A DNA stretch of 63,885 nt, filler included, from Reclinomonas americana ATCC 50394 (Eukaryota), in the NCBI GenBank assembly GCA_048213135.1. It is 6 parts of 3 records of this genome, joined end to end, with 100 filler letters (N's around TTAATTAATTAA, not from the genome) between each part and the next. Parts side by side here need not be neighbours in the genome. Positions count along the whole stretch, not along the records: positions 28,532 to 36,292 come from PS015502.1; positions 36,393 to 51,011 come from PS015502.1; 4 more parts are not named here. The stretch is one strand, 5' to 3'. Each line of letters starts with the position of its first letter. Position 1 is the first letter of the stretch. Below the pieces are notes generated by a model, which was not told the DNA's origin, did not search any database, and saw only the letters and a list, made by a program, of their open reading frames with translations. The translations under genes were made by a program, and so were the position numbers. Positions 1 through 63,885 of the stretch are shown here, one piece after another.

Positions 1-1
1 C

Positions 2-403
2 GGCTCACGGGAAGGGGACAATGGAGAGGAGAGAGGCCAAGAAAGGAAGGCAATAGAAGACACAAGAAAGAGCGAAACGAGACGAAACGAGGTGAGGAAA
101 AGGAGAGTGGGAGGAGGCGTGAAGGATGCAAGTGAATAGAGACCAAGGAAGGAGAAAGGGACCGAAAAGGGAGGCCCTTGAAGCAGAGAGGTGAGGAGAG
201 TGAGAGAGGATGGAGGCGCGAAGGATGCAAGTGAAAAAAGATCAACGAAAAGCAACAAAGGGTGGCTCATGGGAAGGGACAATGCAGAGGAGAGAGACCA
301 AGAATGGAAGGCAATGGAAGACACAAGAAAGAGCGAAATGAGACGAAACGAGGTGAGGAAGAGGAGAGTGGGAGGAGTCGTGAAGGAAGCAAGTGAATAA
401 GAC
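2..403. repeat. Imperfect ~140-bp direct repeat (about 2-143 and 264-403) in purine-rich, probably intronic sequence
   Basis: ggctca(c/t)gggaagg(g)gacaatg...gaagacacaagaaagagcgaaa(c/t)gagacgaaacgaggtgaggaa...gcaagtgaata occurs twice. A minus-strand GTGAG donor lies at ~460. Confidence 0.75.
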
Positions 404-1495
404 CAACGCGAGTGGACAATGGAAGTGAGGAAGAACGAGAGACAAAACGTGAATCGCTCACCTGCTCAGTATATATGTGAGACACAAGAACACAGTCGGC
501 GTAGAGGCGGACAGGGAGAGATCTGAATGTGATGCTGGAGCGCGCCAGTGCGAGGCACATGCACACATCTCGTCGCCACGGCGCTCCGTCTCACACAACA
601 CAATGGACGGATGGTGCGATGACAGGCCTCACTCCCCTGCGACATGAGAGCGCATGTGTGAGCAAAGAAAAAAAGCCAGCCGGCACTCGTGTTGCACCAC
701 CATCAGCACACACCGATCGACAGAAAACGCGTGTGGGCATTCGAGCAGTCAAGGGACACCGCGGCAAGTGACAGGATGCCGCCCAGCAGCACCTGCTGCA
801 GTAGAGCATGTGGATCAGGCAAGTCGAAATGCGTCTTGCATCTGTCGCAGAAGTGGCATCATGCGTGTCAGTGCATGACCATGCTGGTCGCCCTCCCTTC
901 AACCTCAAATCGCAAACGATCCTCTTCTCTCTCTCTCTCTCTCTCCACTCCTCTCACCGCTCCCGTCAACTCACCCCGCACGTGTGTATCGTCGAACACC
1001 ACCAGCATCATCAGCTGCTGTGGAGGAGTGCGTGACGGTCAATCAACGCAGAGTCGCCAACAGGAAGAACAAGATGCGCCACATTGCGAATCCGGCGGTG
1101 GCCGACGACTGGCGCCGGCTCACACGAGCTCCCATTGATATCACGCCGGCTGACAAGCGACGGTCGAATGGCACCGCTCTCACACAGAATCATCGCCTGC
1201 AGGCGGAGAGCGCGATAAAGTGAGAGTGGGCGCAGAATTGGGCGAAGAAAGAGGGCGTAGAGAGTGAATCGGTGAATCTGAAGCGAGAGGGAGACAGAAG
1301 AAGGCAACGGTGGCATGGCGGACAAGGGGGGAGAGGGGGGAGAGCGAAGATGCGAAGGAAGAGAAAGCAGNNNNNNNNNNNNNNNNNNNNNNNNNNNNNN
1401 NNNNNNNNNNNNNNNNNNNNNNNNNNNNNNNNNNNNNNNNNNNNNNNNNNNNNNNNNNNNNNNNNNNNNNNNNNNNNNNNNNNNNNNNNNNNNNN

Positions 1496-1988
1496 AACAC
1501 ACTTTGTTGACGGTGGTGGTGACGCAGGCGTTGGAGAGACCGGCGTTGAGTGCGGCCTGACGCGCCGGAGCCTGTCCGAGGCCGCTCGACACCACATTGC
1601 CCATAAACACCTCATGCACCTCGCTCGCCACAATGCCTGCACGATCCACGGCCGACTTGATGGCGGCGGCGCCGAGTTTGGTCGCCGAGAAGCCGGCCAA
1701 TGAGCCCTGGAACGAACCAATCGGAGTGCGAGCCACCGACACAATCACACATTCCTGCAACGATTACATCATGGTCAGCACACCACAAACTCCGTGCTCT
1801 TTCTCACACATACATGCACACTCCGAGATGCGGAAAAAGACGACAAAAGTGACGGCAATGTCGCACATCGCCTCTCCCTCGTTGCAACGCACAGACGCCA
1901 CACGCTGTATGAGAACACACACACACTCACGAACCTTCAGATTCGGCACTGTGGCCAGTGAGCGACGCGTGACAAGCGCTCGCAACAT
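1496..1988 (-). CDS. ACAT1: Acetyl-CoA acetyltransferase (thiolase), mitochondrial; 5' part only, truncated by N gap
   Basis: Exon 1 (1988-1935) MLRALVTRRSLATVPNLK resembles a presequence. Exon 2 reads ECVIVSVARTPIGSFQGSL...EVFMGNVVSSGLGQAPARQAAL...TTVNKVC, the thiolase N-terminus up to the catalytic Cys. Confidence 0.92.
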
Positions 1989-2055
1989 TGCACAAAATCT
2001 CGATGGACGGAGTGGACGCTGAAGCTGCCCCCCTCTCTCTCTGTGTTTTGCGCAA

Positions 2056-2884
2056 ATGACGACGAAGCTGTCGGGCTCGTCCGCTCGGTACAAGCTGCTG
2101 GTGCAGCTGCTCTCTGGTCACTCCAGGTGAAGAGGAAAAGGCAGAAGAAAGTGTGAGGGCTGTGATCGGCGTGGAGATGGCTCCTGTCTCCCCCGCCTCC
2201 CGTCTCTCACACACTCAGAGAGACACGCACTCTTTCTCTTGTAGTTGTTGCTGTTGTCTGTGTTGTTGTTGTCTGTGTTGACTGGGAAGAGGGGTGGGCG
2301 CGCGGAAAAAGGAGATGTCGCGCTTGTGTGGGTGTTGCCTCTCTCTCTCTCCACCACTCGTGCACGCAAACAGAGAGACAGAGAGATAAGAGTGTGAGAG
2401 AGAGAGAAAGAAAGAAAGAGAGATGTATCGCAATGTTATATCTGATTTGTGTCATTTTGGACGACGCTCTTCCTTCTCACTCTCTCTCTCTCTCTCTGTG
2501 TGTGCAGGTACGCCAAGGCGATTGCGGAGAGTTGCAAACCCAGTGAGCACGATGGACTTGCGCATGCACTGGTGGCAACCACATCGGGAGTCGGAGGCAC
2601 TTTGGCCATTATTCGCGACATTCTCGCACTCGAGTTTGAGAAGAAGGTGCATGCGCCGCACACCATCCTGCGAGTCAACTCTATTGCCTCAAAGATCCTT
2701 GGCTTGTACACTCGTTGCGTCTGTCTCTCCCACTCTTTCTCTCTATTGAGCATCCCTGTCATGACTCCTCACTCCTCCTCTGCAACAGGTAAGCTCGGCC
2801 TCGTCTACCTCAAGGACTGCATCGGTGCGCCGATTGTGGAGCTGTGTGAGCTCAAGGACTTTAGCATGGAAGTGGATCCCGAGT

Positions 2885-2923
<39 letters not shown>

Positions 2924-4137
2924 CCTCCTGCCTCCCTCTCTCGCCCTTGCTTGGCTCATGCGCGCGATCGTGCAGCAAACTCGGTGGCGACACGGAACTG
3001 GCCGCCCGCAACACGGAGGAGCTGACGCGCTGGTGCCAGCTGCTACTCGACGCCATTATCGATGAGACGAGGCGGAAGGAGATGCCGCGCGAGATTAGGG
3101 CGCTGGCGTTTTACATTCTCGACTTGGGCGAGAAGCACCGCTTGTCGGAGAAACCCGGCTGCTCGGTGGTGACGCTGATTGGTGGATTCATTATGCTGCG
3201 CTTCTTTTGCCCGGCCATCACGCTGCCGTCGTCGTATGGCATCCTGCCGGAGGACAAGTTGCCGACACCGGGTGTGCGACGCAATCTCACGCTGATCACC
3301 AAAGTGTTGCAGGTGTGTCTGTGTATGCTCATTGACTCGCCTCTCCTCTCTTCGGTGATTCACAACGATTGTGCCGCAGAAAATGTCCAACGGTGAGACG
3401 TTTGACGATGCGGAACCGTACCTCAAGCCCATGAACAAGTTCATCCGTCGCAATGCCATGCGGTTGAACAACTACCTCGTGAAGATCTGCGAAGATCCGC
3501 TCGGATCTGGTGAGTGACATCGTGCACATTCTCGCGTATTCCCACGCTCACTCACTCACTTCCTCCTCTTCCCTCTTCTTCTCTCCTCTGTCAGGCTTGG
3601 CGGAGCCATTTGCCGATGTCGACCCGCCCGTGTCGTTTGAGGTGTTGCATTTCAAGGAGTTCGACATGAAGGATCTCATCTTTATCCACCGCGTGCTCGA
3701 CCGGTGTGCAAAGGAAATCATTGTGCGTGTACAGTCGTATTCTCTAGAGGCCACTGGCGAAGGTGCGCTTTTGTGTGTTTTCTGCTTCTGCCCTCGGATG
3801 GTGTGTAATTAATTGGTGATGTTGGCTTGCAGCGGCGCGCGGGTTCTTGTCGTCGGATGCCGATTTTGTGAAGTTGATTGGCGACCTCGGCCCACCGCCA
3901 CCAACCAAGAGGCGCGGCACGACGGCGGGCGAAACAGAGGGTGGTGACGATGATGGTGCCGGTGGGAGTGGCGTGTCGGCGGAGGACCGCACACTCGACC
4001 TGGTGGACATTGGCTTGCGGAACCTGCTGGAGAACTCCGACAAGTTCGACACGTCGGTGCTGGAGGCTGCTCGCTTTTTCTATCGTCGCGGCGCCTCCAA
4101 GCTCGGTGTGCCGGTGTTCTACTTGATTATGCACAGG
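2056..4137 (+). CDS. Neurofibromin-like RasGAP (RasGAP domain then start of Sec14/CRAL-TRIO); multi-exon, 3' end in gap
   Basis: ILRVNSIASK (arginine finger), GGFIMLRFFCPAI (FLR motif), RRNLTLITKVLQ and EPYLKPMNKFI. FFYRRGASKLGVPVFYLI matches the NF1 Sec14 start. GT-AG introns restore the frame. Confidence 0.88.
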
Positions 4138-4529
4138 TGAGGCTACACTTCTTTGTTCTCCGCTCTCTCTCTCNNNNNNNNNNNNNNNNNNNNNNNNNNN
4201 NNNNNNNNNNNNNNNNNNNNNNNNNNNNNNNNNNNNNNNNNNNNNNNNNNNNNNNNNNNNNNNNNNNNNNNNNNNNNNNNNNNNNNNNNNNNNNNNNNNN
4301 NNNNNNNNNNNNNNNNNNNNNNNNNNNNNNNNNNNNNNNNNNNNNNNNNNNNNNNNNNNNNNNNNNNNNNNNNNNNNNNNNNNNNNNNNNNNNNNNNNNN
4401 NNNNNNNNNNNNNNNNNNNNNNNNNNNNNNNNNNNNNNNNNNNNNNNNNNNNNNNNNNNNNNNNNNNNNNNNNNNNNNNNNNNNNNNNNNNNNNNNNNNN
4501 NNNNNNNNNNNNNNNNNNNNNNNNNNNNG

Positions 4530-5130
4530 ACGACCTCGAACGCAATCGGGAAATTCAGCGTCTCCGACAAGACACACGCTTGGAACAACACGTCCAACAT
4601 GTCGTTCCGCTCCTGCTCCCCGTCCTATGTGAGCTACTCCACGCCAGAGGAGCCACAGTGTATCGCAAGAAACGCAACATCTTCCGAGTTCGGGGTCAGG
4701 AATATTGATTCCACCTGGGCCTCGGCACCACCCGCACTACTGCCGCCTGCCGCTTCGACGGCAAACAGATCTACGACCACGCAACACACACACACACACC
4801 AATCAGTCAGCACGCATCGGATGGGATTGTTGCTTCTCTGCTGCTACTCGTACCTTGTGGGGACTTGATGCGGAACTCAATATCCAGCTGCTCTGGGGTG
4901 TACAGAATTTGGTCGAGATCCGCAAACGCCACCTCCAGCTGCAGGTTCTTCTTCGTGTCAAAAATGCCCACACAGTTCGGCATCAGCTTGAGGAGCCGAT
5001 CGCGCTTCTTCGGGCTCTTGGTGTCCCACGTTTGCACTTGATACCACACGGGTCGCCACATACGCGACTGCATCGGCAGGAACAGCTGCGCACAACACAA
5101 GGCATAGGTCAGCAGCGGACAAACAACAGC
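4530..5130 (-). CDS. PH-like exons, probably the continuation of the NF1-like gene on an inverted contig
   Basis: QVQTWDTKSPKKRDRLLKLMPNCVGIFDTKKNLQLEVAFADLDQI...EQERNDMLDVLF has a PH-type strand/helix pattern. The segment is bounded by N gaps on both sides. Confidence 0.5.
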
Positions 5131-5483
5131 NNNNNNNNNNNNNNNNNNNNNNNNNNNNNNNNNNNNNNNNNNNNNNNNNNNNNNNNNNNNNNNNNNNNNN
5201 NNNNNNNNNNNNNNNNNNNNNNNNNNNNNNNNNNNNNNNNNNNNNNNNNNNNNNNNNNNNNNNNNNNNNNNNNNNNNNNNNNNNNNNNNNNNNNNNNNNN
5301 NNNNNNNNNNNNNNNNNNNNNNNNNNNNNNNNNNNNNNNNNNNNNNNNNNNNNNNNNNNNNNNNNNNNNNNNNNNNNNNNNNNNNNNNNNNNNNNNNNNN
5401 NNNNNNNNNNNNNNNNNNNNNNNNNNNNNNNNNNNNNNNNNNNNNNNNNNNNNNNNNNNNNNNNNNNNNNNNNNNNNNNNNNN

Positions 5484-6295
5484 ACTGGCCGGCCCCGCGC
5501 TGGCCAAGGAGAAGGCCGTGGATGGTGTCGGATCGCGCTTGTCGTACGATTTCGGGCAGCGCATGACCGAGCTGCGCGAGGCGTTCTCACAGCTGGATGT
5601 GGACGACTCCGGTTCCGTGCCGGTGCAGGAGGTGGAGAACTCGATTCGCGCCCTCGGCCTCAACTTGTCGTTGCGTGCCTCCAGATTGCCGTCGCGAATG
5701 TTCTTAGCATGTATATACTCACGAGTGGGATTGTGGGTACAGACCACAAGAAATCGACGTGCTCCTCAGCCGCCTCGATCGCCACAAAACCGGCGTCGTG
5801 TCCTTTGACGAATTTTTGCAAAGCTGGCTAATGGCCACCGGTCGCATGTACGAAGATGCGACGCTGCCGCGACGCGCTCCTGCTGATTCTCCGGGCTCGC
5901 GATTGCCACCACGGCGGTTATCGCTGGCCACCGGTCGCTCCGACAGCTTCAGCAGCAGCGGTGCCGGCACACCGCCTGCCTTTGCACTACCGTCACCCAT
6001 GGCTGTCGGTGGCGGTGCATCATCACCGGTGGTCGCCGCCGGCGAGTCGCCATTTGCCGCAGATGGAAGTGCTGTGGCGTTGGCCCCCGCGTCCGCTGCT
6101 TCGGCGGCGGCAGCAGCAGCAGCAGCCGCTTCGCCGGCATCCAGCAATGGCAGTGGCAATGGCGGCGCAAGTCCGTCGCTGCTCGCACGGCGCGGCAGTC
6201 TCGGTCGCGCACCAGCCACACCTCCGCTAAACCCCCGTTTGTCGTTGGCGTACAACCAGCCGATCGTGGACCCGTCATTGGCGACGGGTGTTTGA
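5484..6295 (+). CDS. 3' fragment: EF-hand pair plus Ser/Ala/Pro-rich tail
   Basis: ELREAFSQLDVDDSGSVPVQEVENSIRALG and LDRHKTGVVSFDEFL. An intron begins at 5670; stop at 6293-6295. Confidence 0.8.
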
Positions 6296-6760
6296 TGCGG
6301 AATGAAGGTGCACCAATATTTTCCGCAACACCAATCAACTGGTGACCGTTAAAATCGGACAACTCGTATCTCCATATCGTCCCGAAATCGCATCAGCACG
6401 CGTTCTCGTTGTGACTCACGCCCGCCTGCGGACAGACAGACAGAGACACACGCACACGATGAGAGCGAACGAGCAACCGCCCTCCACTCGCGGTTTCCAA
6501 TGGACAAGCACACACTTGGAAACCGCCGTATAATAACGCCACTGTTGACTGCGCCGACAAGCGAAATGTCGTTTCTCGTTGATGTGCATCATCAGAGCTT
6601 CATCATCGACCGGGTTGTGAGCGCAGGCTAAGAGGGAATTGTCAAACACGCACCTTCACACTACCACACACTCAGCCGCGTGCCTCCGCAACGGACTCCT
6701 GTCATCATCGACATACACAACAACTCGATTCGCGAGAGAGAGAGAGCAAGAAAGAGAGTG

Positions 6761-8687
6761 ATGCGACCAGAGATGATGGAACAACAACAGCAGCAGCAGG
6801 TGTGTGTGTGCGCACACGTGCCTCCTTCTTTCTCTCCATTGTGCTCACTGGCACGTTCTCCTCGCAGCACATGCGCCGAATGGCGCAACAACAACAGCAG
6901 TTGTCGGAGGATGATGCTCGTCTGCGCCGAGTGGCGCGCGTGGCCGCCGACGCTGTGCAGATCGCCCTCGAAGGCACCCCCGTCGACAAGTTCATCTTCC
7001 ACAAGCTGGCACGCCGTGCACACAAGCGCTTCCTCCAGTTGTCTGCGGTGTGTGCCAGTCGCCCTTCCTCTTCGTTGTTGCCCTCGTCTCACTCGATGCA
7101 CAGGATCGCACTGCAGTGCACTGGTCAAGCAAGCCTGGCGGCCGCTCGCGAGGCTCCGTGGCCGTGGCCACGATTGAGAAGATCTTGCCTGGTGCGCAGA
7201 CGGTGGCGTTCAAGAGCAGCCCCGGCTACCTCGAATCACAAGAGAGTTGCGTCTCCCTTATTGTTCCTTCCATGATGCGACCACGGCGTCTCATGTGTGC
7301 TCTGCTGCCAGTGCACGACTCGTGCTTTAGCATTGTGACCACCGGTCGCACACTGGACGTGCGCATGCCCGACAAGCAGACTCGCGATCAGGTAAAAGAA
7401 CGATGATTTTGCGATTGATATCAATTCGGTTAATCGCTGGCGGCGTGCTCACACACATGCTCTCTCTTGCAGTGGGTTCTTGGCTTGCTGTCGCTGCGAT
7501 TTGGTCTCGGCTTCCTGCTGGAGCTCAAGGGCGCCCAGGGTGCGCACAGCAGTGGCGGTCTGGTTCGCATTCCGAACGACGTGGCCGAGCGTGCGCAGAA
7601 GCGCCGATCGCTGTACCCGTCGGCAAGGCGGCAGGCGCTGCAGGAGGGACAGGCGATGGCCATTGAGGGCAACCTGGCTCCGATTGCGGCTCCCTCACCA
7701 GTGCGCCCTGATCGGCGTCACCCGCATGCCAGCGAGGTGCGCGAGGCTCGCCACCGTCGCATGCATTCGGAGGACAACGACGCCGATCCGGACGCCGGTG
7801 ACAACACCGAGTCGACCCTGTCGTCGGTGGCCGACGATGCCGCGTGGACGGAGGAAACCGAGGTGGACGAGGTGCTCCGCGCCCTTGCGCGCCAGTTCCG
7901 CTGGCCGTCTGGCTTCCTGACGTCGATGCGCACCACCATGCAAGACGCTTTCTTGTACACGATTCGTGACCTGCGCCAACGCTGGAGCGAGCTCACCGCC
8001 GTCGGCGTGCCTGTTTCCATCAAGCTGCTGGTGCGCGACGCGCTGCGCGATCACGGCCTCGAGCTGCTGCCGGTGGCTGCCGGCTCGCACTCGGCGCCCG
8101 CCAGTCTCACCGTCGCCACTGGACCGGCTGCCTCGGCCGCCCTGCTGCAAGCACCAGTGGTCGGCAGCCGACCACGCAGTGTCAGCAACTGCAGCAGTGC
8201 GTCGAGCCTCAGCACCGTCACCTCGGCCACGGCTTCGGTGGCCGAGTCGACCCGCGCCTGCGCCAGCGCACCCACGTCACCAACACTGGCCTCCGCCGCC
8301 GCCCCACCGGCCACACCCAAGGGTCCGGCGACACAAAAAGAGCGTGAGCGCATGCGCCACCTGCTCAAGGCGATTCCCGAGCACTGGATCTGCCCGCTGT
8401 CGCGCGAGATTTTCCGCGACCCTGTTGCCACACTGGTGTGTAGTGCATGCATCCTTCTTCATTTTCTCGTTTTTCGTGCGTGACGGATTCGCTGACATTG
8501 CTTTTTCTCTGTGCAGGACGGTCATTGCTATGAGCGCGAGTACATTGAGAACTGGTTCCTGCGCGGCCACAATACGGACCCGCTCACCGGCATCACTCTC
8601 GAGCTGACGTACCTCGTGCCGGTCCACGCTCTGCGCCAGTCCATTGAGGCATGGCGTGAGCAGGTCGGTCTGGACGAGGACCAGTAA
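6761..8687 (+). CDS. PH (PLC/Mcp5-type) + SAM-like + U-box E3 ligase; start uncertain
   Basis: PH: HKRFLQLSA...CFSIVTTGRTLDVRMPDKQTRDQ|WVLGL. U-box: IPEHWICPLSREIFRDPVATL|DGHCYEREYIENWFLRGHNTDPLTG...LVPVHALRQSIEAW. Stop at 8685-8687. Confidence 0.85.
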
Positions 8688-8970
8688 TGCGACCATTTTC
8701 ACGTGCAGAGAAAAAGAAAAAGAAAAGATAAGCGGCAAGAGAGTTGCTGCTGCAGGAGAGAGAAAAAGAAACCCACCATTGTTTGCTGTGCAGTTAGAAT
8801 TTGTAAAAGACATGCTTGTAGATGTACGAATGTTATTCACACGGAGCGAATAGTTTATTGGCGTTGCACACAACACACACAGCACTTCCCCCAAACAAAA
8901 TTAAAGGAGCGGGAGGGGGGCCATTGGCAGCAGCGACAATGAGCATGCATNNNNNNNNNNNNNNNNNNNN

Positions 8971-9418
8971 AGGTGTTCCACCAGGCTGGCGAGGTACGCG
9001 CACGTGTGCATCATGACACGAGAGAGAAAGGATGCGTCGGTTACTTAACTCTCTCTTTGCGTCTGGCAGTGGATGGATGTGTCGCCACCGCGTGATGCTT
9101 TCATCATCAACCTCGGTGATTTGATGCAGCGGTGGACCAACGATCGCTGGAAGAGCACGCTGCACCGTGTGGTGAATCCGGAGCTGGTCGGCGAGGTAAG
9201 AGTGGAAAGGAGGGAAGAATCGTCTTTGTGTTGACCTGATGATGCGTGTTGTGCAGGGCTCGAACCGCCGCCAGTCCATTGCCTTCTTCCACAACATGAA
9301 TCGCGACCTGCTCATCGAGTGCATCACTGGCGACGGCGAGGAGGCCAAGTACCCACCCATCACGGCCGGCGAGCACCTCATGGCCAAGCACCGCCGAGCA
9401 ATGGGCCACGACAAGTGA
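8971..9418 (+). CDS. 2OG-Fe(II) oxygenase (IPNS/DIOX family), C-terminal exons on the opposite strand to the rest
   Basis: WMDVSPPRDAFIINLGDLMQRWTNDRWKSTLHRVVNP...RRQSIAFF contains the distal His and the RxS motif. Confidence 0.9.
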
Positions 9419-9476
9419 GCACGCCGGGGACGGACGCGCATCGTCGTCGGCGGTGCNNNNNNNNNNNNNNNNNNNN

Positions 9477-10280
9477 GCAGGCCAGCGGGCGAATCACCGC
9501 CCTGCTTGAGAATCGTCAATGAGCCGTAATCTGCATGTTTCACGTGCGTGTGAGTTATGCAGCACTCTTCACTTTCCCCGTCCGCACACACACACAGCGC
9601 ACCAGTGTGCTGCGAAGCGCGAATGGAGCCCGGCGCTGGCGGCTGATCCTGATGCGGATAATTGAGCGAGCGCAGTGCCGACAAGTGACGATCGATCTTG
9701 TCCTCAAAGTAGTCGGCCGGCAGACGCAGCGCCAGCGCGAAAATGCCCAGCAACCGCGACGCCAGCTGCTCCATGGCACGATAGTAGGCCGTCAGTGCCG
9801 GCGCGAGCGACTCGGGACGCGGCGGCCACCGCGGCTCCGGCATCTCGGGATCGCGATTGCGCTCGCTGCCGAGCGCAATCTGAAACGTCTCCTTGTTGTC
9901 GGGCACAGCACCGTAGCCGCCGACTCCACCGCCACGCGAGCGCGCCAACAGCTCGCCACTCTCGTACCCGTACGGATACTCGGGAGTCATCACCACCTCG
10001 TTCTTGGTCTCCGCCGGCAAATCAAAAAAGTCGCGCGATGACTGCGCACAGTGCGTGTGTGTGTGAGCATCGCGCATGGATGCAAGGATACGACATTAGA
10101 AAAAGGGTACCTCAAACGCATCGCGAATGATGCCCTCGGGGACGCCGTGGCCGAGAATCACCATAAAGCCGACCTTTTCGCATGCCTCGCGCACCTGCTC
10201 GACCACCGACTGCCGATCGGCCTCTGACGCACCCGCCGCGAAAAACGGCGCAAGATCAATCACCGGGACCGGAAGCTCAG
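9477..10280 (-). CDS. 2OG-Fe(II) oxygenase (IPNS/DIOX family), N-terminal and central exons
   Basis: VPVIDLAPF...VREACEKVGFMVILGHGV, FFDLPAETK, DNKETF, LRSLNYP and HT|DYGSLTIL (HxD). Confidence 0.92.
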
Positions 10281-11649
10281 NNNNNNNNNNNNNNNNNNNN
10301 NNNNNNNNNNNNNNNNNNNNNNNNNNNNNNNNNNNNNNNNNNNNNNNNNNNNNNNNNNNNNNNNNNNNNNNNNNNNNNNNNNNNNNNNNNNNNNNNNNNN
10401 NNNNNNNNNNNNNNNNNNNNNNNNNNNNNNNNNNNNNNNNNNNNNNNNNNNNNNNNNNNNNNNNNNNNNNNNNNNNNNNNNNNNNNNNNNNNNNNNNNNN
10501 NNNNNNNNNNNNNNNNNNNNNNNNNNNNNNNNNNNNNNNNNNNNNNNNNNNNNNNNNNNNNNNNNNNNNNNNNNNNNNNNNNNNNNNNNNNNNNNNNNNN
10601 NNNNNNNNNNNNNNNNNNNNNNNNNNNNNNNNNNNNNNNNNNNNNNNNNNNNNNNNNNNNNNNNNNNNNNNNNNNNNNNNNNNNNNNNNNNNNNNNNNNN
10701 NNNNNNNNNNNNNNNNNNNNNNNNNNNNNNNNNNNNNNNNNNNNNNNNNNNNNNNNNNNNNNNNNNNNNNNNNNNNNNNNNNNNNNNNNNNNNNNNNNNN
10801 NNNNNNNNNNNNNNNNNNNNNNNNNNNNNNNNNNNNNNNNNNNNNNNNNNNNNNNNNNNNNNNNNNNNNNNNNNNNNNNNNNNNNNNNNNNNNNNNNNNN
10901 NNNNNNNNNNNNNNNNNNNNNNNNNNNNNNNNNNNNNNNNNNNNNNNNNNNNNNNNNNNNNNNNNNNNNNNNNNNNNNNNNNNNNNNNNNNNNNNNNNNN
11001 NNNNNNNNNNNNNNNNNNNNNNNNNNNNNNNNNNNNNNNNNNNNNNNNNNNNNNNNNNNNNNNNNNNNNNNNNNNNNNNNNNNNNNNNNNNNNNNNNNNN
11101 NNNNNNNNNNNNNNNNNNNNNNNNNNNNNNNNNNNNNNNNNNNNNNNNNNNNNNNNNNNCCATTCTGCGACAGGAGAAGAGTGAGTGTGAGAGAGAGAGA
11201 CGCGTGAGTGCAAAGAAAGGCGAGGCAGAACGTTTCTCCGTGTGCCGACATGTTGCGCGTGTGTTGTGTGTGTGTTTTGTGTGTGTAAGAATGTGTGTGT
11301 GTGCGCGCGCAAGAAGTAGAAAAAAAGATGCGAGTATAGCGCAGCCGCGGAGGGGATCTTTGCATCCAGGCGGGAATGATGCGTCGCATGATGCTCTCAC
11401 CTTGTTTCGTTGCGAACAGTGTCGATGAGGAAATTGCAGTCGGCGACGTTCTCCACTGGTGGAGCAACAGAAGGCCGCCCAGTAACTCATCTTTTTTTTT
11501 GCGCGTGCTTCTCTCTCTGCGTGTCTGTGTGTTGCTTGTTGCGCAGAGTGGGTGCATCGACGTCGATGAACGTCGCGCACCACCAACCACCCGACTTCGG
11601 GTTTCCGACTTCGCTTGAGAACAGACGGAGCAGCTTCTATCCTCACGCA

Positions 11650-11946
11650 ATGTCCATTGCGATTCCGGAAGGCTCGCCCACTGCTGGTGGCAGTGGCGCA
11701 GTGTCAGTGAGCACGCCTCCATCACGCGCAGGCGGGTCTCGCGATGACGCAACAGCAACAGCCGCAGGTGGCAGTGGAACAGTAGGCGGAGGAAGTGGAT
11801 CATCATCAGCTGCTGCTGCTGGTGCTGGCGCAGCAAGTGGAAAGTACGAGGAGAGTCCGATTGCCATGCAGCGCCTCTTCAATAAGCTGGATGTGGTGTG
11901 TTGTGTTTGTGTGTGTTTTGTGTGTGCGTGCTTGCTTGTGGTGCTC

Positions 11947-11981
<35 letters not shown>

Positions 11982-12084
11982 NNNNNNNNNNNNNNNNNNN
12001 NNNNNNNNNNNNNNNNNNNNNNNNNTTAATTAATTAANNNNNNNNNNNNNNNNNNNNNNNNNNNNNNNNNNNNNNNNNNNNCTA

Positions 12085-12116
<32 letters not shown>

Positions 12117-13116
12117 AGTCTCTCTCTCTTTTTCCTCTCGTGTGCAGAAAAAGATCAAGGAGATGTTGCACGAGGTGGACTATGATCACGATGGGAAGGT
12201 CGGACTGCATGATGTTGCGTGGGGCGAGCTCCTCCTCGTGCGCCTCCTTTGCGTTCTTGGCCGCTTACTGTTTCTGTTGCGCTTTTTCTACGATAGTTTG
12301 TGATGATGCGGCAGAAGGGTGCGCCGGTCGAGCTCAACATCTTGGCCGAGTTCAAAAAGTACGACGTGTCGACACTGCATCGCGGTTTCATCACGCCCGA
12401 GTCGATCCAGCGAGCTGCGTATTGCTGGAACGCGCGTCCACCTCTGCCGTCTTCCGTCTTTTTTGTGTGTGCTTACGGAGCAGTGTGTGGGTCGCGCAGG
12501 TGTTGCGGAGTGAAGGCGTCGATGAGAGCATCCTCGAGGCGAAGATCGAGGAAATGATGAAATCGGTGCGCTCCCGCTGTGTACACACGTTGAGCGTTCT
12601 CATTGTGTACTCACGCACGCGTGTGTGTATTCGTAGGATTCCAATGCGGACGGAAAGGTGTCGTACCGTGACCTCTTTGAGTTTATGACGGAGCGTGTGC
12701 CCGACGAGTGGCTGGGGTGGATTGCGGAAAAGTTGAGCGACTGATTCGTTGTTTGGGGGTTCCTCGTTGCTCTCGTGGCTGACGATTTGTGCTTGTGCAG
12801 CGTGGACCGTGGTGTCGATGATGCGGTGCTGGTACACGTCATGGTAGAGAACGGATTCCAGGCAGAAGTCGCCCGCGAGCTCGTTGTGCGAACAAGACTG
12901 GAGGGTCGACTGGAGGCTGAGAGGTGCGTTGGCAGTGTGTGTACGCAGTGTGACGTCGAGAGACTCACCTCACTAAACTCAACGTGTAATTACGACTATG
13001 GCGCAGGTCGTACCCCGATTGGAGCAAAGCCTCGCTGTATGTACTCAAGGCGTGAGTCGTGTCAACCGCGTTCATTCACGCCAGCTCACATTAGTCATGT
13101 AAAGCGTGTCAATTGA
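11650..13116 (+). CDS. Calmodulin-like EF-hand protein with C-terminal helical domain; spans a contig linker; ends approximate
   Basis: EF loops LFNKLD, VDYDHDGKVGLHD, YDVSTLHRGFITPE and DSNADGKVSY, followed by DEWLGWIAEN|VDRGVDDAVLVHVMVENGF. Confidence 0.72.
12026..12037. other. Artificial contig linker TTAATTAATTAA (also 28476-28487, 36337-36348, 51056-51067, 55337-55348)
   Basis: An identical 12-mer with stops in all six frames, always embedded in N runs. Confidence 0.97.
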
Positions 13117-13217
13117 TTACTCTGTCGTCGCATCGTGTATGTCGACCTCTCGTCTCCCGTCGACGCGTCCACGCTCTCCTGCGGGCACCGGCACCAAACT
13201 GCACTCGCGCGTCAAGC

Positions 13218-15716
13218 TCACTCAACACCAGCAGCAGCAGCAGCAGTCTCTTCCTCAAGTTCCTCCCCTTCCTCCCCCTCCACTCGCTGCTCCTCCTTTT
13301 CCTCCTCCACCTCCTCGGCCTCCTCCGCCTCGACTTCTTCCTTCTCCACCGCCACGTCCTCCTCCTCCTCCTCGACTTCATCCTCGGCCACCACGGCCAC
13401 CATGCGTTCGTCGGATGGCTGGAAGCCGGTCGCACGACTCCGTGGCGACGCCCTCAGCTCCTCCTCTTCCTCCACGTAGCCGTACTCCTCGGCGGCCACC
13501 ACGCTAAACGTCACCAGCGAACTCTGCTGGTGTGCCACGGCGGGATGCGAATCGGCACGTGGTGCGCCACCAACTTGACCGACTCCGGCGCCCGACAGAC
13601 GATCGACATCCTCCTCCTCCTCCTCCTCCTCGTCATCATCATCATCATCCCACCGTACCTCTTCCTCAATGAAATCGTCGTCGTCGACCTTTCGTTGTTT
13701 TCCACCGCCTCGAACAGCCGCCTGACCTCTGCCGCGGCCACCACTACCGCCTGCGCCAGCACGAGGTCGCACGGGGGCAAGTGCTTCACACCCGTCCGTG
13801 GGTGCCTCCACTTCGTCGACATGCTGCGGATTGATGCCCCTGTGCGTGGAGAAAGAGTGAGAGGCGCACAGCGGCAACGACAATACCGACTTGGTGACGC
13901 ACCACTGCGTGTCCAGGAAGGACGACAAGACCGCCGTCGTGGTACGGCGTGCGCCAAGATGGCACAGCTTCGGCAGTTGGCGCTGCAGTTGATCGGTAGT
14001 GACAACCCACGATGATTCCAGTTGGTCCACCAGCGGCATAGTGGATGCCGACGACGCCGAAGCACCTCCGCCGTACGACTCCAACGGCAATGCCTCCTCA
14101 ATCACCGGCAGCGAGCACACATCAGTACGGAAAATGTCACGAATGCGCATGTAGTCCGACGCCACCACACCCTCGGTGCCGTCGGGCAGCTGTGTGTTGC
14201 GATCTGCGGGTCGCGCCACAGTCAGTCGAGTACAATGCACCACCCCTCACCCGTGGCATGAAAGACCTCGCGTGTGTCGCAAAACAGTCAGTTCGCCGCA
14301 CACCCAGTCGCACAAGGCGACCATACCCGGTTCGGCAGATCGCTGCGCAGATGCGGTGGGAGCGGACTCGCGCGGTGTGGTAAACTCTTCGGGAATCTCC
14401 TCTGTCGCAGCGTGTGGTGGGGGCAGTGTCGGAGTATCATCCTCTGTACCAGACCACCCAAGTAGACGGACTTCCAGCCGGAACGTGTGAGTGCCGCTGG
14501 CGACATTCGGGATGTGTGCCGTGAAGAGTCGCGAAAGCTCGCGATATGCGTAGTAGTAGTCCACCACCTCGACCTGCGACGCGCACCCAAGGGGAGATGA
14601 GCTCGAGGTTGTATGGGTGAGCAAGAGAGAGGCGATGGAAATCGCACCGAAGAGTCAGGAGCCTGATGGAGCAGGCGCATCTCTGCGTTCTCCGGTACCA
14701 TACGTGCATCCCAATTGACGCGAATCGAGGTCGGGTCGTGCCGTACCGAGCCGGGCGTGTGAAAAATGTGAGGCACTTGCGACTTCACCAGTGCGGTGCA
14801 CGATTCGGTGAGCAGGTCGCCTGCATGTGGGCACGGTGAGCTCGAGTGCAAACAGCGGGATAAATCGAGTAGAGCGGTGCGCAACGGATTTCAATCATGT
14901 ACGCATCGGCGTACACCAGCGAGGTGAAGTAATCGTGGCCACCAAAGAGAAATGCACGTCCGCGTCCCAACGAAGTGAGCACATGATCCGATCGCGCACA
15001 TGGGTTGTCTCCTGCACAAGCGACATGTCTTTTTCGTTACACGCAGAGATGCGAGTGCCACGTCCTATGCCTCGCACCGAATATATTGTCGGCGTAAAAC
15101 GCACGCCAGTGGAAGCTCTTGGTGTTGAATTCGTAGCAGCCGCGGTGGCAATTATACTCGGTGGTGACGCCACCCCACAACAGCATGCGATCCTCCGACA
15201 CCATGCAGGCGCCCGACCCCGCCGACGACGGTGGGATGTCGCCAGTGCACGTCACTCGGGTCCACGTCCACGTCCCTGCACCAGCATGGTTGAGATCCTT
15301 TTCGTGCCACACACACGCACACAGGAATGAAACCCCACGAGGAACAACGCACTTGTGTCGAGAATGAACACCGACGAGTCCCATGGCCGCGTGTCTTGCA
15401 CACCGCCCCACAGAAGCATGTGCCACGGATCGATCATCAATGCCACATGCGACGAGCGTGGTGGCGGCAAGTCGCCGTGACACTCTTGCCGCTCACACGT
15501 CATGCGATCTATGACGCACACTGAGTGAGCACACCGATCGCGCTGCGATCGACAGAGAGAGAGAGACAACGCACCGATATCGAGCACCCAAGCGTCGCCG
15601 AGGCGCTTTGTGCCACCGTCCAGACCGCCCCACAGCAGCGCTCTCGTCGGAGAATTCAGCGTCACCAGCGTGTGACCACGACGGGCGGTTGGCCGAGCAT
15701 TCTGCACCGTCAACCC
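13218..15716 (-). CDS. Kelch-repeat protein with probable SH3 domain and acidic C-terminal tail
   Basis: Kelch repeats PTARRGHTLV...ALLWGG, PPPRSSHVA...MLLWGG, MLLWGGV and RAFLFGG. SH3-like MVALCDW...LPDGTEGVVASDYM. Poly-E tail. Confidence 0.75.
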
Positions 15717-15724
15717 TCAGAACG

Positions 15725-15793
<69 letters not shown>

Positions 15794-16024
15794 CACGACG
15801 ACGCGACNNNNNNNNNNNNNNNNNNNNNNNNNNNNNNNNNNNNNNNNNNNNNNNNNNNNNNNNNNNNNNNNNNNNNNNNNNNNNNNNNNNNNNNNNNNNN
15901 NNNNNNNNNNNNNNNNNNNNNNNNNNNNNNNNNNNNNNNNNNNNNNNNNNNNNNNNNNNGCCAATGCATGGACGCACACACTCGTCTCTCTGCATCTACC
16001 TCTCTCACTCTCTCTGGTGCACAG

Positions 16025-16553
16025 GTGGTTCCGGTGGACGATGTGAGCATGATTGGGCGGCGAGCGGCTGCCATGGGTGGCTTCCATCAGGGTCGGCGAG
16101 GGCACTTGAGTGTGGCGCTCTCCGGCTGTCATGTGATGGTGTGGACCGGCACCATTGACATTGGGCAGTACGCCGCCGATGCATTCCTGCTCAACGCAGG
16201 TGCGCGCTGAGGGAGCAGAGAGAGCATCAATCCATCCATTCACCCGCCCTCTTGCTTATCTGTGAGCAGACACGGGCGACTGGCAGCACTTGCGCGTGTA
16301 TGGAGATGAGCAGCCGGCACCGCGAGCGTTTGCTGCCTGCTGCTGTTGCGTTGCGCTTCTTCTGCTCTGGCTGGCCTCGTTCTCTGCCCTTATTCATCGT
16401 CGACTGTGCGTGTGTGCAGTGTTGGCGGAGAGCTGCGGTCTCATGTGGGGCGGCGAAGTCGGCCTCAATCGCAAAGTCACCGACGATGCGTTCATGTTTC
16501 AGGTGGTCGATGGGCGCATCGAGTGGCGGAGGCTTGCGTTCTCGTTCATACAG
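16025..16553 (+). CDS. Further Kelch repeats of the same gene on an inverted contig; a probable first exon lies at 17345-17405 on the minus strand
   Basis: QGRRGHLSV...VMVWTG, GDEQPAPRAFAAC and GLMWGGEVG...DDAFMF. Confidence 0.7.
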
Positions 16554-16582
16554 GTGCAGTGCTCACTGGCGTGACTGCGCTC

Positions 16583-16655
<73 letters not shown>

Positions 16656-17511
16656 CGTGTANNNNNNNNNNNNNNNNNNNNNNNNNNNNNNNNNNNNNNN
16701 NNNNNNNNNNNNNNNNNNNNNNNNNNNNNNNNNNNNNNNNNNNNNNNNNNNNNNNNNNNNNNNNNNNNNNNNNNNNNNNNNNNNNNNNNNNNNNNNNNNN
16801 NNNNNNNNNNNNNNNNNNNNNNNNNNNNNNNNNNNNNNNNNNNNNNNNNNNNNNNNNNNNNNNNNNNNNNNNNNNNNNNNNNNNNNNNNNNNNNNNNNNN
16901 NNNNNNNNNNNNNNNNNNNNNNNNNNNNNNNNNNNNNNNNNNNNNNNNNNNNNNNNNNNNNNNNNNNNNNNNNNNNNNNNNNNNNNNNNNNNNNNNNNNN
17001 NNNNNNNNNNNNNNNNNNNNNNNNNNNNNNNNNNNNNNNNNNNNNNNNNNNNNNNNNNNNNNNNNNNNNNNNNNNNNNNNNNNNNNNNNNNNNNNNNNNN
17101 NNNNNNNNNNNNNNNNNNNNNNNNNNNNNNNNNNNNNNNNNNNNNNNNNNNNNNNNNNNNNNNNNNNNNNNNNNNNNNNNNNNNNNNNNNNNNNNNNNNN
17201 NNNNNNNNNNNNNNNNNNNNNNNNNNNNNNNNNNNNNNNNNNNNNNNNNNNNNNNNNNNNNNNNNNNNNNNNNNNNNNNNNNNNNNNNNNNNNNNNNNNN
17301 NNNNNNNNNNNNNNNNNNNNNNNNNNNNNNNNNNNNNNNNNNNNTTGCCTTGGTGATGTGCAGTGGGCGTCGCGCAAGCTCCGCCGCGCGTGACTCGCTC
17401 AGCATCAGCTTGGCATTGAAGGCCAAGCGGCTTGTCTCGCGCTCCATCTCTCACTCCTGTCAAGTCAGTCACGTGTCCTGTTCACAAGGCAGTTTTTATT
17501 TGTTTTTTGTG

Positions 17512-18133
17512 ATGGAGAGTGAGCGACCTGTGAGTTTCGACGGTGAGGGCCACCTGCGGGTGATGGCGCCCGACAAGTTCGCAGAGGTGGCCTCGTTGCG
17601 CGACGACTGCACGGGATTCACAGAGAGTTGCGGGTGTCGACGGCTGATGTTTTTGTTGTAACGGCAAGTGTGTGTAACATCGATGTGTGTGTGTGTGCAG
17701 AGATGGACGAGTTTCGCAAGCTTGGTGAGTGTGCATGTGTGTGTGTGTGTGTCGCGAGTGTGGCTGTTGTTGTTGCTGATGGAGTCGTGTGTGTGAATAG
17801 TGGAGACGGCGGTGACATCGGTGGAGCATCAAGTGCAGCTGATTGAGCGCGAGAAGCTCAAGGCCATTGGCATTCGCAATCAAGGTGTGGACGATTGTGG
17901 GCGCCGATGGCGCGCGCGCGTGTGTGTGTGTGACGCTTGTGTGCATGTGAACAGTGGAGGGCGTGATTGAGATCCGCAAGCGCAAGGAGGAGGAGTTGCG
18001 CGCTGTGATTCACGAACGACAAGTGGAGCTGGAGCGGTTGACGGCCGAGTACGAGTCGATGGTGAAGCTGGAGCAGGAGCAGCGGGTACTCATTGAGAGG
18101 CTCAGCAATAGCGAGCCGCAGGGATCGCACTGA
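17512..18133 (+). CDS. IFT20: Intraflagellar transport protein 20, 4 exons
   Basis: VSFDGEGHLRVMAPDKF...LRDDCTGFTEKMDEFRKL...IEREKLKAIGIRN...ELERLTAEYESMVKLEQEQRVLIERLS. Confidence 0.92.
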
Positions 18134-18190
18134 GAGAGGAAAACAAAACGAATTCACTGTACAGCGCGTGTTGTTGTCTTTTGTTGTCTA

Positions 18191-18740
18191 TCATGTGCGA
18201 GGCAGTCGCAGGTTCGACGTCATGCCGCGCTTGCCACCGTTCCTGCCACTATTGTTGTTGTTGTTGTTCGTTCTCGTGATACGCGTGGAGCCGCCAATTG
18301 CCACCTCCTCCTCCTCGTTGTCTTCGTCGTCGCCGAAGCGGAACGGCACGAGATCGCTGCGATGCAGCTCGTCCTCTTCATCCTCGAAGAGATCCGAGTC
18401 CACTGCCGTGAATACGAGAATGGGTGAGCCAACACGGGGCAAGCAAGCGAGTACTGCGCGCGCACACACCATCACTGGAGCGCAAACTGCGGTAGTCTCC
18501 ACGACGCTGTGCGCGACGAGCGGCGAGGCGACGACGCACAAAGAACACCACCAGGCCACCAATCACCAACGTCGAAGCCACCACGCCGCCAACGAGGCGG
18601 ATCCAGAACAACGTGGTGCTGCTGACGCCGCTGCCGGTGGACGATGTGGGTCCCGGCGTGCCGTCCAACTCGTACGTCGATGCACTGCGACGGCGGCGAT
18701 GAGCGGAGAACACACACGAGTAGTAAACATGGTTGGTGTG

Positions 18741-18781
<41 letters not shown>

Positions 18782-19423
18782 CGGGTGCGAGCAGTCGTCG
18801 CCCAAGTGCCCGTCGGAGCACAGCTCACACTGGCGACCGGTGCGATTCGACGGACACACACAGGTGCCGGCGTACGGATTGCAATGGCCCTTGCCACAGT
18901 CGGGGCACGCATGCATGGGCGCGCACTGGGGATAGCCAGTGTAGCCACCTTCGCACTACGACGGCGAGAGGGATGCACAAAATGTCAGGGAAAAAAACTG
19001 CATACACGCACGGAAAACAAAGCAAAATAAAATTGTGCGCAACATTCTGGCACATTGGGCCCTTCCAGTTGTCACCGCAGAAGCACAGCGCCATGCCAGA
19101 CGAATCGTCGCAAACGCCACGCGGTTGCGTGCATGTTCCGTCGGCGGTCTCGGTGACGCATCCGCAATAGTTGGCTGCGGGCAAACACATCAAGGGTTAG
19201 CAACAACGTTTTCCCATGCGACGCACTCGACTCACGTGTGCACGTTGTCTGCACGGCAACGCATTCGGTCACGCGAGCGGCAGGCAGCGGAGGCACTCGA
19301 CCGACCTCCTTGCCCGCTGCAAAGCTGCGAGCGTGACTGACAAAGGCGCTGCTCAGGTAGCCGCGCGCACACGATGTGCATTCGCGACCTACCGCGCCAT
19401 ACAATCAGCTCACTCGCCCACTC

Positions 19424-19458
<35 letters not shown>

Positions 19459-19642
19459 AATGCACACAGTAACACTGCGACGCACCGGTAAAGCCCGTCT
19501 CGCAGATGCATTCCTCAGCCGCGGCGTCCCACTGCTTGTTCTGTCCACAACCCTGTGGCGGCGGTTTCTTGGGCACTCGCACGACCTTGTCGCACTTGTC
19601 GCCGGCGTAGCCATCGTTGCAAACACATCGCTGGTCGGTGGC
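18191..19642 (-). CDS. C-terminus of a giant EGF-repeat type I membrane protein (EGF repeats, TM helix, acidic tail)
   Basis: CVCNDGYAGDKC, CFCGDNWKGPMC and CVCPSNRTGRQC. TM LVGGVVASTLVIGGLVVFFV followed by RRR, then a DEEDE tail. Confidence 0.85.
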
Positions 19643-19939
19643 NNNNNNNNNNNNNNNNNNNNNNNNNNNNNNNNNNNNNNNNNNNNNNNNNNNNNNNNNN
19701 NNNNNNNNNNNNNNNNNNNNNNNNNNNNNNNNNNNNNNNNNNNNNNNNNNNNNNNNNNNNNNNNNNNNNNNNNNNNNNNNNNNNNNNNNNNNNNNNNNNN
19801 NNNNNNNNNNNNNNNNNNNNNNNNNNNNNNNNNNNNNNNNNNNNNNNNNNNNNNNNNNNNNNNNNNNNNNNNNNNNNNNNNNNNNNNNNNNNNNNNNNNN
19901 NNNNNNNNNNNNNNNNNNNNNNNNNNNNNNNNNNNNNNN

Positions 19940-22050
19940 GCCTGGTGAAGCGGGTGCGTGGTGTTGGAGGATGTGTGTGTGTTTTCTCCGTGTCTGAATG
20001 GTTTCGCGTGCGAATAGCGTGCCCGCCGTTGGAGTCACTGCCGGGCTCCTTGAATTCGGTGGACGCCAAGCCGTACGGTGGACCGATCGATAGTCACGGC
20101 CATTTGCACTTTTTCGGTGACAGCTTTGTTCTCGGACCGGATCGTCGACCACAGTTTATCGTTTCGTGTCGCCTGTGTGTGTGTGCTGTGATTCTTGGTG
20201 TTTGTTGACATGATGTTGTCGATTGTAGTCGCTCAATGTGAGCGAAGAGAGTGTGGTTCGAGTGGCTGTGCGGCCGCGTGACCCCGTCTCCACGGATCAC
20301 TTCCAAGTGTCGATTGTGGGCAAGGGTTTCGAGCATCTGGCGGTTGCGTAGCCTGCGCGCTGTTGGAAGGGATTGGCATGCGCTCAAAATGTGTGCGATG
20401 GCAGGGTGGACGGACGCTGTACACGTCGCGCGGCGACACGGAATTCGCCATTCTCATCACCAAGAGCATGATCGAGCATCACCTGGGTGGAGGGCAGACT
20501 GCGCTGAAGATTGGTATTTCTCGCGGGAGTGGGCGTCGTGCGACGTGGTCGCCCACGTGTGGTGCCTTTGAACTGGAGGTTTGTGATTAAGCAGTGTTGC
20601 GTGGTGGTGTTTCTGTGTGTGCTCACTGCTCCTGCTGGGCGTGTTTGCAGATTGGCATCCAGCACGCCGACGGTCTCCGCACTGCCATGACGTGCGGCAG
20701 GGAAATGATGAAGCCACTGCCGAGACAGGTGCGGAGAGTACGCTGCCGCCGTCGCCGTGCTGCGTCAGTGCAACTCACTAGCGTCCTACTTACAGATCGA
20801 TTTTGACGCTCGCGAGTCGGTGGAGAGCTTCCACGTGTTCTCTGGCCAGATGGCGCACACAGAGTTTGGCAGTGCCGAGAACCACAGTACGCACAGCGAT
20901 CGCCTTCGCCGCATTCGACTGAATGTGAAATCGTGCGTCCACATTTTGGCTTCCTCTCGTTATTTCTCTCCCTTTTATCTCATGCAATTCTGCTGTCGAC
21001 AGACGAGCGGTGCTGGCTGCCAATGTGGTCTATCGGTTCGACCTGGGACACTTTGGGTTGTCGCTGGAGAAAGTGTCGGAGTCCTCGTCGCCACCCGATC
21101 TCATGGCGGTCGGTCGTTCCGGCCCGCCGTTCTGGGAGGCGCGCGCCTCGACCAAGGAGCACAATCCGCACTCGGGTTTGGTCAAGTTGCATCGTGTGCT
21201 CTCCCCCGGTGTCTACGATCTGTTGATCTTTGAAGTTACGACACGCTCTCTCCATTGTTTCCACCCGCGGCACTTGTGCTCACTCGCGAATTGGTGGTCT
21301 GTGCAGGGCCTGGGTGATTTGGTGGAGCCGTCGGATCGGCAGTCAGAGCTGTGCACCAACTTTGATCTGTCGATCCTCTTGAGTGCACCGCATGAGCCAC
21401 GACAGCCAATGTCGCCCGAAGTGCTGCCGCCGTCGGAGGTGGACATCCCGCCGGATCGTGCCTTCCGGCTGGGTGTGCGTTTCCCGTCGCCGATTCGACG
21501 CAGCACGAAGCAGCCGCTGGCGCCGGACTCGGGAATCGATCGCGCATTTGTCGCCGAATCGTTCTGCTTGGAGGACATTAATTCAACGCTGCAGGTTAAG
21601 TGCCACTCGCCGTCTCTTGTGTTGTGTTTTCCCGAAGGACTGCCGACTGATATATTTCTATCCGCAGACATATGTCGCTTGTGCGCGCAAGTCTCGCCGT
21701 GATCACGTGGCCTACCGCGCTGGACCTGGCACGGCATGGGTTTTGATTTTCGATGCGCGTGTGCTGAAGCCACATTCGATCTACACGCTGGTGGTTCGGC
21801 CCGATCGTATCTTCCACGACGACAGCAAGACACCCGTGACGCTGCACGCCAAGGCGTCGTACTTGTTCACCACTGGTGGTCTTTCGTGCCCTGGTGAGAT
21901 GCACAGAGTCGAACGCGACCATTGCCGCCCCTGCTTCTCACCGTTGTGGTTGTAGATGGCTTGTGCGACGATGAACTGTGCCACAATCACGGCAGCTACG
22001 ACAAGAACACGTCCACGTGCTCGTGCTACACAGGCTTCGAAGGCATCACA
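19940..22050 (+). CDS. Middle exons of the giant EGF membrane protein, on an inverted contig
   Basis: CPPLESLPGSLNS...HLHFFGDSF, an Ig-like segment (FRLGVRFPSPI...LKPHSIYTLVV) and EGF CHNHGSYDKNTSTCSCYTGFEG. Confidence 0.7.
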
Positions 22051-22503
22051 NNNNNNNNNNNNNNNNNNNNNNNNNNNNNNNNNNNNNNNNNNNNNNNNNN
22101 NNNNNNNNNNNNNNNNNNNNNNNNNNNNNNNNNNNNNNNNNNNNNNNNNNNNNNNNNNNNNNNNNNNNNNNNNNNNNNNNNNNNNNNNNNNNNNNNNNNN
22201 NNNNNNNNNNNNNNNNNNNNNNNNNNNNNNNNNNNNNNNNNNNNNNNNNNNNNNNNNNNNNNNNNNNNNNNNNNNNNNNNNNNNNNNNNNNNNNNNNNNN
22301 NNNNNNNNNNNNNNNNNNNNNNNNNNNNNNNNNNNNNNNNNNNNNNNNNNNNNNNNNNNNNNNNNNNNNNNNNNNNNNNNNNNNNNNNNNNNNNNNNNNN
22401 NNNNNNNNNNNNNNNNNNNNNNNNNNNNNNNNNNNNNNNNNNNNNNNNNNNNNNNNNNNNNNNNNNNNNNNNNNNNNNNNNNNNNNNNNNNNNNNNNNNN
22501 NNN

Positions 22504-25500
22504 GGCAGTCAACGCCTCCAATACACAATCACAGTGATGCTCACACTGTCACGAATGACAGACCTCGGTGCGGACGGACATAATGCGCTGAGACCAGACC
22601 AGCGCCGGCTCATAAACGTAGTAACGCCCGAGTTCATTCAACTGCACGCGGAAGGCATCAGTAGCGACGACGACGACGACGACGGTGACAAGAACAACAG
22701 CATCAAACCTTGAACTCTGGGATTGTGTTCTTGTGCTTGCTATTGGCACACGCTTCCTTCCACGAGGAACTGGCCTCCTGCGCGGCAATAAGATCGTCGA
22801 CCACGCGCACCGGTGTGATCCACGCAGAGAGTGCGAGGGGCGAGTATGTCGGATTCGCCGGCTGCATACGCGCACGTGCATGAGGGATTATGAGGCAAGC
22901 ACACAAGGGGAGCAGGGGCAACTCACTCACCGAAGCCAGTGGCACGAAATCAGTAATGTACTTGCCCTTCGGGATCTTGGCGAACAGGCTGCCGTTGCCG
23001 ACGATCCTGCATCAACAGTACACCCCAATTCGTCAGTGACAGCTTATCGGTCGATCTCCCTTGACATGGAAGAGCACGAAACTCGGCAATCACGGGCGTC
23101 GGCGACGCGGCAAGTGGAGCCAGTGCCACTCGAATGTCCTCGGCACCGGTGTTGACGGCAAGACGTACGTACGAGTCCTGCACGCGTCAATCAACGTTAG
23201 CCCCAACTCGTGCACACATACGTGGGCCAGCGCCACTCGCCTCAAGGACCACCATCCACGGATGATGTTCAAGAGGCCACTCGAAGATTCCCTGCAGACG
23301 ACACTCGCGAACCAGTCCCAGGCACGCCACAGTGTTCCAGGTCACCGGCAACGGCATGTACTTTTCGTGATTCCACGAGAGGTCCAGTGCTGACGACCCA
23401 GGGTGCGTGAGCGCAATGAACGTTGAATCGAATGAGTGGGGGTTTTAAAGAACCAGACCTGGCACACGACCACCGGCCTCGTCGGTACCCGCAGAGGCAC
23501 TGGTGGCCTCCACAACCAGGCGCAGCGAAAACTGGACGCAGATTTCGTCACTGGAGCCAGTCTTTGGAGCCTCGGCCTGCACGTGGAAGGAAATGAACAA
23601 AGGAGACGCAGAGCCATGGCGAAGTGTTAGTGCCTCAACAGCGCACCTCTGGGTCTTGACCGAGCTCATGGATGAACAGGACATGGTCGCCGGTCGGGAG
23701 GTCGGTGATGCGCACCGAGGAGCGGAACACGTGATTGTGTGTCGTCACTTCAACATCTGCAGACACACACACGCACACTGCGATCAGCAAGCGTGCAACT
23801 ACAGAATGCCAACTGTGAGTGACAGCTGCGACGTACCACCAGTGACGGCGCCGTCCGGAGTGATCACCAATCTCGATGGAGACGCCGTGTAGACCTCTGC
23901 ATAGAGGCTGTACACGCTGTCCGCCAGCTGCGGCAACTGCACAAAGCACCATCACGTTAGCGGTTCAGTGGACATCGGCGAAGAAAAGAGAGAGATGATG
24001 GCGAGTTAGGGAGGGTGGATAGAGAATGAAGAGTATGAGATGGAGAGAAGGGGTGGCCAGTCGCGTGTGCATACCTCGTCACGCGTGCCCACAGTAAGCG
24101 GAATGGCCACAGGCGCAAACACGCCCTGTACACGCCGTTGTCGCAGGTCGCGTCCACTCACACGGCTGTCGTACACATAGGCCAACACACCAGGTCCCCA
24201 CGGCTTCCACGTAGTCACCTGTTGGGCGAGAGAAACATTAATGACGATTGCCATCATCAGTTTGTTTGGCACGTGATCGACACAAACCAACGGCACAAGT
24301 GGAATCTCAGGCTGTGTTCCAGACGGTGGGCACAGCGAATCGGCGGCGTCGGCCGGCATCACTGGTTCCAACTACGACAACGATCACGCAGCGCATGGTC
24401 AGCCATCAGAATCGCCCCGGCTCTCTCGAGAAACACACACCATCATATCCAACGAGTATTCGGGGCACGGCTGAGTGTCCTCCTCGTCAAGTCGCGTGAA
24501 CGTAAACGTAACACGATACGACAGGCCCTTGCGAAGAACCAGTTGCAAGTCGACACCCTGTCCGTATGCGTGTGCCAAACCCGTGCCCACCAGCACCGGA
24601 CTCTCCGCTGCGCCAATCGCAAACACAAATAAGGAATACTCGTACACACCGACGCAACGGGAGTCGCACGCACCACTCAATCGTTCCACCATCACCGAAA
24701 TGTCGATAGAGGAGGACAACGCGACAAGCGTGAACACTGATGTCTGCTCCGGCACCACCAGCATGCAGTCCGTAGAAGATGATTTCTCAGGGCGCATCTT
24801 GGCGTGCAATTGCATATTCTGCGACGACCCGCGGTCAAACGCGCAAGCACCGTCAGGGTGGTGTGGGGGATAAGAACTGCACCTGGAAGTGAAGCTTCTC
24901 CGGTCCGCGGCGATACCACGGTCGATGCAGTGCGGCAGGGAGCTGTCCTGTCGGGGCCAGGCAGCGGTCGCTGACGCTGCGATCTGCACGACACACAGCA
25001 TAAGAGACGACGATGTTCTCCCACACAAAAAAAGGCATGCGCTCACACTCTCTCACCACTGTGGTCGTGCGTGAGGTACGACACACGCACGTGCATGTCG
25101 AAATGCTGGCAATTGACACTGGTCATTTGACACAGCAGTCGATTGTCGGACGACATGATGCTGAGCATGTATCGACCGGTGCTCATAAACGCATCCAGAA
25201 CGTAGCGATTGAGCTCGCGACGGCCAGTAGCTAGTAGCAAGCACACACACGCACACACGGGTGAGAGACATGAGGACAGAAAACTCAATGACGCTCGCTC
25301 ACTCATTCGCTCACCATGCTCCACCGACGTGTCAGTCTCGTAGTGAGTGATCCAACCAATGACGTCGGCAGTCAAAAAGTCGGACTCCAGAACCACCGTC
25401 ACTCGCGCCTCACTGGTCACGACCGAATGAGCAACGACAACCGCACACGCGAAACCATATCACGCGTGACTGACTCACCGTTCGACGGAAAAGTCGTACG

Positions 25501-28431
25501 TGTAGATACCGCCAGAGTTGCACGAGAGACTGAACCGAGCAGAGTCGTCTCGGTCGGCACTGGCACAGGTTGCCGTGCGAACGCCAAACAGTACGGGCTT
25601 CACATCCCACTTGACACGCGGGATCACGTGCGACTCGGTGCAGCCTTCGGTGGCCAAGGCTGACTCCATGGCCTCCAGCGGCGCAATAGCCCAGTTCAGT
25701 CGGAACGCTGGGCACGACTCCCACGCCGGAGCTGCGATAACCACAAACCGGGGTGAGCTCACCTCGCACAGTCGCCGCCAACACGACAAATAAACATTTG
25801 GCACACGCAACTGGCATCGACCTCCTCAGCCAACTGGAACGTGAACGACAGGAAGTACTCGCCCGGCTCCAGATCCAGGTTCATGGGCGAACCTTCGGTC
25901 GCCGGCTTGTCATCGCCGGCACGATAGAGAGAGACACGACCAGTGATGTACTCCTGCATCTCGAGCATGACGCCGTCGGCCTTCTCGATGGTCAGTCGCA
26001 TAAGCGAGCGGCGCGTGACCTTGAAGCGCACGGCCTGCGACGTGGCCGAGAAGTCGGCGTGGTAGTCGCCCGACACGTGCAGCGTGCCCGTGGCCTCGTC
26101 CAAGTAGCCAGCAGTGTTGGCAGTCGGCGGCAAAAACTCCACGGTTGGATCGCACAAGTGATGCGGCATCTGTCGCATGACCTCATCGACAGACGTGCCC
26201 GTCGACGGCTCCGATGGTTCCTTGGGCGTCGGTGCAGAGTCGGTGGAATCATAGTCCTCCGTGTCCGACGTTGGCGTTGTCGGCTCAATCTCTCCCACCG
26301 GTGCCAGAGAGAACGTCAAATCCATGACCAGACAAGACACGGAAGACGCTGCCCGTGTGTCCGTCAGGTCGTAGCCCCACAGCGTGTACATGCCCGGCGA
26401 CAGGAAGCGGTCAATGTCTTGCCGGTTGGTGTGGGAGACGCCGAGAATGCAACTGCGTGCACTGGGGTCCTTGCTGTTGTACCCGCCCTCTGAGATGGCA
26501 GCCAGACACCCACGCCGGTTGCCACCAACCTCCACCGCCAACACCACATGACCCGCCACAAATCGATGCCCGAGTACGGCACGCATGGTGAGCGGTCGGT
26601 TCATCACCTGGAAGTTGAAGGAGAACAGCTCGCGGTCGAGCTCCGTGTGGCGCTCCAGATGCATGACCTTGTGCTCCAGCAGCAGACTGCCATCCACCGG
26701 GAACCACGATGTGGGAGGGACTGGGAACTTGATTGGGTGCTTCTTGAACGCACTGCACATTTTCTGTGCACATTTTCAAGACCATGAGCATGAGCGCGCA
26801 TGAGTCATTCAATCCAACATGGCAAGAGAGACGCACCTCCACCGCTGGGACCTCCTCCGTCTTGAAGTGATCCAGAGGCTCCACCTGGATCTCCATGTTC
26901 AGCAGCACGCATCCGGCATGGTGCGTCGAGCCAGGAGTGCTGACGACATCGATTTCCACGGCGTACATGTGGCCGCTCAGCACCTGACTGGAGAGGATTT
27001 TAAGACCAGACACCAGCTGCAAGGCACTGTGATCCTCCGGTGCCTCCGGCTCCTTGGACGGCTTGCCAATCCACACTGTTGTCACGTCGCGCAACTGAAC
27101 ACGCAACGCTTCAATCGGCGCACCCAACGTGTGCACCGACAAGCGGAACAAGGAGTCGCTGCGGGCGGTGAACGAGATAGAATGCCAATGCTGCAGCGTT
27201 GCTTTCCACCGCGACGACACTCCCGGCCTGTGCGACGCAAAAGACAGGCAATTCAACAGGGGAGCGAGAGAGAAAGAGAGAGAGTGTGTGTGTGTGTGTC
27301 ATTGGCCAGCCACTCACCGATTCGTGTCACTGGCGTCGAGTCCGGATTCGACCTCTCCAGCCACGCCATCGTCGGTCTCGTCCACACGATCGGCGAGCCA
27401 ATCCTCGCCCTCCTCTTCGCCGTCGAGCTCTTCGCCCACCGGTGCACTGTCGGTGCCACCAGACGGCGGTCGAAGAGAGCTGGGTGGAATGTACTCGGAG
27501 GTGGCGGCCAGACCGTACGTGTCCGCCACATGGAACCACGCCGTGCGGCCAAACCCGAGCGATTCCAGCGTCAACGGCGGCGGTTCGGTGTGCGACGGAC
27601 ACACGTGTTTCACCGCCGACTCCTCGGCTTCGCTGTCGCCGGTGCGCTGACACACTGGGTACTCACCAAAGTAGCCATTCTCCTCGTCGCACGAGTCACA
27701 CATGCGATGAATCGACGTGTAGCCGGGCAGACACTCGCAGATGGGGTAACCGAGATCGTCAGTGCAGGTGCCGTAGCCACTGCAGCTCTGCTCTGCGCAT
27801 TTGTGATCCATGACGCACAGGGCCGAGTGCGGGAAGTGGTGGTAGCCATCCACACACAGTTCGCACAGAGCGCCCGTGTACGGATGAACGCACTGGCATT
27901 GGCCAGTCGACGCATTGCATGTTCCGTGGCCACTGCAGTCGCACGTGGCGCCCGTCAAAAACACATGATCCATGCGATACACGTCGTCGGACACAACAAA
28001 GGGAAGCGACGGTTCACGAGCTGTCCGCAGACGGCTGATTCGCAGCTTGACCACGTATTTCTGTGCAGAGCGAACAAACAAAAAATATCGTGAGTGCACG
28101 GGAGCGTCGCTGAGCACGACCCACTCTCGATACCGGCACCTTTTTCGGCTCAAAGTCGGCACTGTTGAACGCCAGAATCACTTGCGTGTTGTGACCGCGT
28201 CCGTAGAAAAACGCGGCCCGTGGCAGCACGCTCTTCTTCTCGCGACAGCTCGGGCACATGAGCTCGACCACACGCTCGTCGACAAACATGTCCAGCAACG
28301 ATTTCGGTGCCGACGGCGTCTGCACAGCTGCAGCGCGACGAAATGTAAACAATCAGATATCTCACGCCCCATCCACAACAATGAACAGCAGGTGCGTGGT
28401 ACCTTCGGAAAAGGTGAACGTCATCGAAAAT
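22504..28431 (-). CDS. Upstream exons of the giant EGF/beta-rich surface protein; 5' end lost at linker
   Basis: Laminin/EGF repeats CSGHGTCNASTGQCQCVHPYTGALCELC and CSGYGTC...CECLPGY, plus many beta-rich exons bounded by GT-AG. Confidence 0.78.
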
Positions 28432-28531
28432 NNNNNNNNNNNNNNNNNNNNNNNNNNNNNNNNNNNNNNNNNNNNTTAATTAATTAANNNNNNNNNNNNN
28501 NNNNNNNNNNNNNNNNNNNNNNNNNNNNNNN

Positions 28532-29804
28532 GCGATGCTTCTCGCACATGATGGTGGCTACGCAGACGTGAGTCAATCGACGAAACGCTGCACTCAATGC
28601 ATAGACTCTCACCAAAATGATCGGCGGCGAGCAGCGCTGGCCAGAATACGGCCTGCGGGGCGTCTTCCTGGCGCTTCCACGGCACGCACACCAGGCTGTA
28701 GATGAGGCGCAGAACTTCCGTCTTCACCGCCGTGTTGTCAAACGAGTACACCAGGAAAATGTCTTGAATCGCGTGCGGATGTTCCACCAAGTAGCTGAAG
28801 CCAGTCTGCACGGACGGTACGCTGCAATCAGCTTACCACAATGGGAAATCAAGACCAAAGCAGTGTGTGCCACACCTGCGAGTCGGCGATGCGTTGCAGA
28901 CAGTTGAGGGTCAGCAGCACAACCTGTGCGGCTTCCTTGCTGCACGGCCAAGGAAGAGTGAGTTGCTGCACACACACAGCGAGAAGATACACGGTACACG
29001 CACCTTGGCTGACGGTAGTCTTCGCCAAGAAGCGACAGCAGCACGGCAACGCCGTCCAGGTTGAGGAACTTGCGCAGCCACGACATGACCGCTCCACTGC
29101 AACGTGGCCGAGTGAGCGTGACAGGCCCACGACGCAACAACAACAACACCAACGAAGAATACACACCGCAGCTCCTGATGGAGGCTCTCAAAGTCGGCCA
29201 TATTCAGCGGCCGCTCACGCAACATTGCCAAAAAGTACTCGGGTTGTCTGGTGACCAACATCTACCCATCATGACAAGAAGCGATGAGTGGTGACACAAA
29301 GGCGCAATGAAAGGGGCGTTGAGAACGCACTCTCTCGCCCAGAGACTGGATGAACTGCGTCTTTTGCTCCGTCGATCGCTGCCGCAACGTGGCCTTGGCC
29401 TCGTCCTTCAAGTTCATCTCCATCTTCACATGCATGCATATGGAAGTGATTGAGAGATAGATAGCGATGCTCACACACTTACACACACACACTCTCTCGC
29501 TCACCATGGCCTTTTCAAACGCACTGTCGACCTCCTCCTTGGAGAGATGTACTGTGGGGGGTGGAGTGGTAGTGTCTCGGCGAGGGGGCGGCGACTGAAT
29601 GTGTGCATCGACAGTGTCTGTGTCGCCAAAGATGTTGCTGCTGCTGCTGCTGCTGAGGACGCCGGCCGAGGCCAGGTTGCAGCTGCGCAGCACCGAGGCT
29701 GCGGAGACTGCGCGCAGAGGACGCACAGTGTGCGCGGAGGCGGGTTGAGGCGGAGCTAGGTGCGAGGCATCGTTGGTATCGTGTGGTGGTTGATGCTCGG
29801 CCAT
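28532..29804 (-). CDS. Diaphanous-related formin, N-terminal GBD/FH3 region; 3' part missing
   Basis: EEVDSAFEKAM|MEMNLKDEAKATLRQRSTEQKTQFI, PEYFLAML, SWLRKFLNLDGVAVLLSLL, LNCLQRI and VKTEVLRLIYSLVC. Confidence 0.75.
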
Positions 29805-30055
29805 CCTGGTCAGTGAGTGCCACTGTCTGTGTGTGTGTGTGTGTGTGTTCTCTTTGCTCTTGCGCTCTCCTCAAGAATCAATGTCAGTCCGTCGTGTCCG
29901 CTTAGTGTGGGTGGTCCCACCGTCAGTTGCTTTGATCACTTAACGACGACTCTCTCTGTCTGTTGCCTGCGCCTTGGTACGTTTATTGGTCAGAGTTCGT
30001 CACTCTACACGAACCCAGACAGCTAGCTACCACCACCACCAGCCCCACATCGGTC

Positions 30056-32071
30056 TTACAGTCTATTAAAAAAGGTGGCGTGGAGTCAGACACCCGATAG
30101 CGGCGGACAGAGAGGGACTGACGACAACGACAACGCAACTTCTTCACAATCTGCACGACATCTTCGTCCTCCAGAATGTGATCGCGGCCGACCTTTTGCG
30201 GATTGTGCCGTGCTGACCGTCCCCATACCCATGCACTGCATGCATCGCACAGTGAGCAAGAAGACGGCAACATCAGCTGCTTCCGTAAAAAGCAACGCAA
30301 CTACTTGAAGTCCTTGAGAATGGCGCGATGGATCTTGTTGCAAAAGTGTTCCATCGAGCACATGTGGGACTTGAGAATGACGGGGGCCGAGTAGTCAGGG
30401 AACTGCCCTCTGGGCTTGGTGTAACTGCGGGCAGGGTGCGAGACAGTGAGCACGGCGCTCGAAATCTCAGAACACGTACGAACACCACAAACAACAAGAG
30501 CAATCTCGGAAGGTTGTATCGGGCGGAAAGACAGCAGACTGTCGCCAGTCACCCTTCTATCCTTCCTGGAAAGAACGGAAAAGAGAGAAAGACAAGAGAA
30601 GAGAATTGCCGAAATACTCACATGCGGACCAAGCTTAAGTACTCCCAGATGCGTTCCAGCAGCTCATCCAGATTCCAGCTGTGTTCGGCCGAGATCGGCA
30701 CCACGTGCGGCAGCTTGAACAGAATGTCGAGCTCCTCGATCGTGATTGCGTCGATCTTGTTCAACACATAGATGCACGGAATGTAGATGCTGTGTGTGTG
30801 TGTGCGTGGCGCTGCCGTGAGCGACCACCACGTAAGAATATAGACCACCCAAGGAAATAATCAACTCACCGGTTATTCTCCAGCACATCAATGAGATCGT
30901 CGGCGGTGGCATCGCATCGGAAGCACACGTCGGCATTCGGAATGCGATACTCGTTGAGGATGTTTGACACGGTCTCCTTGTCGAGGTACGACAGATTTGT
31001 CTACGCACCAATCTCATCAGCATAGGAGCAGGAGGTGGCGGCAGAGGCGAAGCATCCATCCACAGCGACTCACCGTCGACGTAATCATGTGTCCACCACG
31101 CTCCTTCTTGCGGAACTGAATGTCTGGCGGCCGCTTGTTGAGACGAATACCAAAGCCCTCGAGCTNNNNNNNNNNNNNNNNNNNNNNNNNNNNNNNNNNN
31201 NNNNNNNNNNNNNNNNNNNNNNNNNNNNNNNNNNNNNNNNNNNNNNNNNNNNNNNNNNNNNNNNNNNNNNNNNNNNNNNNNNNNNNNNNNNNNNNNNNNN
31301 NNNNNNNNNNNNNNNNNNNNNNNNNNNNNNNNNNNNNNNNNNNNNNNNNNNNNNNNNNNNNNNNNNNNNNNNNNNNNNNNNNNNNNNNNNNNNNNNNNNN
31401 NNNNNNNNNNNNNNNNNNNNNNNNNNNNNNNNNNNNNNNNNNNNNNNNNNNNNNNNNNNNNNNNNNNNNNNNNNNNNNNNNNNNNNNNNNNNNNNNNNNN
31501 NNNNNNNNNNNNNNNNNNNNNNNNNNNNNNNNNNNNNNNNNNNNNNNNNNNNNNNNNNNNNNNNNNNNNNNNNNNNNNNNNNNNNNNNNNNNNNNNNNNN
31601 NNNNNNNNNNNNNNNNNNNNNNNNNNNNNNNNNNNNNNNNNNNNNNNNNNNNNNNNNNNNNNNNNNNNNNNNNNNNNNNNNNNNNNNNNNNNNNNNNNNN
31701 NNNNNNNNNNNNNNNNNNNNNNNNNNNNNNNNNNNNNNNNNNNNNNNNNNNNNNNNNNNNNNNNNNNNNNNNNNNNNNNNNNNNNNNNNNNNNNNNNNNN
31801 NNNNNNNNNNNNNNNNNNNNNNNNNNNNNNNNNNNNNNNNNNNNNNNNNNNNNNNNNNNNNNNNNNNNNNNNNNNNNNNNNNNNNNNNNNNNNNNNNNNN
31901 NNNNNNNNNNNNNNNNNNNNNNNNNNNCAAAAGAGGGTGAGTTTGTGAGGGGCATGTCAATGACGCAACACTCTTTCTCGCTTTCACTTTCACTCTCTGT
32001 CTCTCTCGTCTCTCTCGCTCACACACGCTCACCTCGGCCTCAATGTCCTCGATTTGTTGCGCGACCGACAT
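30056..32071 (-). CDS. DRG1: Developmentally regulated GTP-binding protein 1; middle in gap
   Basis: [55 protein letters not shown] and [23 protein letters not shown]. Confidence 0.93.
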
Positions 32072-32150
32072 TCTCGCGTGACCACGCAATCACACCTCTT
32101 TGCAATCCACCGTTCACGCCAGTCGACCGAGCTGTGACGTTGCAATCGAG

Positions 32151-32705
32151 ATGGATCGTTGCGCGCTCTTTGTGTGCCTCTCTCTTTGTGCATGTCTCTC
32201 TCTCTTTGTGACTCATCCTTGTGTGAGCAGCTCGAGGACTAGACGCGCCGTCAGGCATTCCCGATGAGCTGTTGGACGTTGCGCGCGCTCTTTGTCTCTC
32301 TCTCTGTGACTCTCTCTCTGTCTCACACACATGCGCACACACAGGAGAAGGCAGCAGAGAAGGCCGCTGCTGCAGTGCAGAGCAAGATCAACTTGCAGGT
32401 ACAAGTGACTCGCACGCATGCATTGTGATCATCTCCTCTCACACACTCTTTTCTCTCTCTCTCCCTCTGTGTGCAGAGCCTGCCCATTCGTGCGTACCTC
32501 GACCAGACAGTGGTGCCTGTGCTCTTGCAAGGACTGGCGGCTGTGGTGCGCGATCGGTGAGCGTGTCTTGCCTTGTGTATGTGTCGTTTTTCCAAGTTGT
32601 TCAACTCCCCCTCCTTCCTCCTCTTCTTGCAGACCTGCCAAGCCCATTGAGTACTTGGCGGCGTACTTGCACAAGCGCAGCGAGTCGAATGTGGAGAAGG
32701 AATGA
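32151..32705 (+). CDS. DPY30: Dpy-30 family protein, 5 exons
   Basis: Spliced product ...[45 protein letters not shown]. Confidence 0.9.
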
Positions 32706-32958
32706 TGTGTTGCATGGTGGAAGCAAAAGGAAAACAACAACAATGCCACATGCTCTTGTGTGTTGTATAGGGAAGGGAAGGGCAGTGAATGCGCAAGAGT
32801 CTTGTTCTAACACCACGTTTCTTATCGATTGTTTACGTGTAAGACCCTCTTTTCTGTGGCTGGTACCCGTCGAAGAACAGGGCCACAGCAAGATGGGAAA
32901 GAGGAGAAGCATGGAAGAAGACAGAAAATCGAGAATGTGCGCGGAGCGCGCTGCAATC

Positions 32959-34871
32959 TTACACCGACGACTTGGCCGTGCGGAAGCCGACATCGGATTG
33001 CGTCTGTGTATGCAGTCGTGTCAGCATGGTGCGTAATCGTCGTGGAACAACAAGGGGCAGTCGACGCAACTCCCTCCTCGTCGTTCGAGGCGTGTGGTTG
33101 CGGCTCATCGTCGGTCGCGGCCTTGTTCTGCATTCGTGAACACGGGTGAGCATCTCCCATCGCTACAGCTGCATACAAATGCACAACGAGAGACCTTGCA
33201 GCCGACAACCAACTGGAAGACACCGTTGACAACAAGCAGAATGCCGGCAATGAACTGCAGCAAGTGCGAAGGTCCTGGACGAGCGGGGCAACGAGGCGTG
33301 AACATCAGACGCGTGGGAGGGGGGAGGAGAGCGACGATGGTGACTCACCCCACGACGCGGCCAGTGTGCCGATGAAGATGTAGAAGTAGCCACGACCTGG
33401 ATAATCACGTTAGAGAGGGATGGAGAAAGAGGCGAGGGAGGGAAGGAGAAGGGAAGGCAAGGAGAACACGAAATGCAAGGACGAGATGTACGAGAAATAA
33501 GCTCCACATAAAGAGACGGAAGAGGCAGGGACTTACAGGAAGAGATGGGAGGGCGGAAGACGAAGGAGAGAGCGAGAACAAGAAATGCAAGTCAACAGGA
33601 GCGAGAGATCCCACGGAAAGAGAAGCATGGCGAGGTGTATGAGAGTCAAGCTGTGTAGAGAGAGAGAGTCAGAGGTACCCACAGATAGAGAGAACGGGAA
33701 GGAGTGAGCAACGAGAACGAGAGACGGAAAGACAGAAATGCAAGGACGATGCCGTGGAAAGAGAATGCTGGAAGTGACAATGAGAGACATCCTGCGTAGA
33801 AAGGGAGACTGGGAGAGATGGAAGCGAAAGAAGAGAACGGGCTGGAGTGAACGGGAACGAGAGACGGAAAGATAGAAATGCAAGGACGAGATGCAGTGGA
33901 AAGAGAATGCTGGAAGTGATAAATGAGAGACAACCTGCGTAGAAAGTGAGTGGGAGTGATGGAACCGTAAACAGAGAACGGGAAGGAGTGAGCAACGAGA
34001 ACGAGAGAAAGTCACGGGGAGCGAGAAAAAGAGAGACCGAGAGCGAGAAAGACAAGGCTCCATCGTACGCAAATACAGACAGAGAGGAGACTAGACCGTA
34101 GGAAGAGAAGAAAGAGAGAGTGAGGGAAGGAGACAGAGCGAAGAGGGCGAAGACAAGTCCCAAAGAGCGCGCTCATTTCATGCATGCTCCTCCTTTCTCA
34201 CCCGTGTTGGTCTCCATGAAAGCAAATCGCCTGAAGATGAAGCGGCACTTCAACTCGGACACTACACACACGCACACACACACATGAGCACACACGCAGA
34301 GGAACACACACACAAAGACGAAAAACACACGCAACCAAATCCAATAAACGCGAATGCACTGCGCAGCAAGCAAACTCAGTCAGCCAGTCACGAGAGCGAA
34401 CGCAGACACAGCGTGTGCAAAGAGCGATACGCAACATGAGGTAGATGGAGAGCACCTGCAAGAAGTGCATCAGTGAGCAAGAGACAGTCACACATAAAGA
34501 CAACACGCGCACACACTCACCAGCTCAAACAAGTTGAAGGAGACAATGACACCGAGCAACGAGAAGACGCCGACCACGGCCAGACCAAGGCAGCATGCGA
34601 GGCCGACAATCTGCACACACACAGATAGAGAGAGAGAGTGTCAGAGTGCGCGCATTTGAGTGAATCTCTTGTGTGTGTGCGTGTAACACGTGGAACAGCA
34701 ATGAACACAGCACGACACTGCGCTGTGTGTTTGCTCTCATTGTGCGCTCGTGCGTGTGCGTGTGTGTGTGCTCAACACAAAGTCATCGACATGGCGGCAG
34801 ACACACTCTCTCTCTCTGTGTCTGTGTCCGCGTGTGCGACTTACCCGTGAGATGCGCTCCAGCTTGGTCAT
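32959..34871 (-). CDS. TVP15/COPI-associated Golgi membrane protein; start uncertain
   Basis: TM exons IVGLACCLGLAVVGVFSLL, VLSIYL, VSELKCRFIFRRFAFMETNT|GRGYFYIFIGTL and FIAGILLVVNGVFQL. Confidence 0.75.
33690..34010. repeat. About 2.3 copies of a ~140-bp tandem unit inside an ~800-bp intron
   Basis: gagaacggg...gaacgagagacggaaaga(c/t)agaaatgcaaggacga...gtggaaagagaatgctggaagtga...cctgcgtagaaag is repeated. Confidence 0.75.
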
Positions 34872-35164
34872 GCCCTGTGTGGGCGCGGCTTGCAACTGCG
34901 ACTGCATTTTGCTTGTCTTTTGTGACGACAACAGAATGGATTGAGAGTGAGAGGACAAACGGTACAATGCTCACATTGTGAGCGCAACTTCGTTGTTTTT
35001 GCTCGTGCTGCTGCTGCCTGGCGCGCTATTCTTGTCTGCATCAGTGTGCACGGGGAAAGCGATCCTCGAATTGAATTGCAGAAGCGTGTTTTGGTTCATT
35101 TTGTTCCGCTCAAAGCCCAGCCTGGCGTGCATGCATTGTTGTTGTTGTTGTTTTTTGTTGTTGC

Positions 35165-37755
35165 TTACGGGCTGAGGCGCAGTGGGGTGCGCGGGAACAT
35201 GGACGTCTTCTTCACGTTCATCACACCCACAATGAAGCCGGTCAGGCGCTCGAGTCCGAGGCCGAGACCAGCGTGCGGCCAGCCGCCTGCGGACAAGTGA
35301 TTAGTGACAAATGTGACAAGCAGATCGGTGGGCATCATATTGCGACACGCACCGTAGCGCGTTGAGTCAATGTACGCACGCAAGGGGTCCGGGTTCACGC
35401 CGCGAGCACGCAGCCGCTCAATGAGCAGCTCTGGCTCGTGGACGCGCTGTGCGCCAGAGGCGATCTCTTGGCCACGCAGCATGAAATCGTACGAGTTGGA
35501 GTAGTTCTGTGAAGCACGGGCCATTAGCATCTTCTTCTCCTTTTCCTCCTCCTCCGCAAGCAGTGGGGTGAACTCACCGGGTCCTCGGGGCACGGCATGG
35601 TGTAGAACGGACGTGCCGCGAGCGGATACTTATGCAGAATGTAAAAATCGGTGTCGTACTTTTCGCGCACCAACTCGCCCAGCTTCTTCTCCTGCGGCGT
35701 ACTGCACGCAAGAAAGAATTCAGCAATGAGCACTCACCACCAGCAACATCCACTTTCCAGTCAACATGCAAAATACGCAACGACAAATCGCCATTCGGGT
35801 CGGCATCGGCAACGCCGGCCTCCTGCAGCATGCGAATGCCCTCGCGGAAGTCCAGTCGCAGGTTCGGTCCGTCGCGGTTGTACTTCAGTGGCTCACCACC
35901 GTACTGCGCACGGATCGAGGCCAACTCTGCCGGGAAGCGCTCCTCCACCTACGCCCAACCAACAAATGTGGTGAGTGCAAGAGAGCGAGTGACACACAAA
36001 CACTGGTCCACAACAAAGTACCTTGTTGAAAATGTACACGAGGAGAGCGTCGAGCACGTCGAGTGCCTCAAAGTAGTGCTCGTGAATGGTCATTTCAACG
36101 TCGAGACCAATGAACTCGGTCAAGTGTCGTGGCGTGTTGCTGTTCTCGGCACGGAACACTGGCGCCACCTCGAACACACGCATCAAGTCACCCTCCACGG
36201 CCATTTCCTTGTACAGCTGCGGTGACTGTGCCAAGAATGCCTCGCCTGCACATCAACGCCACTGGCGTCAGATACGTCCATTATACATGCAGNNNNNNNN
36301 NNNNNNNNNNNNNNNNNNNNNNNNNNNNNNNNNNNNTTAATTAATTAANNNNNNNNNNNNNNNNNNNNNNNNNNNNNNNNNNNNNNNNNNNNCAGCACAC
36401 GCACCTTCAAAGTACTTGACGCGGAACACCTCAGCACCGCCCTCACTGGCACCGCCAATGATCTTCGGGGTGTGAATCTCCACAAAGTCCTGCGCACAAA
36501 GGAACTCGCGGAAAGCCTGGCCAACACCGCTCTGGATGCGGAACATGGCCACGTGTGCGGGCACACGGAGATCGAGCACACGCTGGTCGAGGCGTGTGTC
36601 CGGGTCCACACGGGGTGCATCCTGTTCCACCGGAAATGAGCGACAGTGTGTGCGCGCACACACACACACACACTCCGCAGCAAGTTAGGAGCGCACGAAC
36701 CGCAAGTGCAGCAGCACTGCCGGAACCAGAGCCATCCTCCGGCGCCTCCGGCCTTGAGGCATCCTCGATGCCGAGTGGCAGCACTGGCTCCGAGGCACTC
36801 ACCAAGTACAGATTCAACACCGCCAGCTCCACGTCGCCCTGCGTGGCCGACTCCACCTTGGCCTTGGCCAACACACCCACCACATCGACAATTGATTCGC
36901 GTGCGAGACTGCAAGCGAGCGCGGAGTGAGTCATCATCATGTCGCCACCACTCGAGGTGAATGTCGCACGAACCCAGCAGCAAACTTGATCATCTCCTTG
37001 GTCGTGTTGTTCTCACCGATAAACATGCACGCCTGCAACGAGTACATGCCGTGGCGGAGCACAAGGAAGCAGCCCTTGGCTGGTGGCAGACAATGGAGAG
37101 AGAGAGAGAATATTCCTCAAAAACCATGATCCACAATCATCGAGTGACACACGAGGCACGCGTACCTTGTGCACGCGAGTTGTGAATGCGAGCGCGCACC
37201 GTCACTTGCATGCCGGCCTTGTCGCCATTCAAATCCTTGATGGGAGTCCACACACGGTTTGTGCGTATCTGCGACTGCAGACGCGGATATATGCCGTACG
37301 GTGCCGAACCCGACACAATCTCGGCAAACTCGAGCACGCGACCCTGAAAGCGCCTGGATCAGTCAACCCATCGTCGTCACATGCACACATATCACTGCTT
37401 GTATACCTTGGTCGCTGCTGCTGCCGCAGCAGCAGCGGCATCAGCCTGACGCTTGCGCTCCTCCTTGCTCAGCTGTAATCATTATCGGAAAAAAAGTGTC
37501 GGTCATTGCACCTCCCACACCAGTCACACATCGCCACACCAGCATACCTTAGGAGCCTTCTCCTGACAATCGCACACACACACACACACGCACCAGTGAG
37601 CACCATCGCAAGAAGGGGAGCAGTCTCACATGACCACACACCTTGCCGCCCTTCTTGCCCTTGCCCTCACCACCCTCGCTCGATGCCGCCGCTCCTCCTG
37701 CAGCAGCAGCAGGGGCAGCCGGCGGTGCCTTGTTGCCCTTCTTGCCCTGGCCAGC
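35165..37755 (-). CDS. DARS: Cytosolic aspartyl-tRNA synthetase, continuous across the linker at 36337
   Basis: OB fold [121 protein letters not shown] and [12 protein letters not shown]. Confidence 0.96.
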
Positions 37756-37908
37756 CTGAACGACACGCAGTCAGACACACGCACACACACGCACACACAC
37801 ACACACACGAGAGAGAGAGAGAGTGTGTGAGAGAGAGACAAACAAGTGTATCCTTCTCGCTGTCGTCGGAAGACAAGGGAAGTCATCGGGACAGCGAAGA
37901 GAACGAAC

Positions 37909-38601
37909 CGAAGGCTGCTCGTCGTTGACCGACAAGTTTAGAGCCTCCACAGAAACACCGGCGAGTGCGAGCAAATCGGTGGCCTCACCACGCGAAACAA
38001 TCCTGTTCAGCGTTGAGTTATAATGGTTTTTCACGGCGTTTGCAGTGCGCCCGGGCAGAGCCTTCGCAATCCTGTACACAGTTACAAACAAAGAAGAATT
38101 GGGCAACAAGATTAGCATCGGAGACCTTGCGGTCGCCGACATCGCACGAAAGACGAAAACGCAACTCTGCCCAGCCACGTCCACTTGAGGCAACCATCTG
38201 CAAGATTTTCACGTTTTCCTCCGTCGACCACTCTTCGTGAGAAATGCTCGGATCCAATTGGTTGACATAGTGCTCTCGAACAGACTTGGCGGTGCGGTCC
38301 GGACCCATGCGGCTCGCAATGCCTTGTTCAACACATGCTACCATAAGCACAAGTTGCGGACAGCATGTGACACTCGGCAAGCCGTTCCTCACCTTTCCAA
38401 TCACGAGCACCATACTCGCTAACCAGCGATCGCAGCAACTCATTCTCTTCCTCCGTCCACTTCTTGTGCGCTGTGCAGGCGGTGAGCTCATCAGTCATTT
38501 CACTGTGCACTTAGGCCAAAAATACCTTGCCGTTCTCTTTTGATCTCCTGCGACGATGCAGCAGACGCACCCGAGTCACCCCCAATCAGACCACGCGGCA
38601 T
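37909..38601 (-). CDS. R2R3 Myb DNA-binding domain exons, apparently the N-terminus of the AspRS gene; may extend 5' of 38601
   Basis: KKWTEEENELLRSLVSEYGARDWK|GIASRMGPDRTAKSVREHYVNQLDPSISHEEWSTEENVKILQM...WAE|IAKALPGRTANAVKNHYNSTLNR. Confidence 0.92.
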
Positions 38602-39275
38602 GGTAAACCGCAGAGCAATGCTGGCGTACTCCTCGGCAAGTGCCGCAGCCACCGATGCCGGACCACTCTGCACTCGCAAAGACAAGTCGTGAGCATTTGA
38701 TCGATTGCTGATGGCGATACGCACACACGCATGTGATGTGTGTATGTGTGTGTATGTGCGTGTGCGAGGAAGAGAAGAGGGGGGCGGGGGGTGCACAAAA
38801 GGTCATGTTTGACAACATGCATGACGCGCAAAAACAAACACAAAGAGGACACAAGACTTTGAGAGGCCGAAAAATCGGTGCCCCGTGCAACGTACACATT
38901 GAGGCAGAGACACACAAACACAAAAACGAACCGGCTTTCCGCTCATATCTTCACAGTGTAGATAAGGATTCGATGATGACAAAGAGACATTTGTGCTCGC
39001 GNNNNNNNNNNNNNNNNNNNNNNNNNNNNNNNNNNNNNNNNNNNNNNNNNNNNNNNNNNNNNNNNNNNNNNNNNNNNNNNNNNNNNNNNNNNNNNNNNNN
39101 NNNNNNNNNNNNNNNNNNNNNNNNNNNNNNNNNNNNNNNNNNNNNNNNNNNNNNNNNNNNNNNNTCCCGCGCCCAATCAACGCAAACCCATCGGCCCCGC
39201 GCACGGCAAGGCAAACAGCAATCAAAAAGTGTGTGTGAGAGAAAGAGTGGTGTCTGTTTAGTGTGTGCGCGCTCC

Positions 39276-42200
39276 ATGGACGAAGTGGTGTTGTTGGTGT
39301 ACGAGTACTTGTCTGCGCGACGATGTGTGGACGCGGCATCGGCGTTTCTGCGGGAGACTGGGCATGATCGACGCGCAGTGGAGACTGCGTTGCGAGAGAG
39401 ACGAGTTGCGTGCTTCTCTCCTCCTCCTCCACTCCTCCTCTGTGGCGGCGGTGGTGGTGGTGGTGGTGGTGGTGGTGAAGAGTTGCTCATCGCAGTTGTC
39501 TGTCATGTCAGAATCTGCGACCGCCGCTGGTGACGCTGGTGGCGCGCTTCTTTGAGATGCGGCGTGAGCGCTCAGAGGCTGATGCGTTTGCGGTGGCGCT
39601 GCATCGCTTGTGCCAACCGGCGTCGCAGTCGACGTCGTCCACTGCTGCTGCTGCTGCTGCGGCTACTGCGGCTGCGGAGAGTGCTGCCGCTCGCTCGGCC
39701 ACCGTGCAGACGGCTGCTGTGGAGGCGCTGACTCGCTTGTCGACGGTGGTGGACGAGTTCCAGGCGCTGCGCAAGCTGTTTGTGCAGCAGTCGGTGTTGC
39801 GTCTTGTCGTGGTTGTCATGTGGAAGAAGGAGAAGAGTTGGGCGACTCATGATGATGATGATGACAGTGGTGTTGCGTCTGATTCAAGTTCGACGGCATC
39901 CAGTACGCGGTGAGTTCGTGTGCAGCTTCAATGACACCGGCAGACAACTCACTTGCAGAATCCCTGTTTGTTAGTGGCAACTCTGGTGCATCGTCGCGCA
40001 GCGCGGCTCGGTGTGTGTCGTGCGATTGTCTCTTCGTGGACGCGTCTGCTGTCGCTCACTGAATGGGTGATTGTTGCGATGCAGCGGAAACAACACAGGT
40101 GGAACCACCGTCACCATACAGACGTCGGGATCATCATCGTTGCGCTCTTGTCGACTGATTTTCGACCAGTGCGTCGCAACAGTTGCTCATCTCCATATCC
40201 CTTGTGTTTGTTTAACCAGTGCACCGTCTAGCGTGCGGCATACGCAGTTGCGCAACAGTACGAGTGTCTACTGCTGCACGCTTTTGTGATTCTCACGTGA
40301 TGTTGTGCAGATTGTTGCCACGAACGCCGTCCACTCCATCGTCGCTGTTGCGTTTTTCCCAGTCTCCCCTTACACAAGCCAATTTATGTATCTCTGCTGA
40401 CGTGACTCTTTGCTTGTGCGACGCAGAATCAACGATGGATACGCAACAACGTGCGTCTTGTCGATTCCCAGCTCGATTTTCACCGAATGCTGTACTCAAA
40501 TCGTTGCGCAGTCCGCTGAGTGCCACCCCATCGGGATCAGCTCGATCCTTCCCGCCTCCACCACCGCCGCCACCACCGCCGCCACCACCGCCACCATTCA
40601 TGTTCGGTAATGATCCGCTGGTGACGCTGCCATTGCCAGATCACATGTGCGTCGACGAGGTCGTCTCATGTCGCCCGTGCGGTCCGCTCACTCGCGACTG
40701 TAATTGTGTGCAGTCGCTCGATCGCCAACATGCAACAAAACAGTGTCTCAATGAGGTTTTGCACGCTTGCCCACCGTGTCTGTCACCAACTCATCCGCTC
40801 TGCTGACCTCTCACCGCTCACAGTTTTTCAAGCACACCGCTTCCACCACCCCCACCACTGCCCATGTCATTGTCGCAAACGTACGCTTGTTTCGACCGCG
40901 TCGAGTCTTGCGTGGACATTGTTGTGTGGCTCACTGGTCTGTTCGTTATTAGGTCATCACCGGCTCTTCGAAACACACCACTTTCGTTGCGTCTCATCAC
41001 GTTCATGTTGTACGCGCGTCTCTGTCTTCTCACTTCTTCTTGTGATTTGTCGCGCAGAACACCCCCACCAAGCTCAATGCCCGTGGTGTACACACCACTG
41101 CCGTCACCACACGCGAGGTGTGTGAAGTGCCATGCTTGCTGTTATTCACCCTCGTCACTCAATTGCGCTGTTGTCTGAGTGCAGTCAGTTTGGTCCGGGT
41201 ACCAGTGACACGCCGACCTCGCGGTCAGTGCCTGCGACTCCTCCTGCTGGGTGCGTCGTGTGCAACGTGCGCGTGATGTCATACCTCGGTGATGTTATTA
41301 ACACACTGGTGGCATCGCAGTCTCCCATTGCCACCACCACTCCCACCACCACCGTCAACCATGTGTTCGTTGCCACTGCCGCCACCACTGCTTCCGCCAC
41401 CGCCACCGCCGCCGCCCTCGTCGTTTTCCCCACCAGCGGTCACCTTGTTTCGTACCTTCCACCCCCCTGGCACACTTTCATTCTTTCATCTTGCTCACCT
41501 ATCCACACTCGCAGTACGGCGGAGATGCCGGCATCGACTACCACATTGGTGACGACCTCATCGACGACCATCGATGGCTCCATTTTGATTCGCGAGAGCA
41601 GGTGCGTGCGCCCTCCTGTTGTTGTTGCCGTCCCCTTTCTGACATTCGCACGTTTCCCCTCCAGTTCGATCACTGTGACCAACGAGACTCCAAGGTACAG
41701 CCAGCTGCTCAACATGCATCGTGACTCACAAGAATCACTCACCTTCTCGTTGCAGGGAGACGGAAGAGAGCAGTCGTGCAGCCGCGCAGGCGGAAGCAGA
41801 TCGGTTTGTGTTGTCTCGGGAGCTCGTTGAGAGGGGATCAGTCTCCTTGCTCACGTGTTCTGTCGCAGATTGTTGCAGCAGCGGCGGCAAGCAGCGGCTC
41901 CCGTTCGACCAATGGTGGGACGCACAGCGAGGTGTGTGTTGCCGTGTCGCCCCCCGTCATTGCACTGTGCACGGAGGCTAATACATGTCTGCAGCCGACC
42001 TCTGTCAGCCACAGCAGGATCAACGACAACTACAACGACAACTGTTACCCAGCCGAGGTAATTCGCTCTTCACCAGTGTTCGACTGCTGCGGCCCGTCAC
42101 TCACTTGCACACGAACTAGCGGCGAGGCACATCTATCTTCCCAACACGAGTCGCCGCCACCACCACCACCATCGCAGCAGCGACACCCCACGCCGTTTGA

Positions 42201-43209
42201 CTCGTTTCGTGTATTTCCGCTCGATCGCTCGCTTGCCTCTGTTTGTTGACTCGTCGCCTCCTCCTCCTCCTATCAGAATCCTCTCGCACACGCCTCACTC
42301 GCCTCCACGAAATGCGAGTGGCGCACATCCGTCCATTGACTCACTGTTCAGGTACACTCGTTGTATGTGTTTCCTTTTCACACCTGTGGTCTGTGACCAA
42401 CGAGATTTTCACGTCACGCAGCGCTCTGGAGCCAGGAAATGGGAGCGCCTTTGCCGAGCGTCTGGCGCAGCTGATTGAAGGCACACTCAGTAATGACTAC
42501 CACCCTGGCGGTGCGCTCTCCTGCAGATGGTTTTTCCTCCGTTCTCTTTTTTCTCATCGCATCACTCGCGCAGAGCCCATTCCCGACACGGTTCTCGACG
42601 ATTTCCTGGACATTGTGGTTGCCGAACCGGTGGCTGAGAAGACCATCTTTGGATGTTGCGCTACGCGCGTTCTTACTCTGCGGTGCTTTCGTCGACTCTG
42701 ACAGAACGGCGCCCTTGTATTCTTTGCATGCAGTGTTCGACGAGCAACTCTTTGGTGGTGTCGACGGGGAAGATGTGGTGCGTGAGGACGACGGGAATGA
42801 CGACGACGAGGAGGATTTCGACGACGGCCACATGACAGACGAGCCGACGTCGGATGGACCGGAGCCGGATCCCGAGTCGTCTCAGCCGAATGCTTCGCCA
42901 ACGCTACGAAAACGCACTCGAGCCGAAGTGGAGGCCGACGAGCGGAAACTTGGCGAGGAAAAGAGCGGCGGTATATCGTGGACGGTGGACGAAAGCCCCC
43001 CGCAACGACCACGCCTGGACTTTGCTCAACCGCCACCACCTCCACCACCACCTCCACCGCCAGCCCCATCATCATCGTCGTCTGAGGCATCGCCGCAGCT
43101 GCAGCAGATCGCTTCACAGCTGCAGGGCATGCGCAATGCCGATGTCCTCGCCTTTTTGCAGCGCAGCCGCGCCGCAACAGCAACGTCGACGTCTGGCAAG
43201 CCTTCATGA
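39276..43209 (+). CDS. LisH-domain, low-complexity multi-exon protein (possibly NPAT-like)
   Basis: N-terminal MDEVVLLVYEYLSARRCVDAASAFLRET (LisH), many small S/T/P-rich exons, and an acidic last exon ending at 43209. The internal exon structure is not fully resolved. Confidence 0.62.
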
Positions 43210-43254
43210 CAACTCTCTGACATCTAAAAATAGTAACACGTTTGTTTATCAATC

Positions 43255-44424
43255 ATGTCGGGAGACGACGATGGCCGACCTCGTTTCGTGTCACAGCTGC
43301 TGGACCCCGCCGTCCGCACTGTGCTGGTGATTGGCTGCGGTGGTGGTTTCGACTTTGTGCACTCCACACTCCTGTTTCCGCTGCTGAAGAAACACGGAAA
43401 GGCAATCGTGATTTGCAGCAACTCATTTGCCGATCTCGAGGCGCTGCATGTGGAGGGCGGTGGTGGCGGTGGTGATGATGATGAGGGTGCGCTCTTCATC
43501 CAGGACGGCGTGACCATCAAGCGGGTGACTGCGGAGACGCCGTGTGCACACAAGCATCTCTATAGTCCGGAGGTGCATCTGTGCGAGGTGCTCGACATCG
43601 AGTACCCCGACGACGCCCCCCACTCCCTGTATGCCCAGAATGCGCGGCACTTCTGCGTTCCGACGTTGCGAGCGTGGTTGCAACGTGTGATTGCCAAGCA
43701 CGCCGTCGATGCGATCTTGCTCGTCGACGGTGGCTCCGACTCGCTCATGAAGGGCGACGAGGACGGACTGGGAGATGTGATCGAAGACAGCGTGTCACTG
43801 CAGGCGGTGGCCTCGCTGCCAGACGACGTGTGCCCGGTCCGCGTGACGGTGAATGTCGGGCTCGGTGTCGATCGATACAATGGCGTCTCCGACGCGGCGT
43901 CGGTGAGTGTACTACTGCCGTGACGCTTCGAAGGCTATCGTGGCACTGAGTCGTCGATGCTTGTGCTTTTCTTCTTTCAGCTTCGTGCCGTGGCAGAACT
44001 GACCCGCGACGATGCATTCCTCGGCAGCATGAGCGTCGATCGCCGAGGCAAGGGTTTCGGATTGTACTCACGCGTACTCGAACACATGCACAATCGGCAA
44101 TCGTTCCGCTCGGTGGTCGCCTGCTCCCTGGCGGCGTCCATTGACGGTGCATTCGGCAGCGACATGCGGCAACACCCGTTGCTGGCGGACGCCGACCGGC
44201 AGCGCCACCTCAACACGTTCATCTGGCCTCTCATGGCCATGCTGTGGGGGTTCGATGTTCGCGGCGTGGCGGCGCGCTCCCTGGTCACTCAGTGGATCAC
44301 CGATTGCACCGATGTGCGGTCGTGCCACTCCACACTCTACGCCAAACGCAAGACGCTGCGGGAGACTCGCGGCGTCGAAGAGCTGCCACGCCACGCCGAC
44401 TTTGGATCCTCGTCGGATTGGTGA
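43255..44424 (+). CDS. DUF1152 family protein, one intron (~43903-43980)
   Basis: VLVIGCGGGFDFV, DAILLVDGGSDSLMKGDEDGLGDVIEDSVSL, VGLGVDRYNGV and FIWPLMAMLWGFD. Confidence 0.82.
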
Positions 44425-44434
44425 GCAACGAATT

Positions 44435-46168
44435 TCAATAAACAGTGCGCTGACCGACAATCCACTTGACGGCGGCCGACATGCGCTCCGCTGCGGCTCG
44501 CATCTCCACGTGAGTCAGCGGGTGGTGCGTCACCACTCGGAATGCTCTGGTGCTGCCGCCGAGCGGGCTGATCAGAACTCCAACTGCAGCCGAGGCCCGT
44601 GCCAGTTCGTCGACCGAGAACGGTGCCTGGGGAGGGAGGGAGGGAGGGAGAGAGGACAGAAGCTGCTTCAGCTCATGCACACAAACTGTGCACTGCAACT
44701 GTGCATTGCTGTTAAAACGCAACAGCATCTGCCACTCGGAAAAACACAATGTTGGTGGGTACACCACCGGCTGTTGGCAGCAATGCATCGTGAGTTGCAT
44801 GTGAGCTCACCAGAGAGAGAGAGAGACGTGCATGGACAACTCACGTGGAATGTGCTCCAGGAAGGGAATCATGGTCAGTAGCTTGGTCAACAGACGAGCA
44901 TTCTCGTGATCCTCCTCCAGCCTCCACGTCTGCGAGAGCACATGCACTGGTTGAGAAGGCACGGTCACAGATAGCCACGACGCCGCAGTGGATCCAAACC
45001 ATTTGTCGCAAAGCCAGCAAACCGGCAGCAGCCAGGATGCCGGCCTGTCGCATGCCACCACCGAGCGACTTGCGCACACGCCGCGCCTCGTAGATGAAGT
45101 CACGCGAGCCGACCACCACAGATCCCACAGGCGCACAGAGGCCTTTGGAGAGACACAAAGACACCGAGTCGGCACCGGCGGCCACCACATGCACCGGCAG
45201 ACCTGCAAAAAAACACGATGAATCAATAAAGTGTTGCAACAGTCCTCCTGCGCCCAGCGACCACGCACGAAGTGCGACAGCTGCGTTGAAGATGCGAGCG
45301 CCATCAATGTGGAACTTGAGTTGGTACTTTCGACACAGCTTCGCCACCTCCGCCGTGTACTCCACCGGCACCGCGACGCCACCGACGCCGGCCTGCAGAA
45401 TCGAGTCCGTGAGCCCATCATTCCGCTCCCCATTTCCCCCCGTGCGCCCGACGCAACATGCGTGGTCTCGACTGTCACCAACGACGTGCGTGGACAGTGC
45501 GGATCGTCGTCACGGATCGCTTCGACAATGTCGGGCAGTGGCATCGTTCCGTCACGTCGCACGTCAATCGGCCACGGATGCACACTGTGCGCCACCAGTC
45601 ACCTACACAGCGAGAAACACACTGCAGCATTCCATGGCACCGAAGAAACGCACCCGCCAAAGGCCGCAGCACTGCCGCCTTCCCATCGATAGATGTGCGA
45701 CTGCCGACCGACAATCATCTCATCGCCACGTCGACAGTGCGCCAGCACAGAACACACGTTTCCCATGGTCCCCGAGGGCACAAACAGACCAGCCTCCTTT
45801 CCCAGCATCTCCGCCGCTGCAATTGCACGCGTCAGCGACGCACGCAGACGGCGATCGGAATGCAGAATTTACCGAGAGCCTCCAACTCATTCACCGTGGG
45901 ATCCTCGCCGTACACATCATCGCCTGACACACACACACACACACACACACACACTGAGAGTCTGACTCACTGTGCTCACTCACTCGCACAAGCAGCGCGC
46001 ACCCACAGCTGCTGCGGCCATTGCACGTCGCATCTCCACCGTCGGCACAGTCACCGTGTCACTGCGCAAGTCAATGATACTATTGGCAACACTGCTGCTG
46101 CTGCCACCTGCCGCAGTGGCAGCTGTGTACTGCCACCGGCGACCACACACTCTCCACAGAGACAACAT
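44435..46168 (-). CDS. GLY1: Low-specificity L-threonine aldolase with presequence-like N-terminus
   Basis: [55 protein letters not shown] (PLP Lys) and GGGMRQAG. Confidence 0.93.
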
Positions 46169-46217
46169 CGCAGTCACTGTGTCCTGCGCGTGCGTGTGTG
46201 TCAGTGAGTGAGTGGCA

Positions 46218-49200
46218 ATGAGCGCAAGTGAAGCCGGTCCCTCTGTGCTGCCAGTGGAGCAGCACATGGACGAGGTGTTGGCCTCGGTGCGTGCGCGACG
46301 AGTGACGTGCATTCGAGGCGAGACTGGTTGCGGCAAGTCGTCGGTGGTGCCGCGACTCTTGTTGCAAGACTGGGATGCTGGTGTGCGCGCGCTTGCGAGT
46401 CTCCACTGTGGTGCCAGTAGAATGACATTGTGTGGAACAGGTGGCAATCGTCGTCGTGCCAACATCATCGTGACACAGCCGCGACGCATGGCTGCGGTGT
46501 CGTTGGCGCGACGAGTGGCTTCGCAGCTGGGCGAGGAGATTGGAGAGCGAGTTGCGCGTTGTGCGAATTGAGGGAAGGAAGGGAGTTGTCTCCTCTCTGA
46601 GCGTTTTCTCGGCAGGTTGGCTATTGCATCTCGCGCGAACGCGAGGTGGGCGAGCGCACGCAGCTTACGTTTGCCACTGTGGGCTGGTTCCTCCAGTTCC
46701 TCAGCCACCAGCCGCGCAATGTCGACAACTATACGCATGTGGTGTTGGACGAGGTCCACGAACGCGACTGCGATGCCGATCTGCTCAGTATGTTGTTGAA
46801 GGTCCGTCGGTGTTTTGCGTGTGTGTCTGTGTGATGGTGGCGCCGACTGACTGCATTGTGATGCGTGCCAGGTGTTGTTGCAGGAGCACAAGAAGGTCAA
46901 GCTGATCATCATGTCGGCCACGCTGCAGGGCGACCTGTTTTCGCAGTACTTTGCCGAGCTAAATGCGGACGGTGAGAGCGAAAGAGTTGAAGGGAAGCGA
47001 TGCGCGGTGTGCATTGTCTGTGCTGACAGCTGGGCACACCACACGCACATGCACACAGGGAAACCATCGCCGGCAGTGTTTGTCGGCGTGCAGCGGTACC
47101 CGGTGCAGGAGTTGTTTGTGGAGGATTTGGCGGGTGTGATCCCGCGCTTTGGTGGTCAGGGTCGTCGACTCGCACAGAATGTAGGCGACATGTTTAGTGG
47201 AGGCCGGGCACCCGCAGGCGCCGAAACCGCAGTCTCTGCTGCTGCTGCTGCTTCTGCCGCCGGCTCATCATCCCGAGTGGTCTGTGCAGTGCTTGCTGAG
47301 TGATTCGTTGCACTCAGCCTCCACCTTCTCATCATTTGGCGCAGCGAGCCGACATTTTCCCTGCCACGTACCAGTTGGCGGTGCACACGATTGCGTGCGT
47401 GTCGCAGTCACAGACCAGCATTTTGGTGTTTCTTCCCGGTTCCGCAGAGATCCTGCAGCTGCAGACGGCACTAGAGGACTCGTTTGTGGGACTCTATGTG
47501 TCGGAGACGGGCGTGCAGTTGGAGGTGATTGCGACTCGCAGTGTGGAGTGCACACTGTGCAATAACTAAACTCGTGTTTCGCAGCTGCTGGTGCTACATT
47601 CGATGGTCTCCCGCGAGGACCAGGATCGTGCATTCGAGGAGGTTCCTGCCGGCTGCTGCAAAGTCATCCTGGCCACCAACATTGCCGAGAGCAGCATCAC
47701 CCTTCCCGACGTCAGCTACGTTCTTGATTTTGGCTTGCATCGACACGTCGTGGTGAGTGTGTGGACAGTCGGCGCCCTCAGCTCTCACCAGGCTCGTGAG
47801 CTCACGCTCCACTCCACAGGTGGATCGCGAGAGGAAACACATGGCATGCTTGGTGAGCCGGCTTCCTTTCGCACATCATTTGTCACCCGTAGTCGCTCAC
47901 TTAGTAGTGGTGCAGATCAAAACCTGGTGCAGTCGCGCATCCATGACGCAACGCAAGGGTCGTACTGGTCGACTGGCACCCGGTTCCTGTGTGCGCTTCA
48001 TGACGCGGCAGTTTTTCGAGGAGTGCCTCACAGATTTTGACACGTTGTGTATTTCGCGCACCGCGCTGCCCATCGCGCCATCCACCGTGCATCTCACAGT
48101 TGGCCACGCAGTGCGGAGATGATTCGAGTGCCACTGCAGCAGATTGTGCTGCGCGTGATGCTGCTGTTCCGAGCATTCGGCTCGCTCAAGTCGCTGCTTG
48201 CGCAAACGGTGGAGAGCCCACTGCCAGAGGATGTCGATTTTGCGCTGCGCGAGTTGTACCACGAGGGGGCCATCACGTCGGCCACCGAGGAGGCGCGAGT
48301 GACGTTGCGTATTATGCCGCATGCTCGCAGTCACTTTCTCTCTCTCTCTTTCTCACTGGTGGTGCAGTGTGTTGGGCGAACTGGCGGCGCGCTTGCCAGT
48401 GGATTTGCAATTGTCGAAACTCGTTCTGCTTGGTCTCGCCATGGGCTGCGAGTGCGATGCGGTGCGTTTTCACTGGCTGGCGCGCACGTCTGAATCCACC
48501 ACTGGATACTCACTCGTGTGCTTGTGCGTAGCTGTGCATGGCCGCCGCACTGGCGTCGCAGGATTTGTTTCTGCAGCCATCGGCCCATTTCCTGGACCCG
48601 TACTCGCTGGCGCGGGAGATGGAGGCCAATCTGAAGAGTCGGATGCGATTCGACGGAGGCGTGTACAGCGAGGTGCAGTGCTCGTTGTAATGTGTTGGCC
48701 ACGCATGTTGATACGACCCTCTATAACTTGGAGGCCTCGCAGCCCATCATGTACCGCAACTTGTTGCGTTCATGGCTCGCCTCACCACGCAGTCGTGCTT
48801 GGGCTCGCGACCGTTCCGTGTCGTTTGAGCGCATCAGCAACTGTCACTCTCTGGTGGCCGACATGGCCAACACACTCCTCACGTTCCTTCGAGAGCAACT
48901 ACGGTCGGCGTCCGCCAGTGCCGCGTCTGCATCCTTCGAGATGTTGGAAGTGCTGTCCAAGCCGCCTCGTCGCAGCGGCGGCGGCGGTGGTGGCGGTGGT
49001 GGTGGCGGTGGAGGCGACAGTGACAGGCCGGCCACAAAGTTGACCTTCCAGAACAATCCGATGGTGTTGCAGTTGCTGCTGGCCAGTGCCTTTTCGCCGT
49101 TTTTCGTGCACGGCAGAGTGCGCCGAGATGCAAAACTGGAGCGACTGGTGCGCGCGCGCGTGTGTGTGTGTGCCCCTCTCGCGTCGCCCTTTGATGAATT

Positions 49201-49755
49201 GCACACTCACAAAAGGTGTTTTCGTGCAGGCGTTGGAGGCCGGAATCGATCCGTCACGCACCATCAGCTGTGGGAGAGTACCCAAGTCACTACGCGATCC
49301 GCCAACGTACTTGGCCGCACTCGAACGCATGAACGTTGTCTTCAACCAGGCCATCCCCGTTCGCGGTGATGTGATGGTCTCCGAGTGCGCTGAACTGGCC
49401 GACGAGGCTGCTCTGTGGGGCGAATACGCCGACGCAGCAGGTGGCAGCAGCGCGAGCGGTCGGCGATCGGCAGCGTCGTTGCGTTTGCGAACTGAATGCG
49501 TGCCCGTCGTCAGTGTGGTTGTACCCTTACCGCGAACTTGCATGGCATAGGGGCCTGGCGGAGCCCGTAGTACAAGACGTGCCGTTCTCTGGCAAGCTGT
49601 TGCGACAGCTGTTGGGTGGTCGCGGTGGGCGCCTGGAGCTGCCAGGTGGCCGCCGAGTTGTCGGCGATGACGTTGCGTGCTGCCTGCGCAACACACGAGT
49701 CGTTTGTGTGCACGATGAATTCAAGATTTGCCTGCGTGTATGTGTGTGCATGAGC
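46218..49755 (+). CDS. DEAH-box RNA helicase (Spn-E/TDRD9/DHX36-like); 3' end in gap
   Basis: GETGCGKSS, TQPRRMAA, DEVHER, MSAT, ILVFLPG, ATNIAESSITLPDV, QRKGRTGR and HA2 LPVDLQLSKLVLLG. Confidence 0.92.
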
Positions 49756-49869
49756 NNNNNNNNNNNNNNNNNNNNNNNNNNNNNNNNNNNNNNNNNNNNN
49801 NNNNNNNNNNNNACAACACGTGATGTGGACGTGAGGGACCGTAATCAACCAAAAAAAGACGCCCGCCAC

Positions 49870-51000
49870 TCACATCTTGGCAAATGCACGACCCAGCACG
49901 CCCTGTTGCTTGTCCTGCCCGCGCCATGGAGCCGCGCCTTCTCGAATCTCGTAGCCCTCTGCCGAGTACCGACTGCTGCTGCCTTCGCCGGCGGTGAAAT
50001 CAGGAGGCAGATCCTCCAGTTCGCTGTCGTCGTCGTCCGAGTCGGAGCCGTCGTCGGTGCCCGTAATGTCGGAGGCCTGCGTGCTGTGCGCGCCCCCGCT
50101 CACCGCACCTCCACTGCCCGACGCCTCTCGTTCATGTCCCGACGACGAATCACCAGTGCCCATTCCCACCGTGAGATGTGGCGCGGCGGCCGAATGGACC
50201 TTGGAAAAGCTCTTCTCGCTGCCGGGAGAGCCAATCGATTCCTCAGAAGCCACCGAACGCAGTGCTGACTGCCGAACCTGCGGGCTGTTGCTGACCAGCC
50301 GCTGTGGTGGTGGTCGATTCCGACTCGGTGACGACGGATCGCCGTCCGCCGTGGGTGTTGTCTGCAAATAGTGGGTTAAGACTCCTGCTGTCCTCTTCCT
50401 CATTACGCGGCACATTTGGCGCACACCTCTGTCATGCCACTTGGTCGCCGTTCTGTCACCGCTGCTTCCATGCGAAATGAGGATGCGGGAAGCGGCTTTC
50501 GCTGTTTCGACTCGTCCTCCAGCGGCAGCTCCACCTCCTCGAGGTCGTCTACCGAAAGGCTGCTCGTGGAGCGTGCGTGAAGGCTGGCCTCGCTCGCTGG
50601 TACATTGGGAAGGAGAAATTAGTCGTCTCCCATCGTGCATGTCGCAAAAGAGGCGCCAAAGTACCTGCTTTGAACTCGGCGCTAGCCACAAAGTCGTCCA
50701 GTGCAGGGGTGGTGAACGACTCTGACAGGTCGTCCTCTGTGCGCAACCCTTCTTCAGCGTCCTCGTCGGCAGTAGCGCCACCGGTTGTGCTCCTCCTGGA
50801 TGTTCCGTCGACTCCGGCGTCAGATTCAAATACGAGAACTCCGCTCTCCGTCACGTCCTCCTCGTCCTCGTCGTATGCACCACCGATACCTCCGCTTCGG
50901 TTGCTACGCGATGAGGCGGTGCCGTTGGGCGACGCTGGCGATCCCTCCACAAAGCTGTGCGTAAAGTTGGCGACTCGACCGACAATCACCGACGAGACAC
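49870..51000 (-). CDS. 3' fragment of unknown acidic Ser-rich protein
   Basis: Long open frames with D/E/S-rich content and a probable intron at ~50365-50440; no family recognised. Confidence 0.5.
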
Positions 51001-51111
51001 TGCATGCGTGCNNNNNNNNNNNNNNNNNNNNNNNNNNNNNNNNNNNNNNNNNNNNTTAATTAATTAANNNNNNNNNNNNNNNNNNNNNNNNNNNNNNNNN
51101 NNNNNNNNNNN

Positions 51112-51312
51112 GCCATGCAGCATGCAGCACCACCGCCACCACCTCCACCTCCACCGCCACCACCATCATCATCTTCGTCATCATCGTCATCATCAGCCGC
51201 AGCTGGTCCTGCCGCTGCAGCAGCTGCCGCCTACAATGGTCGCTACGGCGCACCGCCGGCTTCCTATCCGACAGGCCAGGAGCTCTACGAGCCCGACATG
51301 TTCTTCAATTGA
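51112..51312 (+). CDS. Pro/Ser/Ala-rich 3' end of an unknown gene
   Basis: Open frame from the gap edge to the stop at 51310-51312. Confidence 0.4.
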   Translation, partial: AMQHAAPPPPPPPPPPPPSSSSSSSSSSAAAGPAAAAAAAYNGRYGAPPASYPTGQELYEPDMFFN

Positions 51313-51419
51313 CTCTCCACCACGCTGCTGTCGCCCCCCAAGGGAATATAGTACGCCAGCTGGCGACCTTGAAATTTGAGCTTTGTTTCTTGTTTCTCCG
51401 ATTCATTGTCGCGCGAGAT

Positions 51420-52765
51420 ATGCTCCGTGGTGGAGGCGGCAGTGTGCAGGAACGCACACCGGTGAGCCTCTCTCTCTCTCTCTCTCTGTGCTCCCATCTC
51501 GCTCTTCTCACGTGATCACACAGCTGCTGTCCCCGGCCCTCATTCGCGATCGTGGCGGCCTGTGCTCGGATGTATGCACAGTCGTTTTGTGGATCTGCAG
51601 CCTGCTGTCGCTGCTGTGCATGTGGCCGTGTCAGGTGAGTGTGTCATGCATGTGCGGAGGCACCGCAGCAGTGCAGTGACCACACAGAATGCACAGATCC
51701 GCATGGTCCGCGAGTACGAGCGTGCTGTCTTGTTCCGCCTCGGCCGACTTGTGGGGTCTGTCTCTGGGGGAAACAGGATGTGCCTCTGCTTACTCCTCAA
51801 TCTCCTCTCACTGGGAGCTCGCAGTGCCAAAGGGCCCGGACTGATCCTCGTGATGCCGTGCCTTGACAAGTGTCGTGCGTTGTCTCGTTTGTCCCTCCCT
51901 CTCCTCCCCTCCTCCCGTGGCACTCACTCATGCACACACACGCAGTGATTGTGGATCTGCGTCTGGTGCGTGCGTAGATCAAGTGTGCGCTGTGCAGGAA
52001 CGCCACTCTCACTCGCGTCCACGACAGGTGAGTCTCACCATTGCGCACCAAGAGGGCATCACCAAGGACAACGTGTCGGTGCGAGTGGACGCGGTGGTGA
52101 TGCACTACGTGGCCAACCCCATCAAGTCCGTCATGGCGGTCGAGAATGCCTCGGTGGCCACCGATCTGCTGGCGCAGACCACGCTGCGCAGCGTCGTCGG
52201 CCAGTCGGAGCTCGACGAGATTCTCGCTCATCGCGACGCCATCAACGCGCAGGTGAGGGGCCAAGGATCGGGGCACGCCCATGTTCATGTGGTTGACGTG
52301 CTCTTGCATGTAGCTGCAAAGAATACTGGACGAGGAGAGCGAGCCGTGGGGCGTGCGGGTGACTGCAGTGGAGATCCGAGATCTGCAGGTCCCTCAAAAC
52401 ATGGTGCGTTCACTGGCCTCGCAGGCCGAGGCGGAACGTCATCGGCGAGCGCGAATCATCAGCGCCGACGCCGAGTTGCAGGTGAGAGGGAGCGTTGATC
52501 ACTCCTGAGGCGCACGCTCGATTACTGAGCGTTGTGTGTGTGGCAGGCGGCACCGAGGCTTCGCGAAGCTGCCGACATTCTCGCCATGACACCTGGCGCC
52601 ACGGATCTCCGCCTCCTGCAGACCTTGGCGCAAGTGGGCGAGGAGCGCAGCAGAGTCAACGTGATTCCACTGGTAGGCCAGAGTTCGTTGTGCTCTCTCT
52701 TCAAATGCTCACTTGTGCGTTGCACGCAGCCACTGGAATTCGCAACCATGCTTGCCGCAAGTTAA
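51420..52765 (+). CDS. Stomatin (SPFH/band 7) paralogue A
   Basis: REYERAVLFRLGR, KGPGL, ITKDNVSVRVDAVV, LAQTTLRSVVG, PWGVRVTAVEIRD, QAEAERHRRARII and LRLLQTL. Confidence 0.93.
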
Positions 52766-52892
52766 TGAACGCCGACTCTAAACGAGGGGAGAAAACAAGC
52801 ACACAAGGCGCCGACTGTATCATTCACTCAACACCACAGCCATTGCCACTCAAACACAAAGAAGATGAAGAACAAGAAGAAGAACAAGACAA

Positions 52893-54760
52893 TCACAAAT
52901 TAACTTGACGAGGACCGTGCATCATCGCACCAGCCGCCGCACTGTGTCCGTGCCCACCGGCCGTGGCACCGCCACTCAGCATCGGCGTGCCGCCAGGAAT
53001 CAACGCCGAGAGCTGCACCGGAAGCGGGAACCAAATGGTGCTGGGGCCTGCGTATGTGGATGCAAAGTGAGCGAATCAGCTCGCGCAGCCTCTTGTGCGC
53101 TCTCTTCTCTCTCGAGTCTCGATGTGTTCTCTCGTTCTCTGTCTCCCAGGCAAGTGTGCACATTACTCTTCTCTTTGTTGCACACCCTCACATACACTCT
53201 CCCACTGCTTTGTTGCACATGTTATTCACAGACTGTGCACCTCGCAATCTGCTCTCCTCTCTCTTCTCACGAGCGCCTCGTGCGCACAACACCGGTTAAT
53301 CTCTCTCTCTCTCTGTATGACTCCGCAGTCGCACTTCCCACTCCCCTCTCCCCTTCTCTCTTCAAAACAACACACGCACCATCAGTGGCAATCTCCGACA
53401 CCGTCTGCATGTAGCGCAGCTGCATTGCCGCTGGATTTCCGCTCATCACCTCAGCCGCCTCGCGAACTGTTTTTTTTCACAGGTATCAGCATTAGCCTTC
53501 TCTCTCTCTCAAGCATCACCAACGAGGCAACGCAACTGCGTGTGGCCGCCTGATACTCGCCGTCGGCATTGACGACCTTGGCACGGCGATCACGCTCGGC
53601 CTCGGCCTGGCTGGCCATGGCACGCTGCAAGCTTTGCGGCAATACCACATCCTTCACCTCCACGCCCGTGATGCGCACACCCCAGTCGGCCGAGTCCTTG
53701 TCGAGAATGTCGCGAATCTTGGTGTTGATCACGTCGCGCTGCGACAGCAGCACGTCGAGCTCCACCTGGCCAATGACCGAACGCAGGGTGGTCTGTGCGA
53801 TCAGCTGCGTGGCGCGATCGTAGCCGTTGACGTTGCAGATCTGCGAGGGGCGCAAGGGTGGGTGATGGGACGGAGGAGGGAGAGTGGGGAAGGGGAAGGG
53901 GGAAGGGGGAAGGGAGAAGAGAAAAGGTTCTTCAGCAGCAAGAGAGGCAAAGAGAAGGGGAACAAAGTCGCCGAGATTCGAGATCTTGCAAACGATGAGA
54001 GTGAATCAAGAAGAGAGCGAAACAAAGAAATGGGAATGAGAGCACACAAAGCCGCTCTGATTCGAGCATTCGCACACCAGCGATGAGTGTGAACAGAAGA
54101 TGAGGAAAACCAAAGAAACAAAACAGATTTCCTTAAGTTCTCCTGCTCGAAGAAAGCAAAAAAACATACGAATAGAATGAGAGCACACGAGGCCGCTTTG
54201 TATCGAGTTCTTGTGCAGCAGCGATCAGTGTGAACAAAGAAAAAGTGGTGCGGGAAATGGAGAGGAACAAGAAGCAATTCGGTCTTCAGAAGAGGATAGA
54301 AAAGGCTTTGAGAACGGAAAAGGAACGTGTTACGAGTGGTGAAGGGAAAGAGTGCACTTCTCCGCCAGTTCAACGCACCGCCTGCTCCGGGTTGACGACC
54401 TTGTAGAAGACGACAGCATCGACCTGCACCAGCACACTATCGCGGGTCATGGACTCCTGGTTCGGCACACGGAACGAGCGCGTGCGCAGGTCCACCACAA
54501 CTACACAACGCGGAGGTGAGCAGGCTTCATGGCGTCGACCGCGGCACAGAGACAGAAGCGCAACTCATGGAATCAATGCACGGCAGCAGCACAAACAGTC
54601 CGGGTCCCTTGCAGCCGAGGAAGCGTCCAAAGCGGAAAATCACACCGCGCTCGTACTCGGATACGACGCGGATGAAGCACGGCCACAGGCACAGGAACCA
54701 CATGAAGCTCATCATGTACAGGCAGCACGTGCAGAAAGCAGTGCAGCAGCCGGCGGGCTG
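52893..54760 (-). CDS. Stomatin (SPFH/band 7) paralogue B; first exon(s) beyond the gap
   Basis: EYERGVIFRFGR, KGPGLF, MTRDSVLVQVDAVVFYKV, IAQTTLRSVIG, LQRAMASQAEAERDRRAKVV, AMQLRYMQT and STIWFPLP. Confidence 0.93.
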
Positions 54761-55392
54761 TCGCACGAGGGAGAAGGGAGGAGGGTGTAAGGGGAAGGCG
54801 GAGGGAGAAGCGGATACAGGGACGGGAATGAGGAGGGGAGAGAGAGCTGGAGAGAAGAGAACGAAGGGATGGGACGACGGGAGAAAGGATGCTGGAAAGA
54901 CAGAGAATGTAGACGGAGGACTGGCGAGAGAAAAGGGATGAGATGGAAGGCGAGACGTGAGAAAGAAGCAGTGGGTAGAACGAAGAGAGAGAGAGAGAAG
55001 GGGAGAGAGGGAGAAGGAGAGCAGGAGAGGAGGGAGAGATGGGAAGAACGAGAGAGGACGGAGAGAGTGAACAGATGGTAGAACCGAGAGAGGACGGAGA
55101 GAGTGAACAGATGGTCGGAACGGGGGAGAGAGAGGGGGAGTGCAAGGGACTGACAATGAATGGATGAGAAGGGCTTGATGGAAGGAGAGAGACAGGAACG
55201 GAGAGATAGAGGACGGAGAGAGTGAACAGGTGCTCGGAACGGAGAGAGAGAGAGGGAGAGAGAGAGGGAGTGCAAGGGACTGAGAATGAATGNNNNNNNN
55301 NNNNNNNNNNNNNNNNNNNNNNNNNNNNNNNNNNNNTTAATTAATTAANNNNNNNNNNNNNNNNNNNNNNNNNNNNNNNNNNNNNNNNNNNN

Positions 55393-56600
55393 ACTTGCCG
55401 TAGCTGCCACAGTTGAAGTCTTTGCACACGTCGACTGGGTATGGCGGTGTCTGGCAGTTCGGTCCAGAGTAGCCACCGTTGCACACACTGTATCGTCGAC
55501 GTGGAAGGAAGACAGGGAGGTGAGACCTTGCTGCTTCTCACACAGATCTCCCTCGGCATCACTCACCACTTCGGTGTGCTGTTCTCCACCACACATGTGC
55601 CGTAGCTGCCGCAGTTGAAGTTCTTGCACACATCGACTGGGTATGGCGGTGTGAGACAGTTCGCGCCAGAGTAGCCACCGTTGCACACACTGTATCATCG
55701 ACATGGAAGGAAGACAGGGAGGTGAGATCTTCCCGGCTTCCCACACCTCTCCCTCGGCATCACTCACCACTTCGGAGTGTTGTTCTCCGCTACACACTTG
55801 CCGTAGCTGCCACAGTTGAAATCCTTGCACACGTCAACTGGGTACGGCGGTGTCTGGCAGTTCGGTCCAGAGTAGCCACCGTTGCACACACTGCATTGTC
55901 GACGGGGAAGGAAGACGGGGAGGTGAGTCTTTTCTTGCTTCTCACGCGGGTCTACTTTGACATCACTCACCACTTGGGTGTGTTGTTCTCGGTCACACAT
56001 GTGCCGTAGCTGCCACACCAATAGTCCTTGCACAAGTCGACTGGGTACGGTGGCGTGAGACAGTTCGGTCCAGAGTAGCCGCCATTGCACACACTGCATC
56101 ATCGAAGTGGGAGGAAGACGAGGTGAGACCTTCCCGGCTTCCCACACCTCTCTCTCGGCATCACTCACCACTTCGGAGTGTTGTTCTCGGTCACACATGT
56201 GCCGTAGCTGCCGCAGTTGAAGTTCTTGCACACATCGACTGGGTACGGCGGTGTCTGGCAGTTTGGTCCAGAGTAGCCACCGGTGCACACACTGCATCAT
56301 TGACATGGAAGGATTACAGGGAGGTGAGTCTTTTCTTGCTTCTCACGCGGGTCTACTTTGACATCACTCACCACTTGGGTGTGTTGTTCTCCAACACACA
56401 TGTGCCGTAGCTGCCACACCAATATTCCTTGCACAAGTCGACTGGGTACGGTGGTGTCTGGCAGTTTTGTCCAGAGTAGCCGCCATTGCACACACTGTAT
56501 TACCGACGTCAGTCCTTCCCTACTTATCACACAAATCTTCCTCGGCATCACTCACCACTTGGGTGTGTTGTTCTCTACCACACACTTGCCGTAGCTGCCG
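55393..56600. repeat. Tandem ~200-bp exon+intron array, about 6 units
   Basis: catcactcaccactt(c/g)gg...gccgtagctgcc...ccagagtagc...gcacacactg recurs every ~200 bp. Confidence 0.92.
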
Positions 56601-57124
56601 CACTGCAATGCCCAGCACGGGTCTGAAGGCTGCTGTGGCGGAATCTCACAACGCGCGCCCGTCCACCCGTCGTGACACACACTGCGTCAGGGCATCAGTA
56701 CAGCAACGCACGCATCCGTTTTCCACCGCGCGCGTGAGTTGCACACGCACCATTCAGAGTGGCCATAAGCGCTGCCTGGGGTGCAAAAGCCGTGGTTGTT
56801 GCAATCGCTGTCAGTCCTGCAGCAGGCCGACTTCCGGGTGCCGCGGCCGCCGTTGTCGTCAACAAAGTCCAGGGTGTTGGCGGTCAGTTCTGTGATGATG
56901 AAACGCGAGTGATTGGTCACGTGCGGCACGATAGATGAAGCCCAGTAGCATTTTTTCACCCATCCGGCGAGAAAAGACGTCAACCGCATCGGAAGATGAC
57001 TGTGACTGCGTGCGTGTGCGCGTGTGTGCGACTCACCTTGAGCCACGGTGACATGGTACGCTGCGCATGCCACCACCAGCAGCACCACCACCAACAGGAT
57101 CCGCGAGACGCCCGCGTTCAACAT
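55393..57124 (-). CDS. Secreted/surface protein with tandem EGF-like exons; 3' end lost at linker
   Basis: Signal peptide ...ILLVVVLLVVACAAYHVTVAQ (the start is GTG/TTG-called in the ORF track; an ATG at 57124 is seen as cat at 57122-57124). At least 6 near-identical exons encode CVCNGGYSGPNCQTPPYPVDxCKxxxCGSYGxCVxENNTPK. Confidence 0.88.
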
Positions 57125-57446
57125 CGCAGTCGACGAGCACTGTCACGCGGTGCAGTTTCTCCTTCACACGCGGCAACAACAAGGGCACAAGACAAGAGAG
57201 TGACAGAGAGCGGTGACTGCTGCTGCTGCTGGATGCTTTGCCTTGGCTCACGGTCTGCGCTGAAATGAAAGATGGGAAAATTTGACCGTTGTAACGTTCT
57301 CCACTCTCTGTTCGGAAATGCACGCCAGCTTGGCCGCATTTATCGGTCATAGGCAAGCATACATGAATTTGTACATTCCATTCGCAAGTGCGTGGAGGTT
57401 TGGCATGAACGACGGACGCACGAGTAGCATGCGGCACCATGTACAT

Positions 57447-58360
57447 CACACCGTTTTCGGCAACCAGTTTCCTTCCTGTGTATTCGTTCGTGGCACTCTG
57501 CAGAAGGAGTGGAAGCGGAAGGAGAATGCGCCTTTGTTGCCATCGGACTGCAGCGGCCTAAGAATGTGCAAATTCACGTAACGCTCCCAGTTGTCGAAGA
57601 GTAATCGATTAATCAACCGAAATTTCTTTCAGGTGTGAGTGATTCCTCAGTTGAGGAGGCAACTCGGAGTGATCATGACTGATGTTCACAGGAAGCACCG
57701 GTGCGATGACTTGAAACAGCCAGTGGCGCGGTGACAATGATGTGTTGATCACAACGTCTGCAGCAAAGGTGCTCTGCGATGCACGCATTTGTTGATGTAC
57801 TGTGTGCCGCAGGCGCTCGATGATCATACACCTTCCTAATGTTGCTGCCCAGGTCACGAGTGCGGGCTGACGGTCAACAACGCTGAGATGCTGGCCAAAG
57901 CCTCGTGGGTCCTCGCAACTGGCCCTTGACCATGGCCAAGCAATTGCAAGATCATCATATGCATGATCATAGAATGTTGAAGACGAATCCCGCCTGCGCT
58001 GCCTTTCGTAAGCCGCGAGTTGGAGGACCGACCGGCGTTTCCACGCGCGCAAGGGGGACGCTGTCGGCTCCCAATACAACCCAGCGTCCCCCACAGCGTC
58101 CCCCAGCTGTTGCAGAAATGTTCGACATTTCGAATTCGAACCTGGCACCGAAGCCTCCCCCCTCCCCAGCCTGTTCTTTGTGTATTGTTGCGTACGTTGG
58201 AATGAAGAGCACACTGCATGTTCTGCTGGCAATTCCTTCCACGCACTGCGCTGCACTGCTTGGCTTGCAGCGATTGATCGCTGCGCTGCCTGTTCGATAT
58301 TTGCTGTTGTTGTCCGTCCACCAAATCTTCGTTTGGCGGCTCTCTCGTGCACCATCTTTT
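57447..58360 (-). CDS. Hypothetical protein
   Basis: The 318-codon ORF at 57609-58565 has a complex composition, with a plausible last exon (FRLINRLLFDNWERYVNLH...) ending at ~57447. No family recognised. Confidence 0.35.
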
Positions 58361-58447
58361 CTACCAGTGATTGCGAGAGGAGGCAACGTCCCCAATCTTG
58401 TTGTCTAAGTTGCGCATCCTTTGAATACCGCAAAACCTGGACACAGA

Positions 58448-60989
58448 TGTGTCGGCTGACAATGAATTCTCCGCAGCTCAACATGTCTGTTTCCGACTGC
58501 CAGTCCCGCGTCCGCGTTGCAGATGTTGTTGCATGGGCGCGCGCCCTCATCGACTCGCTGCTCAACCGCCCTGGAGGCGATCACCTGTCAAACCGCTTCC
58601 GAGACTCGCTGCCGTTGCTCAACTCTCACCCCATGCTGACCAATTTGGCCGCCATCGTCACTCTGGTGCTGGTGATCATCTCGATCTACCGCACCCGCTA
58701 CCGCCAGCAAGTGGCATTTGCCCTCGCTGACCATGGCGGACGGCTGATTAGCTCTTGCGTGGCGCTGGTGTACACCAGCTGCATTATCATCGTCGGTCCG
58801 CAGCTGGTCGATGTGAATGCTCTCATGGTACAGACCGCCTCTGCAGCAATGGCGCAGTTACAACACTGTGCAATTGCTGTCAAGGAGACGATGGCTCAGT
58901 GGCGTCGCAACTTGGTGTGGCGCACGGTGCGCCACATTGCCACCGAGTCTCTGGTGTCCACTGTGGTGTGGACAATGCAGTGCATCTTGCTGTTCAATGC
59001 CGTCGACGTACTCTTCTGTCGCCGATTGGCGGAAATTACCGTTCTAGCGTTCCACTGGTACACTTTTGTGTTTGAGTACCTCTGGTGGTATGCGGGGATC
59101 GGTTCCACCGTGTTGGCTCTCATTGTGGCCGTCGACGGCAAGTGGCTGTCCTTGTGGACATTGGTTCGCTTTGTGGTCCAAAACTTCGGGTGGACTCTGC
59201 GCATGCTGTTGAAAGTCATTTTCTCGCCTGCCACGTTCCCGTTGGTGTTGATGACGGTGCTGGACAAGTCGGCTCTCGGACTCTCCTCCGTCCACGTTGA
59301 CTCTCGCTGGTCCCCGTTCGCCGTCCTGCCGCGCATTTTCATATCGGTCCTCTGCTCTCGGGCGCTGTGGGCGTTTAGTGCAGTAGTGCTGTTGCGCAAG
59401 AGTATCTTGGCGGCTGTGTCGTGTGTGTTTCCCTGCGGTGGCTCGAGGCCAGCTCCTGAGCGTCAAGGAGCTGAGCAACAGGGAGCGCCCTCGGTCATTC
59501 ACGATGCATTCCGGTGCTTTATCTGCCGTCAAGCGCCAGTTGGCTCACTTCATGTGTTGCCTGCCGAGAACAATGTTGGTGGCCATGGAGTCGAGCGCGC
59601 GTGCTGCGATAAGTGCGTCGAGACGTTGGTAGACGATGCCGCTTGTCTGCGCCACAAGGTGTCTCGAACTCAGCTCAGTGATCAGCACGTGTTTGAGATC
59701 CCCAACGGTTCCGTCGGGTTCTGGGTGTACACTGGCATCGCCCTAAAGGCCGAGAGTCGCCGACTCATACAGCATGCGTGTCGCTACTGGCTTGCGCTGG
59801 CTGGCATCATGTGGCTGTGTGAGTGTGTGATGGGCGTCGTTGCAAGCGATGGACAATCTAGCACTGGTGTGCAGCTGCTCAATGACGTCTGCAGCGTCGT
59901 TCAGTGGTTCTTCTTCGGTCGCAGTTTTTGGGCACTTGGTCAGACCATCCTTGGTCTCTTCGTGGTTCTGTCACCGACTGGCTCTGTGCAGGCGGCGCGG
60001 GAGCGAGCCGGCAAACCTCCAGGCAGCGCGGTCGGTTCGATGTTTGCTGCACTCGTGCGATTCGTGCTCGACGACGGTGACGGTGCGCCGGGGTCTTTCA
60101 CGCCAGGCACGAGTGTGGCCGGTCAGCGCTGCGTTTCTGCAGCTGTCGACGCCATCAAGCGTCGCACAGGTTGCAGCACGTTCCGCCTGACACGCCCGCT
60201 GTTGGTGGTGCATCTGTGTCTCTCAGTTGCCTTCAGCCAGGTGTGGTGGCGACTGGCATGCGCCTCAGGCGTATTCTTCCCACATGCAGTCGTAGCTTTC
60301 ATCGAGAAGGAGCGCATTGAGTTATTCTTGCCAAGTTCACCGCACGTGTTGCTCGCTCGAAATCTGCCGCTTGCCATGATTGTGGTGGGTGTGTGGATTC
60401 TGTGTGAACTTGCCCCTCTTGTGTGGGCTTGGCTGCGTCACGGGTTTACCGAGTTGTTCGGCAAGGCCGCTGGGATTATCGCCGTGTTTCTGCTCCTTTT
60501 GGGCTCTGTTGGCATCCTGATGGTCACCGTCGTCAAGATTCCTTGGCGAGACGACTACTCGCATGGCATGCTGATCGGGTCGGTGGCGCTTGTGTTCTTC
60601 GCGTCCAGCGTACTGCTGGTGCGCTTCAGCACATTCACCACACATCCGCTGGATGGCGAGCTGGTTGTTCACGGAGTGGCCCCGGTACCCGACGGCGCAG
60701 ACAACAGCCTCGTGGTTGCTACCAACACGGTAGTTGCGTGCATTTGTACTGCCGCGTGTTCGTGGGCCAAGTAGTCACTAATTTTTCTCGATGTGTTGAG
60801 CATGCGCAGTTGGTGAACCGCCAGTGCACCGTCGATCAAATGCTGCGCGACATTGTCGGAGGCTGGGAACGCATCATGAACGGTTTCCAGGCCAAAGCCA
60901 CTGCCTTTGCGGCCCACGCTGCCATGATGGACGCGTTGAACAACGTTAACGCAAACGTTCACGAAATCGACGATGATGAGGCCGATTAG
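58448..60989 (+). CDS. Multi-pass membrane protein with central RING-like Cys/His cluster; almost intronless; start uncertain
   Basis: An 864-codon ORF with many hydrophobic segments and FRCFIC...H...CCDKC. A probable short last exon ends EIDDDEAD* at 60989. Confidence 0.7.
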
Positions 60990-61329
60990 CTCGCAGCGTC
61001 GTATTAATATTCCTGCCGTATGCATTTCTCTACCCGCTGCCCGTCGTTGGAGGTGTATTTGCTTGTACACTCAACAATGAAGTCGTCGGACTGCAAGCAA
61101 AACCAGAGAGCTCACTGTGCCATTCGCGAAGAAATCAAATTCGATCTGCAGCTCCTCTCCTGACTGATCCTGCGCACCAATGTGCACACACACCTCTTCT
61201 TCGCCCACCACGCCACTGATCGCTTCTCCTTTGCCTTCTCCTTCCCCTCTGCTGATCCATCAAGTCGTCGCTGATGACCGCGAATGACACCCACCCCATC
61301 ACGAAGACGTTACGCACAATCAAACAGCA

Positions 61330-63885
61330 ATGAGTGCACGCAGACCCACTCCTGCCGCCGCTCCCAGACGCGCCGTCTACGACATGGGTGATGACAGCGG
61401 CGACATTGGAGAGGACGAGGTCACGTTTGGCGACGACGACGATGGGTTTGTGCGAAACGACGACGGCGACGACGATGACGGCGACAACACCGATGATGAT
61501 TTCGTGAGTCGAGTGGCTCCTCCACGATCGGCGCTGAGCAGCAGAATGCCACACGGCACTCCTGGTGCGGCGGCGGCGGCGGCGGCGGCTTCGTCAGCGA
61601 CGGGAAGCGCGCGCGGAGCAACAGTGTTTCGTTCATCCTTGTTTGTTTGTGTGTCAGTGTCTCTTTTCCTCGCGACTAAACCCCTCGCCGGTGCTGCGCA
61701 GCGACGACCGCAATCGAGCAGGTTCGCGGCCGACCAGTGCCACCAGCAGTCGACGACGAGTGGTGATCGCCACTGGATCGGCACCATCGTCGCACAGTGC
61801 ATCGTCATCGATCGCCTTCGCTGGCGACGATCAGCAGCAGCAGCAGCAGCCTGCGTCGGCGGCAGTGGCCAGTGCAGCAGCTGGACGCACGGCGGCCGAG
61901 GTGGAGGAAATGAGCCGAGCGCTGCGTGCGCTCATTTCGGGAGAGGCGGCGGCGGCGACGGCAGCGGAGAAGAACGCCCGTGTCAAGACATCGGTGTCGG
62001 GCGCCTGGCTCGGCTCTCATCAGTACTCGAAGGACTCCCCACTGGACGGTCCGTGCGCATTCGCCTGTCCTTGTGCCGTCTCTGTCTCCTGACACCTGCT
62101 GCTGCTGCTGCTGCGCAGTTTCGGGCTTCTCAGCCAGTCGACCTCTGGCCGATCCGATGCGCGGTCGCATCAACACGGAGGGTCTGCCCGACCCAACCGC
62201 GCAGCAAGGTGCGTGTATCACTGGCTCGCAGAACGTGCTCTTGCTTCCGCTACTCACAGTCTCGGCGGTGCAGGACGATCATCGAGTCCCTCTCCCTTTC
62301 CAGGTGCTCGCCGCACCGTCACCGTGCAGTACGGTCCCGGCACTGGTGGTGCCGCCAGCCCTCCAGAACTCGATCGTTCAGCATCGGCTCCAAGCTTTAG
62401 CAGACCAGCGTCTGCATCTGGATCCTTCTCGTCCACCGTCCCTGCTGCTCTGCGCGATACGGCGCTGCAGGCGCTGCTGGAGCAGCTGGAGTTGGACGAC
62501 ACCGATGCGTCCACTGCTGTGTCGGAGGGCCACCGAAGTCGCACTGGTGAGCGTGACTCGCGAATGCGCACAGAGGGAGGGAGAGAGAGGCATATAACTC
62601 CTCACTTGTGATCTGTCACTCGCAGATCGACGCGGGTGGGCGCCTCATGTCGACGTGCTGGTGACCATGGAGGAGCTGTACTGCCAGCTGCGTGATCGTG
62701 ATGAGGGACTGGATAACTTGCTCCGTGCGGAGGAGGAACGCTGGGTGTCGGGCTTCGAGACGGAGGTGCCAGAGTTTATTCGTCAGCGGTCTCGCATATT
62801 TTCGCACTCGGATCCCTCGCAAGGCATGTTCAAGGATGTGAATCGGCTGAGTGAGGAACTCGTCCGCCGGCTGGGGTCGCTCTTTGAGGAGATTGTCAGT
62901 GTTGGCGCCAAGGTGAACGGCTCAAGAGCCGACGGTGACGGGTCGACATTTGTCGGCGACGAGGTGCGTCGGAGGAATGTTGGCAACCGAGTGTGATGAG
63001 AGACACAAAAGCGTTCTCATGTCGTCGTCACATGCACAGCGACGTTCGGAGCTCACCGAAGAGTACGAGGCGGAGTTTCGCGCACTCATGCTGCAGTTCC
63101 GACAGCGCATTGAGGTGCGGTCGAGAATCAACCAGAGTATCGCTTGGCCCGCAACTCTCTCACCTCTGCACTGCAGGGCCTTGTTCGCGATTCACCATTC
63201 GTGCTCGGCATGGAAGATCTGCGTCTCAACTACTTCCGCCACGAATTGCTCAAGCAAAGGCGACTCCTGACGCACCTGTTCGACAACCTCAATGCCGTGA
63301 AGGAGACGGAGAATCAGCTGCGGCGCGACTTGCGCAAGGCCGAACAACGCATTCAACGGCGAGACCAGGTCGGTGTTTTGCAATTGTTGCTACTCGTTGC
63401 CAGCCGCACCACCGCTCACGGATCAGTGTTGTAGGTGTTGGACGAGCTGCGACGAAAGTTCATTCAGGAGATTATCGTGTCGCGTGAGCAGTCGCTGATG
63501 GCCACGGCCAAGTCGCGCATTCAGATGCAGACGCAAATGTCCGACGTCATCAGCCTTTTAGATTGGCGCACTGTGGTGGGCGAGGACTCTGTTGGTGGCC
63601 ACGAGGAGTGTGTGCGCATGCGCACGCTTATTCTGCGGGAGAAGGAGGACTTGGAGAAAAAGTATGACCGGCTGAAGGCCGAAATGGCAGTGCTGGGCAG
63701 CGGCAATGTCGTCGCCACGGGCGATCGCCGGACGCCGGGCGACGCGTCGCACGATCATCCACGTGGACCACTGCTCAACGGGGTGCATGCCGATCAGCTG
63801 AGTGCCGTGAATCTGGTCCGGCAGGAGATGCAGCGCGAGATGGACGAACTGCGTGAGCATCATCACTTTGAGCGTCAGGTTCGCC
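61330..63885 (+). CDS. Unknown coiled-coil protein, multi-exon, runs off the window
   Basis: Acidic N-terminus, low-complexity exons, then heptad-rich exons (LNAVKETENQLRRDLRKAEQRIQRRDQ; EKEDLEKKYDRLKAEM). Confidence 0.65.

Follow-up and report, generated by a model that had tools for sequence, protein, structure and literature searches.

About a quarter of the introns placed in this DNA of Reclinomonas americana ATCC 50394 start with GTTGCG(T), at exons whose final base is other than G, and a way of reading the intron start that is rare elsewhere would thus seem to be routine here. That the GTTG junctions are real, as noticed in a preliminary description of the same DNA, is confirmed at the level of sequence, and spliced alignment establishes their positions, their frequency, their relation to the last exon base and the sameness of the intron 3' halves. 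Here it is proposed, at what are judged to be even chances, that GTTGCG(T) forms a real and frequent donor class of ordinary GT-AG (U2-type) introns, with U1 in a +1-shifted register.

The window, that is, the whole stretch analysed, comprises 63,885 nt of joined R. americana ATCC 50394 DNA (GCA_048213135.1; 6 parts of 3 records, plus filler). Introns were placed with a motif-blind protein-to-genome spliced aligner in five conserved genes, encoding the developmentally regulated GTPase DRG, aspartyl-tRNA synthetase (AspRS), stomatin, a DEAH helicase and threonine aldolase, with 6-8 homologues per gene. A donor was taken as verified when at least 60% of the 6-8 homologues accepted it, and the verified set holds 33 introns from five genes in one 64-kb window. 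Only GT/GC..AG termini were permitted, so these termini follow partly by construction from the aligner setting, whereas collinearity with the homologues does not.

Introns that begin with GTTG

GTTG[C/T]G opens 9 of the 33 verified introns, or 27% (95% interval 13-46%). As expected of U2-type GT-AG introns, all nine, like the other 24, were placed by homologues with a collinear frame restored. They comprise six sites of the preliminary description (GTTGCG at 30301, 45457, 46551, 48304, 53536 and 54564), which spliced homologue alignment bears out, and three new ones. In DRG, the minus-strand intron at 30236..30301 (66 nt, phase 2; 8/8 homologues) has the junction A|GTTGCGTTG, which also opens the stomatin/slipin intron at 53467..53536 (minus strand, 70 nt; 8/8 homologues); another stomatin/slipin intron, at 54501..54564 (minus strand, 64 nt; 8/8 homologues), starts at A|GTTGCGCTT. 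Threonine aldolase has two on the minus strand, T|GTTGCGTCG at 45393..45457 (65 nt; 8/8 homologues) and the new T|GTTGCGTTT at 44627..44723 (97 nt; 5/8 bacterial homologues). The AspRS intron at 35702..35781 (minus strand, 80 nt; 8/8 homologues), C|GTTGCGTAT, is also new, and at 35781 the alternative T|GTCGTT, 3 nt upstream, is only narrowly worse (score drop 4-7). The DEAH-type helicase contributes three on the plus strand: A|GTTGCGCGT at 46551..46615 (65 nt; 6/6 homologues); C|GTTGTGTAT at 48044..48111 (68 nt; 5/6 homologues), a new GTTGTG site and the one verified GTTG donor whose +5 base is not C; and C|GTTGCGTAT at 48304..48367 (64 nt; 4/6 homologues, the remaining 2/6 taking a GC donor 9 nt upstream).

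Two further introns lie on the plus strand in a RasGAP gene. Once C|GTTGCGTCT at 2714..2788 (75 nt) is spliced, the product is exactly collinear with SynGAP 3bxj_A, with no gap, and the unspliced frame-0 reading frame shows against the same protein a 24-residue insertion precisely at the intron. At 2883..2975 (93 nt), A|GTTGCGCTC is the only frame-compatible GT, and the alignment with SynGAP 3bxj_A is consistent with it, with a 2-residue loop difference. Candidate donors placed by frame continuity or motif only are those at 5670, 7246, 12214, 17627, 32278, 38165 and 39405. These include an EF-hand gene (C|GTTGCGTGC, 5670..5742, plus strand; continuity of frame and EF-hand motif only), a gene that presumably resembles DPY30 (C|GTTGCGCGC, 32278..32476, plus strand; frame continuity), a putative intron with A|GTTGCGTGC (39405..39511, plus strand; frame continuity and coding score only) and a Myb gene (A|GTTGCGTTT, 38062..38165, minus strand; frame continuity, with Pfam Myb hits on both sides). 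At 30139, the DRG homologues end at the site, and the donors at 32158 and 33070, which lack both homologues and conserved motifs, are putative.

The preliminary description had listed 11 GTTGCG sites on the plus strand and 7 on the minus strand as well as a GTTGAG at 12732; all are present, and A, C or T precedes every one of the 19. As a donor, the GTTGAG at 12732 is not supported, with read-through stopping after 4 codons and the hexamer not enriched. The site at 34335 (minus strand, ttg|GTTGCGTGT), put forward as the one exception with G before the junction, does have that G, but the surrounding sequence, downstream of the AspRS stop, is not coding-like, and the exception is likewise unsupported.

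These junctions might not be GT donors at all, being instead GC-AG introns cut at GTT|GCG, or an artefact of model placement or of the codon pair CGC-AAC on the opposite strand. This is very improbable. When GTTG donors are barred, the aligner usually retreats to the in-frame GTT|GC that lies 3 nt downstream, and CGCAAC consists of two preferred codons, so that part of the raw GTTGCG excess may be opposite-strand coding. However, barring GTTG cuts the alignment score in 10/10 runs, by 4 to 47, and the GTT|GC alternative at 30301 in DRG leaves an in-frame TAG in the exon, as read directly from the sequence. Additionally, the nine donors are spread over the three phases (3, 2 and 4), so a conserved exonic GTT could not be a codon. 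Sense-strand GTTGCG copies in the five genes are donors in 8/10 cases (GTGAGT, 5/10; GTGCGT, 6/13), and antisense copies in the verified genes number only 2.

Annotation-free counts point the same way. The two strands together hold 90 copies of GTTGCG, and dinucleotide-shuffled sequence holds 61.6 +/- 8.1, with 0/100 shuffles having 90 or more; a second set of 200 shuffles gave an expectation of 63.2 +/- 7.6. The over-representation of GTTGCGT (40 observed, 15.5 expected, z 6.2) is on a par with that of GGTGAGT (32, 10.5, z 7.5) and GGTGCGT (35, 15.3, z 4.9); neither [ACT]GTGAGT (46 observed, 40.9 expected) nor [ACT]GTGCGT (74 observed, 60.2 expected) is enriched. In the window, GTTGAGT shows no enrichment (7 observed, 10.7 expected) and few copies are seen of GTAAGT, which is the canonical optimum (4 vs 7.7 expected). 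A 3' signal, defined as a branch-like CT[CGA]A[CT] plus YAG, 50-130 nt downstream, follows 23/40 GTTGCGT, 20/33 verified introns and 21% of all GT. It is strand-specific, following only 15/90 copies of the reverse complement control CGCAAC, and GTTGAG is without it (4/33). The heptamer by itself is nevertheless insufficient, since the sense-strand T|GTTGCGTTC at 48763 in a helicase exon is unused.

The last exon base and the body of the intron

In the verified set, an exon-final G precedes 0/9 GTTG donors vs 21/24 other donors (Fisher p=5.7e-6), which upholds the dependence on the -1 base claimed earlier. Donors after G may be degenerate, and 15/21 of them are GTGCG, GTGAG or GTA, which agrees with the earlier statement that exons ending in G mostly use these starts. 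Only three verified ordinary donors follow a non-G exon end, and each has the full GTG[A/C]GT: T|GTGAGTAT at 30621 (intron 30425..30621, minus strand; 8/8 homologues), C|GTGAGT at 44844 and C|GTGCGT at 45268, the last two also homologue-placed. At non-G exon ends the GTTG class is therefore threefold commoner than GTG[A/C]GT (9 vs 3). Where the 3' signal flags a site, G stands at -1 in 1/38 GTTGCG vs 34/62 GTGAGT + GTGCGT. GGTTG is scarce throughout the window (G before 7/90 GTTGCG and 81/656 GTTG), and the 0/9 with G before GTTGCG donors is not above background (P=0.44), so that the missing G alone is no proof of selection against G. The signal at -1 is that an exon-final G is needed by ordinary donors and not by GTTGCG donors. 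A stands at -1 in 4/9 verified GTTG sites, and in 9/18 with the frame-only sites added. A GTT donor does occur after an exon-final G, G|GTTCGTGCG at 36909..36973 (minus strand; 8/8 homologues), among the comparator introns. The 9-mer of G|GTTCGTGCG is repeated at 36700, as read in the sequence and picked by an ab initio pass.

On the intron side, the GTTG class has C at +5 in 8/9 donors, T once and A never, followed by G at +6 in 9/9 and T at +7 in 7/9. The ordinary class has G at +5 in 20/24 and T at +6 in 17/24, and the two classes agree after a one-base shift, as expected from the earlier remark that GTTGCGT looks like G|GTGCGT slid by one base. They differ in that A stands at +4 in 9/18 ordinary GTG donors but never at +5 in the GTTG class (p=0.012), and ordinary donors are varied, including GTGAGT, GTGCGT, GTACGC, GTACTT, GTCCGT, GTGATT, GTAAAT and others.

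Median intron length is 66 nt for GTTG vs 70 nt for ordinary introns, and composition is alike. By inspection, both classes have CTCAC/CTRAY motifs 10-35 nt upstream of YAG, as U2-type branch sites would, and G/ACAG ends. With length, composition and 3' ends equal in both classes, the GTTG introns are ordinary GT-AG introns that vary on the donor side. U12-type introns have the 5' motif RTATCCTT and the branch motif TCCTTAAC near the 3' end. A near-invariant 5' motif with no exon-side requirement is U12-like and could point to a separate intron type, served by minor-spliceosome-like machinery or consisting of recently spread introners that carry their own donor; little credence is given to this, as the 5' motif differs from RTATCCTT, and branch-like motifs, 3' distance, length and composition are as in the ordinary class. 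By inspection, neither RTATCCTT nor TCCTTAAC is present in the nine GTTG introns. When 34 introns (the 32 verified ones free of N and the RasGAP introns at 2714 and 2883) were compared all against all with blastn, no shared element emerged; the matches were confined to microsatellites and to the first 10 nt in two pairs.

Pairing with U1

The canonical U1 5' end, AUACUUACCUG, in the form given by PMC9311317 and PMC4856993, served as the partner when pairing was scored; the organism's own U1 may differ. In the window, no snRNA genes were found at gathering or E<=1 thresholds. With canonical U1, which may not be that of the host, the GTTG donors (n=9) would make a mean of 6.1 pairs when the register is shifted by +1 and of 3.8 when it is normal, with a higher shifted score in 8/9 and a tie in 1. 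For the 24 other donors, the means with canonical U1 would be 6.7 pairs (normal register) and 3.8 pairs (shifted). We infer that U1 is the reader of GTTGCGT and that its register is shifted. The same idea in the preliminary description thus gains from the pair counts, in the comparison of the 0 and +1 registers that it had called for, and from the abundance of 9/33, but not from duplex strength or from the +5 base. ViennaRNA means with canonical U1, in a model without pseudouridines, cap and U1-C, are -1.2 kcal/mol for GTTG vs -6.7 for the others, the shifted duplex consisting of three 2-bp blocks with two mismatches between them. In the shifted register, A at -1 would pair with U10, and A at +5 would pair with psi5, yet A at +5 is absent from GTTG donors.

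Ordinary donors in this DNA resemble G|GTG[A/C]GT and seldom do without the exon-final G. If U1 reads in the manner inferred, the first G of the intron would stand in for it in GTTGCGT. The U1 5' end would bind a common seven-base footprint, G-[G/T]-T-G-C-G-T, sitting one base deeper in the intron at GTTGCGT (the +1-shifted register). The cut would then fall 5' of the available GU, that is, after the first G in GGUGCGU and before the first G in GUUGCGU.

The weak predicted duplexes, with C and never A at +5, keep a non-canonical U1 5' end, as the sole U1 or as a second variant, a live rival, although a rather unlikely one. GTTGCGT would then be read by near-perfect pairing, either through nucleotides 5-6 complementary to C at +4 and G at +3, or through a variant fully complementary to GUUGCGU. 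The GTTG class is near-invariant over seven bases and the ordinary class degenerate, a contrast typical of two readers; C and never A at +5, and the lack of GTTGAGT, are expected from a G opposite +5; and both the weak binding predicted for canonical U1 and the rarity of its optimum, GTAAGT, fit as well. However, the U1 5' end (ACUUACCU canonically) is, to our knowledge, among the most conserved RNA sequences, GGTGAGT is enriched like GGTGCGT where a U1 preferring C at +4 predicts otherwise, and in the normal register a variant by itself leaves unexplained that only the ordinary class needs G at -1. As a precedent, a diplonemid is reported in PMC12621601 to possess a second U1 whose 5' end is altered.

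Another possibility, considered improbable, is that U1, and later U6, sits in the normal register with one U bulged at +2/+3 and GUGCGU read. Bulge registers at +3 (or +2) are known for human sites, as PMC4856993 states. GTTGCGT minus one U equals the organism's consensus GTGCGT, and the bulge would again let U6 pair with the G and U that stand at +6/+7. However, -1 would still lie opposite C9, so that G is expected there, contrary to both the verified and the 3'-signal-flagged sites, and GTTGAGT should be common likewise, which it is not.

Comparison with known systems

U1 is said to read certain atypical human 5' splice sites in a +1-shifted register, as Roca and Krainer reportedly described in 2009, in work that PMC9311317 and PMC4856993 cite. 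The GTTG donors resemble such sites in having GU, U at +3 and, after these, a stretch that looks like the consensus moved over by one base, in forming more pairs shifted than normal (canonical U1 being assumed here) and in being cut at GU rather than where the U1 register would place the cut. Unlike them, the displaced stretch is GCGU and never GAGU, and the class splits cleanly by the -1 base. Compensation between the exon-side -1 G and the intron-side positions +4 to +6 is also known from comparative donor-dependency studies; as there, non-G ordinary donors have the full GTG[A/C]GT and post-G donors may degenerate, but the missing -1 G is mostly met here by a distinct heptamer (9) and less often by a stronger ordinary donor (3). 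With U12-type introns the class shares a tightly constrained 5' motif and a free last exon base, and differs in the motif itself, in an ordinary branch region and in 3' halves like those of the remaining introns.

All validated non-canonical registers in human together amount to 1.5% of 201,541 sites, according to a passage of PMC4856993, in contrast to the 9/33 verified introns with GTTG. The +2/+3 bulge registers (Roca et al. 2012; Tan et al. 2016, as covered in part of PMC4856993) are similar in the GUU intron start and in the local consensus regained by dropping one U; however, they retain a preference for G at -1, which the GTTG class lacks (0/9). Among protists, the donors of the diplonemid S. 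specki are (G)/GTATG-like and not GTTGCG as here, and its variant U1, described in PMC12621601, offers a possible protist route to a second kind of donor.

Gene content of the window and placement of exon junctions

The window (63,885 bases, with a G+C content of 58% among called bases and 4,759 N in 23 runs) has the character of a gene-dense eukaryotic genome, rich in introns that are short. Pfam searches of the 300 longest of 620 stop-to-stop ORFs mapped genes for a thiolase, a RasGAP, a Kelch protein, an EGF protein, the DRG GTPase, aspartyl-tRNA synthetase (AspRS), a Myb protein, DUF1152, threonine aldolase, a DEAH-type helicase and stomatin. No Rfam family, snRNA genes included, was found in the window at gathering thresholds, and at E values up to 1 there were weak miRNA-like matches on a (GA)n/(CT)n palindrome and two chance matches, with no snRNA. 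Plant miRNA families match the palindrome (2365-2506) weakly and below threshold (E 0.4-0.9), most likely by chance on a simple repeat.

Linker gaps of the form N44-TTAATTAATTAA-N44, a six-frame stop linker of the type used for contig joining, lie at 11982-12081, 28432-28531, 36293-36392, 51012-51111 and 55293-55392, one of them within the AspRS intron 36246-36404. No called sequence corresponds to the first ~160 residues of the DRG protein, whose gene seems to have its 5' half within the 762-base N run at 31166-31927. On the plus strand, a small gene split into several short exons (32000-32900) contains two of the GTTGCG sites listed in the preliminary description, 32158 and 32278, and terminates in a putative Dpy-30-like motif. 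Among the matches listed, the DRG exon is closest to the jakobid Seculamonas (83% on one exon), and the AspRS exon has a mixture of closest matches, including discobids, glaucophytes and unnamed transcripts. Metagenome contigs queried with the DRG exon gave no close relative; as the top match was only 76% identical, there is none with which to check donor conservation. Two intron-containing genes on the minus strand resemble bacterial proteins most closely: stomatin (53381-54721) is nearest to Verrucomicrobiota slipins (68-70% identity on one exon), and threonine aldolase (44522-46222) to Chloroflexota proteins (up to 88% on one exon, 60% overall); this likeness may reflect an old transfer after which introns were gained, or no more than strong conservation.

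Junctions were placed with a protein-to-genome dynamic programme that is blind to donor motifs, considers all three phases and permits GT..AG introns or, at an extra penalty, GC..AG introns, and nothing else. Homologues came from word-index searches (three), an exhaustive search and a scan of genome contigs: eight each for DRG, AspRS and stomatin (from 120 matches listed in each case), six of 150 for the helicase, picked by tblastn and trimmed to the helicase core, and eight of 80 bacterial loci for threonine aldolase. A junction was kept when at least 60% of the homologues agreed, the intron started with GT and the alignment was positive on both flanks, which gave 33 donors; all counts refer to these 33 introns, placed by homology in five genes of one window. 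Left out were the AspRS junction at about 36745-36622 (5/8 homologues took a GC donor there, across a low-complexity insert), the poorly conserved helicase stretch 47161-47344, where there was no candidate at 60%, noise candidates upstream of the DRG N gap, and every minority alternative. A purpose-made ab initio gene finder, using codon usage with GT/AG as sole signals, gave a weak coding signal and many false introns; it was set aside except as a side check at 36700.

Donors beginning with GTTG

Introns starting with GTTGCG or GTTGTG, here called the GTTG class, account for 9/33 homology-placed donors, located at 30301, 35781, 44723, 45457, 46551, 48044 (the GTTGTG case), 48304, 53536 and 54564. 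The 18 GTTGCG sites and one GTTGAG site that had been listed as donors in the preliminary description are all present, each preceded by A, C or T; six of them are among the nine, and 35781, 44723 and 48044 are additional to that list. In the RasGAP gene, comparison of the read-through ORF with SynGAP (3bxj_A) places an insertion precisely at the intron proposed at 2714, and splicing restores gap-free collinearity; the same comparison is consistent with a donor at 2883. Seven more of the listed sites have frame or motif continuity as their sole backing, and no support as donors was found for 12732, 30139, 32158, 33070 and 34335. The last of these had been named as the one exception with a preceding G; the GTTGCG and its G do exist, on the minus strand, but not as a supported donor.

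When GTTG donors were barred in the aligner, the score fell in 10/10 runs, with losses of 4 to 47. The weakest case is 35781, where the alternative T/GTCGTT (the slash marks the exon-intron junction) 3 bases upstream loses just 4-7 points. The usual fallback was a GC donor three bases on (GTT/GCG), so that the class could be an artefact of GC introns with GTT at the exon end; yet this placement scores lower, gives an in-frame TAG at 30301, and would put a conserved GTT in the exon that cannot be a codon, because the nine donors occupy all three phases.

The introns themselves resemble those of the ordinary class, which has other donors, mostly similar to G/GTGAGT or G/GTGCGT. Median lengths are 66 nt (GTTG) and 70 nt (ordinary); composition, branch-like motifs and acceptor ends are alike, the commonest branch-like element in the window being a CTCAC-like motif; and no sequence common to the introns was found beyond microsatellites. 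What sets the GTTG introns apart is therefore the donor, and in other respects they are GT-AG introns of the ordinary kind. A U12-like type was rejected because their 3' features are the same as in the ordinary class, and a mobile intron family because similarity is confined to microsatellites.

GTTGCG occurs 90 times in the window, where 61.6 +/- 8.1 are expected, and 8/10 sense-strand copies in the five aligned genes are donors. A sense-strand T/GTTGCGTTC at 48763 (plus strand), 21 nt inside a helicase exon, is unused according to 6/6 homologues, so the heptamer alone is insufficient for donor use. Long open frames also end at GTTGCGT copies at 60733, 49478, 49672 and 40986 (plus strand) and at 25811 (minus strand), the first of which closes a frame of 907 codons; these copies are likely more donors of the class, in genes lacking usable homologues.

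The last exon base and window-wide enrichment

The base preceding the nine GTTG donors is A in four, C in three, T in two and never G, compared with G in 21/24 other donors (Fisher's exact p 5.7e-6), and to this extent the proposal that GTTGCG is used almost only when the exon does not end in G describes a real difference between the classes. However, G is scarce before GTTG throughout the window (7/90 for GTTGCG and 81/656 for GTTG; the figure for all GT is 21%), so 0/9 is no lower than background (P=0.44). The departure from background sits in the ordinary class, with 21/24 after G against 26% for GTG. The rule is best put as an exon-final G that is required by ordinary donors and dispensable for GTTGCGT donors. 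The three ordinary donors without this G, 30621 (T/GTGAGT), 44844 (C/GTGAGT) and 45268 (C/GTGCGT), all have a complete intronic consensus.

The first three intron bases of ordinary donors are GTG in 18/24. Two AspRS donors on the minus strand, 36973 and 36700, share nine identical bases, G/GTTCGTGCG, 36700 being the sequence's own option at the dropped junction, and a third GTT donor after G, G/GTTTGG, lies at 44999; GTT donors after an exon-final G thus exist, though not as GTTGCG.

Heptamer counts, compared with 200 dinucleotide-preserving shuffles of the window, are independent of annotation. GTTGCGT was found 40 times (15.5 expected, z 6.2), GGTGAGT 32 times (10.5 expected, z 7.5) and GGTGCGT 35 times (15.3 expected, z 4.9). 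Relative to the same shuffles, GTGAGT and GTGCGT after A, C or T showed no enrichment (46 against 40.9 and 74 against 60.2, respectively). GTAAGT, the classical optimal donor, is scarce in the window (4 against 7.7 expected). A crude 3'-signal rule, CT[CGA]A[CT] located 10-35 nt before a CAG/TAG that is itself 50-130 nt downstream, flagged 20/33 verified introns and 21% of all GT; the fractions were 23/40 for GTTGCGT, 18/32 for GGTGAGT, 16/35 for GGTGCGT and 15/90 for the reverse complement CGCAAC. Among flagged sites, G precedes 1/38 GTTGCG and 34/62 GTGAGT and GTGCGT taken together. The 3' signal follows 4/33 GTTGAG, and GTTGAGT shows no excess over the shuffles (7 found, 10.7 expected).

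Proposed recognition by U1 and comparison with known systems

Apart from the second letter, GTTGCGT slid by one base is GGTGCGT, and the preliminary description had proposed that U1 pairs one base further into the intron (the +1 register). Pairing was scored against the canonical U1 5' end ACUUACCUG, as given in PMC9311317 and PMC4856993, from which the organism's own U1 may differ. With this canonical U1 assumed, the mean number of pairs for GTTG donors is 6.1 in the +1 register as opposed to 3.8 in the normal register, and for ordinary donors 3.8 and 6.7, respectively. G at +6 and T at +7 in GTTG donors correspond to G at +5 and T at +6 in ordinary donors, and in the GTTG class the last exon base leans to A, which would oppose U1 U10 in the shifted register. 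The pair counts thus favour the proposal, but the shifted duplex with canonical U1 has two interruptions and a predicted energy of -1.2 kcal/mol, against -6.7 for ordinary donors; despite this, at exon ends other than G the GTTG heptamer outnumbers GTGAGT and GTGCGT three to one. Also left unexplained is the +5 position, which is C in 8/9 GTTG donors, T once and never A, whereas the ordinary class has A half the time (p=0.012). Overall, the chance that the organism's U1 reads these donors in a shifted register is about even.

The avoidance of +5 A, which would pair with canonical U1, and the seven near-invariant bases, set against a degenerate ordinary class, suggest that whatever reads GUUGCGU matches it more closely than canonical U1 would; a second U1, or an altered one, is accordingly a possible, if doubtful, explanation. 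It overlaps with the shifted register if the sole U1 carries G/C at nucleotides 5/6. Binding in the normal register with a bulged U would retain the preference for an exon-final G, which GTTG donors lack, and shares the remaining probability with the GC-donor artefact and a separate intron type. It is rather unlikely that the major spliceosome here has two recognition tracks, one degenerate and dependent on the exon-final G, the other a near-invariant GUUGCGU read by a U1 5' end that is dedicated to it or altered; if it did, the latter would serve between about a quarter and a third of the introns overall and would depart from the near-universal ACUUACCU reader.

Should the class hold genome-wide, a case now built on homology and statistics from one window, the rule would be clean, with exons ending in G followed by GTG-type donors and other exons by GTTGCGT. 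For about a quarter of the organism's introns, gene finders trained on a single donor matrix would give a wrong position or none at all, and a single donor logo would mask both classes. The class would also be a natural setting in which to ask what sets the cut site independently of the U1 register, why the G facing U1 C9 carries such weight and whether evolution can alter the 5' end of U1.

Searches of the jakobid and Reclinomonas intron literature found nothing on splice sites; Andalucia godoyi is described as intron-poor (PMC7050145) and diplonemid donors as (G)/GTATG (PMC12621601). In the main text of non-subscription literature, no report of GTTGCG or GUUGCG as a splice signal was found among the matches listed, those to GTTGCG being primers and telomerase template variants. 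In human, donors read by U1 in a shifted register are known as rare sites. PMC4856993 puts human sites with any validated non-canonical register at 1.5%. Such registers are a small minority there, whereas here a donor of this already known kind would be a main class, and what would be new is its standing as a major class with a strict rule.

Follow-up and report, generated by a model that had tools for sequence, protein, structure and literature searches.

A small R2R3 Myb gene directly upstream of a cytosolic aspartyl-tRNA synthetase gene in Reclinomonas americana, and a possible in-frame splice between them

Organization of the Locus

The stretch of Reclinomonas americana ATCC 50394 DNA analyzed here (the window) is 63,885 nt long, with 23 N gaps (4,759 N) and five artificial 100-nt linker joins. 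Its minus strand, on which the exons, ATGs and splice sites below are located, carries a small Myb gene and, immediately downstream of it, a cytosolic aspartyl-tRNA synthetase (AspRS) gene of ordinary type, and the sequence indicates that the two can be joined by in-frame splicing. The Myb gene and the 5′ part of the AspRS gene reside on a single gap-free contig (36393-39001). The absence of an N gap between them, described in an earlier sequence-only reading of this DNA, was borne out: the closest gaps are at 36293-36392, within AspRS intron 11, and at 39002-39164, upstream of the Myb gene. The former is an artificial 100-nt spacer of 44 N, a 12-nt six-frame stop linker and a further 44 N. 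No coding sequence is lost across it, as tblastn and alignment place the flanking exons collinear with homologs. A LisH motif had been guessed in a divergent upstream ORF and was dropped, as there was no Pfam match.

The Myb Gene

The Myb ORF (38601-37909) comprises four exons and encodes 158 aa. Exon 1 (38526..38601) begins at the ATG at 38601, in the context accATGc, and ends at the donor AAG/GTATTT; its frame stays open upstream as far as a TGA at 38805-38803. Exon 2 (38393..38470) covers the N-terminal half of repeat R2 and matches PF00249 at E=7.7e-7 over profile positions 2-24 of 46. Exon 3 (38166..38322) holds the end of R2 and the start of R3 (PF13921, E=1.3e-8; PF00249, E=2.5e-7), and exon 4 (37909..38071) holds the end of R3 and a 31-aa tail ending EQPS. 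The exon 4 match to PF00249 (E=1.1e-4) is confined to half a domain, from 26 to 45 of the 46 profile positions, and at 22.7 bits falls below the 24.4 cutoff. This exon has no ATG in any frame.

The protein is of the R2R3 Myb type, with two tandem repeats recognized by PF00249 and PF13921 over exons 2-4. The best PDB matches of exon 3 are SNAPC4 (E=4.5e-11), Trichomonas MYB21 (4.2e-8) and c-Myb (2.4e-6), and in the ESM Atlas it meets generic Myb clusters only. The tandem repeats are the likeness to the R2R3 domains of c-Myb, Trichomonas MYB21 and Myb3, and SNAPC4; unlike other R2R3 proteins, the Myb of the window has just 158 aa and no recognizable activation or partner domain.

The sequence-only reading had placed the end of the last Myb exon at EQPS (37909), before a phase-0 donor GTTCGT at 37908, and had the unspliced frame run into a CT/GT microsatellite. 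Both are found in the sequence. Left unspliced, the frame is translated for 45 more codons through (CT)n/(GT)n to a TGA at 37771..37773, which would give a stand-alone Myb protein of 203 aa.

The AspRS Gene

The AspRS gene consists of a lysine-rich N-terminal extension and a complete core of nine exons. The first exon of the extension, exon 5 of the joined model (37642..37755, phase 0-0), encodes 38 aa rich in Gly, Ala and Lys, with the motifs GKKGNK and GKKGGK. The closest homolog (P0025) has a Lys-rich N-extension to which this exon aligns, and all Lys codons of the exon are AAG, like those of the AspRS core. As it has no ATG and just 5 open codons upstream, exon 5 must splice to something further upstream. 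It is followed by a 15-nt microexon, EKAPK (37548..37562, phase 0-0), flanked by cag and GTATGC. Exon 7 (37407..37472, phase 0-0) encodes 22 aa of a lysine-rich helix (LSKEERKRQ...), for which 21 homologs have an alignable Lys-rich counterpart, and leads into GRVLEF at 37343. The in-frame path into GRVLEF that had been read from the Myb gene does hold, passing through these three exons.

The core (35165..37343) encodes 499 aa and was delimited by translation and by tblastn of homologs. Its exons lie at 37343-37166, 37079-36974, 36908-36701, 36621-36405, 36245-36022, 35948-35782, 35701-35578, 35506-35353 and 35286-35165, with the stop codon TAA at 35167-35165. Over ~490-570 aa, eukaryotic AspRS proteins share 52-56% identity with the spliced translation. 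PF00152, the class II (D, K, N) synthetase core, is matched on four of the nine core exons (profile positions 2-64, 74-142, 220-272 and 277-307). Exons 8-10, each scanned singly, gave no Pfam match for the OB-fold (PF01336); the corresponding region aligns colinearly with the OB-fold region of homologs that carry PF01336. Specificity for Asp is indicated by the top NCBIfam models on three exons, TIGR00458/PRK05159 (E 1e-12 to 1e-27), with the AsnRS/LysRS models ~11-15 orders of magnitude worse on two of these exons and without a match on the third; these scores are exon-level and cannot attain full-length cutoffs.

The protein resembles the class IIb archaeal/eukaryotic-type cytosolic AspRS in its class II core, its upstream Lys-rich helix and its putative OB-fold anticodon-binding region. 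It differs from an ordinary eukaryotic AspRS in that the extension's own exon has no ATG ahead of the extension, and in that an in-frame Myb ORF sits one intron upstream. Homolog N-termini start about where exon 5 starts, so that the AspRS looks complete without the Myb part, the initiator Met excepted.

The Junction Interval

The two genes are separated by a putative intron 4 of 153 nt (37756..37908), with a GTTCGT donor, a CTGAC branch-point-like motif, a (CT)n(GT)n tract and a ttcag acceptor. The donor (TCG/GTTCGT, GT at 37908-37907) is in phase 0 and scores 6.43 bits, ranking 9th of the 15 donors of the locus. The acceptor (ttcag/GCT, exon from 37755), which the sequence-only reading had also identified as phase 0, has exactly that position and phase and scores 6.21 bits (11th of 15). 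The donor is the top-scoring GT from 37935 to 37786, and its hexamer is the same as that of the homology-verified AspRS donors of introns 9 and 10. No path in the interval scores higher than the 37908/37755 splice, and the ORF so joined is open over 2,169 nt (722 aa).

At 153 nt the interval exceeds all other gap-free introns of the locus (14 in total with it), which measure 55-94 nt. Within it lies a compound microsatellite, part of which is AC/GT repeated 17 times (37775-37808). Similar microsatellites occur in other introns of the locus, and the class is abundant in the window, where 366 GTGTGT hexamers were counted. One clear tandem spacer lies nearby, of 258 nt (35164-34907). The interval is 10.5% A and 36.6% T, compared with 17.8% and 31.4%, respectively, over the 14 remaining introns. 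This composition is intron-like and unlike that of the A-rich AspRS 3′ spacer, and a second downstream 3′ region, judged by eye, is T/C-rich. Because of this second region, base composition was given little weight as a discriminator of intron from intergenic sequence.

Donors of at least 6.4 bits occur at 155 of 117,866 window positions and at one of 2,025 positions within the exons of the locus. From these frequencies, a strong in-phase donor within ~77 codons past the Myb domain has a chance expectation of about 4-10%. A de novo harvest of introns over the whole window for training a larger splice model returned 502 candidates, mostly microsatellite GTGTGT, and was too noisy for use.

Alternative Starts of the AspRS

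The sequence-only reading held that the AspRS has no start of its own, on the grounds that the one ATG of the interval lacks a phase-compatible donor. This ATG (37884..37886) is indeed the sole one in the 153 nt, in the poor context cccgATGa. The argument from the donors fails, as phase-0 GTs follow it at 37874 (-5.81 bits), 37808 (1.91 bits, giving a 53-nt intron), 37802 (1.14 bits), 37796 and 37790 (2.49 bits). These sites, at -5.8 to 2.5 bits, are weak or microsatellite-borne; 37908 scores 6.4. With the two candidates below, at least three phase-compatible start routes are available, and the claim that an independent start is lacking does not stand.

The second candidate is a 5-codon mini-exon, MSGKP (38932..38946), with a phase-0 donor CCG/GTTCGT at 38931 (6.2 bits). 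It is in frame with acceptors at 38667 (4.73 bits), 38547 (7.41) and 37755 (6.21), and could be the first exon of either the Myb or the AspRS gene. The third is an ATG within intron 5 (37604..37606), followed in phase 0 by a GTGCTC donor of 5.3 bits, which could join exon 7 through an intron of 131 nt ending before 37472. A CUG start at 37770, right after the TGA, was set aside for its poor context. Spliced-leader trans-splicing at 37756 was likewise rejected, as it supplies no ATG unless the leader has one and no evidence for it was found; Rfam and tRNA scans of the window gave no match and no hint of a spliced-leader RNA.

Codon Usage and Homologs

Codon usage breaks at the junction. Lys, Glu and Gln codons end in A in 10 of 29 cases in the Myb gene and in 8 of 94 in the AspRS gene (Fisher p=0.0015). 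Within the latter, the counts are 0/19 for the N-extension and 8/75 for the core, and the extension resembles the core rather than Myb. For Lys alone, AAA makes up 4/8 codons in Myb and 0/30 in AspRS (p=0.00095). Such a break is unexpected for one long-standing, equally translated ORF, and suggests that the Myb part is translated or selected differently from the AspRS.

The Myb-AspRS architecture was sought among relatives and is not conserved in those searched. PF00249 was found in 0 of 99 AspRS homologs, in 0 of 120 of a second set among the matches listed, and in 0 of 15 representatives with long N-termini (11 with an N-terminal overhang of at least 100 aa among the best 150 representatives, plus 4 more). 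As the best overall identity in the databases is 56% and there is no close relative, this absence is weak evidence. P0025, which at 52% identity is the closest homolog, is an unfused protein of 591 aa encoded on 2.35-kb contigs. No instance of the architecture was met in the portions of the literature covered by the search. A protein search with AspRS exon 8 (59 aa) returned 12 candidates, none significant. A metagenome scan with the same exon met one locus (L001), an unrelated AspRS with 54% identity over 28 residues; it bears a long C-terminal extension and is uninformative.

WHEP (PF00458) and GST_C domains are found N-terminally on AspRS homologs, indicating that appended domains are tolerated. 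The Myb-AspRS model shares with synthetases carrying WHEP, GST-like or EMAPII domains an extra N-terminal module on a flexible linker. Those modules recur across many species, whereas Myb + AspRS occurs in no homolog examined. One-off N-terminal domains (thymidylate kinase, ankyrin, RING) are also present on database AspRS models. These look like the conjoined-gene phenomenon and may be merged gene models, which raises the prior for an artefact here.

Interpretation of the Junction

The locus is perhaps best described as a young or facultative Myb-AspRS conjoined gene, a reading given roughly an even chance. Transcription from the Myb promoter would run through both units, and the 153-nt interval (37908-37756) would be removed as an ordinary intron, so that at least one mRNA isoform would encode the 722-aa chimera. 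This would comprise the R2R3 Myb (158 aa), a flexible lysine-rich linker of ~65 aa and a complete class IIb AspRS. The linker would correspond to the tRNA-binding extension normally present at the N-terminus of eukaryotic AspRS. Standard cytosolic aspartyl-tRNA synthetase function is expected of the AspRS part, with the Myb part as an N-terminal add-on. The sequence shows the exon structure, the frames, the quality of the splice sites, the domain identities and the codon-usage break; use of the 37908/37755 splice, and translation of the chimera, are what we infer. As in known conjoined or read-through genes, the neighbors are functionally unrelated and on the same strand, the splice would remove the upstream stop, and codon usage differs between the parts. 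The codon-usage break, the Myb-free homologs and the unfused closest homolog weigh against an old, obligate fusion, and a recent or facultative one is more likely. The fusion proposed in the sequence-only reading keeps its best-scoring in-frame path and loses its argument from the missing start, with the codon break and the unfused homologs against it.

It is possible, if somewhat unlikely, that there are two separate genes or separately translated products. The Myb protein would then end at the TGA at 37771 (203 aa) and the AspRS would have its own start, and the fused frame would reflect either chance in the gene model or a minor isoform produced by read-through. The codon-usage break exactly at the junction, with an N-extension like the core, is in keeping with this, as is the absence of a Myb fusion from all homologs examined. 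In ordinary AspRS homologs, a few dozen residues at most precede the Lys-rich helix, and splicing of a short initial exon to exon 5 would place the Met at this distance. All three candidate starts would provide a phase-compatible route, and each comes at a cost. The ATG at 37886 would depend on its poor context and on a weak (GT)n donor at 37808 or 37790. The mini-exon, with its stronger GTTCGT donor, would skip the Myb exons and join the exon at 37755 (MSGKP + AGQGKK), requiring a 1,176-nt intron that contains a same-strand gene; nor is its arrangement rare by chance, an ATG being expected in the 30 nt before a GTTCGT in an estimated 15% or so of cases. The ATG at 37606 would skip exon 5, whose GKKG.K motifs match the N-extension of P0025. 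Furthermore, the first and third routes overlap the Myb ORF or its 3′ end with the 5′ end of the AspRS on the same strand, so that the Myb poly(A) site would fall inside the AspRS transcription unit. In the classic merged-model artefact, the upstream stop precedes the downstream ATG in the interval spanned. Here the Myb frame is open to 37771 and the nearest AspRS ATG, the sole one of the interval, lies 115 nt before that stop at 37886, so separate genes would overlap.

An assembly artefact is considered unlikely. The (CT)n(GT)n tract would mark a collapse or a chimeric join in the contig 36393-39001, with the real 3′ Myb exon and stop and the first AspRS exon missing or with halves that are not neighbors, and the in-frame join would be a one-in-three coincidence. 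The high fragmentation of the draft and the compound microsatellite within the junction make this conceivable, and it would explain why the AspRS lacks an ATG and why the Myb gene ends in a donor that looks real. Nevertheless, nothing in the assembled sequence points directly to a misjoin, and the junction parts of both genes lie within one gap-free contig. The interval resembles a single normal intron in its donor, branch-point-like motif and acceptor, and the artificial join in AspRS intron 11 is collinear with homologs.

It is a little less probable still that the sole cytosolic AspRS exists in every case as a Myb-AspRS chimera in which Myb confers a sequence-specific nucleic-acid-binding or nuclear role. 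If true, this would be a new kind of appended synthetase domain, linking translation capacity to transcription. Moonlighting synthetases exist, and both domains look intact here (Myb Pfam matches on three exons, PDB matches to SNAPC4 and c-Myb, a complete AspRS core), but the suggestion that Myb DNA binding couples aspartate or tRNA-Asp status to transcription is speculation and very improbable, as it depends on a real fusion, the architecture is not conserved among the homologs searched, codon usage suggests differing translation or selection of the Myb part, and nothing in the sequence data bears on sensing or regulation.

Implications

If the chimera is not real, the locus illustrates how convincing chimeric models can arise in a fragmented draft from tandem genes, phase-0 exons and microsatellite-rich spacers. 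If it is real, a Myb DNA-binding module would join the list of domains acquired by eukaryotic synthetases, and the locus would represent the capture of a housekeeping enzyme by a neighboring transcription-factor gene, caught in the act.

Exon Structure of the Locus

By sequence reading and translation, the minus-strand locus comprises sixteen exons with GT–AG introns. The first four exons (38601-38526, 38470-38393, 38322-38166 and 38071-37909) encode 158 amino acids. Exons 2, 3 and 4 carry Myb repeats (PF00249/PF13921; Pfam E = 7.7e-7, 1.3e-8 and 1.1e-4), the last match being a half domain under the cutoff. Among solved structures, exon 3 is closest to SNAPC4 (E = 4.5e-11), Trichomonas MYB21 and c-Myb. 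These are followed by three small phase-0/phase-0 exons, 37755-37642, the 15-nt microexon 37562-37548 and 37472-37407, the product of which is a Gly/Ala/Lys-rich N-terminal extension of 65 amino acids. The remaining nine exons, which begin at 37343 and end with the TAA at 35167-35165, specify the 499-amino acid core of an aspartyl-tRNA synthetase (AspRS), which is 52–56% identical to eukaryotic cytosolic AspRS over the full core length. Four core exons match PF00152, and the top NCBIfam models for the core are archaeal/eukaryotic-type AspRS; family tests were run on single exons or by alignment of the spliced translation.

The window, a fragmented eukaryotic draft of 63,885 nt, is interrupted by 23 N gaps and contains 4,759 N. 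Five of these gaps (11982-12081, 28432-28531, 36293-36392, 51012-51111 and 55293-55392) are artificial 100-nt joins of identical make-up, a 12-nt six-frame stop linker flanked by 44 N on either side. The joins show that an external rule was used to string the contigs together, so neighbour order and orientation are not guaranteed by the sequence. No coding sequence is lost in the spacer at 36293-36392, which falls within intron 11.

Downstream of AspRS lies a small minus-strand gene (ATG 34906), and a tandem repeat at 33639-34008 (unit of approximately 141–143 nt, 2.2–2.6 copies, 80–85% matches) sits within an apparent long intron of it. On the other side, a plus-strand ORF (39276-39913, ATG 39276) is divergent from the Myb gene, head to head and some 330–670 nt away, N gap included; it has no match in Pfam. 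Long-ORF genes are also present at 2446-3393 (+), 27317-28177 (−), 44810-47155 (−), 51854-52495 (+) and 53454-54005 (−). Their identities are a RasGAP, a laminin/teneurin-type EGF protein, a beta-eliminating lyase (threonine-aldolase-like) and two Band 7/SPFH proteins on opposite strands.

The Junction between the Myb and AspRS Exons

The sequence-only reading had placed an in-frame splice between the two genes, and re-reading and translation reproduced all of its coordinates and frames. Exon 4, the last of Myb, ends at 37909 (TCG/GTTCGT, phase 0) and the following exon starts at 37755 behind ttcag, likewise in phase 0, with no N gap between the Myb and AspRS parts. Splicing in silico gives an open joined frame of 2,169 nt (722 amino acids). 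Left unspliced, the Myb frame crosses (CT)n/(GT)n and closes after 45 further codons at a TGA at 37773-37771.

Splice sites were scored with weight matrices trained on the other 14 introns of the locus. The donor at 37908 reaches 6.43 bits (9th of 15), is the top-scoring GT between 37935 and 37786, and shares its hexamer with two homology-verified AspRS donors. The acceptor at 37755 reaches 6.21 bits (11th of 15), with a CTGAC motif upstream. Donors as strong as 37908 occur at 155 of 117,866 positions in the window and at 1 of 2,025 within the locus exons. Since they are so rare, a strong in-phase donor right behind the Myb domain would be a 4–10% coincidence. The base composition of the putative intron 4 (37908-37756) is intron-like. 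With 153 nt, this interval exceeds the remaining gap-free introns of the locus in length (55–94 nt); as judged by eye, introns of several hundred nucleotides are present in the downstream gene.

N-Terminal Extension and Possible Independent Starts

In all 21 homologs aligned to the spliced protein, a Lys-rich helix follows the initial Met at a distance of a few dozen residues, and this helix aligns with a 22-residue segment of the window protein. Exons 5–7 thus represent the ordinary tRNA-binding N-extension of eukaryotic AspRS, and its sole lacking element appears to be the Met. Lysine-rich extensions have been reported to aid tRNA binding (PMC8319005). Exon 5 has no ATG, and the frame before it is open for just five codons; splicing to an exon further upstream is therefore required.

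It had been argued that AspRS has no independent start. Three candidate phase-compatible routes, besides the splice from Myb exon 4, leave the argument insecure. The first uses the ATG at 37886, which is indeed the sole ATG in the 153-nt interval and has a poor context. It was said to have no phase-compatible donor, which is wrong, as GTs lie at 37874, 37808, 37802, 37796 and 37790. These weak or microsatellite donors would lead to exon 5 at 37755; 37808 scores 1.91 bits (53-nt intron) and 37874 scores −5.81 bits. The second is a candidate 5-codon mini-exon at 38946-38932 on the minus strand with its own CCG/GTTCGT donor (6.2 bits, phase 0). It could be spliced to Myb at 38667 or 38547, or to 37755 through a 1,176-nt intron that skips all Myb exons. 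The third runs from an ATG at 37606, immediately followed by GTGCTC (5.3 bits, phase 0), to exon 7 across a 131-nt intron. This would omit exon 5, whose GKKG.K motifs match the N-extension of P0025, the closest overall homolog.

The donor hexamer of the mini-exon recurs in three further introns of this locus. The mini-exon is in frame with both AspRS exon 5 and a Myb 5′ extension (acceptors 38667 and 38547), and thus 38601 may not be the true Myb start.

Domain Architecture of AspRS Homologs

PF00249 was found in none of 99 homologs retrieved with the most conserved exon, and in none of the best 120 of 7,713 profile matches. Among the best 150 representatives at 50% clustering, 11 have at least 100 extra N-terminal residues; these and four more were scanned, and none of the 15 carries a Myb domain. 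GST_C was present in three, while WHEP, thymidylate kinase, ankyrin, RING and a C-terminal LPG_synthase_C occurred once each, with one sub-threshold match to FAR1. As these one-off cases show, it is not rare for AspRS models in databases to look chimeric. P0254, P0318 and P0334 each carry one such N-terminal domain (thymidylate kinase, ankyrin repeats or a RING finger); these are either lineage-specific fusions or merged models of neighbouring genes. P0025 itself (52% identity, 591 amino acids, 2.35-kb contigs) is unfused. As the databases hold no close relative of this organism, the absence of Myb-AspRS elsewhere is weak evidence.

A long C-terminal extension is seen on AspRS in a metagenome locus (L001, 2118-3512) and in P0260, the latter with an LPG_synthase_C-like domain. 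Both resemble the fungal AspRS-DUF2156 ergosteryl-aspartate synthase and are unrelated to the Myb-AspRS finding.

Fused or Separate Products

The simplest reading is a single transcript for both genes, spliced at 37908/37755, because never-fused models that start AspRS at 37886 or 37606 force a same-strand overlap and the one clear tandem spacer in the vicinity measures 258 nt (35164-34907). Against it stand a break in codon usage, the lack of a homologous architecture, the alternative starts and a microsatellite-borne junction in a poor assembly. On the sequence, the existence of a fused mRNA isoform is an evenly balanced call.

The codon-usage break coincides exactly with the putative intron 4. 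A-ending Lys/Glu/Gln codons number 10/29 in Myb, 0/19 in the N-extension and 8/75 in the core (Fisher p = 0.0015), and Lys AAA is used in 4/8 cases in Myb versus 0/30 in AspRS (p = 0.00095). The strong codon bias of AspRS, extension included, resembles that of a housekeeping gene, and Myb lacks it. This agrees with separate genes, with a fusion isoform that is minor or facultative, or with a fusion of recent date; it is at odds with an ancient obligate one. That Myb and AspRS are separate products only is the less probable account. With an AspRS start at 37886 or 37606, the ORF or 3′ end of Myb would have to extend over the 5′ end of AspRS on the same strand, and the Myb poly(A) site would fall within the AspRS transcription unit. 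An assembly artefact, to which the microsatellite at the junction and the poor assembly point, is improbable, and other explanations share what is left.

The further proposal that the fused protein is a regulator sensing Asp or tRNA status is very doubtful; both domains are intact, and nothing beyond that speaks for it. Myb as an appended domain was seen in no AspRS homolog examined, and titles and abstracts from a literature search on Myb with aspartyl-tRNA synthetase fusion or appended domains held nothing relevant. If real, the fusion would be a synthetase with an appended domain, which is a known kind of protein, the appendage here being Myb.
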